DNA of 64,000 nt from Asterias rubens (taxonomy: Eukaryota): assembly GCF_902459465.1 (NCBI RefSeq), contig NC_047063.1, positions 930,001 through 994,000 of the forward strand. The letters run 5' to 3'. Every line of letters begins with the position of its first letter. Positions within the stretch are counted from its first letter, which is position 1. Made by a program: the position numbers and the translations under genes. This document shows positions 1-64,000 of the stretch, piece after piece. The notes beneath the pieces are model-generated. The model had not been told where the DNA came from. It saw nothing but the letters and a program-made list of their open reading frames with translations, and searched no databases.

Positions 1-365
1 ACAAGAATATGGGTTGGAAATGATTACCAGCCATTGTTTTCCAACCCTTCCCCCCAAAAAAAATCAGCACACAATCAACCCACATCCCCCCCCCCCCAAA
101 AAAAAAAAAAAAACACCCTCCAAAAAACAAACCCATGTTGCACAAGTCAAAAGGTTCTGAGAACAAAAAAAAATAACAACTTTGTTTTCTCTTTTTTTTT
201 CATTTAAAGGAATGGTGCAGGGGGAGCGGTAGGGTGGAGGAGGGGGGGGGGGGTACAGGGTAAGAGCATGGTGCATAATTCTTCATAACTCCAGCTGCCT
301 ACCGCATTAAAGCAGCACAAGTTTGGTTGGGCAAAATTTACACTCTTTGACACTTATATGTCATG

Positions 366-3300
366 TCATAACCCATATTTCTTCCCAAGTTTGTCCAACT
401 CTGAAGCCCTTTCAGCTTCAGAGCTCTGCATGTAGCTGAAGAGTTCTTGCACAACTGAAAACAAGAGGGACATGTAAAAGAGTTATTAGTGACATGTATG
501 GGGATCAGATCTGGCAGCAAACTAAGCTACCGAAGTGGCAATAGTTTGTTTAATTTTCACACCTATTTAAATACATGTAGATATAATATGCAGTGAAATT
601 CACTTTGGTTTCAAGTCTACAAAACATCAAAATTACAAAACAAAATCTACACTACTAATTTTGGTTTTTACCCATACACCAATGTGTGTTAGCACTGTAT
701 ACTCAGTACTTTCCCCCGAGTCCTGTGAACAAATATCACAGGCATATTACTCGGGTGGGATTCGCACCTAGACCCTTGCAGATCTAGAGCAGTGTCTTAC
801 CAACTAGACCATCGGGGTTGCCCGGTAGCTAGCTAACACACATCGGTGTATGGGTAAAAACCAAAATTAATATTCTTTAACCCCGATGCAAATTTAACAC
901 AATCTACACTAAAACCACGTAGAGGCTACACAATAACAAATAATCAATAGGCACGTGTATTACGCAAAGAAAACAACAGTGAAGAGTAGCCGACCCCCAG
1001 AAAACATGATTCAACAAGTATTTATGTTTTGTATGGCCGTGATCAGTGGCTTAAATGGGGTAGGGTTGGGGGCTTCAGCCTCTCATCACTTCCCTACTCT
1101 AGTCGCACCCCAACCAAAAAGAGATCAATGGAAACAAATGTCTGAAAAGCAGGACTATGTGGTTAAAAATATTTATATATATATTTTTTTGTTTATCACA
1201 ATGATTGCATCTTGTCATGCTTGTGATGCCAATGGTTGAGAAAAGCAAGACAAGTGGCCCATATTGTGTAGACTTTCCTGAAGACTATTGCTGTGTGGGG
1301 GCAGGGGGGAGTGGGGGCAGGTAAATGGCACTTGGAGCGGGCATATGCCCCCCCCCCTGAGTGCCCCTCTTTTTTATGAGTACAGCATACATCCCTCCAC
1401 TATATTGCACCTACCTTGTTTATCTTTGGATGACATGAACATGATGTTCATTTCAAATCTTTTGACCTGGGAGAGGTTCTCCAGGATTTCATAGACACGT
1501 TCTCCTTGTCTGTTTACAAACACAAACAAGACATGTCAGTATTTCAATTTGGGTAACCAAACATGAAACAAAACAATGGGTATTATTATTATTAATTTTA
1601 TTATTATTTAATGTACCGTTAAGTTAACCATGTTTATATCTAGTTGAAAAAGTAAACATAAGTTTAATTGAGTTTATGGCAAAAAATGCAGTTTAACTAC
1701 TTGAAATAATAAATAATAAAAAAAAAGTGAAATAAATATCTAACAAATTAAATAATTAACCAAATGACTCAACAACTCAATGCCTAAATACCTAACAGTC
1801 TAAATAAATACATTAAATACAATACAAAAGTGAAATAAATATCTAACAAATTAAATAATTAACCAAATGACTCAACAACTCAATGCCTAAATACCTAACA
1901 GTCTAAATAAATACATTAAATACAATACATACCTGTATACATTAATCAATTAATAAATCAATCAATAAATAAAACAAATTTTATGCAGTTGGTTTATAGC
2001 TTGGTTTAACACTAGACGACAAAAATGAAAGACAGTTTAATATTACAAGTTTTTCAAAATTAGGGACCATCTCTATTTCTGACATTGGAATTCTCATAAA
2101 TAGCGACAGTCCCTAGAAAATATGCACAGTTAGAAGGTATGGATTTTTTTCTGCTCCATTACAGAACAACTGTTTTTTTGTAACACTTGACATTCGCAGA
2201 ATGGGGCAAAAACTGTTTCAATTAACATACAATATATTAAAACCAAAACCTAGAACAGTCAACATTCATTATGCAATCAGGGAGACTTCAGACAACAATC
2301 AGGGAATTACATGTGAAATGAGAAGTCTCCACAAAACAAACTGTCAAAAGATAAATATACTCTGTGGAATAAAACAATATAGTAAGACAAGTTCTCAGAA
2401 GAAAATAATCTACCCTGCAAGTAGATATACACATGGTGTTACAACAAACCAAATATAAATTTGGCCGTCAGCAAATATACATTGCTACCTCACCATGTAA
2501 TGCCTCATGTGACATAGTAAGCAAAAATTATCAACAATCAGGGAGATTTTACAATCAAATTTCAACAAAATAGCATGGAGGAAAACTTCACAAATATAAT
2601 CATACAGAACAAAAGGAACAATGATAAACAGATAATTTAGTTTGAGTGATTCTGATTTAGTTTCTGCTGAGCAAAAATGAACATGATACCAGTCACACAT
2701 AATACATTATACATATTATTTGGCCTGGTAACCTTATTCCGGTAAGCATACTTTTGTTGTGATTTGCTACTTTTTGTGCTTAAGCAGCTCTATGAAATTA
2801 GGCCAGAGACTTAATGCAAGGTAATGACTTACTTGATAAACTGGTCTTGTAGAAGATTTAAAATCTTCATCAGTAACGTTGAATCCAAAGACTGCTGGAA
2901 TAGCTTCTTGTAGGACTCAGGGGAGATTTTCTATGTTAAGAAAAACATTAAGAACATGAAGAAAACTAGAGATAAGAAAATGATGCAGTACTGCCCTTAA
3001 TTCACAAACAATTGAGATAGGTGCTCAGCATGTAGTAGTATCGTCATAAACAAATGGTCAGATTTGTTATTAGGTGCATTCGATTAGGGGCATTTGGGGC
3101 TGGCCCGAGGTGCACTGACATCACCACGAGAAGGGCGAGTGATCGTTCGATTAGCTCATGACAGGGACTCAACCGGATGCGTATTTTGTTTTTCCAGGAA
3201 GAACTTGGGGTAATTGTCTGCCCACGTTCGTCCTGGAAAACAAAATACGCCAGCCGGATGAGCACACCTGGGTCGACTTGGGGAAGCTACCCAGAAAGAT

Positions 3301-6300
3301 TTTTTCAAGAAACTGAATACACAAAATTTAAAATTTACGTTGCATATTTCACGCATCACATTTTGTTTTCTTTCATTTATTCAGAATACGAAGCCAAAGA
3401 AACTTTAAAAAGCAAACTTATTCTCTGTACTAGCCAAGAACCCCAGGGAGACAGGGTTCCAAATTAGCAGAATTGGGAGAGCCAGACTAATTTGTACATG
3501 CTTGCAAAAATTTTAACTCGCATTTGGTAAATACCTCTGCATTCACAAATAAGTCTGATTCTCACCATAGAGCAATCTATAGCGAGTAGTGAAAAACAAT
3601 TTCCAGGGTTGTAAGACGCACGGTGGGGTCTACTCTCAACCTCTAGTTTATAAATACAATCTTGAAATAATAAAAACACATTGTTTTGGCCGCACAATTT
3701 TTTAACCAATCATGTCGCCAACCTATAGTAAAATCGCAAAGATTTCATTGCAAAAGAAAATCTTAGAACTGATCCTCAAATCGCAAATCATCAGGGGACA
3801 AGATCGTTTCTAGAACTTCGCTTCTATTGTCTTTTGTTTTGTTTTGTTTTGACACTTAGACTGCTATGCCAACTTAGCTTACCTTGAAATACTGGTAAAG
3901 TTGCTCAGGGAATCTCTCCAGTGACTTCCAATCAGCCTGTAACTGGTAGGACGATGACGGGGTACCAGGCACATTTGGAATAGTATCTGTAGGCGGAGTT
4001 GGTGTGGATGGAGGAAACTCAGACCGATGGACTGGTGCCCTGTTGGGTAATGATTAAATGATTATAAAGTATTCATAAATACCACAGACAGTTTCTCTAC
4101 TCCCATTGGGGGTGTTTAAACCTGGAACGAAAATCCTTGACTTAAGAACATTCGATTGAACATCGCTTCTTTGACGTCAAACCACACTTTATAATAATAA
4201 TAATGACCAATTGTTTTTAAAGCGCTTCTCACACCCGCTTCTCACACCCGAATGGCATCTCAAAGGGCTTCCAACATTATTACCCCTGGTCACTGGGCCT
4301 TAATTAATTCCTTAAACCATTCAGCTCCATGGGGAGTATACAGCCTGTGCAACATCAATATGCGCTACTCGGCTAAATCAACCACAAGAACCATCTCTGC
4401 CCTCACAGGTACCCATTACCCCTGGGCGGAGAGAAGCAACTATAGTTAATTGTCTTTCTCAGGGATACAAGTGTCATGACAGGGATTCGAACCCACACTC
4501 TGCTGAACAGAAGCGCCACAGCTTGAGTTTGGTGCTCTTATCCTCTCGGCCACTTACCCTTTATTTTGTATTGGAGTAACTACCCTGTGGATGTCAGCTG
4601 GGTCCTGGGGTATGTCAAGGGTTGTCTTTGTCTCCTCTTCATCTCTAGTCAAAGTTCCTATCTCCTCAATAACCATACGCCTCAAGGGTTTCTTCAACGT
4701 TTCAAAAGCAATTAAAGAGTCAATGGAGTTCACAGTATTATTATTAATTCGGCCAAATTCTGATAAAATCATACAGACATACATGAGAGCGAACCGATGA
4801 TTCATCATAGAATAGGATAGGTAACAAGATGTTTAGTTTATAAATGAACAGACTGAAATTACAAAATGGATTTAAAAAGCCAAAGTAAGGGGCTGAGGAG
4901 AGGAGGGAAGAGAATGGGTATTGGTGTAAAGAGAAAACATTTAAAGTTCAATAAATATTCTTTTAAAGCAGCAATTGAACACAGGTTAAAAAAAAGAGGC
5001 TAATTATTACATTTATAATATCTCATAGGCAATAAAAACCATGACAATCAGTCCACTTAATATTCAGGCGGACAAGAACTCAGTTTACACATTACACCGA
5101 CAAAATGCGAAGCATGAAGATTTGAGTTTGGGGATGACAAAAATAGAAAATGGCAAGAATAATGTTTGAGCCACACAATCATGCACATACACCACTGAGG
5201 CAACCCACAAGGAAAACAGACAGTATGAAAAAACACACAACCTTTTACAAGCAGTCATACAGGCAGACTGGTAAACAACCAATAGCAAAGTTAATAGACA
5301 GGCAAACAGTGAAAACTGGTACTGAAAAACGATATAGAAAATGAACAATCAATAAATGTAATGTAACAGACAATCAATGTAGCAATCAAGTTTACCTCCA
5401 GCTAGCAGGTTTACAAAAACAATTCAGCATAAAAGGTGTAATACAAATATGGCTTATAAGAATTGGCAGGCTAACATTACTGATTAACATTACATTCAGC
5501 TTAAAGGGAGGTAAATAGTAATAAAAGATAATTTCATCTAAGTGTTCACCTTTGACCTCAAATGGACTGGTTTGTCAACAGCAAGTATTATGTTATACAC
5601 TCCGTCTAGTTTCTGCCTCTCTGTATCTTCCCTTTCCTTTATTATTCTAGTAATCTTGTATATCTCTGTAGCTGCTTGTTTGTTACTGGGCTCCAGGTTC
5701 AGCACTTGCCGATAGTCTGTGAAGGCAAAACACCAAACATCTAGTGAGAAATCCTGATGAAGGTCAGTCAGCATTTTGACCCAATTCACCACAGCCCAAT
5801 TTTTGGGCTCTGCTTACCGCATGCAAAGAATCAGCGTTTACAGAAGCAGGGAAGTATGCGCTTATACCAAGCGTATTTCACAGGTAAGCAGGGAAGTTTT
5901 GCTAAAGCAGCTGCATACTCCATGTTAATAGACATTCTTCGCTTACACAGCTGGCGCGCAGAAATTTGGCGCTTGCACAGTAATCAGAAAATGGTGATCA
6001 TAAGCGCAGATGTCGGCGGTAAGCTGTGCCATGAAATTGAGCCCTGATGTCATCAACACAATAATCTTGGTTGCTCCATTTTTCTTCCAATATGGCAAGC
6101 ATGGCAGACAGTAAGATACGACATTGGTGCAAGGAGATAATAGAATTGCAAACCTCCCAAAGACAGATTAGCGTTCATCCTTAAAGGAAGGGTCTTAGAT
6201 TTGGAAATATATGTCAAACATAAATTACCATACAAACTAATATAGTAAGAAGCACCACAGCTGTTGATGGCATAAACTATTTTGAATCTAAGAGAAAATT

Positions 6301-9300
6301 TATGCTTGGATAAAGGGAGAACGTTTCAGAGAGAACACTGCTTGGTCATCAGGCGAACAAGCGTTAAAGCAACAAGGATGCCCAGAAAAACATCCTTAGC
6401 AACAGCCACAGTTACCAAATCAAACAGGGTCTTCTTCTGACCTACCTTTCGTGGCTTCTTCCAATCTGCCTAGCTCAAACCGTGCCGCTGCTCTCCTGGC
6501 ATAAGCCTTAACGTATGTGCAGTCAATGGAAACAGACTTGTCACAGTCCTTCTCTGCATCTTCATACCTAAGGTCAATAATAAAAGATCTTAAGAAAAAT
6601 TGAAAAGCTCAGACAGCTCAGGAGTTCCAAAAATATACCTCAATAGCAGTGTGGTTTAATCAGTTAAGTGACAGTATTTTTTAATGCATGAGGGCGCTTT
6701 CAACAGCAAATATTACAGCAAATTGTCTCAGGTCATATCTGAATTGGAGGCTGAAGGGCCATACAGTTTGTCTATTCACTATGGTATCACCTTGTTGCCA
6801 TATTTGTTGAGTCAAACCACTAGTCGAGTTCGAGTGAAACAAAGACATTGCATGCGTGATTTAAATGGCTAATAAGGTCAGCACCTATACTTGCTCTAGT
6901 GTCGGGAAAGTACCGAGTATACAGTGCTAACACACATCGGTGTATGCAGAGCTGCCAACATTGGTTTTTGAAAATTAGGAAGATTTTATTTTTAAGTCAG
7001 AAAGACTCAATCTCAGCACGCGTCACGACGATTTTTGCGGACATAAAAACCAATATTCATGTACAGACATATACATTTGAAATATTACTAAAGAATATTG
7101 CTGTTTATGTTTTAAATGTTTTGCACATGTTTCTAGTTTTGAAGCACTGTCGGGTAACATTCGTCTAAAAAGAGGACCAGCATGGTCAGAAGATGCAGCG
7201 TTTAAGTTATGTTCAATTATAAACCCTGTGAATAAAGTTTCCGCCTTTATTATACTGCTGTCATCAGAGCCCGATTTTCTAAAAAAATCTGCAATGCCTA
7301 GCGTGTTGGATCGTGCTGTTGCACTACTGCAATGTTTGTCGGAATCTATGTGTCTCAATATGTCGTTTCGTCCGCCGTATTTCACAGATACCTCTGAATT
7401 GCACGTAGTGCAAAAGGCATGGTTTTCATCCTTTGATGATTTCTTTATACAAGGCCATTCTTTGTGGTAGTCTTCTTTGTATTTTTGAGCGTATTTAATT
7501 TTCTTCACCGACTTACCAGTTGCTCTGCTGGGCGGCGCCATTTTGCTTTACATTCCCAACCACGTTCCCAGTGGTGTACGATGTAGCAGCGTCATTTGCT
7601 CAATCGTGGGCAGTGCGTCGTAACGATCCCACACGAGTATACGCCACTGTAAGTGCAATCATCTATTCCAGGGGTTAGTGACGAGAGGTATCGATATAGC
7701 ACGCTACCCATGGTGGCGAGGTTGATCAATGCTCGCACATGTATGGATGCGCAGAAGACGAAACTAGGGTTAGAACAACTTTTTCTGCGCATCTATGCAA
7801 TTAAATATGCACGCGCGCAAACGTTATACACACACGGGCCATGGCGGAGGGCTAGGAAATTCGTCAATTTTATTATTTTTTCATTAACAGGTTGGGGATC
7901 CGGGAGATTTTGACTGCTTGCGGGATGACGGAAGATTGCCGTCAAATACGGGAGTCTTCCGCAAAATCCAAAAGAGTTGGCAGCTCTGGTGTATGAGTAA
8001 AAACCAAAATTAATATTCTTTATCCCCGATGCAAATTTAACATCTATTATATATCGTTGCGGTACCCGCTGCCAAAACATAGGATTCAAACTGCCTCTAG
8101 CTCCCGAGCGATGTCGGTAGCCTAGTTGGTAAGACACTGCTCTGGAATTGCAAGGGTCGTGGGTTCACCAGAGTAATATGCCTGTGATATTTTTTTCACA
8201 GGACTCGGGAAAGTACCGAGTATACAGTGCTAACACACATCGGTGTATGGGTAAAAACCAAAATTAATATTGCTCTAGTCTGTTGATCTTTTTACCTCTT
8301 CTGTTTGAGTCTTGCCATGGCTCTATTGGCTGGTAGTATAGCGTTGGTTGGATCAGCCTCCATTCCTGCAGTGTAGCATATAACAGCGTCATCATAGTTG
8401 CCTTTCTTGAACAATGCATTGCCCTATAATATCAAACATAACAATTTCAGATGGATTGGAAGCTTGCGTGAGAGGAATAGAATGTGATTTGGTGAGGTTT
8501 GCTGTAACACCATTGAAATAATCCCTTACAATTTTTTGTTGATCATTTATGATAATTTCCAGAGAAATCAATCTTCATATTGTTCGGACGTGTCTTGACC
8601 AAGCGGTCTAGTGCATCGGGCTCAATGTCTGTTGGCCAAGTCATCGGTTGTGGGTTCGAATCCAGGTTTTAAATTAACATTTAAGCCCTTATCCCACTCT
8701 TTTATTACCTTATTAATGTTTACCATACCTTGTCTTTCTCCATACTGGCTTGTTGGATTCTGCGTTGCATCTCTAGTTCTCTTTCTTCCTCACTATCTAT
8801 TTCTATTCGCTCATCCTCATCCTCGTTTACGTCTGCCGGCAAGTCTTCATCACTATCCAGCTCTGCACATGCTTTGTCCTAATAGATATCAGCAAATATC
8901 GATTTGTATACATAAATGGAGACCATTCAGTATATTACAATTCCCAACAAAAAATGGTTTTACAAAGCTCATTTTAAGGTCATAGACTGGTGGAATTTCT
9001 GAAAAATAGCTGCGAGCATTTAGGGATAAAAGTTGGGAACTAGCCTTTTTTCATAAATATTTTCTGGTGTGCTGAATCCGATAAAAGCGGTTCCCAAGTG
9101 CATTTTTTTGTTAAAGCATAAACAAAATGGCCACAAAATTACCAATTCTGGTCCATTCTCACCTAAATTTTTGGCAATAAGTCTTGTAACCAGACGGCAA
9201 AAATGACAATTGAAAGACCTTTTCCTATGTTTTGAAGGTCTGAAGAAATGGATGAACATATTTTGGACATTTTGCAATATTTTAACGGGAGGTAAGAGAC

Positions 9301-10817
9301 TTGCAATTTTGTCCCAGTTTATGAGGACTCTATTGAAAAATGAGTGCAACACAAAACTGAATTTGATTTTGGAGCCCCTCTATAGTAACACATCACTAAA
9401 AATGAAAGATGTTGGTCACATACCACATCAAACTTGTCCCACGTCCTGTAATCATAGGCTTTGATTCGAGACTTCCCAGGAGGCGTTCCATTCTGGGGTT
9501 TCTTGGCCTCAGATTGTTGCTTTGAGCTTGGTGGTTTCTTCTTCTTCTTGTTGGGTTTCTTCTGATGTTGGTTTCTCACAGGTGGAAGGGACTGAAACAA
9601 TGATAAACAAATAAACAATTAATCTTTACAAAAGAAAAAGAAGAAGAAAAAAAAGGGGGAAGAAAAATATTAAAATGAAACATTCGCAGGTATAAAGGCC
9701 GGGTTCAATTTCACAGAGCTGCTTTCAAGCAGAAAATAATGCTTAACAATTTTATGCTTTAATACAGTGCTAACACACATCGGTATGACACTGCTCTAGA
9801 ATTGCAAAGGTCGTGGGTTGGAATCCCACCTGAGTAATATGCCAGTGATTTTGTTCACAGAATTCGGGAAAGGACTTGGTAAACAGTGCGTACACAAATC
9901 GGTGTATTTGGGTAAAATCCAAAATGAATATAGTTTTATGCTAAAGCAAGAAAGACTGGACAAAAGTCACAGATATTAGATGTGAAAACAAACATTATGG
10001 CTTGTAATTTGTGTGAGCATGCTTGTTTGTGCCGAGCTACTTTTTGAAACCTTGCTGCAAAGTGAATAAAGGAGAACGCAGGCAAATTTGGTTATCCATG
10101 GTTAAGGTATTGGTAGGAAAATTAGAAGATGTATGATTATGTTCTCTTCCCTAAAATAATAGTGTGGCATCAACACAAATACTCAAAAAGCAAATTATTT
10201 TCTTCATCCCTGATGCAAAACTACAAATAACGTTTAAATTGTGCTGCTACACATGGGATTTAGACTGCCTCTGGGACCTGGCTTCAATCCCAGCCATATC
10301 TAGTTGTGCCCCTGCCCCCTTCTAATGTTGATTCCAATTGGCGGTATTCTTCTGCATTACAGTCAACATTGAGCAAGGGAACAGGGGGCGGGGAGACAAT
10401 GTTTTCAGTGGGATGTGGACTGGGAATGGTTTTATATAACGTTAGGAATGGGTGGCCCAAGCACTTTGGCCAGGATTGTAGCTAGGTGGTCTAGAGGTAA
10501 GACATCTGCTCATAGCAATGCAAAGTTCTTGGGTTCGAATCCCACCCAAGTGATTTGCCGTTGGAGTTTTTTCACAGAATTCAGGAAAGTACTCAGTATA
10601 CTGTGCTAAAAACATCCAACAAATATCCTTTACAATTTAATAAATTAATTTGCAGTTATGCAGAACTGACCTTGTCTTCGGTAACTTGATCTGATTTTAA
10701 GGCTTCATCTTTCTTGGAGATGTCTGAACTCCAATTCTTGAGGTCTCGTAAGTAATCCTGCAGATCGTTATTGTCTCTATGCATCTGTTGTTGAACTGCA
10801 AAGAATTTCTCCCCCAT
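366..10817 (-). CDS. RPAP3: RNA polymerase II-associated protein 3 (R2TP co-chaperone), 11 coding exons, 484 aa
   Basis: Exons, all GT-AG with consistent phases: 10817-10671, 9591-9424, 8878-8729, 8423-8296, 6567-6446, 5716-5550, 4691-4558, 4039-3883, 2930-2833, 1509-1415, 454-366 (1455 nt). Translation has an RPAP3-like N-terminus (MGEKFFAVQQQMHRDNNDLQDYLRDLKNW; RIKAYDYRTWDKFDV), a TPR domain (KGNALFKKGNYDDAVICYTAGMEADPTNAILPANRAMA...YVKAYARRAAARFELG), KPLRRMVIEEIG, and the C-terminal RPAP3 domain (SSYQLQADWKSL...KRFEMNIMFMS...KKYGL*). Confidence 0.93.
1725..1928. repeat. Tandem duplication, 2 x ~103 bp
   Basis: Identical unit AAGTGAAATAAATATCTAAC...TTAAATACAATAC starting at 1725 and 1828. 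Confidence 0.9.
4290..4556 (-). mobile_element. tRNA-derived SINE
   Basis: Head with A box (TGGCCGAGAGG) and B box (GGTTCGAATCCC), then CATGACACTTGTATCCCTGAG. Related copies at ~25085-25345 (-) and ~28486-28770 (+). Confidence 0.7.
6947..7988 (-). mobile_element. Internally deleted hAT-type DNA transposon with transposase N-terminal fragment
   Basis: TIRs CAGAGCTGCCAAC (6947) and GTTGGCAGCTCTG (ends 7988); target duplication GTGTATG (6940-6946, 7989-7995). ORF 7541-7023 encodes a BED-like Zn finger (FCTTC...DILRHIDSDKH) and AETLFTGFIIEHNL...DHAGPLFRRMLPDS, typical of hAT transposases; truncated. Confidence 0.8.
8110..8270 (+). mobile_element. Second tRNA-derived SINE family
   Basis: TAGCCTAGTTGGTAAGACACTGCTCTGGAATTGCAAGGGTCGTGGGTTC...GGACTCGGGAAAGTACCGAGTATACAGTGCTAACACACATCGG. 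Copies at ~686-900 (-), ~9790-9935, ~10483-10610 and ~36980-37340. Confidence 0.7.
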
Positions 10818-11143
10818 TTTTGCTGGTTCCAATATGAGACAACTTCAAAGAAAAAAAAATATTTGCAGAGTTGTACACATGTATCTGGGGAGGCCTGTAT
10901 TCCTTATGATCAGGTAGTGTTGAGAAGAGAGTAAACTAGCCAACTTTGTTGAGCTATGGCTATCTTTTAACATCAGTGACTGATGTTAAAAAGACTGAGT
11001 CTTTTTATAGTCGCATTACAGCCCACCATCTGTATATGGATCCAAAGAGTAAGTTTTCAAAGCACGTGCAAGTAGTACCACTTTGATTGAAAATTTCTCC
11101 GCACTTAACAATCCAATTATTACTCCAGGGTACTGGTCAGATC

Positions 11144-11262
11144 GGTCCGAGGTTAACTTGGTTCGAAGTCAACTCGGTTCGAAGTCAACTTGGTCCGAAG
11201 TCAACTTGGTTCAAAGTCAACTTAGAACTAGGTTCACAATCAAATCGGTCCGAAGTCAACTC
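11144..11262. repeat. 16-bp minisatellite
   Basis: Five tandem units of GGT(C/T)CGAAGTCAACTT-like sequence plus one displaced unit. Confidence 0.85.
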
Positions 11263-11768
11263 AGTGCAAGTAAGCAGTTTCCCTTTGCAGTTTGTGTTTG
11301 AATTTTTTTTTATTTTTTTTTAACACAAACCTGATGTTTAATTTAAATTTTCAAGTTGAATTTTTTTTTTTTTTTTAATTCCTTTTTTCGGACAGATGTA
11401 TCTTCAGACCAAGCTTAATACCTTAAAAAAGCCCAAGCATTCTAAGTCCAACCAACTTGTTTAATTGTTTCCATAGTTTTATAATCACTCTTCATGTCAT
11501 AGACTCATTAGTCATACACACAACTACTGTCAGCGACTTAGCATGCATGCAGTCAGTAGTAGTGTGCGTGTTTTACAAAAAGTTAACTCTACTGCTGTGT
11601 ATCGTGTAACCAACCCCATCAAAACAACTCAAAACTGGCACAGCTGTGGTTAGCCCCAAGTAGTGCCATGGAGTAAGCTGTGGTACTTGTAACCAGGAAT
11701 AAAATACCTTCGTGAATTATACGGAATAAAGTAGCAAAACACATGAAAAAGATGACGACCATGCTTAC

Positions 11769-12123
11769 CTTTTCCGCACAGAGTTTTTGAGTTTTTGGAC
11801 GTAGACCGATGTCAACGACCTTGAGCAAAAGCGCCCTCTGTTGTCAGTCAGTGACATTTTTGTTTAACCAATCGTGTCTTATTCCTCGTCTCTAGTGCGA
11901 AACTTTGTATAAGAAAACGTTAATTATTATAACGGTAACAGACTATCGACTGGTACTTTCGTATCTTCCGTACACACAATACTCAATAGTAACTGCACAG
12001 ATTCTGAGATTGTGAGAAAAAAAAGTAGGGGAAAACAACGATGAATTGAGTCATTTTCTTTTTAAAAGTGGGCTGGATATGAAGTTACTTTAAGTTTACG
12101 GTGGAGCGTCTTCGTAGCTTCAG
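11769..12123. promoter_or_regulatory. Bidirectional RPAP3/TMEM168 promoter with flanking non-coding first exons
   Basis: Minus-strand donor AG|GTAAG ending an exon at 11769 can splice to the acceptor at 10822 just before the RPAP3 ATG. Plus-strand donor CAG|GTATCT at 12123 can splice to the acceptor at 13717 before the TMEM168 ATG. A CCAAT box lies near 11868 and a CTCF-like GCGCCCTCTGTTG near 11831. TSS positions are not observable. Confidence 0.55.
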
Positions 12124-12929
12124 GTATCTTATTTAATTAAACTTTTGGACGTGAATCTCATGTCACCTTTTCCATCCATTCATTTGTTTTTCATTATTTA
12201 ATTTAAAAGAAAAAATACATAAAAACCATTGCATTTGGCTAAAATATCGTTTCCGGTCGCCACTTTAGTTTATCTCCTTTTAATTTATGCCAAGTTATAA
12301 GGATTGACATTGACGGGAAGTAAAGAGAGAGGAACAGGCACTTTGAACTATTTTAAATAATGTTTAAAAAATCACAGGACATTTTAAATTGTTCAGCCTC
12401 GGGTGCTTGTTAATGTTTTGTTTGTTATATTTTGTTTGTTTGTTTGTTTGTTTAGATGATCTTCCCATCAAGGGAACTAGGCAAGCTCCCACAAGGGGAT
12501 GTAAACACCACCAAGCTGGCAACAACCAATCTCTCTCAAACATTGGTTTAATGTCTATGATTATGTCATAATTTATGAATTGCACAAATTAATCAAGAAA
12601 TTGTGATTCATTAACTAGATGACAATAAGAATATTCTAGTCATTGTGAAATCAGCGGTTAGCTGGGGGATTCGAACCCACAACCTTGTGATTGCAAGTCG
12701 TGCAGTCTAACCACTTGACCACGGTGACATTGTATTGTCGAGTTGATTTTCTTTCATATTAATTATTGTTTGTCACTTATTATTGAACTCCCAACAACTA
12801 TGTAGTTTTACATGGTTATAAACTAAAGTTAACTAAAGTTCAATTCATAATGTAATGTTTATCGTCCATAAAATGGAAATTTGCTTTGTCAAAAATGCTC
12901 ATAACATTAACAGCAACAATATGGATAAC

Positions 12930-13051
12930 TTTCCGTATGGCACCACCACTTTTTCACTCATTTTTACTAAAAGGGATATCTCATTGAGGTATTAAAATTA
13001 TATACTATATTATTTCATATCGAATAAAAAAGTGGTGGCGCCATACGGAAA
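12930..13051. mobile_element. Small inverted-repeat element
   Basis: TTTCCGTATGGCACCACCACTTTTT ... AAAAAGTGGTGGCGCCATACGGAAA. Confidence 0.6.
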
Positions 13052-13789
13052 CTTTTCCCAATATTTAAAAAAATAATTGATGAAACAAAATATCACCCGC
13101 TTAAAACTTCATATGGTTGGGACCGCGATTGTTCGGGAAGTTGAAATATGCGCGGAAATTGCACGTGCTATTAACGGGTGTATGTACTTTTTGTAGGAGT
13201 AAAAACACAATGTCCACAGATTTACACCAAACTCACACAGTTTTAATATAACGATAGTAGAAAGCTTCCCTGAAAATATTATGTGCTGATGTGTTGTAGT
13301 TTTTGGGAAATGAGTAAAACAATGTCATGAAATTTATTTTAAGCATTTACAAACGTATTTTCATGACATCGTTTTACTCATTTCTAAAAAACTACAGCAC
13401 CTCAGTAAGTAATATTTGAAGGGAAGCTTTCCACTACCATTATCTTCAAACCCTATACGTTTAATGTAAATCTATGGACATTTTGAAAAAGTACCCAAAT
13501 CCTTTAAGATAATTTAGATCATAATAATAAATATTTTGTCGATACATTTTTAAAGTCTTGCACTATAAAGTTATCCCTATTTTAGTGCGGCATCAGAAAT
13601 TGTTTTAATTTTTAAATTATACACACTTTAATCAATAACTTTAGTTTCATACAGTGAGTAAAAGTAAACAAACAAAAAGTTGTTTTTATTGTAATCATTA
13701 TGATTTATCGTTGCAGGTTCAATGAGATGATGTGATCGTGACTTGAAATCATCTTCAGACTGAGAAGGGTTTCTTGACCCAGTGTCTTC

Positions 13790-16700
13790 ATGCACTCCGT
13801 TCGTTATTTGACCAGCCACATCTTGGCCTTACCCCTTAGAACGATGGAGCAGAGTAGGAAAGTGAAGTGCGGCTTGTACATGCTGGCGTATTTGGATTAC
13901 ATCATCCTGGTGGCTGCGTTAACAGCAGGCCTTTATGCCAGTTGGCTCAAAACCGACAATGTTATGTTGATTGTCATCGGTGGTTGTGGCTTGTTCTTAT
14001 TTGCATTCTGTGGCATGTTGTACTACTACTTTGGCTTGGTGGATATTAGTTCCAGTTTCACTCATCTCTGGTGCGGTTGTCTTCTTGGTCTTATATCGTT
14101 TGTACACATTGAGACATACCAGGTTCAGGAGGTTCCTGTTGTAGTCACCACAGTGATGTTGATGACAAGTATGGTAATCAAAGTGTTCTGGGCTGTGGTG
14201 CAGCGCTTTTGTGGTTTAGTGACGTATTCATCTGTCTTATTAACCCATGTGGAGATATTTCAACTGGTTGGGTTCTCAGTGGCCTGTTTCTTACACACCC
14301 AAGCCATGTACGCAATGTGGTTGATGGTGTTTGCATGTGCTTTCACACTGATGACAATAAGGCTGAAAGTGATTCTTGCCATTCCTTGCCTTGCCATGTT
14401 TCTTACCATATCTATAGCAGCTTTCATTAACACAGTGGATTTGTCATTCAATGTTGTTGCATTGAGTTGTTTCTTTGTTCGTCTCTTTGTGGACCCCATT
14501 CTTGATTTGTACTACTGCAGTCTGTCAGGCATGGAGAGGTGGGATGTCGTGTTTAGCACACATCGATGGTTCAGGAAGATCTGTATCCTCTTGGTGCTTG
14601 CTTTTGAGATTGTGTTTTTTATTCTTGCTGGAGAGTCGACTGTTAACCATGAGGAGTGGTACTACGCTGTTCCCGCTTTCATCGTCTTTGGTTTGCTGTG
14701 GTTTTGTCTGCACATCATCTTCATCATCTCATGCTGGACATTTACAAACAAACTGACGGAATGCTACCAGGCATACTGCGGTGTACAGGGAGAGACCAAT
14801 AGGAATCTCGGTATGGTCATGGCAGCCAAAGGCATGCGCTTCGTCGCTCTCATCTCTCGTAACCTCATCTTCACAACGTTCATCACCACGTTGCTTCTGG
14901 GCGGGGTGTCTTGGCAGGATAATAATGCAGCTTTCATGGCAAGTTGGTTGATAGTGCTTCCTATTGAGAGTATGCTGCATGGTGTGCTGTATGAGTTAGG
15001 GACGTCACTTGGAGGAACATGTACGGGTTACGCAGTTGTTGGCCCATCAGCCTTCTGTAGGTAAGGGGCAAATGTGCTAACACATGAAGAACAATCAAGT
15101 CTTCTGAATTTTATTAAAGTGATCCCTGTCTACATGACAGTTAAAAATGTTGACTGGCACCCTCGAGCGAAAGGTTTTGACGAAACGGGGAGACCGCCAA
15201 ATTAGAGCAAAAAAAGCTCATTTGGTAGAGCGCCGGAATATCAATCAGGATGTTGCAGGGTCAAGTCCTGCCCAAGTAAATTTATCATTGCTCAACCCAA
15301 AATTATTTGAAAGTTTACCCAGTCAGTTTCCCTCTTGGCTATTACTTTTGTTTACAATGTTTACTGCACTAGTTTAGCTATCCATAACAATCTAGTTTCA
15401 GATGGGGCAAAAAAGTAAGAAATATTCAAAATACATTTTGAAATGTAAATCTGGTATTAAAAATTTGAAAAGATTGTTTTACATACATATACAATAGCCA
15501 AATCAGGCTCCAACTTCATAGAGCTGCATAAGCACAGAAAATGGCTAAGCACTAAAAAAATTACGCTTGACAGAATATCAAAATATCATGTCACATTTAT
15601 CATCTGTAACTAGATTGAGAAAGTTTTTGTCGGTTTTAGCGGTTGAAATGTTTGTGTTGTTTCCCTCCTTCTAACACAGAGTTGACGGGTCTCCGGTTCT
15701 ACTCCCAGCATCCAGCATGGAGGAAGTGAACAGTCGCTCTATTAGACTCCTCAGCACCATGCAGCGTTTCTTTCTGCATCACATGATCGATGTCTTCAGC
15801 TGTGATTTCTCCACCAGTGGGCTCAGTCTCACCACCCTCAAGGCTAAGATGAGAAATTTTTTCGCTCGGCAGATGCCAGATGGTCCGAGGTTCGACACTT
15901 ACCTGGTGTACTACAGTGGTCATGTGCATCCTAGTGGGGACTGGGCATTGGCAGGTAGAGTTTTTCGCTGCCCATTATTGTCTATCTCTTTAAAAATTCT
16001 TGATAAACATCTGAAAACCTGGTTCATACCTTATTGAAAGTGCATCATAGATCCTCTGTAGGCCTGACGACTTGTTGTTCCAACATAATCCAGTTAGGGT
16101 TCTGACGCCAAGTACATCCATGGAGATTTCGCTTTACTAAAACCTTCTCACAAGATAAGAATGGTTAGGGTTGAACAATCTGAAAACATTTAGGAATAAT
16201 TAGCAAAGACAATTTTAGGGTGAACTAAATATGGACAGGGAAAACAATGAAAGCATACCACTTTGCTTGTGTCATAATAGCAATTTTTCCAATGGTTGTA
16301 TTTTTATGCAAGTACTTAAAAGGACGTAAAAAGTGTTTCAACATATTATAGATATGCAGGCTTTTCCTGCATTTGAGTGAACTTAACTTGTGGATAAAAT
16401 GAGCTTTGAAATGGGTAAACTTGATATTGAACAAATCCATTCGCAACTCATCCTCACCGATTTACCATTTTGTGGATTACTTTCCCATAACTTATCCTGA
16501 AACAAATTTGAGGTGTTGTTTCCATTGGGTTGATGTTGTTTAGATGCCATACATAGGTTTATCACATTGTATTGGCATCACATTGTATTGGCATCCCTGA
16601 TCCATTGATGGCCTGCACAGCAGACACAGTTATTTTACTCACCCATATTTGTTAACTGGTAGATCATGGACTTCTCTTTCTTCTCCCAATGTTAATGTTT

Positions 16701-17572
16701 TTAAGCGACGTCCTCAATGGTTCTTACAGGAAAGTGAAGCGAGGACGTCTTCGCTTTTTCAAATCATATTGGCATGGGTTGTTCAGATTTGCCCTTGTAT
16801 GAGCACTTCCCCTGATCTTGAATGTGTGTGTAAGAGGAATGCAGCCTAGGTTCTGCTTTCGATTTTTTATTTTTTTTTGTTGGGGGGGGGGGGTTCAGAT
16901 TTTAAAAGATCTGTTCCCGCAAGCATACACAGAACAGGTTCCATTTTCTACAAACATTTCTTTTTTTAGATTGATAAAAAAAAAAACTAGTAAACATTAT
17001 TTGTCTTCTTCTTTGATTCAGACAATGAAGTCTTCAAGTTTGAGTCCATCCTAGAGCTATGGCAGGAAGCGAGCATCAAAGACTCTCAATCAAGACTCAT
17101 TCTGATTCAAGACGCAAACAGCTGTGTAGACTGGCTGAAACAAATCCCTAAGAACACTACCAACGTCATCGGATTGCAGGGCTGCGTCATTGGCAAATCA
17201 AAAGACTCTGAGACCGGGGCGTCGGTGGCAGTCGGGGACTTCACTCATGAATGGGTAGACTTCAATTGCTCTTCAGAGAGCAGCCACACGGCAACTTGGA
17301 AGGAGGAAGGGAGGAATGTGAAAGCCGTTTATGCTGTATCACATATGTGGAGTGAGTTTGAGTTCCATAGACCGACGGATGAGGATATTGAAGAGCACTG
17401 GCAGCAGAGCTTCCCTCGCTTGACGCACCCGTTAATCAAAGTCCTAAGAATTCCAAGTGCTCTGGACAAGTACAATTTTTCTTGCTGGAACTGCTTGAAA
17501 CGTTGGAAGATGAAGTGGTTACCCCCTCATGTCGTCAATACAGGACATGGTTTTAAGCTGGTTAGATCATGA
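13790..17572 (+). CDS. TMEM168: Transmembrane protein 168, conserved parental copy, 698 aa
   Basis: Exons 13790-15060, 15680-15954, 17022-17572 (2097 nt, phases 2 and 1). N-terminus MHSVRYLTSH resembles human MCKSLRYCFSH. Conserved motifs: MAAKGMR, LPIESMLHGVLYELG, DFSTSGLS, RFDTYLVYYSGH, GDFTHEWVDFNC and C-terminal NTGHGFKLVRS*. Confidence 0.95.
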
Positions 17573-18185
17573 CCTTCATATAGAACCAGGCTTGAAGGAG
17601 ACAACCTTGTAGGAGTCTGTACACCATGATGTTCAAGCCTAAGGTTGTGGACTGATTAGTTCAAGAACTTCCCACATTAACCAAGACAGAATTCCAGAGA
17701 GCTGCTAAAACAAATACTGCATGAATGCTTCACGTTAAGAGTTAATTTCAAATTGGTAGAATGCCGACTAATAACCAAAGAAACATGTGAAAAGATTTAA
17801 TTTTATGTACTGTAGTTTTCATACCATAATGCTACGGTTAATGAACTGGTTTTTTTTTTTTTATACCTTCAATGCTCTGCACAGTCTGTATTTCTGGCGA
17901 CTTAAACACAGAAACGTGTAAGCTTTGACAGTTTGAGGAAAAGATCCGTTTCAAATCCTGTCTTCTCTACATGATATGAAAAATCAGAAACAGTTTAAGC
18001 CAGGTTCATACTTCTTACACTTGCGATACTTATTTTTACGTCACAAATTCGCAACAAATAATTCGGAAAATCTCTTGCAAAATATTTGCTACGAAAACAG
18101 AAATTTGTATTGCATTCATATTTGCCAGAAGTATGAACCGGGCTTTATAGTTGTTGACATTTTGTTGACATTGATGAACCTGTTA

Positions 18186-18356
18186 CATGGAGCCTTTCTC
18201 AAACCTCGGCTTGGGCTCCGGCTCAGGCTGAGGCTGAGGCTCAGCGCGCTGTGTACGCAGCTTGGCCCTTAACCTGCATTTTCAGCGTGAATTGCACCAA
18301 CATCAGCACGCGGAGGCTGAGCCGAAGCCTAAGCCAAGGTTTGAGAAAGGCCCATG
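18186..18356. mobile_element. Small MITE with ~40-bp imperfect TIRs
   Basis: CATGGAGCCTTTCTCAAACCTCGGCTTGGGCTCCGGCTCAG versus CTGAGCCGAAGCCTAAGCCAAGGTTTGAGAAAGGCCCATG. Confidence 0.65.
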
Positions 18357-20850
18357 TTGTCCATATCTTTGTTGTTTGGGGGTGCAGTTAGAAGCCATTC
18401 ATCCTGTAACTGACAGCTGTAAACCAGTGATCACACCCAAGGTTACAGTACAACCCGGGAACTTTGAACTCATGCTTGCCATTTATAATGTGTATGTAGC
18501 TGTCCACTATTAATGTGATTCTGTGGGACAAAGAAAATGGTGTAAGATTGTTCATTAATACATTAGTCATCAGCCAACATTGCACTTCGACCTTTGAACC
18601 TAGAAGTGTTCAGCAGCTCGGGTAAACTTGGTTATATTAAAATCAGATAGAGCTAACTGTGGAGATGAGCATAAGTTATTGATAGATTTGGAAAGAGTTG
18701 TAAAATTACATTTGGAATTACATGATTCATCACAAGGTTGAGAATTTGTTGTTAAAAGTACTTAATGCAAAAAATAGTTAATTGCCTGACGCACTTACGA
18801 ATAATTAAGACTGCATTTTGCCTACTACGCATGAACATGTGAATTACTACAGTTCGATCTGATTTTGCAAAAACATGGCACCTTCATAAAACAAATACAG
18901 GCATTGAGTTTGCCTTTTTCCATGAAATAATCGTTTACATTAAGGATTTGTTCTTATTGAAGGGCACAGTAGTTTTGGGGTGGAGAGAAGGAATCTCTAA
19001 GAGTCACATTTGCAATTTCCAATGTAGCAATTTAAAGGGCACCAAGGCAATGATTAGGGGCATGAGGCAATTGCCTCTTGTTTTCTTGAAGAAGGTAGAT
19101 TGTGTCCCTACTACCAAGGTTAACAGCTTACTATTTTAATAACACAGACAGAGGGAATACAATTTGGTGTGCACATTAACTGATTAGAAACTTTACACAC
19201 TTGTGGTTAGTTTTAAGTAGTTTGCTAGAGTTCACGTTAACTGTGGTGTGGTTAACATCCAGTTGTTTTGGATTTTCCCCAACCCAAAAAGTATTAAATA
19301 TATTTTATAAGCTGAAATATGATTACTGGTTAAGTTTTTTGTCTTATCTGTTTTTGAGCACTTTCAAAATGTGTATGATTATACTCTGTTGATAGTGTCA
19401 GAAGTTTGGTATTTGTTTCTACATATGGCTACATTTATACTTAAAGACCTGCTTGAAAGAAAATGTCAAGTCTTAGCAAACTCCCAGACATGACACCAAA
19501 GCATTGTCATTTTGACACGTGTCGTCAACGACAGATGTGTTTTTAGTTTTTTCAAAACGTTGTTGTTTGGGCCTGATTTTTCAGAAGTGTACACATCAAA
19601 ATTACACTTAAATTGTGAAAAAAATTATCGTAAACAAGATAAATAGCATTTCCGTTATAACATTCCGCTCAAGTAGCTGTTTAAGACTAAGAGTGTAATA
19701 TGGAAAAGCTTACTGGAAACTTGATACACAGTCAGATGGATTCTGAGTCTCCACTTACATGAGATATCTTGACCACATTGTTATTTATTATTGTCAGGGA
19801 ATGAAATCAAGGGATCCTGAAAAGTGACTAGCACTCTAACATGTAGGCCTGAAGACGTTTAGAGAAGATGATGTAGAAATGTCAGTTTTACATGCAGGAG
19901 GAAATCCCTAATAGGGACAACCCATGCCATAGCATTAGGAACCCATAAAAGATCTGGTGTATAGACTGGTTGAAACATCTAGACCTAACTGGGAATTATT
20001 TCCTCCAGCAATTCCACATGGGAAAAATATTACAACTTGACCGGTTTTGTTTACACTGAATGCTAATATTTGAGTGGAAAATTGGTGGTAAAATTTTACC
20101 ATCACATACAAGGAAAATCAATCACTACCATACCAGTGTTTCTTTTCAGAGCAAACACTTCTTCCATATAAGACAACTAAATAATTGTAACTGCAAGTTT
20201 CACATAGGCCTACTTGTGCAGACAACTTTCGAGTGGTAGGCCAAAAGTACATTGTGTGTTGTTAAATGTTTTGTTTTGCATACTCATGTAATGTGTGATG
20301 TGCACTGCTGTTGTCCCAATAAAAGGTTTGTGAAAATTTAATCGATAAAAGTTTGCAGTTATCTTAAAATACATGAGAAATTGTTCATGAAAATTATCAT
20401 CTAAAATGGTCTGATCACAAGGGTCCAAAAACGAGTATTTAAAAACAGTGGAAACATTATGTGTTTATTTTTGAACTGTTGTTTCAGGAGTCTGATGATT
20501 GATGTCCATTAAGCTTAACTTTACAAGTTATTTCATGTTTAGGGTCACACAAAGTGTAGGTGATGGTCGTAGACAATCACTTATGTTGGCCACTTCACTT
20601 AAATAAAACTTATTTATACAACTTTGTTTTGAGCATCATACAAATTTTCGCAGAAATTCTTCTGATTAAAGAATGCGTTCTGGTAACCCTGTCAATATTA
20701 AAACTTTGTGCATTGTATGGTTACAGTATTTTTAGTACAAATATAATGCTACAATACCCAGTTGACAATACCTGTGTAGTTGGCTAAATCGAAAAATCAT
20801 AGTGTGGGTTGTAGGCATACACGACGAGAGCCAATGTCTTTGCAAAAGTA

Positions 20851-21433
20851 TTAAAGTCACCTGGAAGTGGTATTTTTTCAAAATAAAGCTTTTGCCACTA
20901 ACATATGTGTTTTGATGAGTGGAATGTGAATAAACAGTTAACTAAGGTTTTACAAAAATAAGTTCTTATGCTATTTACAAATTTAAGAGTAGACCACGAC
21001 CCGAGAGGGCGCTGTTCATGACGTCAATCGAGGCAGACTTTGCCTGTAATTCGTAGAGTAAACACAATTGCAAAGTACATGTACAGACCAAGCCGTGAGT
21101 TTGTACTTTTCAAAAACAAATTTGTGGGTTTTTTTTCGGCAATGCCGACCAGGTGTATTGCTGCTGAATGCAGAAAAACACTTTTTGAAATGTACCAACT
21201 CACGACTTGGACGTACATGTAATTTGCACGTGTGTTTACTATACGCATTGCAGGCAAAGTCTGCCTCGATTGACGTCACAAAAGGGGTAGGCGGAGTCAG
21301 CCCCCCAAACAACTTTATATATTTTTTAAACATATAAATCGTCACAAACAATTACAAAAATTTTTTTTTTATTGTTCGTAAGCATATACTCTTATGTTTG
21401 AAAGAAAACAAAACATTTTCCAGGTGACTTTAA
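20851..21433. mobile_element. TTAA-flanked non-autonomous DNA transposon (Kolobok-like MITE) with internal inverted repeat
   Basis: TTAA-AGTCACCTGGAA ... TTCCAGGTGACT-TTAA. Internal arms GACGTCAATCGAGGCAGACTTTGCCTG (~21020) and CAGGCAAAGTCTGCCTCGATTGACGTC (~21251-21277). Confidence 0.75.
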
Positions 21434-22076
21434 TTAATTGTTTGTTGAGTTTTAAATTTGTAAAAAAATATAGCAATGATGTTATTAAGCAAAGTAATAA
21501 AGGGAAACAAAGTCTCCAAAACTAAAATAATAAGTTGGTACATGTTCAGTTTTGTTGAATTTTCTTGCATTTTTCTTGCATTTTCTGCGAACTTTACTGG
21601 ACGATATTTGCCAACTCATTTGACATTAAGAAAGGGGCACATCTTAAAACTTGTGCTGCTGTACTTTTATCATTTTATGTGGTAATTATGACTCCAAATG
21701 AACAATTTCTCATAGGAATGGTGTACTTTCTTGCCTGCCATGGAACACACTGGAATGTTCAAGATCACACTTTTTGTAAACTAGGTTGCATGGTCTAATG
21801 CTCATATACCATGCTCCTTATGCGGCAGAGAAGGTGTGTCACACCCCCCCCCTCCCAAAAATGTTCCCATACATTTAAACACACCCTTTTCCACTTGTAC
21901 TAACCTCCCATCTAAATTCCTGTTAAGAATTCCTGAGGATTCAAAGAACACATTAAAGAAAGCAAGGGGTCCGGGACGGGGTACACTGTACCACATATGG
22001 AGCACCAAATGCTTTTGTTTAAAGGCTGGGACTTATCCTAAACCCCATCAAAAGGAAAAATATGGTTATTGCAAAT

Positions 22077-22322
22077 CTGGGCCCAATTTCATAGAGCTGC
22101 TAAGCACAAACAATTGCTTAGCATGAAATTTCTTCCTTGATAAAAACAGGATTACCAACCAAATTTCCATTTGTTGGATATTGCTTGTTACTGGTATTCA
22201 ACTGTTGTTTGCTTATCCTGAAAATCACTTGAAAATTTGGTTGGAAATTGTGTTTTCATCAACAAAGAAATTTCATGCTAAGCAAATTTTTGTGCTTAGC
22301 AGCTCTATGAAATTGGGCCCAG
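22077..22322. mobile_element. MITE with ~34-bp TIRs
   Basis: CTGGGCCCAATTTCATAGAGCTGCTAAGCACAAA and its reverse complement at the other end. Related partial ends near 2780, 6030, 9700 and 15505. Confidence 0.75.
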
Positions 22323-23710
22323 GTTCAAGCAACTGTTTCAAAATGAAAATGTTTTTTGTTAGTGTAAATGTTGGCAGTCTTTCAGTATTTCAAGTTTTGC
22401 TATGAATCAGCATTATGAACTGCTTTATTATCAACATCTGAGTTTTTAGTTGACCTGATTACGACTTTTAAGCGAGGCCACTGGTGTCAAATACAGCATG
22501 TGGGTGATAATATGCAGACTGCAGACAATTGGACTGCTGGCCTTGATACAAGTAGGAATGTGGCGCAATCATTCAAACGTAGGGAATTCCCCTATGATGA
22601 ATAAAAACAATTTGCCTGTGAACAGCTGTTTAAATGAAAATGCTCTGTAACATGCATGCCATCTCAAAGCAATCTCAAATTGTACTATTTATAAATGAGA
22701 ATGATACTGATTTCTAAGAGTTTACTACACTTGCCCTGTCTGTTTGTGACTCATACATTATGCTACTGTGTTATGCAGACTACATTTAAGCCATGCTAAT
22801 GTTGTCTTGTAGTGTTGTATTGTCAGACTTAAAAGGGACTTCCCCAAACATGAGAAATTCAGATTTTGCAATAACAGGCCCCTGGCCCAAGTCCTAAGAG
22901 CACAATAAACTAGCTATGTATAACAACACAATGTTTTTACAAATAATGGTGGCCAGCCAAAATACATTAATTTCAACGTCCTCTTGTGCAGCGTTATCCT
23001 GCTCGTTTATGCTAGGAAGAAAAATCATTTAGTAAAAACTTTTGGCTTTGGCAGCTGATACCTAGTAGGCAGAGGGTTCATAACATGACACTACTTACAC
23101 GAACACCAACACAAAATTGTGCGCTTTGGCCCTGCTAATGGCTTTATAAGAAGTACATACCCTTACTATAAATGGACCCTTCTGATCAGAGGGATATTAT
23201 AAATTTGTTGCGTATGAATGAGCTGTGTGGCTGAATTGTATGCACTCAGTCTTGAAGCATTATCAAATCTTCAAACTTGTTAGCTTTATAGACTGCTTCT
23301 CAGCATTTTATTTTGTAAAATTTGACTTGTTTTACCATTTATGGGGATACACACCTATGTTTTTCTAGGTACTTACATGTATGTTCTGACATTCTTAATG
23401 TATTTTCCTCGCCCTACTCACCCTAACCCTAGTGTGAAAGTCAGAGCTCAGAGCAGTCACCATTGTATGATTGTCTTCTGACTATAGGTAATAATAAAGA
23501 AGAGCTGCGTTAGTCTGATCGAAAAAACAAGGAAATGGCACTTAGTTACAGCAAAACTGCAAAAGCTTTTGCAGCGACAACTGCTTTATCAGATGCAACA
23601 AAGGAGACAAGCAAGTACTATGCAAGAAAGATACGAGTGAATTCAATTAAGGGTGTATGTAGTCCAACATGTACAGCCAATCAACGTAGGTCTCCCCCCC
23701 CCCCAGTCTG

Positions 23711-23973
23711 ATTTCGCAATACTTCTAATATTAGCAGCTTGGTTTTAACTGAATGTGTCATTGTGTTAGGTAATGGGGAAAATCCCGCCACATAGCCTAC
23801 CCTAGAAATGAGAAATTTGCCAGCTACTAGAGGGCTATATAAACAAAACACAGACGTGGCCTAGAGTCAGTGTAGTATTTTTGTCAACCAGAAAGGAAGA
23901 CTGCCAATGAGGGTAGAAAGAAATGTTCTGCAACTGAGATTCTCAAACTGTTGCCGATTACATTTGAGTGGAG
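23711..23973 (+). promoter_or_regulatory. Paralogue A promoter and non-coding exon 1 (C/EBP + kB + TATA)
   Basis: ATTTCGCAAT 23711-23720, GGGGAAAATCCC 23775-23786, TGAGAAAT 23809-23816, TATATAAA 23836-23843, donor GAG|GTAAGA at 23973. Confidence 0.7.
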
Positions 23974-24058
23974 GTAAGATTCATTTTTTTAATATAAAAT
24001 ATGTTTCTTTAAGATTAATCCAGGCCTGCTTACTGCATCCATGGCCCTGGTCATAGAC

Positions 24059-24227
24059 AACAATGGTGTCACTCGACAATGATGTCTTTTGACTATGGTG
24101 TCATTTGACATTTGACTATTGTGTAATTTGACTATGGTGTCATTGACAACGGTGTCATTTGACTATGCTGTCATTTGACTATGCTGTCATTCTACAATGG
24201 TGTCTTTTGACTATGCTGTCATTTGAG
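24059..24227. repeat. ~16-bp minisatellite in intron 1 of paralogue A
   Basis: Units of GGTGTCATTTGACTAT with variants. Confidence 0.85.
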
Positions 24228-25812
24228 TTGTGTATGATTTCGTTTGAGTAGGCCACCTTGCAAAAAGTATTGCTGAACCTGATTGCTTGTAACGTGACAG
24301 TGCATAGAATGTTTTTATGAACTGAGACAATTGATTTATTGAACAGCAGTACTTAACTGTATTTCATTTTACAGACATGATATTTGGTCCTTGGACAAAG
24401 TGGGAATATTTCATCTAGTACAAAGGCTGACCACCATTATCACATGGTACTTTTAAATACATTTCACAGTTTTTCAGAAATGTTCAAGGGCAAAAAAAGT
24501 TGGAAATGAGACTAAAAAAGGAAAAACATCATGCCTCATTTTACCTTATTTTATGCATGGCTTCAACAGGCATGCCAGCCAGTAGCTGGGGCTGGGTACT
24601 AGCTTTAACTTATGTCATACCCTTGGAATTTTGTGTATCAATCTGCAAGACCAACCTGGCATTATACGACCAAGTTGGCAGAGTTTTGCATGATTGGTCA
24701 TGGAAAATGTTGTGTTCGGTTATTAGACCAATAGGAGTACTCAATTTGTTTTCTGGCCTGTGAGAAGGTGCAACAAATTGAGAAACAATTCTCATTTGGG
24801 TTTTGTAGCTTCTGTGGTTAGGCATGCCCATGCAGATGACTCATATTGTAATTGAGTCATGATTGTATGATCGGGGATTTTTGGCCAGTTCATTTGGGAA
24901 TAATCAACTCAATGGAACTTTTAAGCTGTGAGAGATTAATGCACAATATTTTTTTGTTTTCTGAAAAGTTTTCTGGTTTGAAATGAGTTTGGGGGAAAAA
25001 AAGGGTTTTAAGCTTTATGAATAATAAATAATAATAACTCTTGTATAGCGCATTTCACAATAACTGTATCAATGCGCTTTACATTAGTGCCCTGGTCATA
25101 GGGCCAATAACATCCCTTTTAATGTTTCTCAGCTCCCTTGGGAGTATATAACCTGGGCAACCATACATATCGCTCCATAGGCTTTTTCATTCACAATATC
25201 AACCTCTACCCTCGCAGGTACCCATTTATACCTCTGGGTGAAGAGAAGCAATCATAGTAAAGTGTCTTGCTCAAGGATACAAGCATCACTACCGGGATTC
25301 AAACCCGCACTCTGATGACTTGAATTTGATGCTCTTAATCGGCCATGACACTCTAGGCTTAAGCTTTGTATGCATTGTAGTGCGTAACAGTGAAAAGCAC
25401 TACCTCGAATGAAACAAAGTGTTACTACTTTTATGCAAAGTAGTTAGTATACTGTAAGAGGGCATTGTAAATTGTTCATTAATAGTTCACCACAACCTGT
25501 TTCTGCTAAAGTCTACATTTTCACATTTTACCTTTACAAAATTGAACCCAGAGCTATCTATTTATTTTAAATAGTCCCATTCCTTATTTTGTTAATTTAC
25601 TTACTAGGTAGTACTTACTTTTGTGTGTGTTTTGATGGTGGTTTGTTCACATCTCTTTGTAAATTTTAATATAGCCTCCAATGGCGTTATTTTTTTTATA
25701 TAAACTTACTGTATATTTTTTGTATGTAACTATTTTGTATGTAAACCTTTTTATATGTATTGTGATTTTTAATGTAATTTGGCCGTTGGCCATGAATGTA
25801 AAAAGAAATAAA

Positions 25813-25847
<35 letters not shown>

Positions 25848-25930
25848 AACATATTGTATTTAATGTTACTCTGTAAAAGAACCAAGTTTCTCTCTAAACC
25901 TTTGTTCTTCTTTCTGCATTTATAGGTTAG

Positions 25931-28900
25931 ATGGTTTCAACCATGGCGGAAAATGACAGCAAAAAGTGTGGCCTGAACTGGGTTGATGCTGTGGATAGTT
26001 TTGTCCTTAGTTTATCTGTCTTGTTGGTTGGCGTGAGTGGCCTGTTGATTTCTTACAGCATTGATCAATTAGTCATTGGTATTGTTGTTTGCATTGGATT
26101 GCTGATACTGATTGGTCTCCTTCGGTTAATTTACTTTTGTAAATCAAACAGCAACAGCAGTACCGGTAAACATCTCTTCAATGTCATCATTATCTGCATC
26201 CGTTTATGGTGTAGCGGTGTTCTTGGTCTGATGTCTTTTGTAGATATCAGTGACATCCAAAATGATTGGAAAACTGCAATAACATGGATGCTGGTTGCAA
26301 GCATTATCATCAAAGCTGTCTCTTCATTTATCCAGCGACGTCTTGGATTGATTAAATACTCCCCAAGTCCAGTGACTTGGGCTGAGGTGTTAGAGCTTGT
26401 TGGTTTCTCGGTGACTGGATTATTAGTTATTTTGCCAGAGGACAAGACACTTTTTTCCATATATGCTGTCTGCTTGATTTTGGTTTCCTTTGCTGTCATT
26501 ATTGTAGCAGTAAGACTTGTACCTTGCAACCCCTCCGTCATTTTCATTTTGTTTGCAGTTCTTTTTTGTCAAGGTGTTTTTTTCATTACTGTTGATGTAC
26601 CTTTCTTCGATGCTGCATTGGTTTGCTTCGCTGGCCGCCTGTTTATGGACCCTCTCTCTGATTTGTTTTCTAGAAACATATCCATCAATGAGAGACTGAA
26701 TTGTGTATTCCTGAGTATACCTGGATGTTTGCAAAAGGTGTTCATAATAATAGTCATTGTGTTTGAGAGTGTCTTTCTTTTTCATGCTGGAGTTTTTGAT
26801 ATCTACCATCAAGAATGGTACTGGATAATGATCTTTGTTTTCCTACTTTTGCTTTGGATTTGCTACCATTCATATTCCATTCATTTGTACTGGAAACTCT
26901 CCAACAAAATCTCAGAGTGCACTAAGGCCCATAAAACCTTGCAGGGAAAAGCTAGCATGGAGAAAATGATGGCAGCAAAGGGGATGCGTTTACAAGCTCA
27001 GTTTGCGCACTGTCTCGCCTTCTATACATTTGGCTCCACTGTCCTACTTGGTGTAGTTACACTGTTGATTCCAGATGGAGATCAACCATGGCATAAAGAC
27101 GAAAAAGCAGCAGTTGCAGCAAGCTTTTTGACAGTGGTTCTTGTAGAGGGAATGTTCTATGCAGCCACAGATACACTCCGGAAGTCCCTACCAGGGACTT
27201 GTACAGCTTGTGTCATCATGCCTCCTTCAACGTCCCATAGGTAAGAATTACAAAAACTAAACAACTATTCTAAAGTCATCATCTCATACCAAGTATTGAG
27301 TGCAATGAAGAAGAGTAACCTCACTTGTGAGGAGTTATTGCATCTTTGGTGGAATTGTGTTGATGAATTTGGGGTAAAATAAAAATAACCAAAATATTTT
27401 GACCTGTGACCAATTCGCCCAATTTCGCCCAATATCGTCCCAATAATCTTTGTTGTGGCATTTGGGAGTCAATGTTCCTGTGTGTTACAGTGTAGCACAT
27501 TATTTAGGCACCACAACATTGCAAAGTGTCAGACATTAGTTGTGTGTGACATTTTGTGCAAGGAACCAATACTCAGAGAGTACATCAGAATAAATTTATA
27601 GGTTATGGATTCACAACTATTGACAATCGCTAATAACTAAAACACAGACAGTACTACTAATAAATATCTGACTGAGAAAGAATTTGTTGCTGAGGTCACA
27701 AAGGAATAAAATGAAAGGCCTCAGAGCTCAGCAGTACACTGCTGGCATTTTATTGCAGGCTGCTCTTCCATGACAACAAAAATAATAATAGCCAAATCAA
27801 AGCACTGGTTCTCCACAGCCTTTTGGTTGAATATTTTGTGTCACTGGCTGTCACTTCATATGTAAGCTTTTAATGTTTTCTTTCTATATGTAAATATAGA
27901 CAGTTGAACGAGTTGCGGAGATCAATTATGGATTTCTGTGATCGTAATGCTATACCTTGTAGCATTGAATCCTTCGTGGATGGGCTTTCAATCCAAACCC
28001 TAGAGGGCAAGCTTAATGGCTTCTTTGCTCAGACAAATCCTGCTACTAGTCAGCGGAGGTATGACAGCTACTTGGTTTTCTACTGTGGTGATGTAGATAG
28101 AGATGGCAAGTGGGAGTTGACAGGAGGTTAGTTTGATTTTATTTCATTAGGTTTTATGATTTTTCTTACATTAATGTTATTGTTTTATGTAGTATTGTGG
28201 TATAACTTGTGCAATTTTACATTTTAATATTTTACATGTTGCTGTACAATAGGATTGTAAATTTCATGTATTTTTGTATACCTGATGAATAAACCGTTCA
28301 ATTCAATTCAATCCAATTCAATTCAATTCAATTCAATTCAATTCATTTCAATTCAATGAAAAAACTTTCTGGGTAAAAAAACGGTGTTTGTGGCAAGTAC
28401 TTTAAGCAACTACCAAGTCAGCCAAGTAAACAAAGGTGACAAAGTAGCCCTTGAGTATCTGAGAACTAAAAGAACTAAAAGTTGTGGCAGAGCGATTAAG
28501 AGCATGGAACTCAAGTTCTGGTGGTTAAGTCAAAGGAGTATGGGTTCGAATCCCGGTCGTGACACTTGTGTCCTTGAGCAAGATACTTTACTCTCTTCAC
28601 CCAGGGGTATAAATTGGTACCTGTGAGGGTAGAGGTTCATACTGTGTTCGAAATAGCCTTCTGAGCGCACGGCTGTATACTCCTCGGGAGCTGAGAAAGA
28701 TTAAAGAAATGTTATTGGCCTAATAATGACCAGGGTACTAATGTAAAACATATTGATACGGTTCTTGTAAAATGCGCTATAAGAACTAGTTGTTATTATT
28801 ATTATTATTAAAGGACACTAGTATCCAAGCACCAAGTCCATCATTGATACCTAAGGACTTTGATCTCCCGAGTGTGAGTACTGTATAAAACCATTACTGG

Positions 28901-29796
28901 TTACTTGCAGCCAACCAATCGGTTTGGCAGGCTGGACTCAAGCTGTTGTGTTTCTGACCAGGACACTATGAGTCCAGGTACAGATAGACATGTTCTTTAT
29001 TAGCAAGACACCTAACAATTACTGCTTGGATGGGATCTAAGCCGTAGGTCCCTTTTGTGTTTTGTTCCACATGTTTAAGAACCCAATACACTTTATCTCT
29101 GACCACCATTAAGGGAAGTTTGTTAACCCATTGTACGGGTATACAGATACAGACGTTAGAGTATTGTCAGTCAATGGCAAAAAACCTTTGAATTGAATAG
29201 TGCACTTGGTTTTTACAGTCACGCTAAAAAATGCTTCCATTATTTTTGTCGTCTCTTCAACAGGAAAGTTCAAGTTTGAAAACATGCAACGGCTATGGAA
29301 TAACTGCAATACTGAGGGATTCCAATCTAGGCTTATCTTGATCCAAGATGCAAAACACTCCAAAGACTGGCTGGAGAAGATCGCCAATGATGAAAACAAC
29401 GTAGTTGCAATACAAACTTGCAAACTGAGTCCATCAGTAGACCCTGAAACTGGGGTTGTGCCAAGGGTTGGGGATTTTACCCGTGATTGGGTAGAGTTTA
29501 ATAGCTCAACTGAAAACAGTATCAATTGGAAGGAGACGGGGAGAAAAATCAAAGCAGTTTATAAAGTTTCTCCTCCATGGAGTGACAATGAATTCCGAGT
29601 GCCTAGTGAAGAAGATATGACAGAGTTCACCTCAAAGTTCCCCGTTAAATTGCAATGTTTGATAACAATTGCTTTGGAGATAGCTGAATTTAAAGAAAAA
29701 ACCATTTGCCCTACCTGTTGGAAACGTTTTATGATGAGTTGGTTTCCCCCACCTTTTATTGATACTAGACATGGCTTTAAGCTAGTTAAATCTTGA
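25931..29796 (+). CDS. Diverged TMEM168-like paralogue A, 689 aa (685 aa from Kozak ATG at 25943)
   Basis: Exons 25931-27240, 27900-28126, 29264-29796 (2070 nt), same intron phases as the parent. Retains MAAKGMR, RRYDSYLVFYCGD, GDFTRDWVEFN and RHGFKLVKS*. Non-coding first exon ends at donor 23973. Confidence 0.88.
28486..28770 (+). mobile_element. tRNA-derived SINE
   Basis: TGGCAGAGCGATTAAGAGC...GGGTTCGAATCCCGGTCGTGACACTTGTGTCCTTGAGCAAG; ends in a (TTA)n tail near 28795. Confidence 0.7.
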
Positions 29797-30115
29797 TTGG
29801 ACATGGCTTTAACTAGTTTAAAAGTCTTAATCGGGCATTGGCTTTATAAAGCTAGATAAATCATGATTGGACATGACTTTAACTAGTTAATCAGCTAATT
29901 AAACCTAGATTGGAAATGGCTTTAACTAGTTCAGAAGTCTTAATTAGCAATGGTTTTAAGCCAGTTAAGTCTTGATTGGACACCACATGGCTTTAAGTAT
30001 AGTTCAAAAAACTTGTATAGCAATGGTTTTAAGCTAGTTAAATCTAGATTGGACATGGCTTTAACTAGTTCAAAAGTTTTCAATCTAGTAAAGTCGTGAT
30101 TGGAGAAATATTACA
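29765..30115 (+). repeat. Degenerate ~32-bp tandem repeat derived from the TMEM168-like C-terminal codons
   Basis: About ten variants of GGACATGGCTTTAAGCTAGTTAAATCTTGATT; the first is the real GHGFKLVKS* coding end. Confidence 0.8.
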
Positions 30116-30244
30116 TTATGTCATGAGAAAGATAACATTTGGTTAATAAAGGGCTATCGTAGATTTGAATAAAAAACAAAGCATGAGTACAATAATCAGA
30201 AGTTTTCAGAATGGTCAAATTGGCTTGCATTGCTTGTTACACAA

Positions 30245-31762
30245 CCTACATTTTTCTAACTAATCTGTAATGACCCAATAGCTTAATTTGGCCTGTTGCT
30301 TTAGACTCAAATTCTGGATTATGTGCCAAACTCTTGGCTTGTATCATCAAAGGCACACATCTACTTGCCCTACTTTTGTAATTAGACATTTGTTGTTATA
30401 TTTTGAGTAACTATTATGTAACATGTAGTTTCTATTTAAAATGATTGATTGGGGGAAACAAATTAAGAAGACAATTTTAGAGTAACAGGAGATGTTTTAG
30501 AGATGTACACGATAAACCTCCACCCCCTGCTATATCACTTGCCACTTAAGTCTCTGTGTTATGTTATGTGAATTACTTAATGACCATACTAAATCAGCAC
30601 ATCAAAATAAGCACCAAACAAAATGCCTGACAAAAACATGAAACTGTTTTCATTAATAAAAAATAAAAAAAGTAACTTCTACAATTTAATGACGTAATTA
30701 GACCTAAAGGTTGATTGTATGACGTGTGTCTTGACCAAGAGGGTTAGTGGATTTACGCATCCCAAAACCAAAGAAACATTTTAGATTTATAGTAACAATG
30801 CAGTAAGTAATTTGTAATTATTGATGCTTTTTGATTTTTCATTTAAAGCTTCCTGAGAGTATTTTTGTAAATGATTCAATGCTGTATAAATGCACCTTGG
30901 GTTTTTATTTTTGTACAAAATAATATCCGAACAGTTTTCATTAATAAGGCCTATGGCTGTGGGCTGCAGCTACAGTGTGTTCAAGAATCCCTGTGAGTTT
31001 AGTGATACCAAATACACTACGCATGCCAAGGGCCTCTGAACAAGGGCCTCTCCAATCAAAACAATGAGCCAACAGTCATAACAAAATTGAACTATCTGCA
31101 CCAATCAGAAACAATTAACTGTCAAAAGGAAAGCACTGTTTGCAAAGTATTAAAAAAAATTGTTTACATCGAAGACAATATTTCAGAGTGTCTGTATAGA
31201 TTTCAATAATAAATAAAGAAAATAGAGGTTAAAAAAATGGACTAAAAAAACAATCTCTTCATCTCAGGAGCCTGTTTTTTCCCCTTCTGAATGCAAGAAT
31301 TGGAAAACAAATGCATTTGAACATGAATCAAAATGAATGCAGTCTTCAAAACTTTGCTATAGTATAGTATCTAAATTATAAACCCTGCTTTTCAAGAATA
31401 CAATTTATGCTGATTGTGTCAATACCATGTTGGTTCCCTCTTGCAAAAATAAATAAAAACATTATTTTGTATTTCATTATCTATAAAATAGCTATCAGAT
31501 AGTAAGTTTGACATTGATGTAACTAAAAATGCATATTGCGGGATGAAGTATTTAAAATGCAGACTGTTGTACTTGGTACATGTAGGAATGAGAAGCAATT
31601 GTTCAAAGGTATAAGGAATTCCCCTATGTTTAATAAAATAATTTTGCTTGTGAACAGCTGATGTTTTAAAAGTGAAAAGTCCTTGTAGTATTGTATTTCT
31701 CAGAGGTAAAACGGAGACAAAGTCCACTGGCCAAAGTTGATTAAAGACACTGGACACTATTG
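30245..31762 (+). repeat. 1.5-kb near-identical segmental duplication, copy 1
   Basis: Matches 40426-41942 with only scattered substitutions and small indels. Confidence 0.92.
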
Positions 31763-32071
31763 GTAATTGTCAAAGACCAGTCTTCTCACTTGGTCGTCGA
31801 AGTTGCGAGATATGAATGAAATAAAAAACACCCTTGTCACACGAAGTTGTGTGCTTTCAGATGCTTGATTTCGAGACCTCAAATTCTAAACTTGAGGTCT
31901 CGAAATCAAATTCGTGGAAAATTACTTCTGTCTCGAAAACTACGTCACTTCAGAGGGAGCCCTTTCTCACAATGATTTATACTACCAACCTCTCCCCATT
32001 ACTCGTCACCAAGTAAGGTTTTATGCTGATAATTATTTTGAGTAATTACCAATAGTGTCCACTGCCTTTAA
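31741..32071 (+). mobile_element. TTAA-flanked MITE, family copy 1
   Basis: TTAAAGACACTGGACACTATTGGTAATT ... AATTACCAATAGTGTCCACTGCCTTTAA. Confidence 0.8.
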
Positions 32072-32778
32072 GCAACAAAGTATCTATGTTTACCAATATA
32101 ATGTTACCTTGCCATGCCAGGAGCTTATTTTTGCTGGGAAGAAAGAAAAAAAACATTTAGTAAAACGTTTGGCTTGGGCAGCTTTATGACACCTAGTGGG
32201 CAGGGCTCAATACCATGGTGTTGCAAATACTAACACCTAATACTTAAATCTCACAGTGCTCTTAGACCCTGCTAGTTGTTTTGTTAGGAGAAACACAGCC
32301 AAACAAAACCAAACCCTTGTAATCAGAGGCTCAGGTAATAATGTATTGTTAATGTATTGTTAATGCAATGTATTGCGTATGAACTCAATCATGAGCTACA
32401 ATGACTGAATTGTATGCACGCAGTCTTGAAACCTATCAAATTTTAAAACAATTTTATTTATAACTGCTTTTCAACATTTAATTTTGCTACTTTTCATCTG
32501 TTTGTTGCCTGCGCTTAAAGCATCAATACCATTTATGTAGATACACACCTATGTTGTGACATTCCTTATGTGTTTTCCTTACCCTAACCAAACCTTATTG
32601 TGTAGGTCAGAGGGGCTATTAAAACATAGGGTCGTTGGAGCTTATAGGGGTCTGACTTTGGGGCGTAGTCACCAATAATGTGTGTGCTTGCGTGCTGACT
32701 ACACGTACAGCCAGTCAATGGATGAATAGTGTGATGCAGTGTAGCGCTGAAATGATAAAGGGACTCCTCCAGAGTATG

Positions 32779-33007
32779 ATTTCGCAACAAGGAGCTGTGT
32801 GGAGTGTGTAATGGGGAAATTCCCTGACACGTAGCCAGATATGAGAAATTTGCCAGCCCCTAGATCGCTATACAAACAAAGCACAAACTTGACCTAGAGC
32901 CAGTGTGGTATTTCTGTCATACAGAGAGGACCGCTGCTAATGAAAGGGTGAAATAAACCTTCTGCAACTGAGCTTCGCAAACCGTTGTTGTTGATTACAT
33001 TGTGGAG
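32779..33007 (+). promoter_or_regulatory. Paralogue B promoter and non-coding exon 1 (C/EBP + kB + TATA-like)
   Basis: ATTTCGCAAC 32779-32788, GGGGAAATTCCC 32813-32824, TGAGAAAT 32842-32849, TATACAAA 32869-32876, donor GAG|GTATGT at 33007. Same motif order as paralogue A. Confidence 0.7.
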
Positions 33008-33047
33008 GTATGTATTTTGTGTTTGAATATATAAAAATGTTGTTTGT

Positions 33048-33425
33048 TTAACAGTAATATTGGTAATTACTCAAAATAACTATTAGCATAAAACCTTGCT
33101 TGGTAACGAGTAATGGGGAGAGGTTGATAGTTTAAAACATTGTGAGTAACGGCTCCCTCTGAAGTGACATAGTTTTTGAGAAACAAGTAATTTTCTGAGA
33201 ATTTGATTTCGAGACCTCAGACTTAGAATTTGAGGTCTCGAAATCAAGCATCTGAAAGCACACAACTTCGTGTGACAAGGGTGTTTTTTCTATCATTGTT
33301 ATCTCGCAACTTTGACGACCAATGAGCTCAAATTTTCACAGGTTTCTTATTTTATGCATATGTTGAGATACACCAAGTGAGAATACTGGTCTTCGACAAT
33401 TGCCAATAGTGTACACTGCCTTTAA
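33048..33425 (-). mobile_element. TTAA-flanked MITE, same family, inverted
   Basis: Reverse complement of the 31741 element body; ends CAATAGTGTACACTGCCTTTAA. Confidence 0.75.
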
Positions 33426-34518
33426 CATTTACAAGGCCTGCAACACTGCATCCGTGCCCGCTGGCTATAGACCTTTTGCATTTTAGATACATGCATGAAT
33501 TCATTTGAGATAAGGCCCCCTTGCAAAATACATATTGCTGAACATGGAACGCTGCCATGGGAACAGAAACAGAAAATGTGTACAATACGTTTAATGAACT
33601 GTGACAGTGATTTATTGGAAATCAACTGTATTTCATTTTACTTGTGAACTGCATTATGCATGACTTTATTATCTGGCTGTATCTTTTGTAGCTTTCAATA
33701 ATGTAATTCGGTACCCTTGGAATTTTGTGTCAAACGAAACTAGGCATAGTGTCTGAAGTTGGCGGGGTTATACCTGATGGTCAGCAAAATGTTGTGTTCG
33801 GGTAATGGACCAATGACAAAAATGTTGGCCCCTTAAGGGGCCAATATTTTTTTTATGTTTAACTTTTGCTAGGTTAGAATTAGCATTATCTGTTGCCCGG
33901 GTGCCTTGTTTTATTTTTGTGTATAAATGGGACAGCGAACAAAGGGCCAGTTCTTGAGGCTAAGGCAAAAATCAACTCAATACTGTTCAGCTGTGCGAGG
34001 TTAGTGCACAATTATATTTTTCACGTTGAACAGTTTTCTGGTTTTAAATGAGTTTGAAAGGAAAGAGTTTAGTTGCGTAAAAAAAACATCAAATTTGCCT
34101 AACTGATGTGATCATTTATTTATCGTGTGAGTGTAATGCACACGCCATTGTAGTGTGTGGCAATGAAAGGCACAACCATCATTACAATGAAACAATGTTT
34201 GACTTTTAGGCACAATTGTTTAGTACTGCCTGTCTCTGTTTTGCAAACAGGAGAGGGCGCTATAAGTAGTTTATCACAACCTGTTTCTGCTAAGCAGCAC
34301 ATTCTGTGCTAAGCAAATTTTCACATAACACCTTTACAAAATGGAAGTCGGAGCTATCTCACTGGGTTTCATTTGTTGTCCTAAAAACTGAGTCTCTTTC
34401 TAAACCTTTGTTTTTCTTTTTTCATTTATAGGTTAAAGATTAACGGCTCGTCAATTCTAAAAAGTGATCAAATCTTCCATCTTTTAGTCTGAGCAACTGT
34501 TATTAGCTGGTTTCAACC

Positions 34519-35822
34519 ATGGAGGAAAATGACAGCAAAGTGAAATGTGGCCTGTGCTTCGTTGTTTTGGACTTAATTGTCCTTATATTTGCATTGGAGG
34601 TCGGCTTGTGTGCCCTGTTGATTTCTACCAGAATTGGTCCAATATTCATTGTTATTGTTGCTTTGATTGTGATTGGACTAGCAATAGTGATTGGAGTCTG
34701 CCTATACTGTTGTAAACCAAACTACAAAGGCAACGACAGTCTCTCAAAGGAGGTCAATATGTGCAACCGTTTATGGTGTAGCTTTGTTCTTGGTCTGATG
34801 TCTTTTGTAGATATCAGTGGCATCCACAACTATGTTATTACTGTAACAACATGGATGCTGGTTGCAAGCATTATCATCAAAGCTGTCTCTTCATTTATCC
34901 AGCGATGTCATGGATTGATCAAATACTCCTCCAGTCCAGTGAGTGAGGTTGAGATGTTTGAGCTCTTTGTGTTCTCAATGACTGGATTGATTGCTTTGCC
35001 AGAGGACCAGGCATTTCTTTCTAAATATGCTTTATGCTTGATTTTTGTTTCCTTTGCTGTCATTATAGTGGCAGTCAGACTTGCAGGTTGCATTTACAAC
35101 CCCTTCAAAATACTCATTTTGATTGCAGTCCTTGTTTGTCAAATAGTATTTTTCAATACTATTGATGTGCCTTTCTACAATGCTGCATTGGGTTGCTTTG
35201 TAGGCCGCCTGTTTATGGACCCACTTTTTGATTTGTTTTCTAGCAACATAACTGCAATTGAAAGATTGAATTGTGTATTCAGTGTCCGTGAATGTTTACA
35301 ACAGATGTTTGTGATAATAGTCATTGTGTTTGAGGGTGTCTTCCTTTTTCATGCTGTAGTTTCTGACATCTACCACAAAGAATGGTACTGGATAATTCTC
35401 TTTGTTGTCCTACTTATATTTTGGATTTGCAACCATTCATATTCCATTCATTTGTTCTGGCAATTTTCCAACAATATCTCAGAGTGCACTAAGGCCCATC
35501 AAGCCTTGCAGAACAATACTAGTATGGAGATGATAATGGCAACGAAAGGGATGCGCTCACAAACTCAGTTTATACACCATCTCGCCCTCTATACATTTGT
35601 TTCCACTTTATTTCTTGGTGCAGCCACACTGTTGATTCCATGTGTGGTGCACCAATGGCATAAAGAGGACAAGGCGGCACTTGCAGCAAGCTTTTTGATA
35701 GTGGTTCTTGTAGAGGAAATGTTCTATGCAGCCACAGATTTACTCCAGCAGTCCCTACCAGGGGCTTGTACAGCTTGTGTCATCATGCCTCCTTCAAAGT
35801 CACAAAGGTAAGAATTGAGACC

Positions 35823-35853
<31 letters not shown>

Positions 35854-38800
35854 GTGGTGATTTGAAATCTGTACATGTTTAGAAATTGTGAAGTTATCCT
35901 CTCAGACCAACAGTCATTTCATGTGTTTATGAATTATGGGTAAAATATAAATGTTGACCTGCATTTACAAACAACAAAATTGACCGAATTCACTGATGTC
36001 ATCATCCAAATAATCTTGGTTTCATCTTCTTTGGATTCAATGTCCATGTGTGTTATTAAGTGTAGTGCTTTAAGCATTATGGTTACACGCAATTATTCCA
36101 AATGCCGAGCGTACCAGACACCAGCCCTGTATGGCATTGGTGCAAGAAGCCAATTTACTCAAAAAGTACATTTAAAGCACATAAATAAAATATTTAGTTT
36201 ACCCTTATGTTACCCTTATGTAGCCTTGCTAAAGGCACATGCATTATTCATTCCGAAAAAGGCGCCATTGTAAACCCACCTGTATGCACTGTGCGTAGTG
36301 TGTGTAATCACACCACACGAAATCACACCGCACGACCCACCCGTATACACTGTCACATGACTCAACGCCCGCCCCGTAAGACTACTGTACTTAAGTCATC
36401 AGCACTTGACCTTTATTTTGAGGCCGTCAGATGGACAGCCTTGTCGGGTCTGTAACTTCCAGGTTTAATGTGTTTCATGAAAAAAATTCAAATATTTGAA
36501 AAAAAGGGGGGGGGGCCTCTGGGATATGCTAGTAAGCAGCTCATGAATATTTATATCTTTCGTCAGACCTATCAAACAACACAGGATGTGAAGCAAATGA
36601 ACTATTCATTTTGATGCCCAATCAAGCACTTGCCTTATCACGACCTTTGGACCCTATCATGCTCGCTGAGCGTCCGTGGTGATGCGATGTAAACAAGACA
36701 TCCGCAACTGACCAATGGGGTCTCGTCTTTTGCAGGCATTATGGTAATGAGTTGACCGTAGGAACTCTTCTTTTGCGCTTATTATAGTATTGAGTCATTA
36801 GCTTCAACACAGACCCTACAAGGCTGTTGGCCTGACTGCCTCCGTATGGGGATAGTGTATGGGGGGCTTCGTGTCGTGCGATGTGATTACACACATTACG
36901 CACAGGTAAACGGGTGGATTTTTACAGCAGTGGTCTTTTTCTGAGTAAATAATTTGACTGCCTTGAGCAAGAATAACCCTTATGCCAAGTGTAGGTGTAT
37001 AGTCAGTACTTTCCTGTATTGTGTGAAGAAAATCGCAGACATTAATTACTCGAGTGGGATTCAAACCCCACAACCTTTGCCAATCTAGAGCAGATGTCAT
37101 ACCATGCTAGAGCACCAAAATTGCCCAGTAGCTAAAGGCAGTTTGAATCTTATACTTGAGCAGTGGGTACCACAACAAATTTAAAAGATGTTAAATCTGC
37201 ATCAGGGATACAGTATATCATTTGGTTTTACCCTTACACCAATGGTTTGCACAGAACTCTGGAAAGTACCGAGTATACAGTGCTGACACACATCAGTGAA
37301 AGGATAAAACCAATATTATTTCTTATCCCTAAAGCAAATTTATCACATAAATTTTTAAGTGATGGTATAAATGCAGCTGTTCACAACTGTTGATAGAAAG
37401 TGATAATTAAATACAGACAGTTAACACTTGCCTAAGAAAGTATAACCATTTGTAGAAGTGGGGGTCATGGAGCAAGTAAATGAAAGGCCTCAGAGCTCAG
37501 CGGTACACTGCTGGCATTTTATTGCAGGCTGCTCTTCCATGACAAGACAAATAATAATAGCTAAACCAAAGCACTGGTTCTCCACAGCCATTGGTTGAAT
37601 ATTTTGTGTCACTGGCTGTCACTTCATATATATGTGTAAGTTTTTAATGTGTTCTTTCTTTGTGCAAATACAGACAGTCAGAGTTAAAAGATTTGCAGAG
37701 ATTCATCATGGAGTTCTTTGGTAAAAATAATATACCTTGTAGCATTGAATCCTTCGTGGATGGGCTTTCAATCCAAACCCTGGAATGCAAGATTCAGTAC
37801 TTCTTTGCTCAGACAACTGATACCAGTCATCGGAGGTATGACAGCTACGTGGTTTTCTACTGTGGTGATGTAGATAGTGATGGCAACTGGGAATTAACAG
37901 GAGGTTAGTTTGATTTCATTCTGCCAGCTTTCATTAAAAAAACCATTTCTGCGTAAAAAACATTGTTTGTGGTCAATTTTCTTCAAAATCAACTACAAAG
38001 TACTCAAGGTGACAAAGTAGTATTCGAGCTGTAGTTCTCTTCCATGTTTTTAAAACTTGCTGAAAACTCCACATACACTTATCTTGTAACATTTCTTAGA
38101 TTATTCATTGTATTAATGTCTTTGTATTCCATATTTCTCATTTGTTGTTTAAATAGTTTTTTTTTTTTTTTTTCTGCCCTCTCGGAATAGGGTCTTGTAC
38201 ACTAGATAGATAGCACATTATATTATGCATTATTGTTATTATTATACAAGAATAAGGAAATCCAAGCACCAAGTCCAACAGCCATGTATCCATGTACCTT
38301 TGATCTCCAAGCACAAGTACAATTAAGTATGAGGACTGTATAAAGGGTGTACAGAAAACGTTTGTCAGTAAGTAACAATTAATGTATGTGCTTATAAATT
38401 TATTAAAATGATTACATCTTTGGTGTATCATGGCCTAGTGCTTTTGCACTGGACTTCAAGCTCTGGTGTTTCTGACCAGCACACTATTGAGTATAGGGCC
38501 AGACAGCTTTGTTCTTAAGCAAGACACATCTATACCACTATTGCTTCGTCCTTTGGATGGGTTGTTAGCCATTGGCTCCTTTGTGTTTTGTAATACATAT
38601 TAATACCCTTTTTTTTCAAAAAAAGATAAAGACAGAAGAGTATTGTCAGTACATTGTTAAAATCCTGAACTTTTATTGTCTCTTCAACAGGAAAGTTCAA
38701 GTTTGAAAACATGCAAAGACTATGGAATAACTGTGATACTGAGGGATTCCAATCTAGGCTTATCTTGATCCAAGATGCAAAACACTCAGAAGACTGGCTG

Positions 38801-39220
38801 GAAAAAATCGCACACAACAAAAACAACAGAATTGCAATGCAAACTTGCAAACTGAGTCCATCAGTAGACCCTGAAACTGGGGTTGTGGCAAGAGTTGGGG
38901 ATTTTACCCGTGATTGGGTAGAGTTTAACAGCTCAACTGAAAACAGTATCAATTGGAAGGAGAGTGGGAGGGAAATCAAAGCAGTTTATAAAGTTTCTCC
39001 TCCATGGAGTGACCATGATTTCCACGTGCCTAATGAAGAAGATATCAGAGAGTTCGCCACCAAGTTTCCAAAAATAATGACTTTTCTGATATCAAGTAAT
39101 TTGTATGCAACCCAATTTGAAAGAAAACATTGCTTTCCCTGTTGGGAACGTTTAATGATGAGTTGGTATCCCCCGCCTTCTGTTGATACTGGACATGGCT
39201 TTAAGCTAGTTAAGTCTTGA
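34519..39220 (+). CDS. Diverged TMEM168-like paralogue B, 682 aa
   Basis: Exons 34519-35807, 37674-37903, 38691-39220 (2049 nt), in phase and stop-free. Clearly closer to paralogue A than to the parent; ends DTGHGFKLVKS*. Non-coding first exon ends at donor 33007; acceptor at 34432. Confidence 0.88.
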
Positions 39221-39595
39221 TTTGACAAGGCAAGGATAAAAAGGATTTTTATACGTTTGGTAATCACTCCAAAAATTAATGGCAACAATATGGTAAAATA
39301 TCATAAAAATTTGAATCTGACAGATGTTTGTGTCAGATACAATTTTCAGAATATGTATTTCAAATGCGCATTATTCTTCCTGCATGATTTAACTGTGTAG
39401 AATTTAAATAATTAAATGGTTCCAAAAACCAAAGGTCTCGATTGAACATGGCTTTAGCTTTAGTTAAGTGTTGATTAAAAAGACTTTGAGCTAGTACACA
39501 TGCCCAAAGCTTGAGAGCTTGATTGAACATGGCTTTAAACTAGTTAAGTCTTGATTGAAATGATTTCAAGCTAGCTAAGTTTTTTAAAGGATTAT

Positions 39596-40090
39596 TCATA
39601 AATACCCCAGACAGTTTCTTTACTCCTATTTGTGGAGAGCGTGTCACGTGGGTGTGCATAAACCTTTTGTTAATGCACACTAAAGCTCTGTTTATAACAA
39701 GCTGGCTTCCGCGTGTCGGGCACGAAAGATTATCACGCGGAACGCAATTCATAGCTATCAGCGCGTAATCTAAGCGCCCGCGCGTACACACAACCCATGC
39801 GCCTCGAACAGATTCTTCACAAAGTTTTGGCAAAAATATTTCAAACCTTGAATTTTCAATTGTTAAAGTGTCTATAACTGTATTTGTTAACGTTTTTTAA
39901 CAAAAGGGCATTTATGAATGGGAATAAAACAGTAGTGACTCATTCTTAAACGTCCGTTTAAAACCTTGCAGGGTCATTGCCATGTGATAAAGGCCCTCGC
40001 CTTCAGCTCGGGCCTTTATCACACAGCCGCCGACCCTGCTGGCTTTAAACGTACGTTGAAGAACTCGTCACTACCACTTTATTCCCTTAA
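39596..40090 (+). repeat. Interspersed repeat family (~490 bp)
   Basis: Closely similar copy at 54725-55208; fragments at ~41956-42050, ~49977-50151 and ~4075-4130. Confidence 0.75.
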
Positions 40091-40425
40091 CCTGTGATGG
40101 CTCTGTGGCCAAATATGGCCTGTTGTTTGGACTCAAATTCTGGATTCTTGTGACAAACTCTTTGCTTGTATCATCAAAGGCACAATCCCACCTACTTGCC
40201 CTACAATCGTAGTAAGATATTTAATTTTGTATTTTTGCATAAATGATGTTGTCTAAAGGTTCTATTTAAAAAAAAAAAAAAAGGTTAGGGGGAAAAAATA
40301 AACAAATATTGAGATTTACTTGTAGAGGTTTTTACAGGGCAGGAAAATTTAAGATGTTAATGTACCCCCACCCCCTCTGCTCTCATGTGCCACTTTCAAT
40401 TTAATTCAATTCAGAGACATTTCAA

Positions 40426-41942
40426 CCTATATTTTTTCTAACTAATCTGTAATGACCCAATAGTTAAATGTGGCCCGAACTCAAAATCTGGATTCTTGTG
40501 CCAAACTCTTGGCTTGTATCATCAAAGGCACACATCTACTTGCCCTACTTTTGTAATTAGACATTTGTTGTTTTATTTTGAGTAACTATTATGTAACATG
40601 TAGTTTCTATTTAAAATGATTGATTGGGGGAAACAAATTAAGAAGACAATTGTAGAGTAACAGGAGATGTGTTAGAGATGTACACGATAAACCTCCACCC
40701 CCTGCTATATCACTTGCCACTTAAGTCTCTGTGTTATGTTATGTGAATTACTTAATGACCATACTAAATCAGCACATCAAAATGAGCACCAAACAAAATG
40801 CCTGACAAAAACATGAAACTGTTTTCATTAATAAAAAATAAAAAAAGTAACTTCTACAATTTAATGACGTAATTAGACCTAAAGGTTGATTGTATGACGC
40901 GTGTCTTGACCAAGAGGGTTAGTGGATTTACGCATCCCAAAACCAAAGAAACATTTTAGATTTATAGTAACAATGCAGTAAGTAATTTGTAATTATTGAT
41001 GCTTTTTGATTTTTCATTTAAAGCTTCCTGAGAGTATTTTTGTAAATGATTCAATGCTGTATAAATGCACTTTGGGTTTTTATTTTTGTACAAACTAATT
41101 TCCGTACAGTTTTCATTAATAAGGCCTATGGCTGTGGGCTGCAGCTACAGTGTGTTCAAGAATCCCTGTGAGTTTAGTGATACCAAATATACTACGCATG
41201 CCAAGGGCCTCTGAACAAGGGCCTCTCCAATCAAAACAATAAGCCAACAGTCATAACAAAATTGAACTATTTGCACCAATCAGAAACAATTAACTGTCAA
41301 AAGGAAAGCACTGTTTGCAAAGTATTAAACAAAAATGTTTACATCGAAGACAATATTTCATCAGAGTGTCTGTATAGATTTCAATAATAAATAAAGAAAA
41401 TAGACGTTAAAAAAATGGACTAAAAAAACAATCTCTTCATCTCAGGAGCCTGTTTTTTTTCCCCTTCTGAATGCAGGAATTGGAGAACAAATGCATTTGA
41501 ACATGAATCAAAATGAATGCAGTCTTCAAAACTTTGCTATAGTATAGTATCTAAATTATAAACCCTGCTTTTCAAGAATACAATTTATGCTGGTTGTGTC
41601 AATACCATGTTGGTTCCCTCTTGCAAAAATAAATAAAAACATTATTTTGTATTTCATTATCTATAAAATAGCTATCAGATAGTAAGTTTGACATTGATGT
41701 AACTAAAAATGCATATTGCGGGATGAAGTATTTAAAATGCAGACTGTTGTACTTGGTACATGTAGGAATGAGAAGCAATTGTTCAAAGGTATAAGGAATT
41801 CCCCTATGTTTAATAAAATAATTTTGCTTGTGAACAGCTGATGTTTTAAAAGTGAAAAGTCCTTGTAGTATTGTATTTCTCAGAGGTAAAACGGAGACAA
41901 AATCCACTGGCCAAAGTTGATTAAAGACACTGGACACTATTG
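40426..41942 (+). repeat. 1.5-kb near-identical segmental duplication, copy 2
   Basis: Matches 30245-31762. Confidence 0.92.
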
Positions 41943-42105
41943 GGTCAACAAAAACATGGGTGTGCATAAACCTTTTGTTAATGCACACTAAAGCTCTGTT
42001 TATAACAAGCTGGCTTCCGCGTGTCGGGCATGCAAGATTATCATGCGGAACACTGGTTTTAAAGCGCACTGTTTACACCAATCAAAAACAATAAGCCCCA
42101 ATCAT

Positions 42106-42350
42106 TGGGTGCGTTCGTTTAGCTTCCCTAGGTCGTCCCCGGTCTGCCCCGGTACGTTCGAATAGCTTTGACGGGGCTCACTCGGGTCAGCCCCCAGTGC
42201 CCTGCTTGTGGAATGGGTCACTTGGGGGTGACCTGAGGTGCATGCCGTCACCACGAGAGGGCGAGTGCGATCGTTCGATTAGCTCTTGTCAGGAGCTCAC
42301 CTGAGTGAGCACTGCAGGGTCAACCCAGGGAAGCTTATTGAACGCACCCA
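42106..42350. mobile_element. GC-rich MITE (possibly PIF/Harbinger-like)
   Basis: TIRs TGGGTGCGTTCGTTTAGCTTCCCT and GGGAAGCTTATTGAACGCACCCA; related partial copy at ~3071-3295. Superfamily assignment is tentative. Confidence 0.6.
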
Positions 42351-43276
42351 CTAGTGGGTCTTCTTCAAGTTATTTTCTCTTCTAAGAGTCATGTTATTTA
42401 ATAAGTAGTTAACAAATTGTGGAAAATTTTCAAATAGCTGAAATTAAAGGCCTTTGTTGGGTATTTTATCTTTCTTGAGAACAGTTGTTTTCACTTGCGC
42501 CCTTCCCTGGGCGGCCTCTGCTTGTCCTTAGAATGAAAATAAAGGTTTGTTTACCTCCATTGTTCAATCTAATTTTGTTTTCTTCACTGTAGTAATTGTG
42601 TGGAATAGGCCCTTAAAGGTAAAAAGTTTGCGCTTCTCTTGTAATTAGTGCAACATATTTTTGAAACCAATAAAGCAAGATTTCATTTAAGGAGGTCAAA
42701 CTCCAGCTTTTCTGTCTTCTGAGTAATGCATGTAAATAACAAATATAAAAATATAAAATTTAAATCTCAAAAAATTTATTTTCAGACAGAATAGATTTAG
42801 AAGTTTATCACTGGGTAAATTTAAATTGATCAGACTACTTATAATACATAGAATTGTAAATTTAAAATTAAATAAAAGCGTTTTGCTTTACCTTCAACTT
42901 GAAATGGCCTACAGCTTCTTGTTAATTTAATGAACTTCCTGCAAAATTTACCTTTATTATTATTATAAAACTAGCTGGGTGAGGGAGGGTAAATACACAT
43001 TGACTCCAGGGACCTATCACAAAGGAGGACAATATTAAGGTCCATGCTTGGGTAGTAAAGAACTTTAGTTGGAAAGTGTGTACAAAACCAATGAGGGTCT
43101 TTGCCAAAATGTTTGAGTACAAAAAAAGAGGGGCAATAAGAGGTCCCAGATTTCAGGTGTTTACGCACTTGCCTGAGTGTGTTTACGCACTTGCAGGAGT
43201 GGGTTAAGCTGACATAAGTTTTTGCGACCAGAGGTGGCCACAATTTGCCACTAGTAACTGGAAGCTGAGGTCCAGT

Positions 43277-43662
43277 TTAAAAACACTGGACACTATTGGT
43301 AATTGTTAAAGACCAGTCTTCTCACTCGATGTATCTCAGCATATGGATAAAATAACAAACTTGTGAAAATTTGAGATCAATCGGTTGTCGAAGTTGCGAC
43401 ATAATAATGAAAGAAAAAACACCCTTGTCACACAAAGTTGTGTGCTTTCAGATGCTTGATTTCAAGACCTCAAGATCTAAATATGAGGTCTCAAAATCAA
43501 GTTCGTCGAAAGTTACTTCTTTCTCAAAAACTACATTACTTCAGAGGGAGCCGTTTCTCACAATGTTTTATACTATCAACCTCTCCTCATTACTCGTGAC
43601 CAAGTAAGGTTTTATGCCAATAATTATTTTGAGTAATTACCAATAGTGTCCACTGCCTTTAA
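43277..43662 (+). mobile_element. TTAA-flanked MITE, same family
   Basis: Same TIRs and body as 31741-32071. Confidence 0.8.
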
Positions 43663-43968
43663 ATCTCATTTTTGGTTTTGTATACTAGTTAATTGATTTT
43701 ATCTCATATTTTGTATCACAAAGTATGCCATTCCCAAGCACATACAATTATCATCATCAAAAGGTACATTAAACTAAAATGATTGGCAGAATGAAAATCT
43801 TGCTTTTGAGATTGTCTTTAAAGTTTGAATACTTGGGACACCTACTTAGTCATCCCAGGAGATCGAGACTGCAGATGTTTACATTCATGTGTGAGTGTGC
43901 TAATATGTAGAGTGTAGTGAATGCCCACATGTCAATAGAAGGTCAAGCATTGTTTTCCTTTACGTAGA

Positions 43969-44283
43969 GGTAATTCCCCACAGATGAGAAATCTAATTTT
44001 GCAATAATTTTGTCTGGAGGTAGCGGTTGCTTCCCCCTAAAATGGGAAATCTGATTTCGCAATCATTTTTTTTGTATCTGTTCAAAAGGGAAACGTAAGG
44101 AGGTAAATCCCCAATACGTAGTGAGAAATGAGAAATTGTGAGCTTATATAGGCTATGTATACAACACAAAGGGCCATTTGGTGCAGCAGTCTGACGGAAC
44201 GGATCACTGCAATTGAAGCTGAGAGGAAGAAAGGTTCTGCTGCTTAGACTTTTGAGCTTTTACCATTAATGATTTATGTGAAG
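43969..44283 (+). promoter_or_regulatory. Paralogue C promoter and non-coding exon 1 (two kB-like and several C/EBP-like sites)
   Basis: GGTAATTCCCC 43969-43979, TGAGAAAT 43985, TTTTGCAAT 43997, ATTTCGCAAT 44054-44063, GGTAAATCCCC 44102-44112, TGAGAAATGAGAAAT 44122-44136, TATATA 44145-44150, donor AAG|GTAAGG at 44283. Confidence 0.6.
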
Positions 44284-45073
44284 GTAAGGTCTCTTTTGTG
44301 TTTAAATACATTTGTTTGTGTAGTGTTAAATGTTAGGTTCATAGATTGTATTTTTGTCAATGTATTGCTGATTTAAATTATACGCAAATACAGCTTAAGT
44401 CACATGTGAAAGGTTTCAGCAGTGTTTTTGCTTGCTGATAAAAGAGCAAAATAAATGGTATTTATGAACAACTCAAGTCCCTTCACGTTTAGCGAGGTGA
44501 CAGCAGGTACCAACCTCATATTTGACTGCGTCATTCATGAACACCAACCCTCAGAAATCTGAGGTCTCAGTTTCAGATGTTTTGGGTGAAAAAAAATCCC
44601 AACCATATTACTTCGAGGGGAATCTATTCACAATTAATAGTTTGTACAAACATGATAACACTTATTTTGTTAAGAGTGTCATCAATGTATGACCAAGTAC
44701 CTTTCAAGAGTAAAATTAGCTACAATTCTCATTTGTACCATGTTGCCTTTCCATGGCAGTTTTTTGCAACTAAATGTTGTGTAGTTTAAGACAGATATTT
44801 TATGTGATATGGAGCGTTCATGTTGTTGTTAGTATTTTTTTTTTTTTTTAACATATCAAGAAAGCTGCCTAGCAATTGCTCAAAACATGCCTGTCAACAA
44901 TAGACCTTTTGGCTTCTAGCCGGTATGTGAACAAGATAAGGTAAAACAAGAAGGAGGGGAGAAAATTAAACCCTTGCAAAACATGGTTTTCAATCTAATA
45001 AACAAAAAATAAAGGTTGGTTACAATACGTGTGAGAAAAGGGAATATTTATAGACCTCTTGCATAGGTCACTA

Positions 45074-45517
45074 CACTGGGGTCAAACAATGGAACTAAGC
45101 ACCATTTGCACAATGCACATCTCTCAGCCAATGATAGGTCTTCATTTGACCCATGCACAACTCCAATCCAATGATAGGTCTTCATTTAACCCAAGCACAG
45201 CTCCCATCCAATGATAGGTCTTCATTTGACCCAAGCACAACTCCCATCCAATGATAGGTCTTCATTTGACCCATGCACAACTCCCATCCCATGATATGTC
45301 TTCATTTGACCCATGCACAACTCCCATCCAATGATAGGTCTTCATTTGACCCATGCACAACTCCCATCCAATGATAGGTCTTCATTTGACCCAAGCGCAA
45401 CTCCCATCCAATGATAGGTCTTCATTTGACCCAAGCACAACTCTCAGCCAATGATAGGTCTTCATTTAACCCATGCACAACTCCCATCCAATAATAGGTC
45501 TTCATTTGACCCCAGTG
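45074..45517. repeat. 40-bp minisatellite (10 units) bounded by 13-bp inverted repeats
   Basis: Unit CCAATGATAGGTCTTCATTTGACCCATGCACAACTCCCAT from ~45128. CACTGGGGTCAAA at 45074-45086 and TTTGACCCCAGTG at 45505-45517. Confidence 0.85.
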
Positions 45518-45939
45518 AGGACACCTTTTAAACTTGTGATGTCCTCAAGGCTCCATTAATTACTATTTTTAAAATAAACAATTCTGTAATATTCCTTTAA
45601 TTTCAGCCAACAAACTTAAATGCTTAATAATGCAACAACACAGAGACTCACAATCACCACTGCAACCAGCCAGCTGTTTCTTGTAAGCAAGATAGTCTTA
45701 GCTTAGCAAATTTCTCCACAAAAGCTTAGGAATTTATGTCTGGATCAAGTTTCACATTCATTGATGTGTTCATGATTTAAAAAATGTATCTTCCCTCTAA
45801 AACTATATTTTCTCTGTCTTTTATCACAGGTTGATGGTTCTTCTAATCTAAAGGCGGAGCAGATCTTCTAAACTTTGGTGAACTCTACTAACTTTGCAAT
45901 CAGAGGAACTGCTATTCTCGACCAGTTTGTCTACCTGCC

Positions 45940-47060
45940 ATGGCCAAAATGAGGTGTGAACACTTGTTTGATGTCATAGACTATAATGTCCTAGGAGCTG
46001 CCCTGGTTTTCAGCTTGAGTGCCCTGTTGCACTCAAATAGCATCAGTAAACTATTCTTTGGTATTGTGGTTTCCGTTGGATCGCTGATTGATGTCACTTT
46101 CGTCTTAACAAGCTGTACAAAACCAGACTCCAAAGGAATCAACTGTTTCTCTCGTCTCTTCAGTGTCGACATTATCTTCATCCAGATATGGTGTAGCTGT
46201 GTTCTTGGTCTGATGTCTTGTGTAGATATCAGTGGCATCCAGAATGATTTTATAACTGCAATAACATGGATGCTGGTTGCAAGCATTGGCGTCAAAGCCA
46301 TCTGGTCATTTATGCAGCGATGTCTTGGGTTGATCAAATACTCCACTAGACCAATTTTGATGGTCGAACTATTAGAGCTTGTTGGGTTCTTAGTGCCAGG
46401 TTTAATTCTTTTGCCCGAGGATCATGCATTTTTGTCAAAATATGCTTTATTCTTGATTTTGTTTTTTTTTGGGTTTCACTGTTGTGGCGTTCAGACTTAT
46501 AACTCTCTCATACAACGGTATTCCCATTTTCATATTGATTGTAATAACTGTTTGTTGTCAAGTCGGCCTATATATCTATTTCAACAGTAGTTTTGGTGTA
46601 CATAATGCTGCGTTATGCTGTTTTACTTATCGTCTACTGATCGACCCAGTCTTTGATTTACTGTTCAGAAAACCATCCAGAGAATCTCCATCGAAGATTG
46701 TGATCAACCAATAACTCCATTCACCATAACAAATGGTATTGGACCATCCTCTTTGTTTTCTTGCCTTTGTGTATATTTTTTACCTGCATTCATATTTAAC
46801 TCATTTGCTGGGGATTGTACAACAAAATCTTAGAGTACAAGGAAACCTGACAGGCTGTGGTAGAGGACAATGGACAAGATAATGGCAAAAGGGGGATGTG
46901 GCAAACTGTTTTGGCAGTGATGAATGTAAAGTGTTGCAGCATCACATGAACTCCAGAAACCCCTGAGAAGAGTCTGCAATTTTATCCGAGATTCGAAAGA
47001 GATTAACTTCTCAAATGAAAACAGTATCAATTGAAAGAAAAGAGGGGAGAAAATTAAGAC
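45940..47060 (+). pseudogene. TMEM168-like pseudogene (paralogue C)
   Basis: Acceptor at 45830 and ATG at 45940. TMEM168-like TM segments (IQIWCSCVLGLMSCVDISGIQND...ELLELVGF), frameshift in the T run near 46460-46470, homology continuing in another frame (NAALCCFTYRLLIDPVFDLLF), then stops and deletions. Exon-4-like sequence (GAAAACAGTATCAATT at 47017) follows exon-2-like sequence directly. Confidence 0.82.
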
Positions 47061-47381
47061 AAATTCTTGTTTATTTCCGCTTGCCTGCGATGAGTATACG
47101 AACAACGTTTCAAGAAGTACTAATAACTTTTTTTTAAAGCAATCACTATGCTGTGTATGCCATGTCTAGTGTCTATTAAATAAATTAAAACCGAGAGCCC
47201 AACATTATCACATGTCAATCAGCCATGTACAAACAATTTTGCATGTAAGATGTATTTTGTTTAGCAAAAGTCTTTGTATGATTTTCACTTTGAAACAGGA
47301 TCTGTCAAAATCAATTCAGATTCAGAGAAAAGAAATTATCCAAAAACAAATATATTTGGTTGAAAATCGGTCATTGCTACT

Positions 47382-47765
47382 TTAAAGGAACGTTACAGAT
47401 TGGTTTTTGCTAACAAACAAGTTGCTGGCAGTGTAAGCACTTTACGTAATCCACCATATACATAAACTGACAAACCTGTAGAAGTTTGAGATCGATTGGC
47501 CATCTGGGTCACAAGATAATAGAGAAAAATCGATTACAAATTTTGCATTGCATCGATGCCAAAATAAAAATGAATAAAACGCTCACTGAGCGATAAACTC
47601 CAAACGCGAAGTTAGATTATTTATTTATAATCAAATATGACATTTCAGACAGAAATATTTCAAGGGATGTTTTCAACTATCATCATCATTAGACCGTGTA
47701 AGTTTCATGTAAATCTGTGTTCTTCATGATTTGTTTTGTCTACCAATTCTGTAATGTTCCTTTAA
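47382..47765. mobile_element. TTAA-flanked MITE (different family)
   Basis: TTAAAGGAACGTTACAGATTGGT ... ACCAATTCTGTAATGTTCCTTTAA. Confidence 0.75.
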
Positions 47766-48828
47766 CTGGCTTTGTTGTTAAACCTTATAAAAGAAACTGA
47801 GGAACCATAAAAGATGTTGATAGAACAAAAGTTGGCTAACATGTACCTCAATATAACCTTTATATTTATTTTTGTTTGAATGTTTTTCCGCCTTTGTAAG
47901 TAATGTTTTGTACAAAGTAGGCCCATGTATAAAGACTGACATTGATCAGAAAGATCATATTTCGTTCTTTCTTAGTTTAACAGGAACTCTCAATTATTTA
48001 GAATAACTAAATACCAGTACTACTGTCTAGTGATGTAATTTTAAGCCATGAAGGCATAACTTATTGTAAACAAAAAAAATGTTACTGAGGTTTAAGCTTA
48101 TACTCCCTGAATCAAAGTGAACACATTAAAAACATACTTTGCAGCTGACTCCAAATATGACCTTATATTTTCCTAAATTTGTGGTCTGCTTTTTTTGTTA
48201 AAAACTAGAAGTTTAGAACAAATACATTGTTCTCCAAACTTTTTAAGAATTGTATGCACATGTAGGCCTAAATGTTCCAGCCATGTCAATATAACTCCCT
48301 CTCCCCCCCCCCCACAAAAAAAAAAAAAGTATATTGGCCTATCTTTGTCCAGATATGCCTAAATTTTGTAACTATTTATTTGTAAATATGCTTTTTATCA
48401 TGTTTTCACCTTTCTATTGTAAATACCCAAAATACCCAAAGTATCTAAGCTATTTTAAAAAAATGTATCCATTTTGGTAGCTTTGAGTATTAAGTAATCA
48501 GTAATTCATATGGATTCTCAAGTAACTTGTTTGAATATATTATGTTTAGGGTTTTTCAGGGAAGAGTCTTTCAAAATAAATGAGGGATTAGCACGAGAAA
48601 AACCGTTTATCAATGTGTATGTCCTTTTCATTTCTTGATACACTTGTCTTTTTTTTTAAACAAATATACCTTCAAAATTAAAACAAACTTAGTTTTTGTT
48701 TTTGTCTTTGTGGGTTTTGAGAGGGATAAGTGGGCCACCAGGAGTGTTTGCTCTAGTAAATATTGTAACATTTCCTTCAAGTCGATATAACAAGATTTCA
48801 ACTAAATGTTCTGCAGTCCCACTACTTA

Positions 48829-49161
48829 GGGGTGTGTTTTGGCGACCAAGACCGAAACAGTTTCCAAGAGCTGCGCAAAAAACAAATCAGTTACCCGAAA
48901 AAGTTCACAATTTTAAAGGTACATCTCTGGAAAATTTGTGGCCTGAAATCTATTCATTCTATCTTGAAGTGATGGAACTTATTTTCTTTTCAAAATAATT
49001 CTATTGATGTTTTTCGCTATTTTTTTTATCTGCCATCTTAAAACTAAGCCTAACCGAGCGAAAAAGTTTTTGGTTTGGTCAAAACAGCCGCAACATCCAA
49101 ACGCTCAACCATTGACCAAAGATCATATGTGTTTCTGGTTGGGGTCGCCAAAACGCACCCC
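48829..49161. mobile_element. Inverted-repeat-bounded element
   Basis: GGGGTGTGTTTTGGCGACC ... GGTCGCCAAAACGCACCCC. Confidence 0.55.
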
Positions 49162-50952
49162 AGAGTATCTCATTCAAATTTTAACAAGGTAAATATATAT
49201 TAATATTTTCAATAACTTTGAGAAGATAACACTGTACTTTTACAGAAACCAATGTTTCAACAAATAAAGAGATCTTTGCTTAGAAGTTATTAAAAATGAT
49301 TAGATCAATGAATACAAACAAACTAATCAAACCTTTAAAATGCAATTAGTTTACAAACAAAATCAGTTTGAATTTAACTTAACTGTAATTTAGAAATATA
49401 ATATATTATGAAAGCTTTATTTTTAATTTATCTTAAAAAATTTCTGGTTTTAGGGCAGATATTTGAATGGTGACGTCGTGTTCAATATGGTCTATTCTGC
49501 CACCCAATCTTTCTTCAGACCAGGGATTAGAGTACTTTTAATCCAACAGATCCAATTATCATTACGAATGATTGTGTACCTATTTGACACCCATCTAGAA
49601 ATACCGTAATTTCCTGCAGATAAGACACTCGGCGAACAAGACACGGGACCCCAAATCATGGGAAAAAATATTTAACGTCCAACGTATAAGGTGCACCGCC
49701 AGACATGATGCAACATGACAACTAATGCTCGCTTGCTGTATCACAATTTTGTATTACTTTAGTATGATCCCATTCATAATAATGCACTGCAATTTTGTTA
49801 TCACGATGATAAAGAAACATCGCTTCTACTTTGTTACGTTTTTTCAACTTTGTTTTAATTTTGTAACATTTATTTTTAATATTACTAGCGGGCAGCAGCA
49901 TGGCAGTGATAGCTCTTTGGTCTAATCGTTTGTCAAAGCTTAATTATCCTGGAAGAAATAAAGGTATTATTTTACATTCATAAATACCTCAGACAGTTTT
50001 GCTATTCCTATTGGTGGAGAATGCATCACGTGGGGGTGTTTAAACGGTTGATAATAACCAGCCTGAACTGTTCATAACCAGGGTTTTTTACGCTGTCGGT
50101 GAGTTGGCCGCGCTGCTGTTTAAGAACTCATCACTACCCTTTTATTCCCTTAGTATAAATGAACTCAATCTTTATCAGACCAGGGGTTTCGAGAGACAAG
50201 ATGCAGTGATTTTTGTTTACCTTTGAGAGTCAGATTACCTTTGAGAGTCGGATAAGTCGCGTCTTATCCGCATGCAATTACGGCATGTAAATTTCCAGAA
50301 GATTGCAGGGCTTGGAGCTCATAAAGTTCACTGGTGTAGAATATATTTAACAAGACCAGAGTCATAATGAGTCACACCTTTCTACAAAGCTCAATATCTA
50401 ACTGTTTTCCTTTAGATACTCAATTGAATGGAAAAAAAATATTTAAAAGACTTCCTCCAAGTCAAAACTTGAACATCATGCATGTTGTTTTACATACACA
50501 GTGAGGTACTATCATTCAAACGAGGAGAAAAAAAAGGGGAAAAAAAATCTCAAACATTGTTCGGTCACAAGTTTACTGAATTTAATCCGAATGCTAAAAT
50601 AAATGGCCTCGGGCCTGTGGCCTGTTTAAAAATATGCGTTGCTATCCTTTGGTAACTCTGAAGGGATCTCAACGACGCCATGTAGAGTCAATGCTCTGCT
50701 TCCCTTTTTTGCCTGAAGGTGATGGAGTCTTCTTGCTCGGTCTGCTTACTCCAACAGAATTCGTACTAGCCTTAAAACGAATAAATGAAACAAACTTGGG
50801 TGGAACACAAACTCACCACTGTCCCTAACAACAATTTGTTAATGTCACACCTCTTCGAGGACCACAAACCTCACTAGGTTGCATATTATATCAAAATACA
50901 CAAAGTTTCAAACTCTGGCGTTACCACAAAGCCCATGTGACTGTATCTTTAC

Positions 50953-51436
50953 CATGCCAAGTTTCAAATCATAATCATGTACATGTCATTACTGCGTCAT
51001 TACTGCGAACCATACTAGATTGTATCTCCACCATGCAAAGTTCCAAATCCTACTCATGTACATGGTGTCACTGTAAACCATACAAAATTGCATCTCCACC
51101 ATGCAACGTTTCAAGTCCTACTTATGTACATGGTGTCACTGCGAACCATACTAGATTGTATCTCCACCATGCAAAGTTCCAAATCCTACTCATGTACATG
51201 GTGTTACTGCAAACCTTAGGTGCCTTGTCAACACCTCCAAGCCGTTCCATTCCGCGTGCATTCTGCAGAAGTCCACAAATTGTACATGGTGTCACTGTAA
51301 ACCATACAAAATTGCATCTCCACCATGCAACGTTTCAAATCCTACTCATGTACATGGTGTTACTGCAAACCTTAGGTGCCTTGTCAACACCTCCAAGCCG
51401 TTCCATTCCGCGTGCATTCTGCAGAAGTCCACAAAT
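50953..51436. repeat. Higher-order tandem repeat (~68-bp units plus a repeated ~70-bp block)
   Basis: Repeated CATGTACATGGTGTCACTG...CTCCACCATGCAA...TCAAATCCTACT, and a duplicated CCTTAGGTGCCTTGTCAACACC...GAAGTCCACAAATT block. Confidence 0.85.
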
Positions 51437-52385
51437 TTTTGTAACAAAACAGATCCACGGCCAGGTCGGCTCATTTACTTGTCAATAAACATGAATATTC
51501 CGGCGGCTCCGCAAAGCGACTGGTCGGCTATTACGAGGACAAGTTTATTTAAACATCCATAGCATGATTACCAAAGCGGCTCTGCGGACTTGCTGACCAG
51601 CGGAACCGCTGAGTAACGCAGGTGGTGAACAATGGCTTTACTTCTGTAGAGCAAAATGCGAAGTGAGGGTGGATGTGTTACTAAAAGCCATTTTTTCAAT
51701 GTGTGATTTTTAAGACTGGTCATCACATGACCTGTCTAGCTGGATGTTTAAGCTGATCTGACTCTGTTCTGTATACATGCACATAAATTGTAACTATGTT
51801 AAGCCATGGGTCCTAGCTCCTAGCATGGTTCAGCTAGCTCTATAGCAATTTAAAACATCATTTCTCTGTGATTACAATAATCACGCCGTGTTTCATAGTG
51901 TCTCGCCAACAAACTTGACTTCCTAAACAATGAATCGTAGCCTACTCCCATTACCATGCATCGATCACATTATCAATGACCCATCCACAGTGTATTGTGC
52001 AAAAAGACCGCTAACTGCAGTTCATCCTAAATAAAATTAAAAAACACCAAATGCTTATGGCCAATGTGTAACGTGTTATCCATTGTGTACATGCACAAAT
52101 GTTTTAGTTCGGCCTCTGGCTGAGAAAACCGTCTTTTTTTTAACTGTGAATAAACCATTTCAAATCAAATCAAATCAGAAAATTGAAATGCAGCAACAAC
52201 AACAAAAGCGCAAAATTGATACAATATTAAACTTGCATGAATTTGAGTGGCAAATATTTGACATCAAGTAAAACTTGACTTTTTTAAATTTTTAGTAAGC
52301 AATTTATTTGGTGATGATTACTCATAAAGTGGTGAACGTTATGCTTTTCAAAAATACAAGCCAGTTCTGTACCTCTTGAATGCCT

Positions 52386-52472
52386 GTTGGTCTGATGTCT
52401 TTTTTAGATATCAGTGGCATCCAGAATGATTTTACAACTGCAATAATAACAGGGATGCTTCTTGCAAGCATT
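52386..52472 (+). pseudogene. Short TMEM168-like relic
   Basis: GGTCTGATGTCTTTTTTAGATATCAGTGGCATCCAGAATGATTTTACAACTGCAATAATAACAGGGATGCTTCTTGCAAGCATTGG closely matches 46207-46290 of paralogue C. Confidence 0.75.
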
Positions 52473-53108
52473 GGTAAGCATTGGATGCCTCTGGAATGTT
52501 GAGTTTCAAAGTTGCCGGTTTGGTTGACTATAGTGTTTAAACATGTAGCGGGCGATTAACACATGAGCAGGAGGGTCAGCTGGCACACCCAACATGCATG
52601 GTGTAATGGTCTTGTCAGTGCGGCCTGTCTGCTTCCAGGACAATGGTATTCACGAGTTGAAAAAGTATTATTCTGGGGAGAGCAAGGCCGGTCCGTGTCC
52701 AAGCCGCTGATATTCATGACCTGAAAACTTATAACTTGTTTATTCATGAGACTTATTGTTATACCAACAACAGAGCCCGGCATGGATAGCTCATTAAACT
52801 TCGCCGTGCTTCAACGCACATGGCCTTTCTTCAGCAGACTGTCCAAGGTCCTCAGCAACGGTGGTATTTGCTGTCCAGCCCGCGACTTGTCTGTGGAGGA
52901 ACGCTCGGGAGGTCTTGACAAGGCGCCTTACTACATTGTATTCTAGCCATACTAAGTTTCAAATCCAGTTTACGAATTGAGTATCAAAAACTAAACCAGT
53001 CGGGTCACATTGCCAAATCCGTTGACTAGCACACAAACATTTTATGCGACAAAAGGAAGGCTACCCTAAAATGCAAAAAGTATACATTGCCATAACATAT
53101 CTACATAC

Positions 53109-56100
53109 CTGCATCTTTCTGTACTTGTCTTTAAGGTCCACACAGGTCCGTCCTGGTAGAAACTCGTAGCTCCAGAGAATGCTGTTCCAATTCTTGCCTT
53201 TCTTGGCAACACCATGCTTGAGATTCATAACTTCCTCTTCTGTGAAGTTTTGACGCTTTCGTCTTGTTGGAGTACATGTGGATGATGAGGGTGATGACCA
53301 TTTTGGCTATTGACAAAAATGAGTTTTAATCAATAAACTGCAATGAATCTCCCAACCAGAAATGCAAGATTTTTTAAAGTCCTTAAATTCTGGTCCTCCA
53401 CTTGTGTCAACCTTTGCACAGGCCTATTGCAAAGCAATTAGTAAAAAGTGAACATTTACGGTCAATATTAGGACTTTTCATTTGCGCAAAACAATGGATT
53501 CCCATTCTAAATGTTGACAAAACAACATTAGGGCTAAGTAGCTCAACAAGCAGAGCGCCACTATGCTAAAACAGAGGTTGCTTTTTTCAACCTAAAAATA
53601 AACATTTACCCAGTTTCCCTGGTGGTTTACTGCTTGATATTTAAAATAAAAAGTTCATCCCCCGTAATGTGATCCCTGTGCTGCCACTTCCCAGGCTGTA
53701 TTAAGACTTGGGTGTGATCCCTAGCAGTTACAGGCTTCTGACTGGCTTACAAAGCAAATATATTGACCATAGGTAGTTGCAAAGTAGCCCTGGCGGTCTT
53801 ACACTTTGTATTATCCTATTCCTACAGTCCTGGATATCAGGGTCTATTTCTGGGGCGAAAAAAATTCAAAGCTTCATAACTCAAATCTTACCTGCAAGAA
53901 GCCACTAATTTCAACAGATTCACATTCCATGGCAACATACACTTCTGCGGTGGGTTTTGGTGGCCATATATTCTTAACAAATACGTCATTTTTGTAAAAA
54001 ATAATGCAGTTCCCAGCGTTAAAGAATTCCTGTTTTTTATCGTATTCTCACAGTCTGCAGTCATCATGTCTGCAGTGCGTACGCAAAACGCACGCATGAA
54101 TATATTACGATGAGTGTGCGTGTTAATGCTGTGCAGTCAAGATACAGTGACCAAGAATTAAGCGCGTCTTGCAACTTACGTCTTGCACGCGGATGTATAC
54201 AAGTACGCACGGCAGCATGACTGTGAGAATGCGATCAAAATGGGAATTTTGTAACATTGGGAGCTGCATTATTTCACAAAAATTATGGATTTGTGAGGAA
54301 TATATGACCACTAAAACCCACCGCAAAAAAATGTATGCTGCCATGGAATGTGAATCTGTTGAGATTAGTGGCTTCTTGCAGATAAGATTTGAGTTATGAA
54401 GCTTTGAAAATTTCCCGCCCCAGAAACGGGCCCTATTATGTAGGACTCTGTATCTGTGCGCAGAGGAAGAGTCCTATATAGGGGCAAGTTAGTTGGTAGA
54501 GTGCTGGAACAAATATCTGGATAAGCAGGTTCAAAACCCACTCTAGTAAATTTTGCTTTATTCAACCCAAAATTGAATTTGACAGGAAACTTACACACAC
54601 ACATAAATAAAAAAACAGGGAACAAATACAAAACTTCTCAAGTTGTACAAATTTCAATTAATGTTATGTTATAAGTGATGCCTCTGAATTTGTTTCCACA
54701 AAGAAGTGTAGGTTAAAACACCATTCATAAATACCCCAGTTTCTTTACTCCTATTTGTGGAGAGCGCGTCACATGGGTGTGCAAAAACCTTTTGTAAATG
54801 CACACTGGTGCTCTGTTTATGCACACTGAGCTGGCTTCCGCATGTCGGGCGCCCAAGATTATCACGGGGAACGTGCAAATCATAGCTATCAGCGCGTAAT
54901 CTAAGCGCGCGCGTGTACACACAACCCACGCGCATCGAACAGATTCTTCACAAAGATTTGGAAAAAAATATTTCAAACCTCGAATTTTCAATTGTTAAAG
55001 TGTCTATAACTGTATTTGTTTCTGTTTTTTAACAAAAGGGCATTTATGAATGGGAATAAAAGAGTAGTGATTCGTTCTTCAACGTCCGTTTAAAACCTTG
55101 CAGGGTTGTCGCCGTGCGATAAAGGCCCTCGCCTTATCACACAACCGCCGACCCTGCCGGCTTTAAACGTACATTAAAGAACTCATCGCTACCCTTTTAT
55201 TCCCTTAATAATATTATAAGATTTATTGATAAAAACATGCCCTGAAGTAAGAATGTGTTTAGCCATCAGAAGGTTTGACAAACGAAAATAAATCTAAAAA
55301 ATATTCTCACAGCTTCTTGCTTGCATCGCCTTTCTAAGCTCTTGTGTAAAGTAGGGGTGGTGGCATGTGGGCATCGTTTAGTTCTTGAAGCAGTACGAAC
55401 TCTTCTTGACAAGGAAGTGCACGTAGAAGTTGTATCTGCAGAGGTGTTTGCCTTACTTTCAGGGGAGGAATCTAAACCTAAACAAATAACAAGGAAATAA
55501 ACAAACAACTTGTTTAAAATTAACATGTTGTCTGTAGCACTAACTACATCATTTTGACTCAAAATATCTGGCTGTCATCAAGCCAACGCTCCACCACTTA
55601 TTGTGCTAAACTGCACGAGTCGGACAGTCAGTAAATACACAAATAAACATTAATCTTGAACACGTAGTACATGCTCATATTTATGCGCTAATATATATAT
55701 TAGTGAATTTTGACACGGTGTCCAAGATCCAGGATTTTTACCCTTCTTTGTTTTTAGCATTAGGTTACACATCAATTAACAGGAATCATGTTGAGAAAAA
55801 TACTAATATTTATCATATTATTTATTACAGTTGTATGGTATAAGAATCGGACCCAATATAAAAATTTGAGTTAAGACTACAGAGAATGAAATGGTTTGCC
55901 TATTCCTTGAAATCTCTTACAGTAAATTGTGACAGGTTCTACAAAAATGAGTCGCTTGACGCACAACTCACTCTCCAGTACAGGGCTGTTGAGTGATGGG
56001 AGGGTGAAATGCTTCTTTAGGGTCTATATTTTCACATTTTCTGGAAAAAAGACTTTGTTTTTGATCAATAAAGGTATATAAAAAATGTACTTTCTTTCAT

Positions 56101-59100
56101 CCCCTATACATCAATTGTAACATAATTTTTTTAACCAAATATCACACAAGTGTGTAAGATATGTCAAAATGAAGCTTGTTGTATGATCTTTTCAGCGATG
56201 TGTAAAACCCAATAAGTCAATTGTACCCCTTGTGACTCATTTTTACAGAGCCCATCACAAATTTGATTCACAGTCAGACCCGATTGATATTGGAGTTTGT
56301 TGTCTTCCATTTTGTCCTAATATGTATAGACCCATTGCACAACTCGAAGCACACTTGTTCGCGCATCTCTTTGGGGTCAAAACATGCACAAAAGGATGGT
56401 ACACATGTTTACACGCCCATTGGTGCGTAAACACGAGTACCATCCTTTGGAGCATGTTTTGACCCAAAGAGACTTAGTGTCTATATTCTCCTGAATACGA
56501 GCAGAGAATGTTGTTCGAAACATCATGACCAAACTGGCTCTTTTCAGAGCCAACACTCCCTCAAAAGAGATTTTACACATGGTTGTACCCGCAAGCCTAC
56601 TATTTATTTTTATACTCATAGTTACTGTTAGGATGCGCTTTGCAATTGTGCAATTGGTCTATACTCACTGTGTTTCTGAATCAACCGTCCTCGTTGTACT
56701 TCTTTTTGTATCCTTCTCTGGAGGTCTTGATGTTCAAAGCATGTGTGTATACTCTTCTCAAGAGTGTATATGTAGTTCTGACTGTGCAACAATGGTCCGT
56801 TGACAGGCGGGGCACAGCCTGCTCAAAAGGAACACACAGCTTTAGTTTCTTCATTTGCTCATGGAGGGGAGAAATATATTAGAAAATTTACAGGCTCCGG
56901 GCCTACTAAGATGGGAATCTAACCCAGGAAATCCATCTTCCAGAGAGCCGCTACACCATCAAGTTGTAAGTGGCCAGTTTGAATTCTGTAACTGGGCACC
57001 AAGAACAATTTAATGCTGTAGATGTCATAATAGCTATTGTGACAAGAACATTATTATTTTGTTTTTTCTTTTACATTGATGTGTATTACAGACCTGAAAT
57101 ATTAAGGGGGTAAAGTCATTTTCATTTAGCAAAGGGCACTTGAATTCCATCGGAAAATCTTAAAAGTCTATGAAAAACTGTTGTATGGGCACCAAGGCCA
57201 CGACCAAGACCAGGGACAATAAAAGCCAAGGCCTCCAAGTGATTCCATGTCTTTTAATATGCCCTGAATTAGAGATCAAGAAGGTTTAAGTTAGTAATAA
57301 CGGTTAGAACAAATCACAGTTCAATAAGTGTTGTAAGCTTTATACAAACCTGGGCATTCTGGTAAGGGGTTGAGAATCACTGAACAATTTGCAGACCTTT
57401 TACCTTAAGAATGATAAAATAATCAAAGTACAAGGTCATTATGAGGCATTCAACTTTGGGTCCTATTTTTCATGGCTCAGTACGTGCTAGGCTTACCACA
57501 CCAGGAAGGAAATTTCAAGGGGGCAAGGCCTTTTTCCTTTAGCAAAGGGCACTTGAATTCAAATCACTTTGAGAGCCACTGATTATAAAATTATGCTTTG
57601 AAGTGACGTAACTTCACTGGAAGTTTGTGTAATCTTCGGCTGAGTCAACTCCGAAACTAGTCTCGAGTAAGAAGATGCATTATGAACTGAATGCTTCCGT
57701 TAAAAACTGTCATTGCTTCGATGAGCTGGCAAATCCCGACGTTGACGAGAAGGATTTCCACTTGTGTAATATCAACAAGTTGGACTCTTGGTTTAAAAAG
57801 CTATATCTGAGGCAGTGAAACTGATAGGTTGTATCGATTGTATGACTCTCGCTATCCAACTCCATCTCGTTGTGTTCGGGATTTTGTGTGAAGTTAGGCA
57901 ACCTTCTTGAATGCCTTGGGAACCTGTCTTAATTGTGTGACAGGTGCTGTAGGGACTCTGAACATGATGTTTTTCCAAGTCAATGCGGACTTGTCATCTT
58001 TATTCTGACTCTTCATTTTATTTGGTCCTGCTGATCTGACCCAACCAGTAGTTTGGTTAACCCTACGTAACTTTTCGGAAGAACTACTTGCGCCACAAAT
58101 TAGAATTGCAAAATGCTTTATTTACAGTTTGATACATGGACTGCTGGCTGTTGATTTGTTTCTTTTCTTGGTCAGCTGGGATTGAATGCTTACCTTGGTT
58201 GCTGACAGAACCGCACTGTTCGGAGGGCATCTCATCAGGTACAGGGTCCTGCAATGAAAAGTGTTTCAAAGTGTCACAAACACAAACAGCTAGCTAATGT
58301 TTTCAAGGCAAAACATACTTTTGTTATTTGGAATCTTTTGTTTAAACCTAACTAAATTAAGGCCTAGATCTATAATAATATAATATAACCCGTAGAATTC
58401 TGAGGGAACCCAAGACCAATCAACAAACTAAGTCTGCAGTTGATATGCAAAGTCCATCTCAAGTTAACAAAAAAAGAAAAAATTGTTGTTTTAGCCGCAA
58501 TGAGCTCGACATTGTGACCAAAGGGGTTCAAGAACCGCAGGCTTCTGGGGGGAATCCAATGAGCAATTCACACATCAAGTTTTAAGTAGACATTTCAGTT
58601 ATAATTCGAGTTATAATTTGCATGCACCCACACACACAAGCTTGTATACGCCTGCAACCGTGGACCTGCCAATATTGTCCCTCTTTTGTTTATACCTTAA
58701 CTTTTTTGCAACAGCGCCCATTGGTTTTGTACACATTTTCCAAATCTGGACCTTTCCTGAACCTGTGGACCCTTTTGTCATTTTTTGTTATTGGTCCCTG
58801 GTTTGAATGTGTATACCTATTACACACACAAACCTTTTTTAATTTGTACTATATGGTCAGTGCCATTAGTTGGATGCAAAAAAACCAATAAAATAACACC
58901 AAATGTGACAGAATGGTCAAAATATTGTCAGCATTTCACAAATCTGGCAAAATTTAACTTAAAAAATAGTATAAGCTGTTGCAAACTGCTTACCAGCCAA
59001 AAGGACCTATAGTATAAATGCAAACAATAATAAATTGGCTGACGTTTTGACCTTTAACTGAAAGATTTGATTTTCACCTCTTGAAGCTGCTGCACTCCTA

Positions 59101-60304
59101 ACTCTCTGAAAGACTCTGCATTTGAAACCTGGGAGTGGGAGGATGGTCTGAGCTTCTTGGAGTTCGTTGTCTTCACTTTAGCTGTGTGAACTACATCAAC
59201 AGATGTACAAGTCTAAAATGATATCAATACATGAAAAGAGAACTTAAAAAGGAAACTGCAAGAGTGGTTTTCAATAGGTCTATCTATATTTGCGGTTGAC
59301 GATCTTCCCTTTCCATTACAACCCAATTTCTTACTCTTCACATTGCCGTAACCAAACCATAATAGGGTTTGCCCCTTTTAAGTGACTTGCCAGCAGGACC
59401 ATTCACCTTGTAATTTCACTGGTCTGTTATCTTGTTGCCTTTTCACTTGTCCATACTTCACATTTTTTAATAGGGATGCTTTCCAACACTGATATCCTGC
59501 CAGACCAGTTAGTGAGAAGTGTGACTGGCCCTTTGGGGTTTCAGCTAGCATTTGGCCACTGAACCACTGTTGAAAGTTCACTCACATGTTGTAACACCTT
59601 AATGAGCTTCAATCAATAATTACAGGAAGGCCTACCTTTTTCTGTTCAAGAATTTGAACTCCGCAGATCCGGTCTTTTTTTGTCCATGTTGGCCCGTTAT
59701 TCTTTTCGCTGAACACAGCCTCCCCCAACATATGTTGGCTTAGTCTCACATTATTTCTTTTTTCGGTCTTCTTTTTCTTTGGGGTCAACACTTTAGATCT
59801 TTCGGTATGGCACTCCTCTTCCAAACACGAAACTACAGAAATGGAAAATATCACTTAATTGCAGGCTATCACAGGTTTTTCAAAGTTGTTTTGGGGTGGG
59901 AATATCACTGTATACCCATCAGCCAGTGTCTTAGCCAGGAATTTGGAAAGTGGGAGTGCAAACTGAATAAGTGGGAGTGCAACCTAAAATCACTACAAAA
60001 AAATAGAAACGTGTGCGTAGCACACAACACGACCGCGCAGCGCCAAGTCTGTCTCACACCCCCCCCCCCCCTCTTCTTAAGGGCCCTGGAAGCATTTCTG
60101 GTACCTATTTCTGTTACAAGTAAACTATTTTGATTAAATTTTTGGGTTTTTTTCAACTCGAAAATGAGAGGCTTTAAAGCACAGATATTATAAAGGTGAT
60201 CGACGTCCACTATACATAATTAAACTCTATAAAATGTGTCTGGGTCAATAGGCCAGTTCAAAGCAGTTACTTGGACCATGGAGCTGCGCTTGGACCCATT
60301 TAGC
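53109..60304 (-). CDS. TERB1: TERB1-like meiotic telomere bouquet protein, 3-prime part (partial model, 330 codons)
   Basis: Phase-consistent, stop-free chain of GT-AG exons: 60304-60271, 59832-59636, 59212-59078, 58248-58194, 57403-57350, 56818-56669, 55477-55311, 53306-53109. Contains ECPG|CAPPVNGPLLHSQNYIYTLEKSIHTCFEH (cf. human TERB1 RCSGCIAVEKSLNSRNFSKLLHSCPYQCDRH) and the Myb domain RKRQNFTEEEVMNLKHGVAKKGKNWNSILWSYEFLPGRTCVDLKDKY (cf. human RKNFTEEEVNYLFNGVKKMGNHWNSILWSFPFQQGRKAVDLAHKY, from memory). Start, ARM-repeat exons and terminal exon are unresolved, and the three most 5-prime exons are less certain. Confidence 0.75.
53827..54446. repeat. Long fold-back inverted repeat (~250-bp arms, ~120-bp spacer)
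   Basis: 53827-54082 is the imperfect reverse complement of 54203-54446 (for example GCCATGGAATGTGAATCTGTTGA on both strands). Confidence 0.85.
54725..55208 (+). repeat. Second copy of the ~490-bp interspersed repeat
   Basis: Aligns end to end with 39596-40090. Confidence 0.75.
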
Positions 60305-62124
60305 CTGAAATGGTTCAAAAGCGATCAAATAATGCAGTACAAGTTTGCTGTCAACAAAATATTTTTTGGCATGTGTTACTCTTGACACAAAATTTTGCTT
60401 AAAGACTAAACAAAAATGGAGAGGTATTGAAGAAGTTCAGAGTTATCATTTACTAATGTTAATTTTCTATCCATTCTTGTCCATTCGATTTCAGAACTAT
60501 AGGCCTAAGGTCAAGAAGCTGATAATAGTTTTTGTATTTAATTTAAACAAATCAATTAATTAATGTAAAATAATGATTCACACAAGTATTTGCAACCAAT
60601 CAAAATGCCAAGAGTGATTTACATGTACCATAATTGTTTGCTTAAATGTAAACTGACTGATCATGGTAATTAATATTTTCCTTTGTAATGTTTAGGTTTG
60701 TAACGTTTAAGTCTTATAGGTTGTTTAATTGTTGAAACTGGGTCAAAGGCAATTTGTAAACAGTCTGCGGAGAATAAAGAACAAACAGTTACGAAAGACA
60801 GTGCCATTTAAGTAGTTCCACTGGTCAAAAAACGTACCATGCATTGAAAAATACATTTGGGAGGTCTATCCCCCCCTACAGCAAAACCGACTTGAGATTT
60901 GAAAAGAAACATGAACCAGTTTTTGAACCTTTCGAGCGGAAAATAAACATCGTTTTGTCAACTGCATTAACACCCAAAAGATGCAAACATTGAAATCCAA
61001 AAAAGTCTCGATGTTTCAAACAAACTCTACAACGAACAAACGATGTGCCCTTGAATTTCTAGAAGGAAAAAAGATCGTCATGTTTGCCGCCGTCGAGTTG
61101 GGAAAAACTGCGGAACCAATCTACAAAGCAACTGCAGAATGTATGCGGTAAAAGGTGCACTGCGCCGCGTGTTACTCAGTTACCGATACTGACGTCATAG
61201 TAGAAAAATCCAGAGCGCGATAGTTTGTAGGATCGTGGAGATAAGATTGGTACCTAAAATAATCTGAACGAAAACGCGTGTGAATTCGCCTCTATCATAC
61301 CACGCGTGCATGGAGTTCATGCTGCCTGCTGATGACGGTCGATGACGACGACTGACTGTTAAAACGAAGTCTGCCTGTCTCGCTTGCGTTGTGTAATTTG
61401 CACGTGCGTTGTGTAATGTGTGGTTTGTGCGTTGTGTGGTCGCAATGTGGTCAGCGTGTTCGAGGCAACTTCGAGTGATTGTTTTATGGTTGCGTCGTTG
61501 AAATTTTGATTCAAAAGGAAGAAGGAAATCTGGTAAAACCAAATCTAATTTTACTCACTGCTGTTTAAACTGTTCAACAACAACAAAATAATAAAAGAAG
61601 TTCAGTAATTTTCACTGAAATTATTAGACAGCACGGCTTCACCCAAGCCGTGCATAAAAATTTTGCCCGTGTTTTCAGCCCAACTGGCCGTGCTAACACG
61701 GCGTGCACGGCTCGCTAGCTAACACGTTGCCATCAGCTAACAGTTGTATGGCTTCTGATTGGCTTATATGGTTAAAGTCACAAAGGCTCAATGGGTGTTC
61801 AACATGTGGGCCTCCACCCATATCTACAATACACACTCAGCATTCACGAAAGGAAGTAGACTCTGAAACCTTCTTAGAAGTTTTTTTTATGACACTGAAC
61901 AGGCTGGTCACTGTAGGATTTGAAACTCTGCGTGGTGGAATTACAATCAAGTGAGGTTCATAAAGAAACCAAGTAGTATAGGCCTCCATAATCTCTCTTA
62001 ATGAGTTGTGGTGAATCTGTGGATTGAGAACTCAGCAGTTTCAATTTGGATGTTCTGATCGTCATTGTAAATCCATACTGCGCCTTGAACACCCAGCAGG
62101 GTGGATATGTGCGCATTACAAGTC

Positions 62125-62128
<4 letters not shown>

Positions 62129-62173
<45 letters not shown>
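62129..62173. repeat. (TTA)n microsatellite
   Basis: Pure TTA run; source of the poly-I, poly-N and poly-Y ORFs. Other microsatellites: (TATC)n near 25812, (ATTCA)n near 28298. Confidence 0.9.
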
Positions 62174-62174
<1 letters not shown>

Positions 62175-62259
62175 CTGATCAATCTGTTGAGCTTTCGAAA
62201 CACTGGTTTTTCTCAGATTCACCAAACTCATATGGAGAGATAATGTATATGGTAGTGTC

Positions 62260-63860
62260 TCAACCTTCTAGGAATGCCTTGGGAACCTGTCTTAATTGTG
62301 TGACAGGTGCTGTAGGGACTCTGAAAATGACTTCTTTCCAAGTCAATGCTGACTTTTCATCTTTATTCTGACTCTTCTTTTTATTTGGTCCTGCTGATCT
62401 GACACAACCAGTAGTTTGGTTAACCCTAAAGTAACTTTTTGGAAGAACATCTTGCGCCACTTTGTACAAATTAGGATTCCCTAATGCTCTATTTACAGTT
62501 TCATTAATGAGTGTTGAGTGTTTTTAATGGATGTGGGGGTTTTCTGGTTTTTTTCACCCCTTTAATTTTCTTTGTCCTTTTTGAAAATCCTATTTTGTAG
62601 TTTTTGTGTGCTTGGATCTAGTGTTTATTAAATGAATGTGCAATGTTTTACTGTGCAAATTTGTATCTTTAGTGCACTTCCGTAGATTGTTATTAGCTGG
62701 GATCCATGGGAGATCAGTGAGTTTTTCTCACTCAAAGGATTTCCCAGGATAAACAAGAAATAAATAAAATAAATGTACTGCTGGCTGTTGATTTGTTTTG
62801 TTTTCTTGGTCAGCTGGGATTAAATGCTTCATACCTTGGTTGCTAACAGAACCGCACTGTTCGGAGGGCATCTCATCGGGTACAGGGTCCTGCAATGAAA
62901 AGTGTTTCAAAGTGTCACAAACACAAACAGCTAGCTAATGTTTTCAAGGCAAAACATACTTTTGTTATTTGGAATTGTTTTTTGTTTTTTTTTCACCCGA
63001 ACTAAATCTAGGCCTAGATATATAATAATATAATATTACCTGTAGAAATTTTATTTTATTTTTAACAGTGGTGTAGCTTTTTTGTGATATCACTGAAAAA
63101 TTTGCAGCGATCATGTCCACAAAGAAAGAATAATCTATAAATTTTAATAATAATAAACAAAAGCCAAGCACCCATCCATGAAACGTGCTCCTGGGTGCTG
63201 ATTAATTTTTAAAAAAACACACACATCAAAATACATACAGGTATAAAATAAAACCTTAGAACCAATGGAAAAAATACAACAAAAAAACAATAAAATAACA
63301 CCAAATGTGACAAAATGGTAAAAATATTGTCAGCATTTCACAAATCTGGCAACAATTTTACTTAGAAAATAGAATGAGCTGTTGCAAACTGCTTACCAGC
63401 CAAAAGGATAGTATAAATGCACACAATAATAAATTGGCTGACGTTTTGACCTTTAACTGAAAGATTTGATTTTCACCTCTTGAAGCTGCTGCACTCCTAT
63501 CTCTCTGAAAGACTCTGCATTTGAAACCTGGGAGTGGGAGGATGGTCTGAGCTTCTTGGAATTTGTTGTCTTCACTTTAGCTGTGTGAACTACATCAACA
63601 GATGTACAAGTCTAAAATGATATCAATACATGAAAAGAGTTATAAGCTCAGTTACATTTAGAACTTAAAAAGGAAACTGCAAGAGTGGTTTTCAATAGGT
63701 CTATCTATATTTGCGGTTGACGATCTTCCCTTTCCATTACAACCCAATTTCTTACTCTTCACATTGCCGTAACCAAACCATAATAGGGTTTGCCCCTTTT
63801 AAGTGACTTGCCAGCAGGACCATTCAGCTTGTAATTTCACTGGTCCGTCATCTTGTCACC
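62260..63860 (-). pseudogene. Partial duplicate of TERB1-like middle exons
   Basis: Direct copy of ~57905-59430 with indels. Includes exon copies 63611-63477 (TCTSVDVVHTAK...QQLQE) and 62889-62835 (DPVPDEMPSEQCGSVSNQ) with intact splice sites. May instead be the used exons of a longer gene extending beyond the window. Confidence 0.6.
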
Positions 63861-63868
63861 TTTTTCTT

Positions 63869-63998
63869 TCATTATTATCTCGCAAGTTCGATGACAGATT
63901 GAGCTCAAATTTTCACAGGTTTGTTATTTTATGCATATAGATACACAAACTGTGAAGGCTAGTCTTTGACAATTACCAATAGTGTCCACTGCCTTTAA
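63869..63998 (-). mobile_element. Truncated copy of the same TTAA MITE family
   Basis: Ends GACAATTACCAATAGTGTCCACTGCCTTTAA; matches 33295-33425. Confidence 0.7.
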
Positions 63999-64000
63999 GG

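What the first reader, a model, noticed from the sequence alone, without database searches (positions are those of the whole stretch)
22561..47060. Candidate NF-kB/C-EBP-inducible family of diverged TMEM168 membrane-pseudocaspase genes
Seen: next to a conserved TMEM168 on a shared bidirectional promoter, three tandem derived copies each carry the same module upstream of a non-coding first exon (C/EBP-type site, kB site, TGAGAAAT, TATA-like box). The two intact copies are strongly diverged in protein yet keep exon phases and the GFKLVKS tail. Established: adjacent kB and C/EBP sites with a TATA box typify inducible innate-immune/acute-phase promoters (IL-6, IL-8, SAA type), and TMEM168 is, to my knowledge, normally single-copy. 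Inference: a housekeeping membrane protein was duplicated, rewired to immune signalling and is evolving by birth-and-death, i.e. a possibly undescribed invertebrate immune receptor/effector family.
Basis: partly seen in the sequence, partly recalled or inferred. Interest (0 to 1): 0.85.

Follow-up and report, generated by a model that had tools for sequence, protein, structure and literature searches.

The report
Fast-evolving TMEM168 gene copies in sea stars
Next to the conserved TMEM168 gene, the sea star Asterias carries a tandem set of expressed, very fast-evolving TMEM168 copies that have their own promoter with NF-kB-like and C/EBP-like sites, which makes them plausible but untested stimulus-inducible (perhaps immune) genes.

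Summary
The window is Asterias rubens. Canonical TMEM168 (13790-17572) is followed by two intact paralogues (25931-29796 and 34519-39220) and a truncated third copy (about 45940-47060).

- **Gene structure:** all copies keep the three coding exons, the exon phases and the GHGFKLVKS tail.
- **Promoter:** each copy has a homologous promoter upstream of a non-coding first exon, with a C/EBP-like site, a kB site, an ATGAGAAAT box and a TATA-like box. RNA contigs confirm the 5'UTR intron and all coding introns of copy 1.
- **Not an artefact:** the array has the same order in A. amurensis.
- **Selection:** between the two species the parent is 99% identical in protein (dN/dS about 0.06). The copies are 92% and 85% identical (dN/dS 0.7-0.9). 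Their reading frames are nonetheless kept, and the core of the C-terminal domain is under purifying selection.
- **Fold:** that domain has a caspase fold, but no Cys or His is conserved anywhere in the TMEM168 family.
- **Parental side:** no kB consensus lies upstream of the parent gene.

Immune inducibility rests only on motif matches and could not be tested. The shared bidirectional promoter was not verified. The scan also noted, unchecked, a similar NF-kB + C/EBP module at a deaminase cluster on another piece of this genome.

The parts
13790..17572 (+). Canonical (parental) TMEM168, three coding exons 13790-15060, 15680-15954, 17022-17572; 698 aa
   Evidence: 99% identical to A. amurensis TMEM168-like, 76% to Patiria, 49% to Saccoglossus; dN/dS 0.06-0.085 between Asterias species
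22532..22640 (+). Distal upstream element of unit 1 with TGGCGCAAT (22561-22569) and kB GGGAATTCCC (22582-22591); homologous to 31562-31678 and 41742-41858
22835..22872 (+). Distal composite: kB GGGACTTCCC, ATGAGAAAT, GATTTTGCAAT in 38 nt; a similar composite lies at 43965-44005 upstream of copy 3
23708..23845 (+). Copy 1 proximal promoter: C/EBP-like GATTTCGCAAT 23710-23720, kB 23775-23786, TGAGAAAT 23809-23816, TATATAAA 23836-23843
23868..23973 (+). Copy 1 non-coding exon 1 (5' end approximate), donor after 23973
   Evidence: RNA contig joint 23973|25926 in three runs; an X8 contig reaches about 98 nt upstream of the donor
25926..29796 (+). Copy 1 coding part: exon 2 25926-27240 (ATG 25931, or the homologous ATG 25943), exon 3 27900-28126, exon 4 29264-29796 (stop); 689 aa
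   Evidence: Spliced model; joints 27240|27900 and 28126|29264 seen in RNA contigs; NCBI partial model P0012 matches exactly
31562..31678 (+). Distal upstream element of unit 2 (kB GGGGAATTCC 31615-31624)
32778..33007 (+). Copy 2 promoter and non-coding exon 1: GATTTCGCAAC 32778-32788, kB 32813-32824, TGAGAAAT 32842-32849, TATACAAA 32869-32876, donor after 33007
   Evidence: exon 1 assigned by homology to copy 1
34507..39220 (+). Copy 2 coding part: exon 2 about 34507-35807 (ATG 34519), exon 3 37674-37903, exon 4 38691-39220; 682 aa
   Evidence: Identical to NCBI A. rubens protein P0011; copy-2-specific letters in an RNA contig of run X8
41742..41858 (+). Distal upstream element of unit 3; part of a 1.5 kb block (40423-41943) 97-99% identical to 30242-31763 and present only once in A. 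amurensis
43965..44283 (+). Copy 3 promoter and exon 1: composite 43965-44005, GATTTCGCAAT 44053-44063, kB-like GGTAAATCCCC 44102-44112, TGAGAAATGAGAAAT 44122-44136, TATA-like 44145-44162, donor after 44283
45940..47057 (+). Copy 3, truncated: reading frame from 45940 cut to 216 aa by a 1-nt frameshift near 46445-46465; rest of the big exon to about 46900 fused to a relic of the last exon (46968-47057)
   Evidence: the same truncation keeps an intact 257-aa frame in A. amurensis, in P0013 and in a third genome (L003)
52387..52474 (+). 88-nt relic of the large TMEM168-like exon (86-90% to copies 1-3)

Best explanation
This is a sea-star-lineage subfamily of TMEM168 paralogues made by tandem duplication of whole 9-10 kb gene units beside the conserved parent.

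Shown: each unit has a TATA-type promoter with kB and C/EBP consensus sites and an ATGAGAAAT box, a short non-coding first exon, a roughly 2 kb 5'UTR intron, and the same three coding exons as the parent. The proteins keep the full TMEM168 architecture. That is about 12 membrane helices followed by a C-terminal domain with a caspase fold in which no Cys or His is conserved, so it is read as a non-catalytic scaffold. Copies 1 and 2 are transcribed, correctly spliced and kept open by selection. Their membrane part changes at nearly the neutral rate while the core of the caspase-like domain stays constrained.

Inferred: transcription is driven or boosted by Rel/NF-kB and C/EBP factors. The copies would then be stimulus-inducible versions of a housekeeping membrane protein, possibly acting in immune or stress responses. 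The family turns over by birth and death, as shown by a truncated third copy, a small relic and a species-specific block duplication.
For: - **Identity and gene models:**
- **Whole-unit tandem duplication:** colinear matches in promoter, introns, exons and flanks.
- **Same order in a second species:** parent, c1, c2, c3 in A. amurensis.
- **Tree:** the copies form one clade, sister to asteroid canonical TMEM168 (96/97 support). The stem branch is 1.32 substitutions per site, against about 0.26 for the parent lineage.
- **dN/dS between species:** parent 0.06-0.085, copy 1 0.73-0.93, copy 2 0.66-0.93.
- **dN/dS by region:** membrane part 0.9-0.96, C-terminal part 0.44-0.6, core residues 481-600 about 0.1-0.25.
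- **Frames are selected:** the chance of no stop codon under neutral change is 0.057 (c1), 0.001 (c2) and below 1/5000 (c1 vs c2). All 13 indels between c1 and c2 are in frame.
- **Transcription:** three GT..AG joints match the copy 1 model, and introns are uncovered. Copy-2-specific letters occur in an RNA contig.
- **Promoter:** the motifs are shared by six promoters, and motif blocks are conserved well above the spacers. kB consensus and exact GATTTYGCAAY hits occur only in the array.
- **Fold:** the full-length model matches vertebrate TMEM168 models end to end, TM-score up to 0.84-0.85. The C-terminal domain gives Z 11-12 against caspases-3/6/7, and all top Foldseek hits are clan CD enzymes.
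- **No catalytic dyad:** no conserved Cys or His in the domain alignment.
Against: - No expression data under challenge were available, so inducibility and any immune role rest on motif matches alone.
- Copy 1 is detected in most RNA runs of this species that hold the parent. It has baseline expression.
- One RNA contig of a related species (run X1) runs through the supposed promoter to at least 23748. The TATA-defined start is therefore not the only one.
- The TATA box is mutated in A. amurensis copy 1 and weak in A. rubens copy 2.
- Promoter identity between copies 1 and 2 (77%) is no higher than intron or exon identity. The footprint argument depends mainly on copy 3 and on blocks chosen after seeing the alignment.
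- dN/dS near 1 in the membrane part fits simple relaxation as well as diversifying selection.
Confidence: 0.6

Rival explanations
1. The copies are functional but not immune genes. They would be tissue-specific, developmental, stress or reproductive paralogues under relaxed constraint, and the kB- and C/EBP-like sequences serve ordinary tissue-specific transcription or are only partly functional.
For: - Copy 1 is expressed in most available RNA runs without any known challenge.
- dN/dS near 1 in the membrane part needs no positive selection.
- About 35-39% of replacements there are hydrophobic-for-hydrophobic, and the hydropathy profile is kept (r = 0.82 to the parent).
- The TATA box varies between orthologues.
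Against: - Clustering of kB consensus sites only in the array.
- Retention of the kB, C/EBP and ATGAGAAAT blocks in all three diverged promoters and both species.
- An unchecked first-reader note reports a similar NF-kB + C/EBP module at a deaminase gene cluster elsewhere in this genome.
Confidence: 0.3
2. The copies are decaying duplicates on the way to becoming pseudogenes, and their transcripts are noise.
For: - High overall dN/dS of 0.7-0.9.
- Copy 3 is truncated and frameshifted in this assembly.
- NCBI models copy 1 only as a 347-aa partial protein.
Against: - Four intact frames of 682-690 codons across two species.
- A neutral simulation gives a probability of no stop codon of 0.057, 0.001 and below 1/5000. 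All indels are in frame.
- dN/dS is 0.1-0.25 in the core of the caspase-like domain.
- Splicing is correct in several runs.
- The full-length structure model is confident, pLDDT 84.
Confidence: 0.05
3. The extra copies are haplotype or assembly artefacts.
For: None found. There is a 97-99% identical 1.5 kb block at 30242-31763 and 40423-41943, but it lies between genes.
Against: - The copies differ by 30% in protein from each other and by 60% from the parent.
- The same order is found in the independent A. amurensis assembly.
- A copy-2-specific transcript contig and a second allele of copy 1 (P0100) exist.
Confidence: 0.01

Closest known systems
Canonical TMEM168 (human Q9H0V1, zebrafish TMEM168-A, echinoderm and hemichordate orthologues)
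   Same: - Full-length homology, with the same multi-pass membrane part plus a C-terminal caspase-like domain.
- The same three coding exons and intron phases.
- The same GHGFKLV(R/K)S end.
- The structure model superposes end to end (TM-score 0.84-0.85).
   Different: - Only 38% identical to the neighbouring parent, although parent and hemichordate TMEM168 are 49% identical.
- About 10 times faster protein change between Asterias species.
- 19 residues are lost at the exon 1/2 boundary, and YYSGH has become FYCGD.
- A different promoter with kB and C/EBP sites.
- Tandem multi-copy arrangement with a truncated member.
Catalytically dead caspase homologues (for example c-FLIP; from general knowledge, c-FLIP transcription is induced by NF-kB)
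   Same: A caspase fold without a working Cys-His pair. c-FLIP's protease-like domain is among the top structural hits. Putative NF-kB control is also shared.
   Different: There is no detectable sequence relationship to c-FLIP and there are no death-effector domains. The domain is fused to a roughly 12-helix membrane part. No partner caspase is known, and its function is untested.
Vertebrate inducible promoters with adjacent kB and C/EBP sites and a TATA box (IL-6, IL-8, serum amyloid A; from general knowledge)
   Same: A C/EBP-type site 35-65 nt upstream of a kB site, and a TATA-like box about 50 nt further downstream.
   Different: Binding and induction are untested in echinoderms. There is an additional conserved ATGAGAAAT box of unknown factor and an ACGTAG block. 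The TATA box is not conserved in every orthologue.
Fast-evolving tandem immune gene families of echinoderms (for example sea urchin SpTransformer/185-333; from general knowledge)
   Same: Tandem arrangement, rapid protein divergence and gain and loss of members.
   Different: There are only two or three members and no repeat-element mosaic structure. The proteins are multi-pass membrane proteins, not secreted ones. The immune link is unproven.

Membership tests
TMEM168 family | Significant full-length sequence similarity to TMEM168 proteins | tested here: met
   phmmer with copy 2 gives E = 2.9e-84 to Diadema TMEM168 over residues 8-682. tblastn of A. amurensis, Patiria and S. purpuratus TMEM168 hits all three exons of both copies.
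TMEM168 family | Architecture: N-terminal multi-pass membrane part plus C-terminal globular domain ending in GHGFKLV(R/K)S | tested here: met
   The full-length model (pLDDT 84) aligns with vertebrate TMEM168 models at TM-score 0.84-0.85. The tail is conserved. The hydropathy profile correlates with the parent at r = 0.82.
TMEM168 family | Shared gene structure (three coding exons, phases 2 and 2) | tested here: met
   the copy 1 junctions are seen in RNA contigs
TMEM168 family | One-to-one orthology with the conserved gene | tested here: not met
   The true orthologue lies at 13790-17572. The copies form a separate long-branched clade, so they are paralogues, a derived subfamily.
Caspase-like (clan CD) peptidases | Caspase/hemoglobinase fold | tested here: met
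   All top Foldseek PDB hits are metacaspase, caspases, c-FLIP, legumain or MALT1. VIA-align gives Z 11-12 over about 160 residues spanning the whole domain.
Caspase-like (clan CD) peptidases | Catalytic His after the strand ending ...YSG | tested here: not met
   The copies have Asp (FYCGD). In the family the column holds H in 12, P in 8 and D in 3 sequences, so it is not conserved even among canonical proteins.
Caspase-like (clan CD) peptidases | Catalytic Cys after the strand ending ...D-x | tested here: not met
   No Cys or His column is conserved in the 30-sequence domain alignment. The position two residues after the invariant Asp holds E, K, N, L, A or P. Mapping this position to the active-site Cys rests on strand position and the recalled metacaspase motif, not on a residue-level superposition.
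NF-kB / C/EBP co-regulated inducible promoters | kB consensus GGGRNWYYCC near the core promoter | tested here: met
   Copy 1 at 23777-23786 and copy 2 at 32814-32824 match exactly. Copy 3 has one mismatch. Further sites lie at 22582, 22835, 31615 and 41795. There are 9 hits against 3.3 expected, all within the array.
NF-kB / C/EBP co-regulated inducible promoters | C/EBP-type site T[TG]NNGNAA[TG] next to the kB site | tested here: met
   GATTTYGCAAY matches exactly only at 22862, 23710, 32778 and 44053. It is conserved in all six promoters.
NF-kB / C/EBP co-regulated inducible promoters | Transcription rises on challenge and depends on Rel and C/EBP factors | not testable with these tools
   The sequencing runs are coded and carry no condition labels. 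No paper mentions these genes.

The most novel reading that the evidence does not exclude
Sea stars of the Asterias lineage evolved a new family of NF-kB/C/EBP-induced membrane-anchored pseudocaspases from the housekeeping gene TMEM168. Their fast-changing membrane part is shaped by conflict with pathogens, and they act as immune sensors or as regulators of cell death and signalling. A truncated membrane-only member (copy 3 type, 257 aa) would act as a modulator.
Probability: 0.25. Interest if true: 0.7.

Novelty: new variant of a known kind. Interest (0 to 1): 0.45.

Why it matters
- **TMEM168 function.** TMEM168 is conserved across animals but has no known molecular function. Neither of the two literature searches aimed at this turned up a description of its C-terminal domain as a caspase-fold pseudoenzyme. 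A natural experiment now exists: the same architecture sits beside its parent, placed under a different promoter and released from most constraint. This shows which parts still matter, namely the core of the caspase-like domain and the C-terminal tail.
- **Echinoderm immunity.** If the kB and C/EBP sites work, the locus would be a compact, testable example of promoter rewiring of a housekeeping gene into an inducible programme in an echinoderm. It would also be a candidate marker for sea-star immune or stress responses, including wasting disease.
- **If the sites do not work.** The locus is then an ordinary case of a relaxed lineage-specific duplication.

Tried and rejected
- **Pfam** gave no hit for any exon of the parent or the copies, or for neighbouring minus-strand ORFs.
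- **ESM Atlas** feature search of the copy 1 membrane exon gave only weak, unrelated hits.
- **Literature searches** found nothing for TMEM168 in sea stars, 'transmembrane protein 168-like', TMEM168 with metacaspase, Asterias coelomocyte expression studies, or the assembly accession of the third genome.
- **Expression conditions** could not be read because the runs are coded.
- **Haplotype or assembly artefact** was rejected by synteny in A. amurensis.
- **Pseudogene decay** of copies 1 and 2 was rejected by simulation and by domain-wise dN/dS.
- **Divergent allele in run X8.** A variant contig in X8 turned out to be the copy 2 transcript.
- **Timing of the first duplication** stays open. The tree places it before the Patiria-Asterias split. 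An origin inside the Asterias lineage is only borderline rejected (AU p = 0.053), and long-branch attraction is possible.
- **The ATGAGAAAT box** was not assigned to a factor. It does not fit the ISRE spacing.
Full report
**What is there**

The window is from the sea star Asterias rubens. My spliced model of copy 2 is identical to NCBI's A. rubens 'transmembrane protein 168-like' protein P0011. A 347-aa NCBI model, P0012, is an exact C-terminal part of my copy 1 model.

Guided by the A. amurensis TMEM168-like protein (99% identical to the parent), I obtained three gene models on the + strand:

| Gene | Coding exons | Length |
|---|---|---|
| Parent | 13790-15060, 15680-15954, 17022-17572 | 698 aa |
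| Copy 1 | 25931-27240, 27900-28126, 29264-29796 | 689 aa |
| Copy 2 | 34519-35807, 37674-37903, 38691-39220 | 682 aa |

All splice sites are GT..AG. Both introns are in phase 2 in all three genes, and all end in GHGFKLV(R/K)S.

Protein identity is 38-39% between the parent and the copies and 70% between the two copies. The parent is still 49% identical to the hemichordate Saccoglossus protein. The copies lack about 19 residues at the exon 1/2 boundary and have FYCGD where the parent has YYSGH.

**Duplication structure**

A self-comparison shows that whole units of 9-10 kb were duplicated in tandem. Colinear matches run through the distal upstream element, promoter, first exon, introns, coding exons and 3' flank.

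A third unit carries the promoter and first exon (43965-44283) and a truncated gene body (45940-47057). In it, most of the large exon is fused to a relic of the last exon. An 88-nt relic of the large exon lies at 52387-52474.

**Not an artefact, and older than the genus**

I fetched the syntenic A. amurensis region (loci L002 and L001). It has the same order: parent, copy 1, copy 2, truncated copy 3.

A contig from a third, more distant genome (L003, assembly GCA_014845345.1, organism not identified) carries a copy-3-type gene. It is 75% identical in DNA and has the same truncation.

In A. amurensis, in protein P0013 and in L003, copy 3 keeps an open frame of about 257 codons that ends at the same stop. 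In this window a 1-nt shift in a T run near 46445-46465 cuts it to 216 codons. Copy 3 is therefore an old truncated, membrane-only variant that may still be used. The A. rubens reference allele is broken, mis-assembled or polymorphic.

A 1.5 kb block between copies 2 and 3 (40423-41943) is 97-99% identical to the block between copies 1 and 2. It exists only once in A. amurensis, so structural turnover continued after the species split.

**Phylogeny**

In a maximum-likelihood tree, copies 1 and 2 of both species form one clade. That clade is sister to the canonical asteroid TMEM168 (Patiria + Asterias) with 96/97 support. Its stem is 1.32 substitutions per site, against about 0.26 for the parental lineage.

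An origin inside the Asterias lineage is only borderline rejected (AU p = 0.053), and long-branch effects are possible. The duplication is asteroid-specific, but its exact date is open.

A search of 1.84 billion representative proteins found only 88 family members. The only derived-type sequence from outside the two Asterias species was the copy-3-like P0020. Close relatives would be hidden inside the 50% identity clusters.

**Selection**

Comparison of A. rubens with A. amurensis:

| Gene | Protein identity | dN/dS |
|---|---|---|
| Parent | 99.0% | 0.06-0.085 |
| Copy 1 | 92.2% | 0.73-0.93 |
| Copy 2 | 84.8% | 0.66-0.93 |

By region, the membrane part runs at 0.9-0.96 and the first 120 codons at 1 or above. 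The C-terminal part runs at 0.44-0.6, and its core (residues 481-600) at about 0.1-0.25.

Random substitution at the observed divergence leaves no stop codon in only 5.7% (copy 1), 0.1% (copy 2) and 0 of 5000 trials (copy 1 vs copy 2). All 13 indels between the copies are in frame. The hydropathy profile is retained, with r = 0.82 to the parent.

The copies are therefore functional genes with a constrained C-terminal core and an almost unconstrained, or diversifying, membrane part. With four sequences I cannot separate relaxation from positive selection.

**Transcripts**

I laid contigs of four public runs on 23750-29749. They show these joints:

- 23973|25926 (GT..AG) in three runs
- 27240|27900 in three runs
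- 28126|29264 in four runs

Introns are largely uncovered. This confirms the non-coding first exon, its splicing to 5 nt before the ATG, and my coding model.

One contig (run X8) reaches about 98 nt upstream of the donor. That fits a start about 30 nt downstream of TATATAAA (23836-23843). A contig from a related species (run X1) runs on to at least 23748, through the kB site, so an upstream start also exists.

In run X3 the last two exons are far deeper than the large exon. This agrees with NCBI's short 347-aa model and hints at a shorter isoform.

A variant contig in X8 carries 17 of 17 copy-2-specific letters, so copy 2 is transcribed too.

Copy 1 is held by most runs of this species that also hold the parent. 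It is therefore expressed without any known challenge. The conditions of these runs are not given.

**Promoter module**

All three A. rubens promoters and their A. amurensis orthologues share the following blocks, in order:

1. TGATTTYGCAAY, which fits the C/EBP pattern T[TG]NNGNAA[TG]
2. a kB site: GGGGAAAATCCC in copy 1 and GGGGAAATTCCC in copy 2, with one mismatch in copy 3
3. ACGTAG
4. ATGAGAAAT(T)TG
5. a TATA-like box
6. about 105-130 nt of first exon ending GGAG|GT

Among the paralogues the five blocks are 85-92% identical, against 27-36% for the spacers. The C/EBP-to-kB distance varies. The blocks were chosen after seeing the alignment, which inflates this contrast.

Additional composites (kB, ATGAGAAAT, ATTTTGCAAT within 40 nt) lie at 22835-22872 and 43965-44005. 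A distal element with GGAATTCCCC lies about 1.2 kb upstream of copies 1 and 2.

In the whole 64 kb window, the kB consensus occurs only between 22.5 and 42 kb (9 hits, 3.3 expected). Exact GATTTYGCAAY occurs only at the four promoter sites.

Caveats:

- The copy 1 vs copy 2 promoter identity (77%) equals that of introns and exons.
- The TATA box is mutated in A. amurensis copy 1 and weak in A. rubens copy 2.

The parental gene has an acceptor about 74 nt before its ATG, so it too has an upstream non-coding exon. I could not locate that exon or test the claimed bidirectional promoter.

**Protein fold**

The C-terminal 258 residues of copy 2 give a model with pLDDT 84. All top PDB matches are clan CD enzymes or their dead relatives: the yeast metacaspase Yca1, caspase-11, c-FLIP, legumain and MALT1. 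VIA-align gives Z 11-12 to caspases-3, -6 and -7 across the whole domain.

No Cys or His is conserved in a 30-sequence alignment of this domain. The His of YYSGH is present in deuterostome TMEM168 but is Pro in many other members. The residue at the expected Cys position is E, K or N. TMEM168 as a whole is thus a membrane-anchored caspase-fold protein without a catalytic pair. Loss of His in the copies is therefore not a special event.

The full-length copy 2 model (pLDDT 84) superposes on vertebrate TMEM168 models end to end, with TM-score up to 0.84-0.85.

I found no paper describing TMEM168 as caspase-like, and none on the echinoderm paralogues.

**Verdict**

The regulatory and immune part is a reasonable hypothesis resting on consensus motifs only. 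I put it at roughly one in three. An unchecked first-reader note reports a similar NF-kB + C/EBP module upstream of six deaminase first exons elsewhere in this genome. If that is true, it would point to a shared inducible programme.

Noticed in passing
window 25013-25321 and 28527-28813: An inverted pair of a repeat element (75% identical) sits in introns 1 and 3 of copy 1. RNA contig depth over these stretches is 10^4 or more in all four runs, with joints between opposite strands. It is an abundant, transcribed interspersed repeat.
   Followed up: no
window 45023-45582: A tandem array of about 14 copies of a 40-nt unit (82-92% identical) lies inside the 5'UTR intron of copy 3.
   Followed up: no
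window 23907-23973 plus 25926-25930: The copy 1 first exon carries an upstream ATG. After splicing it opens a 23-codon upstream frame that ends at a TAG directly abutting the ATG at 25931. It is not conserved in copy 2 (3 codons) or copy 3.
   Followed up: partly
window 27150-29796 (run X3): In one RNA run the last two exons and the end of the large exon of copy 1 are 10 to 100 times deeper than the rest of the large exon. This matches NCBI's 347-aa model, which starts at the internal Met codon at 26957. It may be a short isoform with the last membrane helices plus the caspase-like domain.
   Followed up: partly
window about 38800-38835 (copy 2, homologous to 29376-29404 of copy 1): A. rubens copy 2 carries a cluster of 10 substitutions within 29 nt. 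They are absent from copy 1 of both species, and most are absent from A. amurensis copy 2. This looks like a complex mutation or a small conversion tract and inflates local dS.
   Followed up: partly
window 35835-37471: About 1.6 kb of intron 2 of copy 2 has no counterpart in A. amurensis, where that intron is only about 180 nt. It is an insertion in A. rubens or a deletion in A. amurensis.
   Followed up: no
window 12240-12330: Sequences resembling ETS/GABP sites (TTTCCGG, GACGGGAAGT) lie about 1.5 kb upstream of the parental ATG. This is a possible housekeeping-type promoter for the parent and a minus-strand neighbour. No transcript evidence was obtained.
   Followed up: no
window 12640-12725 and 9780-9835: tRNA-like sequences with a GGTTCGAATCC-type T arm, probably tRNA-derived SINEs.
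   Followed up: no

What the first reader, a model, noticed from the sequence alone, without database searches (positions are those of the whole stretch)
23711..23973. Promoter motifs conserved while the spacers diverge (phylogenetic footprint across three paralogues)
ATTTCGCAA(T/C), GGGGAAA(A/T)TCCC, ATGAGAAATTTGCCAGC and the TATA element keep their order between 23711-23843 and 32779-32876 while intervening bases differ. Paralogue C (43969-44150) keeps the same motif types rearranged and multiplied. Motif retention under spacer decay suggests selection on factor binding (inference).
Basis: partly seen in the sequence, partly recalled or inferred. Interest (0 to 1): 0.7.

Follow-up and report, generated by a model that had tools for sequence, protein, structure and literature searches.

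The report
Starfish TMEM168-like genes' shared inducible-type promoter
This stretch is the promoter and untranslated first exon of a starfish-specific copy of the membrane-protein gene TMEM168, and it shares with its sister copies a few short boxes resembling NF-kB and C/EBP binding sites that have decayed more slowly than silent coding sites, which suggests, without proving, switch-on by immune or stress signals.

Summary
All four motifs sit at the stated coordinates in paralogues A and B, in the same order. Paralogue C carries a colinear proximal copy plus two extra upstream units.

RNA contigs splice 23973 to 25926. So 23711-23973 is the promoter plus non-coding exon 1 of a TMEM168-like gene of Asterias rubens.

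The selection inference is only partly supported.
- **A versus B:** the promoter as a whole is as diverged as silent coding sites (79% against 78% identity). Exact runs of 18-19 bp also occur in intron 1, so this pair alone shows no footprint.
- **Against the older paralogue C:** the kB box, the 17-mer and the TATA columns keep 76-81% identity. Spacers keep 45% and silent sites 54-55% (binomial p about 0.0006 and 0.008).
- **TATA:** it is not conserved. It reads TTTGTAAA in the A. amurensis orthologue of A and TATACAAA in B.

I also found distal kB modules. A about 30-bp kB / ATGRGAAAT / bZIP-site unit occurs three times in the 418-Mb genome, all at this locus.

NF-kB and C/EBP as the binding factors rest on consensus matches and on those factor families being encoded in the genome. 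Inducibility is untested.

Verdict: an ordinary kind of promoter for a lineage-specific, fast-evolving gene family. Modest interest.

The parts
22561..22628 (+). Far-distal module of paralogue A: bZIP-like TGGCGCAAT (22561-22569), ACGTAG, palindromic kB GGGAATTCCCC (22582-22592), AATTTGCC, CAGCTG
   Evidence: It is 78% identical to 31562-31678 and 41742-41858. It is conserved in A. amurensis apart from TGGCGCAAT becoming TGACGCAAT.
22835..22872 (+). Distal composite unit of A: kB GGGACTTCCCC, ATGAGAAAT, GATTTTGCAAT. It is followed at 22911-22933 by CTAGCTATGTATAACAACACAAT, which resembles the TATA region of C.
   Evidence: It is 83% identical over 41 bp to C 43968-44007. It is identical in A. 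amurensis.
23711..23720 (+). C/EBP-type bZIP site ATTTCGCAAT of A, about -157 from the predicted start
   Evidence: It matches T(T/G)NNGNAA(T/G). It is identical in A. amurensis.
23775..23786 (+). kB-type site GGGGAAAATCCC of A; the minus strand reads GGGATTTTCC, a match to GGGRNWYYCC
   Evidence: 11 of 12 identical to B and 10 of 12 to C. Identical in A. amurensis.
23808..23824 (+). Unassigned box ATGAGAAATTTGCCAGC. The core ATGAGAAA is the longest stretch invariant in all three paralogues.
   Evidence: Identical in A. amurensis.
23836..23843 (+). TATA element TATATAAA of A
   Evidence: Not conserved: TTTGTAAA in the A. amurensis orthologue.
23854..23973 (+). Non-coding exon 1 of A. The 3' end at 23973 is exact. 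The 5' end is approximate: somewhere in 23827-23874, and a TATA-directed start would be near 23868, in TCAGTG.
   Evidence: joint 23971/25924 (cut +2), GT..AG, seen in runs X6 and X8. The X8 contig covers 23874 but not 23826. Bin depth implies about 120 nt covered.
25926..27240 (+). Exon 2 of A, with the ATG at 25931. It encodes the multi-pass membrane half of a TMEM168-like protein.
   Evidence: joints 23973>25926 and 27240>27896.
31614..31624 (+). Far-distal kB site of B (GGAATTCCCC)
32779..32876 (+). Proximal promoter of B: ATTTCGCAAC (32779-32788), GGGGAAATTCCC (32813-32824), ACGTAG (32829), 17-mer (32841-32857), TATACAAA (32869-32876)
   Evidence: The A. amurensis orthologue is 97% identical. 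It differs by ATTTTGCAAC and TATATAAA.
32902..33007 (+). Predicted non-coding exon 1 of B. Both ends are inferred by homology with A; the donor reads GGAG|GTATGT.
   Evidence: Not checked with reads.
43962..44063 (+). Two upstream composite units of C: ACGTAG, GGTAATTCCCC, ATGAGAAAT, ATTTTGCAAT (43962-44005), then TTCCCCC, ATGGGAAAT, GATTTCGCAAT (44031-44063)
   Evidence: These and the A distal unit are the only three matches to the composite pattern in the whole genome.
44099..44162 (+). Proximal promoter of C, colinear with A and B: GGAGGTAAATCCCC, ACGTAG, ATGAGAAATTGTGAGC, TTATATAG and CTATGTATAC
   Evidence: It is 100% identical to A. amurensis from 44100 to about 44262.
44176..44283 (+). 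Predicted non-coding exon 1 of C, inferred by homology; the donor reads GAAG|GTAAGG
   Evidence: A weak hint of transcription comes from the word shares of runs X2 and X3.

Best explanation
23711-23973 is the proximal promoter and the about 110-nt non-coding first exon of paralogue A in a tandem array of TMEM168-like genes in the starfish Asterias rubens. The array reads: parental copy P, then A, B and C.

A, B and C inherited one promoter by tandem duplication. Its elements are:
- a Rel/NF-kB-type site;
- a C/EBP-type bZIP site;
- an unassigned ATGAGAAAT box;
- an ACGTAG box;
- a TATA-like element.

This promoter looks itself built from repeats of one short kB / ATGRGAAAT / bZIP-site unit. 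Copies of that unit survive about 1.0 and 1.3 kb upstream of A, about 1.3 kb upstream of B, and twice just upstream of C.

Between the young pair A and B everything is still similar at about the neutral level. Against the older paralogue C only the motif islands stand out above the neutral level, which points to purifying selection on factor binding.

The most likely mechanism, which is inferred and not shown, is signal-induced transcription. A Rel-homology factor and a C/EBP-like bZIP factor would bind side by side and cooperate, as in vertebrate acute-phase and cytokine promoters. That would make these fast-evolving genes responsive to immune or stress signals.
For: **Promoter and exon**
- GT..AG joints at 23973>25926, 27240>27896 and 28126>29264 appear in RNA-like contigs of runs X6, X8 and X1. 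Coverage begins between 23827 and 23874.

**Gene identity**
- The proteins are named 'transmembrane protein 168-like [Asterias rubens / amurensis]'. The C-terminal part (residues 440-682) of paralogue B's protein is 37% identical to bird TMEM168.
- The family is confined to this locus in the genome.

**Motif excess**
- The composite pattern has 3 distinct sites in 418 Mb, all here (6 overlapping pattern hits), and none in the reversed control.
- The promoter is not a dispersed repeat.

**Selection test**
- C against A/B: the promoter plus exon 1 is the only colinear non-coding match (E 4e-15).
- Motif columns are 81% and 76% identical, against 45-46% for spacers. Permutation p is 0.005-0.007.
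- Silent-site identity is 54-55%; binomial p is 6e-4 and 8e-3.

**Orthologues**
- The kB sites, the 17-mer and the bZIP sites are intact in all three A. amurensis promoters.
- The only changes inside bZIP sites are CG>TG at a degenerate position.

**Factors present**
- The genome has two Rel-homology-domain loci and many bZIP_2 loci.

**Consensus matches**
- The consensus strings GGGRNWYYCC and T(T/G)NNGNAA(T/G) come from my own knowledge of the NF-kB and C/EBP literature.
Against: - A-B alone shows no footprint. The proximal promoter is 79% identical against 78% at silent sites.
- Exact runs of 18-19 bp occur in intron 1, and other non-coding 40-bp windows reach 85-90% identity.
- The motif set was chosen after looking at the sequences. 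The C-based tests reduce that circularity but do not remove it, and MAFFT may have anchored the alignment on the same motifs.
- The TATA element is not conserved: A. amurensis A has TTTGTAAA and A. rubens B has TATACAAA.
- The estimated 5' end of the X8 contig (about 23854) is only about 11-18 nt after the TATA, nearer than the canonical 25-30 nt.
- The A. rubens / A. amurensis comparison (3-8% divergence) is too shallow for a footprint. Of about 7 substitutions in 23700-23973, 2 fall in motifs (both in the TATA) against 1.2 expected.
- No binding, chromatin or induction data exist for this locus. The proximal and distal kB-like sites of C each miss the consensus by one base.
- ATGAGAAAT has no assigned factor.
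Confidence: 0.55

Rival explanations
1. Neutral leftovers of duplication. The shared boxes would simply be the parts of a duplicated promoter that have not yet mutated, with no selection on binding. Their resemblance to kB and C/EBP consensus sequences would be coincidental or no longer functional.
For: - A-B promoter identity equals the silent-site identity.
- Equally long exact runs occur in intron 1.
- The whole promoter plus exon 1 block is 57-59% identical to C, against a neutral 54%.
- The TATA element drifts between orthologues.
- In this assembly C is frameshifted.
Against: - Motif columns exceed both spacers and silent sites in the A-C and B-C comparisons.
- The same three box types recur, in the same order, in the older internal duplicates (distal units of A and C), where surrounding sequence no longer aligns.
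- C is an intact, conserved ORF in A. amurensis and in a more distant starfish, so its promoter is probably in use.
Confidence: 0.25
2. A real, constrained promoter that is read by other factors. The GGGGAAAWTCCC and ATGRGAAAT boxes could serve NFAT, CSL/Su(H)-like (TGRGAA) or IRF-like (GAAA repeats) proteins. The ATTTYGCAAT box could serve a PAR/ATF-type bZIP, and the 'TATA' ATAAACAA a forkhead factor. The output could then be tissue-specific rather than inflammatory.
For: - ATGRGAAAT carries a TGRGAA core, and A and C read GAAATGAGAAA.
- The far-distal bZIP site reads TGACGCAAT, a CRE/C/EBP hybrid, in A. amurensis.
- CTATATAAACAAAAC contains a TRTTKRY forkhead-type match on the minus strand (read directly from the sequence).
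- The TATA changes while AAACAA stays.
- RNA contigs exist in runs whose treatment is unknown, which fits basal expression.
Against: - The A and B sites match the 10-bp kB consensus exactly.
- All six kB consensus sites in the 64-kb window lie upstream of these three genes.
- kB next to a C/EBP site is a well-known cooperative pair (my own knowledge of the IL-6, IL-8 and SAA promoters).
Confidence: 0.3
3. Gene conversion between paralogues, rather than selection, keeps the promoters alike.
For: A 1.5-kb block, 30242-31763 and 40423-41943, is 97% identical although the flanking genes are only about 66-80% identical. That block is single-copy in A. amurensis. Recent duplication or conversion therefore does happen at this locus.
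Against: Conversion would homogenise spacers and boxes alike. Here spacers are 45-69% identical and boxes 76-95%. There is a 30-bp length difference between A and B and no long identical tract.
Confidence: 0.05

Closest known systems
Vertebrate acute-phase and cytokine promoters with paired C/EBP and NF-kB sites (IL-6, IL-8/CXCL8, serum amyloid A); comparison from my own knowledge of the literature
   Same: A TATA-containing core promoter. It has a kB decamer about 90 bp upstream of the start and a C/EBP-type site close by: 34-64 bp away in the proximal promoters and within 20 bp in the distal units. The kB sites occur in several copies.
   Different: The genes are invertebrate TMEM168-like membrane proteins, not cytokines or acute-phase proteins. 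A conserved third box (ATGAGAAAT) sits between or beside the two sites and has no assigned factor. No induction or binding data exist. Any resemblance to the SAA layout is by analogy, not homology.
Canonical TMEM168, represented by the parental copy P at 13790-17572 in the window and by Patiria miniata, sea urchin and vertebrate orthologues
   Same: A, B and C derive from it. They share the multi-pass N-terminal half and, for A and B, the C-terminal domain.
   Different: - P keeps the motif YYSGH, while A and B read FYCGD.
- No kB consensus site or GATTTYGCAAY box occurs anywhere upstream of P in the window.
- Patiria has only the canonical gene, followed directly by the Myb-domain gene.
- A and B evolve fast, with dN/dS about 0.77.
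Phylogenetic footprinting by paralogue comparison (sometimes called 'phylogenetic shadowing' of duplicated promoters)
   Same: Conserved islands appear in otherwise diverged duplicated upstream regions.
   Different: Only three paralogues and one close sister species were available. The youngest pair carries no signal beyond neutrality. The statistics rest on 37 motif columns.

Membership tests
RNA polymerase II promoter with a non-coding first exon | A transcribed exon immediately downstream, spliced to the coding exon | tested here: met
   GT..AG joint 23973>25926 in two runs (X6, X8). Depth is about zero at 23600-23799 and rises in 23800-23999.
RNA polymerase II promoter with a non-coding first exon | TATA box (TATAWAWR) 25-35 bp upstream of the mapped start site | tested here: inconclusive
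   TATATAAA lies at 23836-23843. Contigs only bracket the 5' end to 23827-23874, estimated about 23854. No CAGE or raw 5' ends were available.
RNA polymerase II promoter with a non-coding first exon | TATA element kept in orthologues and paralogues | tested here: not met
   The A. amurensis orthologue of A has TTTGTAAA. A. rubens B has TATACAAA while A. amurensis B has TATATAAA. C has TTATATAG and TATGTATA.
NF-kB/Rel-responsive promoter | One or more matches to GGGRNWYYCC near the start site | tested here: met
   23777 (-), 32814 (+/-), plus distal sites at 22582, 22835, 31615 and 41795. None occurs elsewhere in the 64 kb. The sites of C miss the consensus by one base each.
NF-kB/Rel-responsive promoter | The organism encodes Rel-homology factors | tested here: met
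   PF00554 matches above the cut-off at two loci (contig C21 at 12.64 Mb, contig C1 at 23.45 Mb).
NF-kB/Rel-responsive promoter | Factor occupancy and stimulus-dependent transcription | not testable with these tools
   No ChIP, ATAC or challenge RNA data could be read. Run metadata are coded, and read laying allowed only one call.
C/EBP plus NF-kB composite element | bZIP site matching T(T/G)NNGNAA(T/G) adjacent to a kB site | tested here: met
   ATTTCGCAAT (A, C) and ATTTTGCAAT (A distal, C distal) match. ATTTCGCAAC in B misses the last base. The distal units have kB and bZIP sites within about 20 bp of each other.
C/EBP plus NF-kB composite element | Cooperative activation by the two factors | not testable with these tools
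   Needs reporter or binding assays.
Phylogenetic footprint (purifying selection on motifs) | Motif columns more conserved than a neutral baseline from the same locus | tested here: met
   A-C is 30/37 and B-C 28/37, against silent-site identity of 0.54-0.55 (p 6e-4 and 8e-3). Permutation p is 0.005-0.007. Caveat: the motif set was chosen after the fact.
Phylogenetic footprint (purifying selection on motifs) | The same signal in the A-B pair and in the orthologue comparison | tested here: inconclusive
   A-B motifs are 35/37, but those columns were chosen on this very pair. The promoter overall is neutral and intron runs are as long. A. amurensis is only 3-8% diverged.

The most novel reading that the evidence does not exclude
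After its split from the Patiria lineage, the Asterias lineage created a new fast-evolving family from the housekeeping-type gene TMEM168: A and B with the YYSGH motif changed to FYCGD, and C truncated to the membrane half. It placed that family under a Rel plus C/EBP-driven inducible promoter that was assembled locally by serial duplication of one about 30-40 bp kB / ATGRGAAAT / bZIP unit. That would be a young immune- or stress-responsive gene family whose regulatory module can be watched being born.
Probability: 0.25. Interest if true: 0.55.

Novelty: new member of a known kind. Interest (0 to 1): 0.33.

Why it matters
If the boxes really are Rel and C/EBP sites under selection, these genes would be candidate inducible immune or stress genes in an echinoderm. 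They would also show how a duplicated housekeeping-type gene gains a new regulatory programme through local multiplication of a small composite element. In addition, that would hint at a role for TMEM168-type proteins, whose function is poorly understood in any animal. As it stands, this is a well-delimited, testable promoter, not a surprising discovery.

Tried and rejected
- **Dispersed repeat or transposon-borne promoter: rejected.** Within the own genome the 281-bp promoter matches only itself and paralogue B. The composite unit occurs only at this locus.
- **A-B footprint by sliding identity and run lengths:** no excess over introns.
- **More distant orthologous promoters:**
  - Patiria miniata has no A/B/C copies.
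  - The only more distant C-type hit lies on a 2.4-kb contig with no upstream sequence.
  - The ENA contig behind P0004 gave no DNA.
  - The protein searches returned no other Asteriidae members.
- **Reads for B and C:** not possible. The word-share trick for exon 1 of C gave only a weak hint.
- **Literature:** nothing on TMEM168 in echinoderms or on its control by NF-kB that bears on this locus.
- **Repeat in intron 1:** Rfam and tRNA scans found nothing.
- **Position-weight-matrix scan (REL, CEBPB, TBP):** not done, as no matrix library was available offline. IUPAC consensus strings were used instead.

Full report
**What is there**

The window is from the starfish Asterias rubens.

The window carries a tandem array of TMEM168-type genes, all on the + strand:
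- **P**, a parental copy. Its large exon is 13790-15064 and it keeps the motif YYSGH.
- **A**, **B** and **C**, three derived copies.
- Small relics at 46968-47057 and 52386-52472.

The family occurs nowhere else in the 418-Mb genome. Patiria miniata has only the canonical gene. There it is followed directly by the Myb-domain gene that lies downstream of the array in this window. So A, B and C arose after the Asterias lineage split from the Patiria lineage.

**The observation**

The 3-way alignment shows that the proximal promoter of C is colinear with A and B, not rearranged: a kB-like site, ACGTAG, ATGAGAAAT, then a TATA-like element. Two extra units of the form TTCCCC / ATGRGAAAT / ATTTYGCAAT sit just upstream of it.

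- A has a distal unit at 22835-22872, 83% identical to the first unit of C.
- A far-distal block with a palindromic kB site lies at 22582. It is copied at 31615 and 41795.

All matches to GGGRNWYYCC in the 64 kb lie within 2.4 kb upstream of A, B or C. The composite pattern occurs at three sites in the whole genome, all here, with none in the reversed control. The promoter is not a dispersed repeat.

**It is a promoter**

Contigs of two public runs join 23973 to 25926 across a GT..AG intron. They continue through 27240>27896 and 28126>29264. The finding therefore covers the proximal promoter plus a non-coding exon 1, and the ATG is at 25931.

Coverage is near zero in 23600-23799. One spliced contig covers 23874 but not 23826. 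The 5' end therefore falls 0-30 nt beyond the TATA element (23836-23843), and bin depth suggests about 23854. Contigs cannot fix a start site. The 'about 30 bp after the TATA' prediction is compatible with this evidence but not shown.

**Is there a footprint?**

*A versus B: no.*
- Non-coding DNA aligns along the whole duplicated unit at about 79% where alignable.
- Silent coding sites are 78% identical, with dS 0.26.
- The proximal promoter is 79% identical.
- Exact runs of 18-19 bp occur in intron 1, longer than the 17-mer.

*Against C: yes, moderately.* The silent-site difference to C is 0.45-0.46 (dS about 0.7).
- The promoter plus exon 1 is the only colinear non-coding similarity left.
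- Within it, the kB, 17-mer and TATA columns are 81% (A-C) and 76% (B-C) identical, against 45-46% for spacers.
- Random placement of equal-sized windows gives p 0.005-0.007.
- Against the silent-site baseline the binomial p is 6e-4 and 8e-3.

The box set was chosen after looking at the sequences. These p-values are therefore indicative, not exact.

**Orthologues**

The syntenic A. amurensis locus (L001, L002) is 92-97% identical, too close for a footprint.
- All kB sites, the 17-mer, ATGRGAAAT and the bZIP sites are intact in it.
- Changes inside bZIP sites are CG>TG at a degenerate position.
- The TATA is not kept. It reads TTTGTAAA in A. amurensis A, and the B copies differ (TATACAAA against TATATAAA).
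- The far-distal block of C (40423-41943) is a 97% copy of the block upstream of B and is single-copy in A. amurensis.

**Mechanism (inferred)**

- The A and B sites match the NF-kB decamer consensus exactly. ATTTYGCAAT matches the classical C/EBP consensus. Both consensus strings come from my own knowledge.
- The genome has two Rel-homology loci and many bZIP_2 loci.
- The likeliest reading is cooperative Rel plus C/EBP activation, giving stimulus-inducible transcription as in vertebrate IL-6, IL-8 and SAA promoters.
- ATGAGAAAT, the best-conserved core, has no assigned factor. Candidates from its sequence are CSL-like (TGRGAA), IRF-like or an NFAT/Rel half-site.
- No binding or induction data could be obtained.

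**Context**

- A and B evolve fast, with dN/dS about 0.77, and read FYCGD where P reads YYSGH.
- C is frameshifted in this assembly. It is nevertheless a conserved 257-aa membrane-only ORF in A. amurensis and a 236-aa ORF in a more distant starfish. Its promoter is therefore probably functional.

**Verdict**

This is a known kind of promoter architecture on a lineage-specific gene family, with modest interest until induction or binding is shown.

Noticed in passing
window 45940-46714; L001:20934-21707: Exon 2 of paralogue C is frameshifted in this A. rubens assembly (216-aa and 81-aa ORFs). It is one intact 257-aa ORF in A. amurensis and in ENA protein P0004. A 236-aa ORF ending at the same ...SKIVIN site exists in another starfish assembly (P0015, 67% identical). 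The C lineage looks like a conserved membrane-only truncated TMEM168-like gene. The frameshift may be an allele, a recent loss or an assembly error.
   Followed up: partly
window 25931-27240 vs 34507-35808: Exon 2 of A and B has dN/dS about 0.77 (dS 0.26). A/B against C gives about 0.5-0.6. All three are saturated against the parental copy. The protein evolution is unusually fast for a multi-pass membrane protein.
   Followed up: partly
window 25931 (start codon) and protein P0003: The public protein model for A (347 aa) starts inside exon 2. Spliced RNA contigs join exon 1 to exon 2 upstream of a 437-codon ORF. The full protein should be about 690 aa, as called in A. amurensis.
   Followed up: partly
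window 30242-31763 and 40423-41943: A 1.5-kb block is duplicated at 97% identity between the A/B and B/C intergenic regions. It is single-copy in A. amurensis, so this is a recent duplication or conversion. It carries one of the kB sites.
   Followed up: partly
window 25013-25321 (+) and 28527-28813 (-): Inverted copies of a dispersed repeat lie in introns 1 and 3 of A. Contig depth there is 10^4 to 8x10^5 in all four runs. There is no Rfam or tRNA match.
   Followed up: partly
window 45023-45582; 24050-24226; 29766-30080: Tandem arrays: a 40-bp unit repeated about 14 times in intron 1 of C, a TGACTATGGTGTCATT-like array in intron 1 of A, and an array of roughly 65-bp units downstream of A that is greatly expanded in A. 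amurensis (L001:13321-14720).
   Followed up: no
window 27234>27951: Runs X1 and X8 show an extra joint with CC..GC ends that skips the start of exon 3. It may be an artefact, a paralogue chimera or a minor isoform.
   Followed up: no
window 31785-32071, 33058-33425 (-), 43277-43662, 63861-63998: A repeat of about 290-370 bp, 84-91% identical between copies, flanks the B promoter on both sides in opposite orientation and lies upstream of C. It is probably a mobile element that displaced the B equivalent of the distal unit of A.
   Followed up: no
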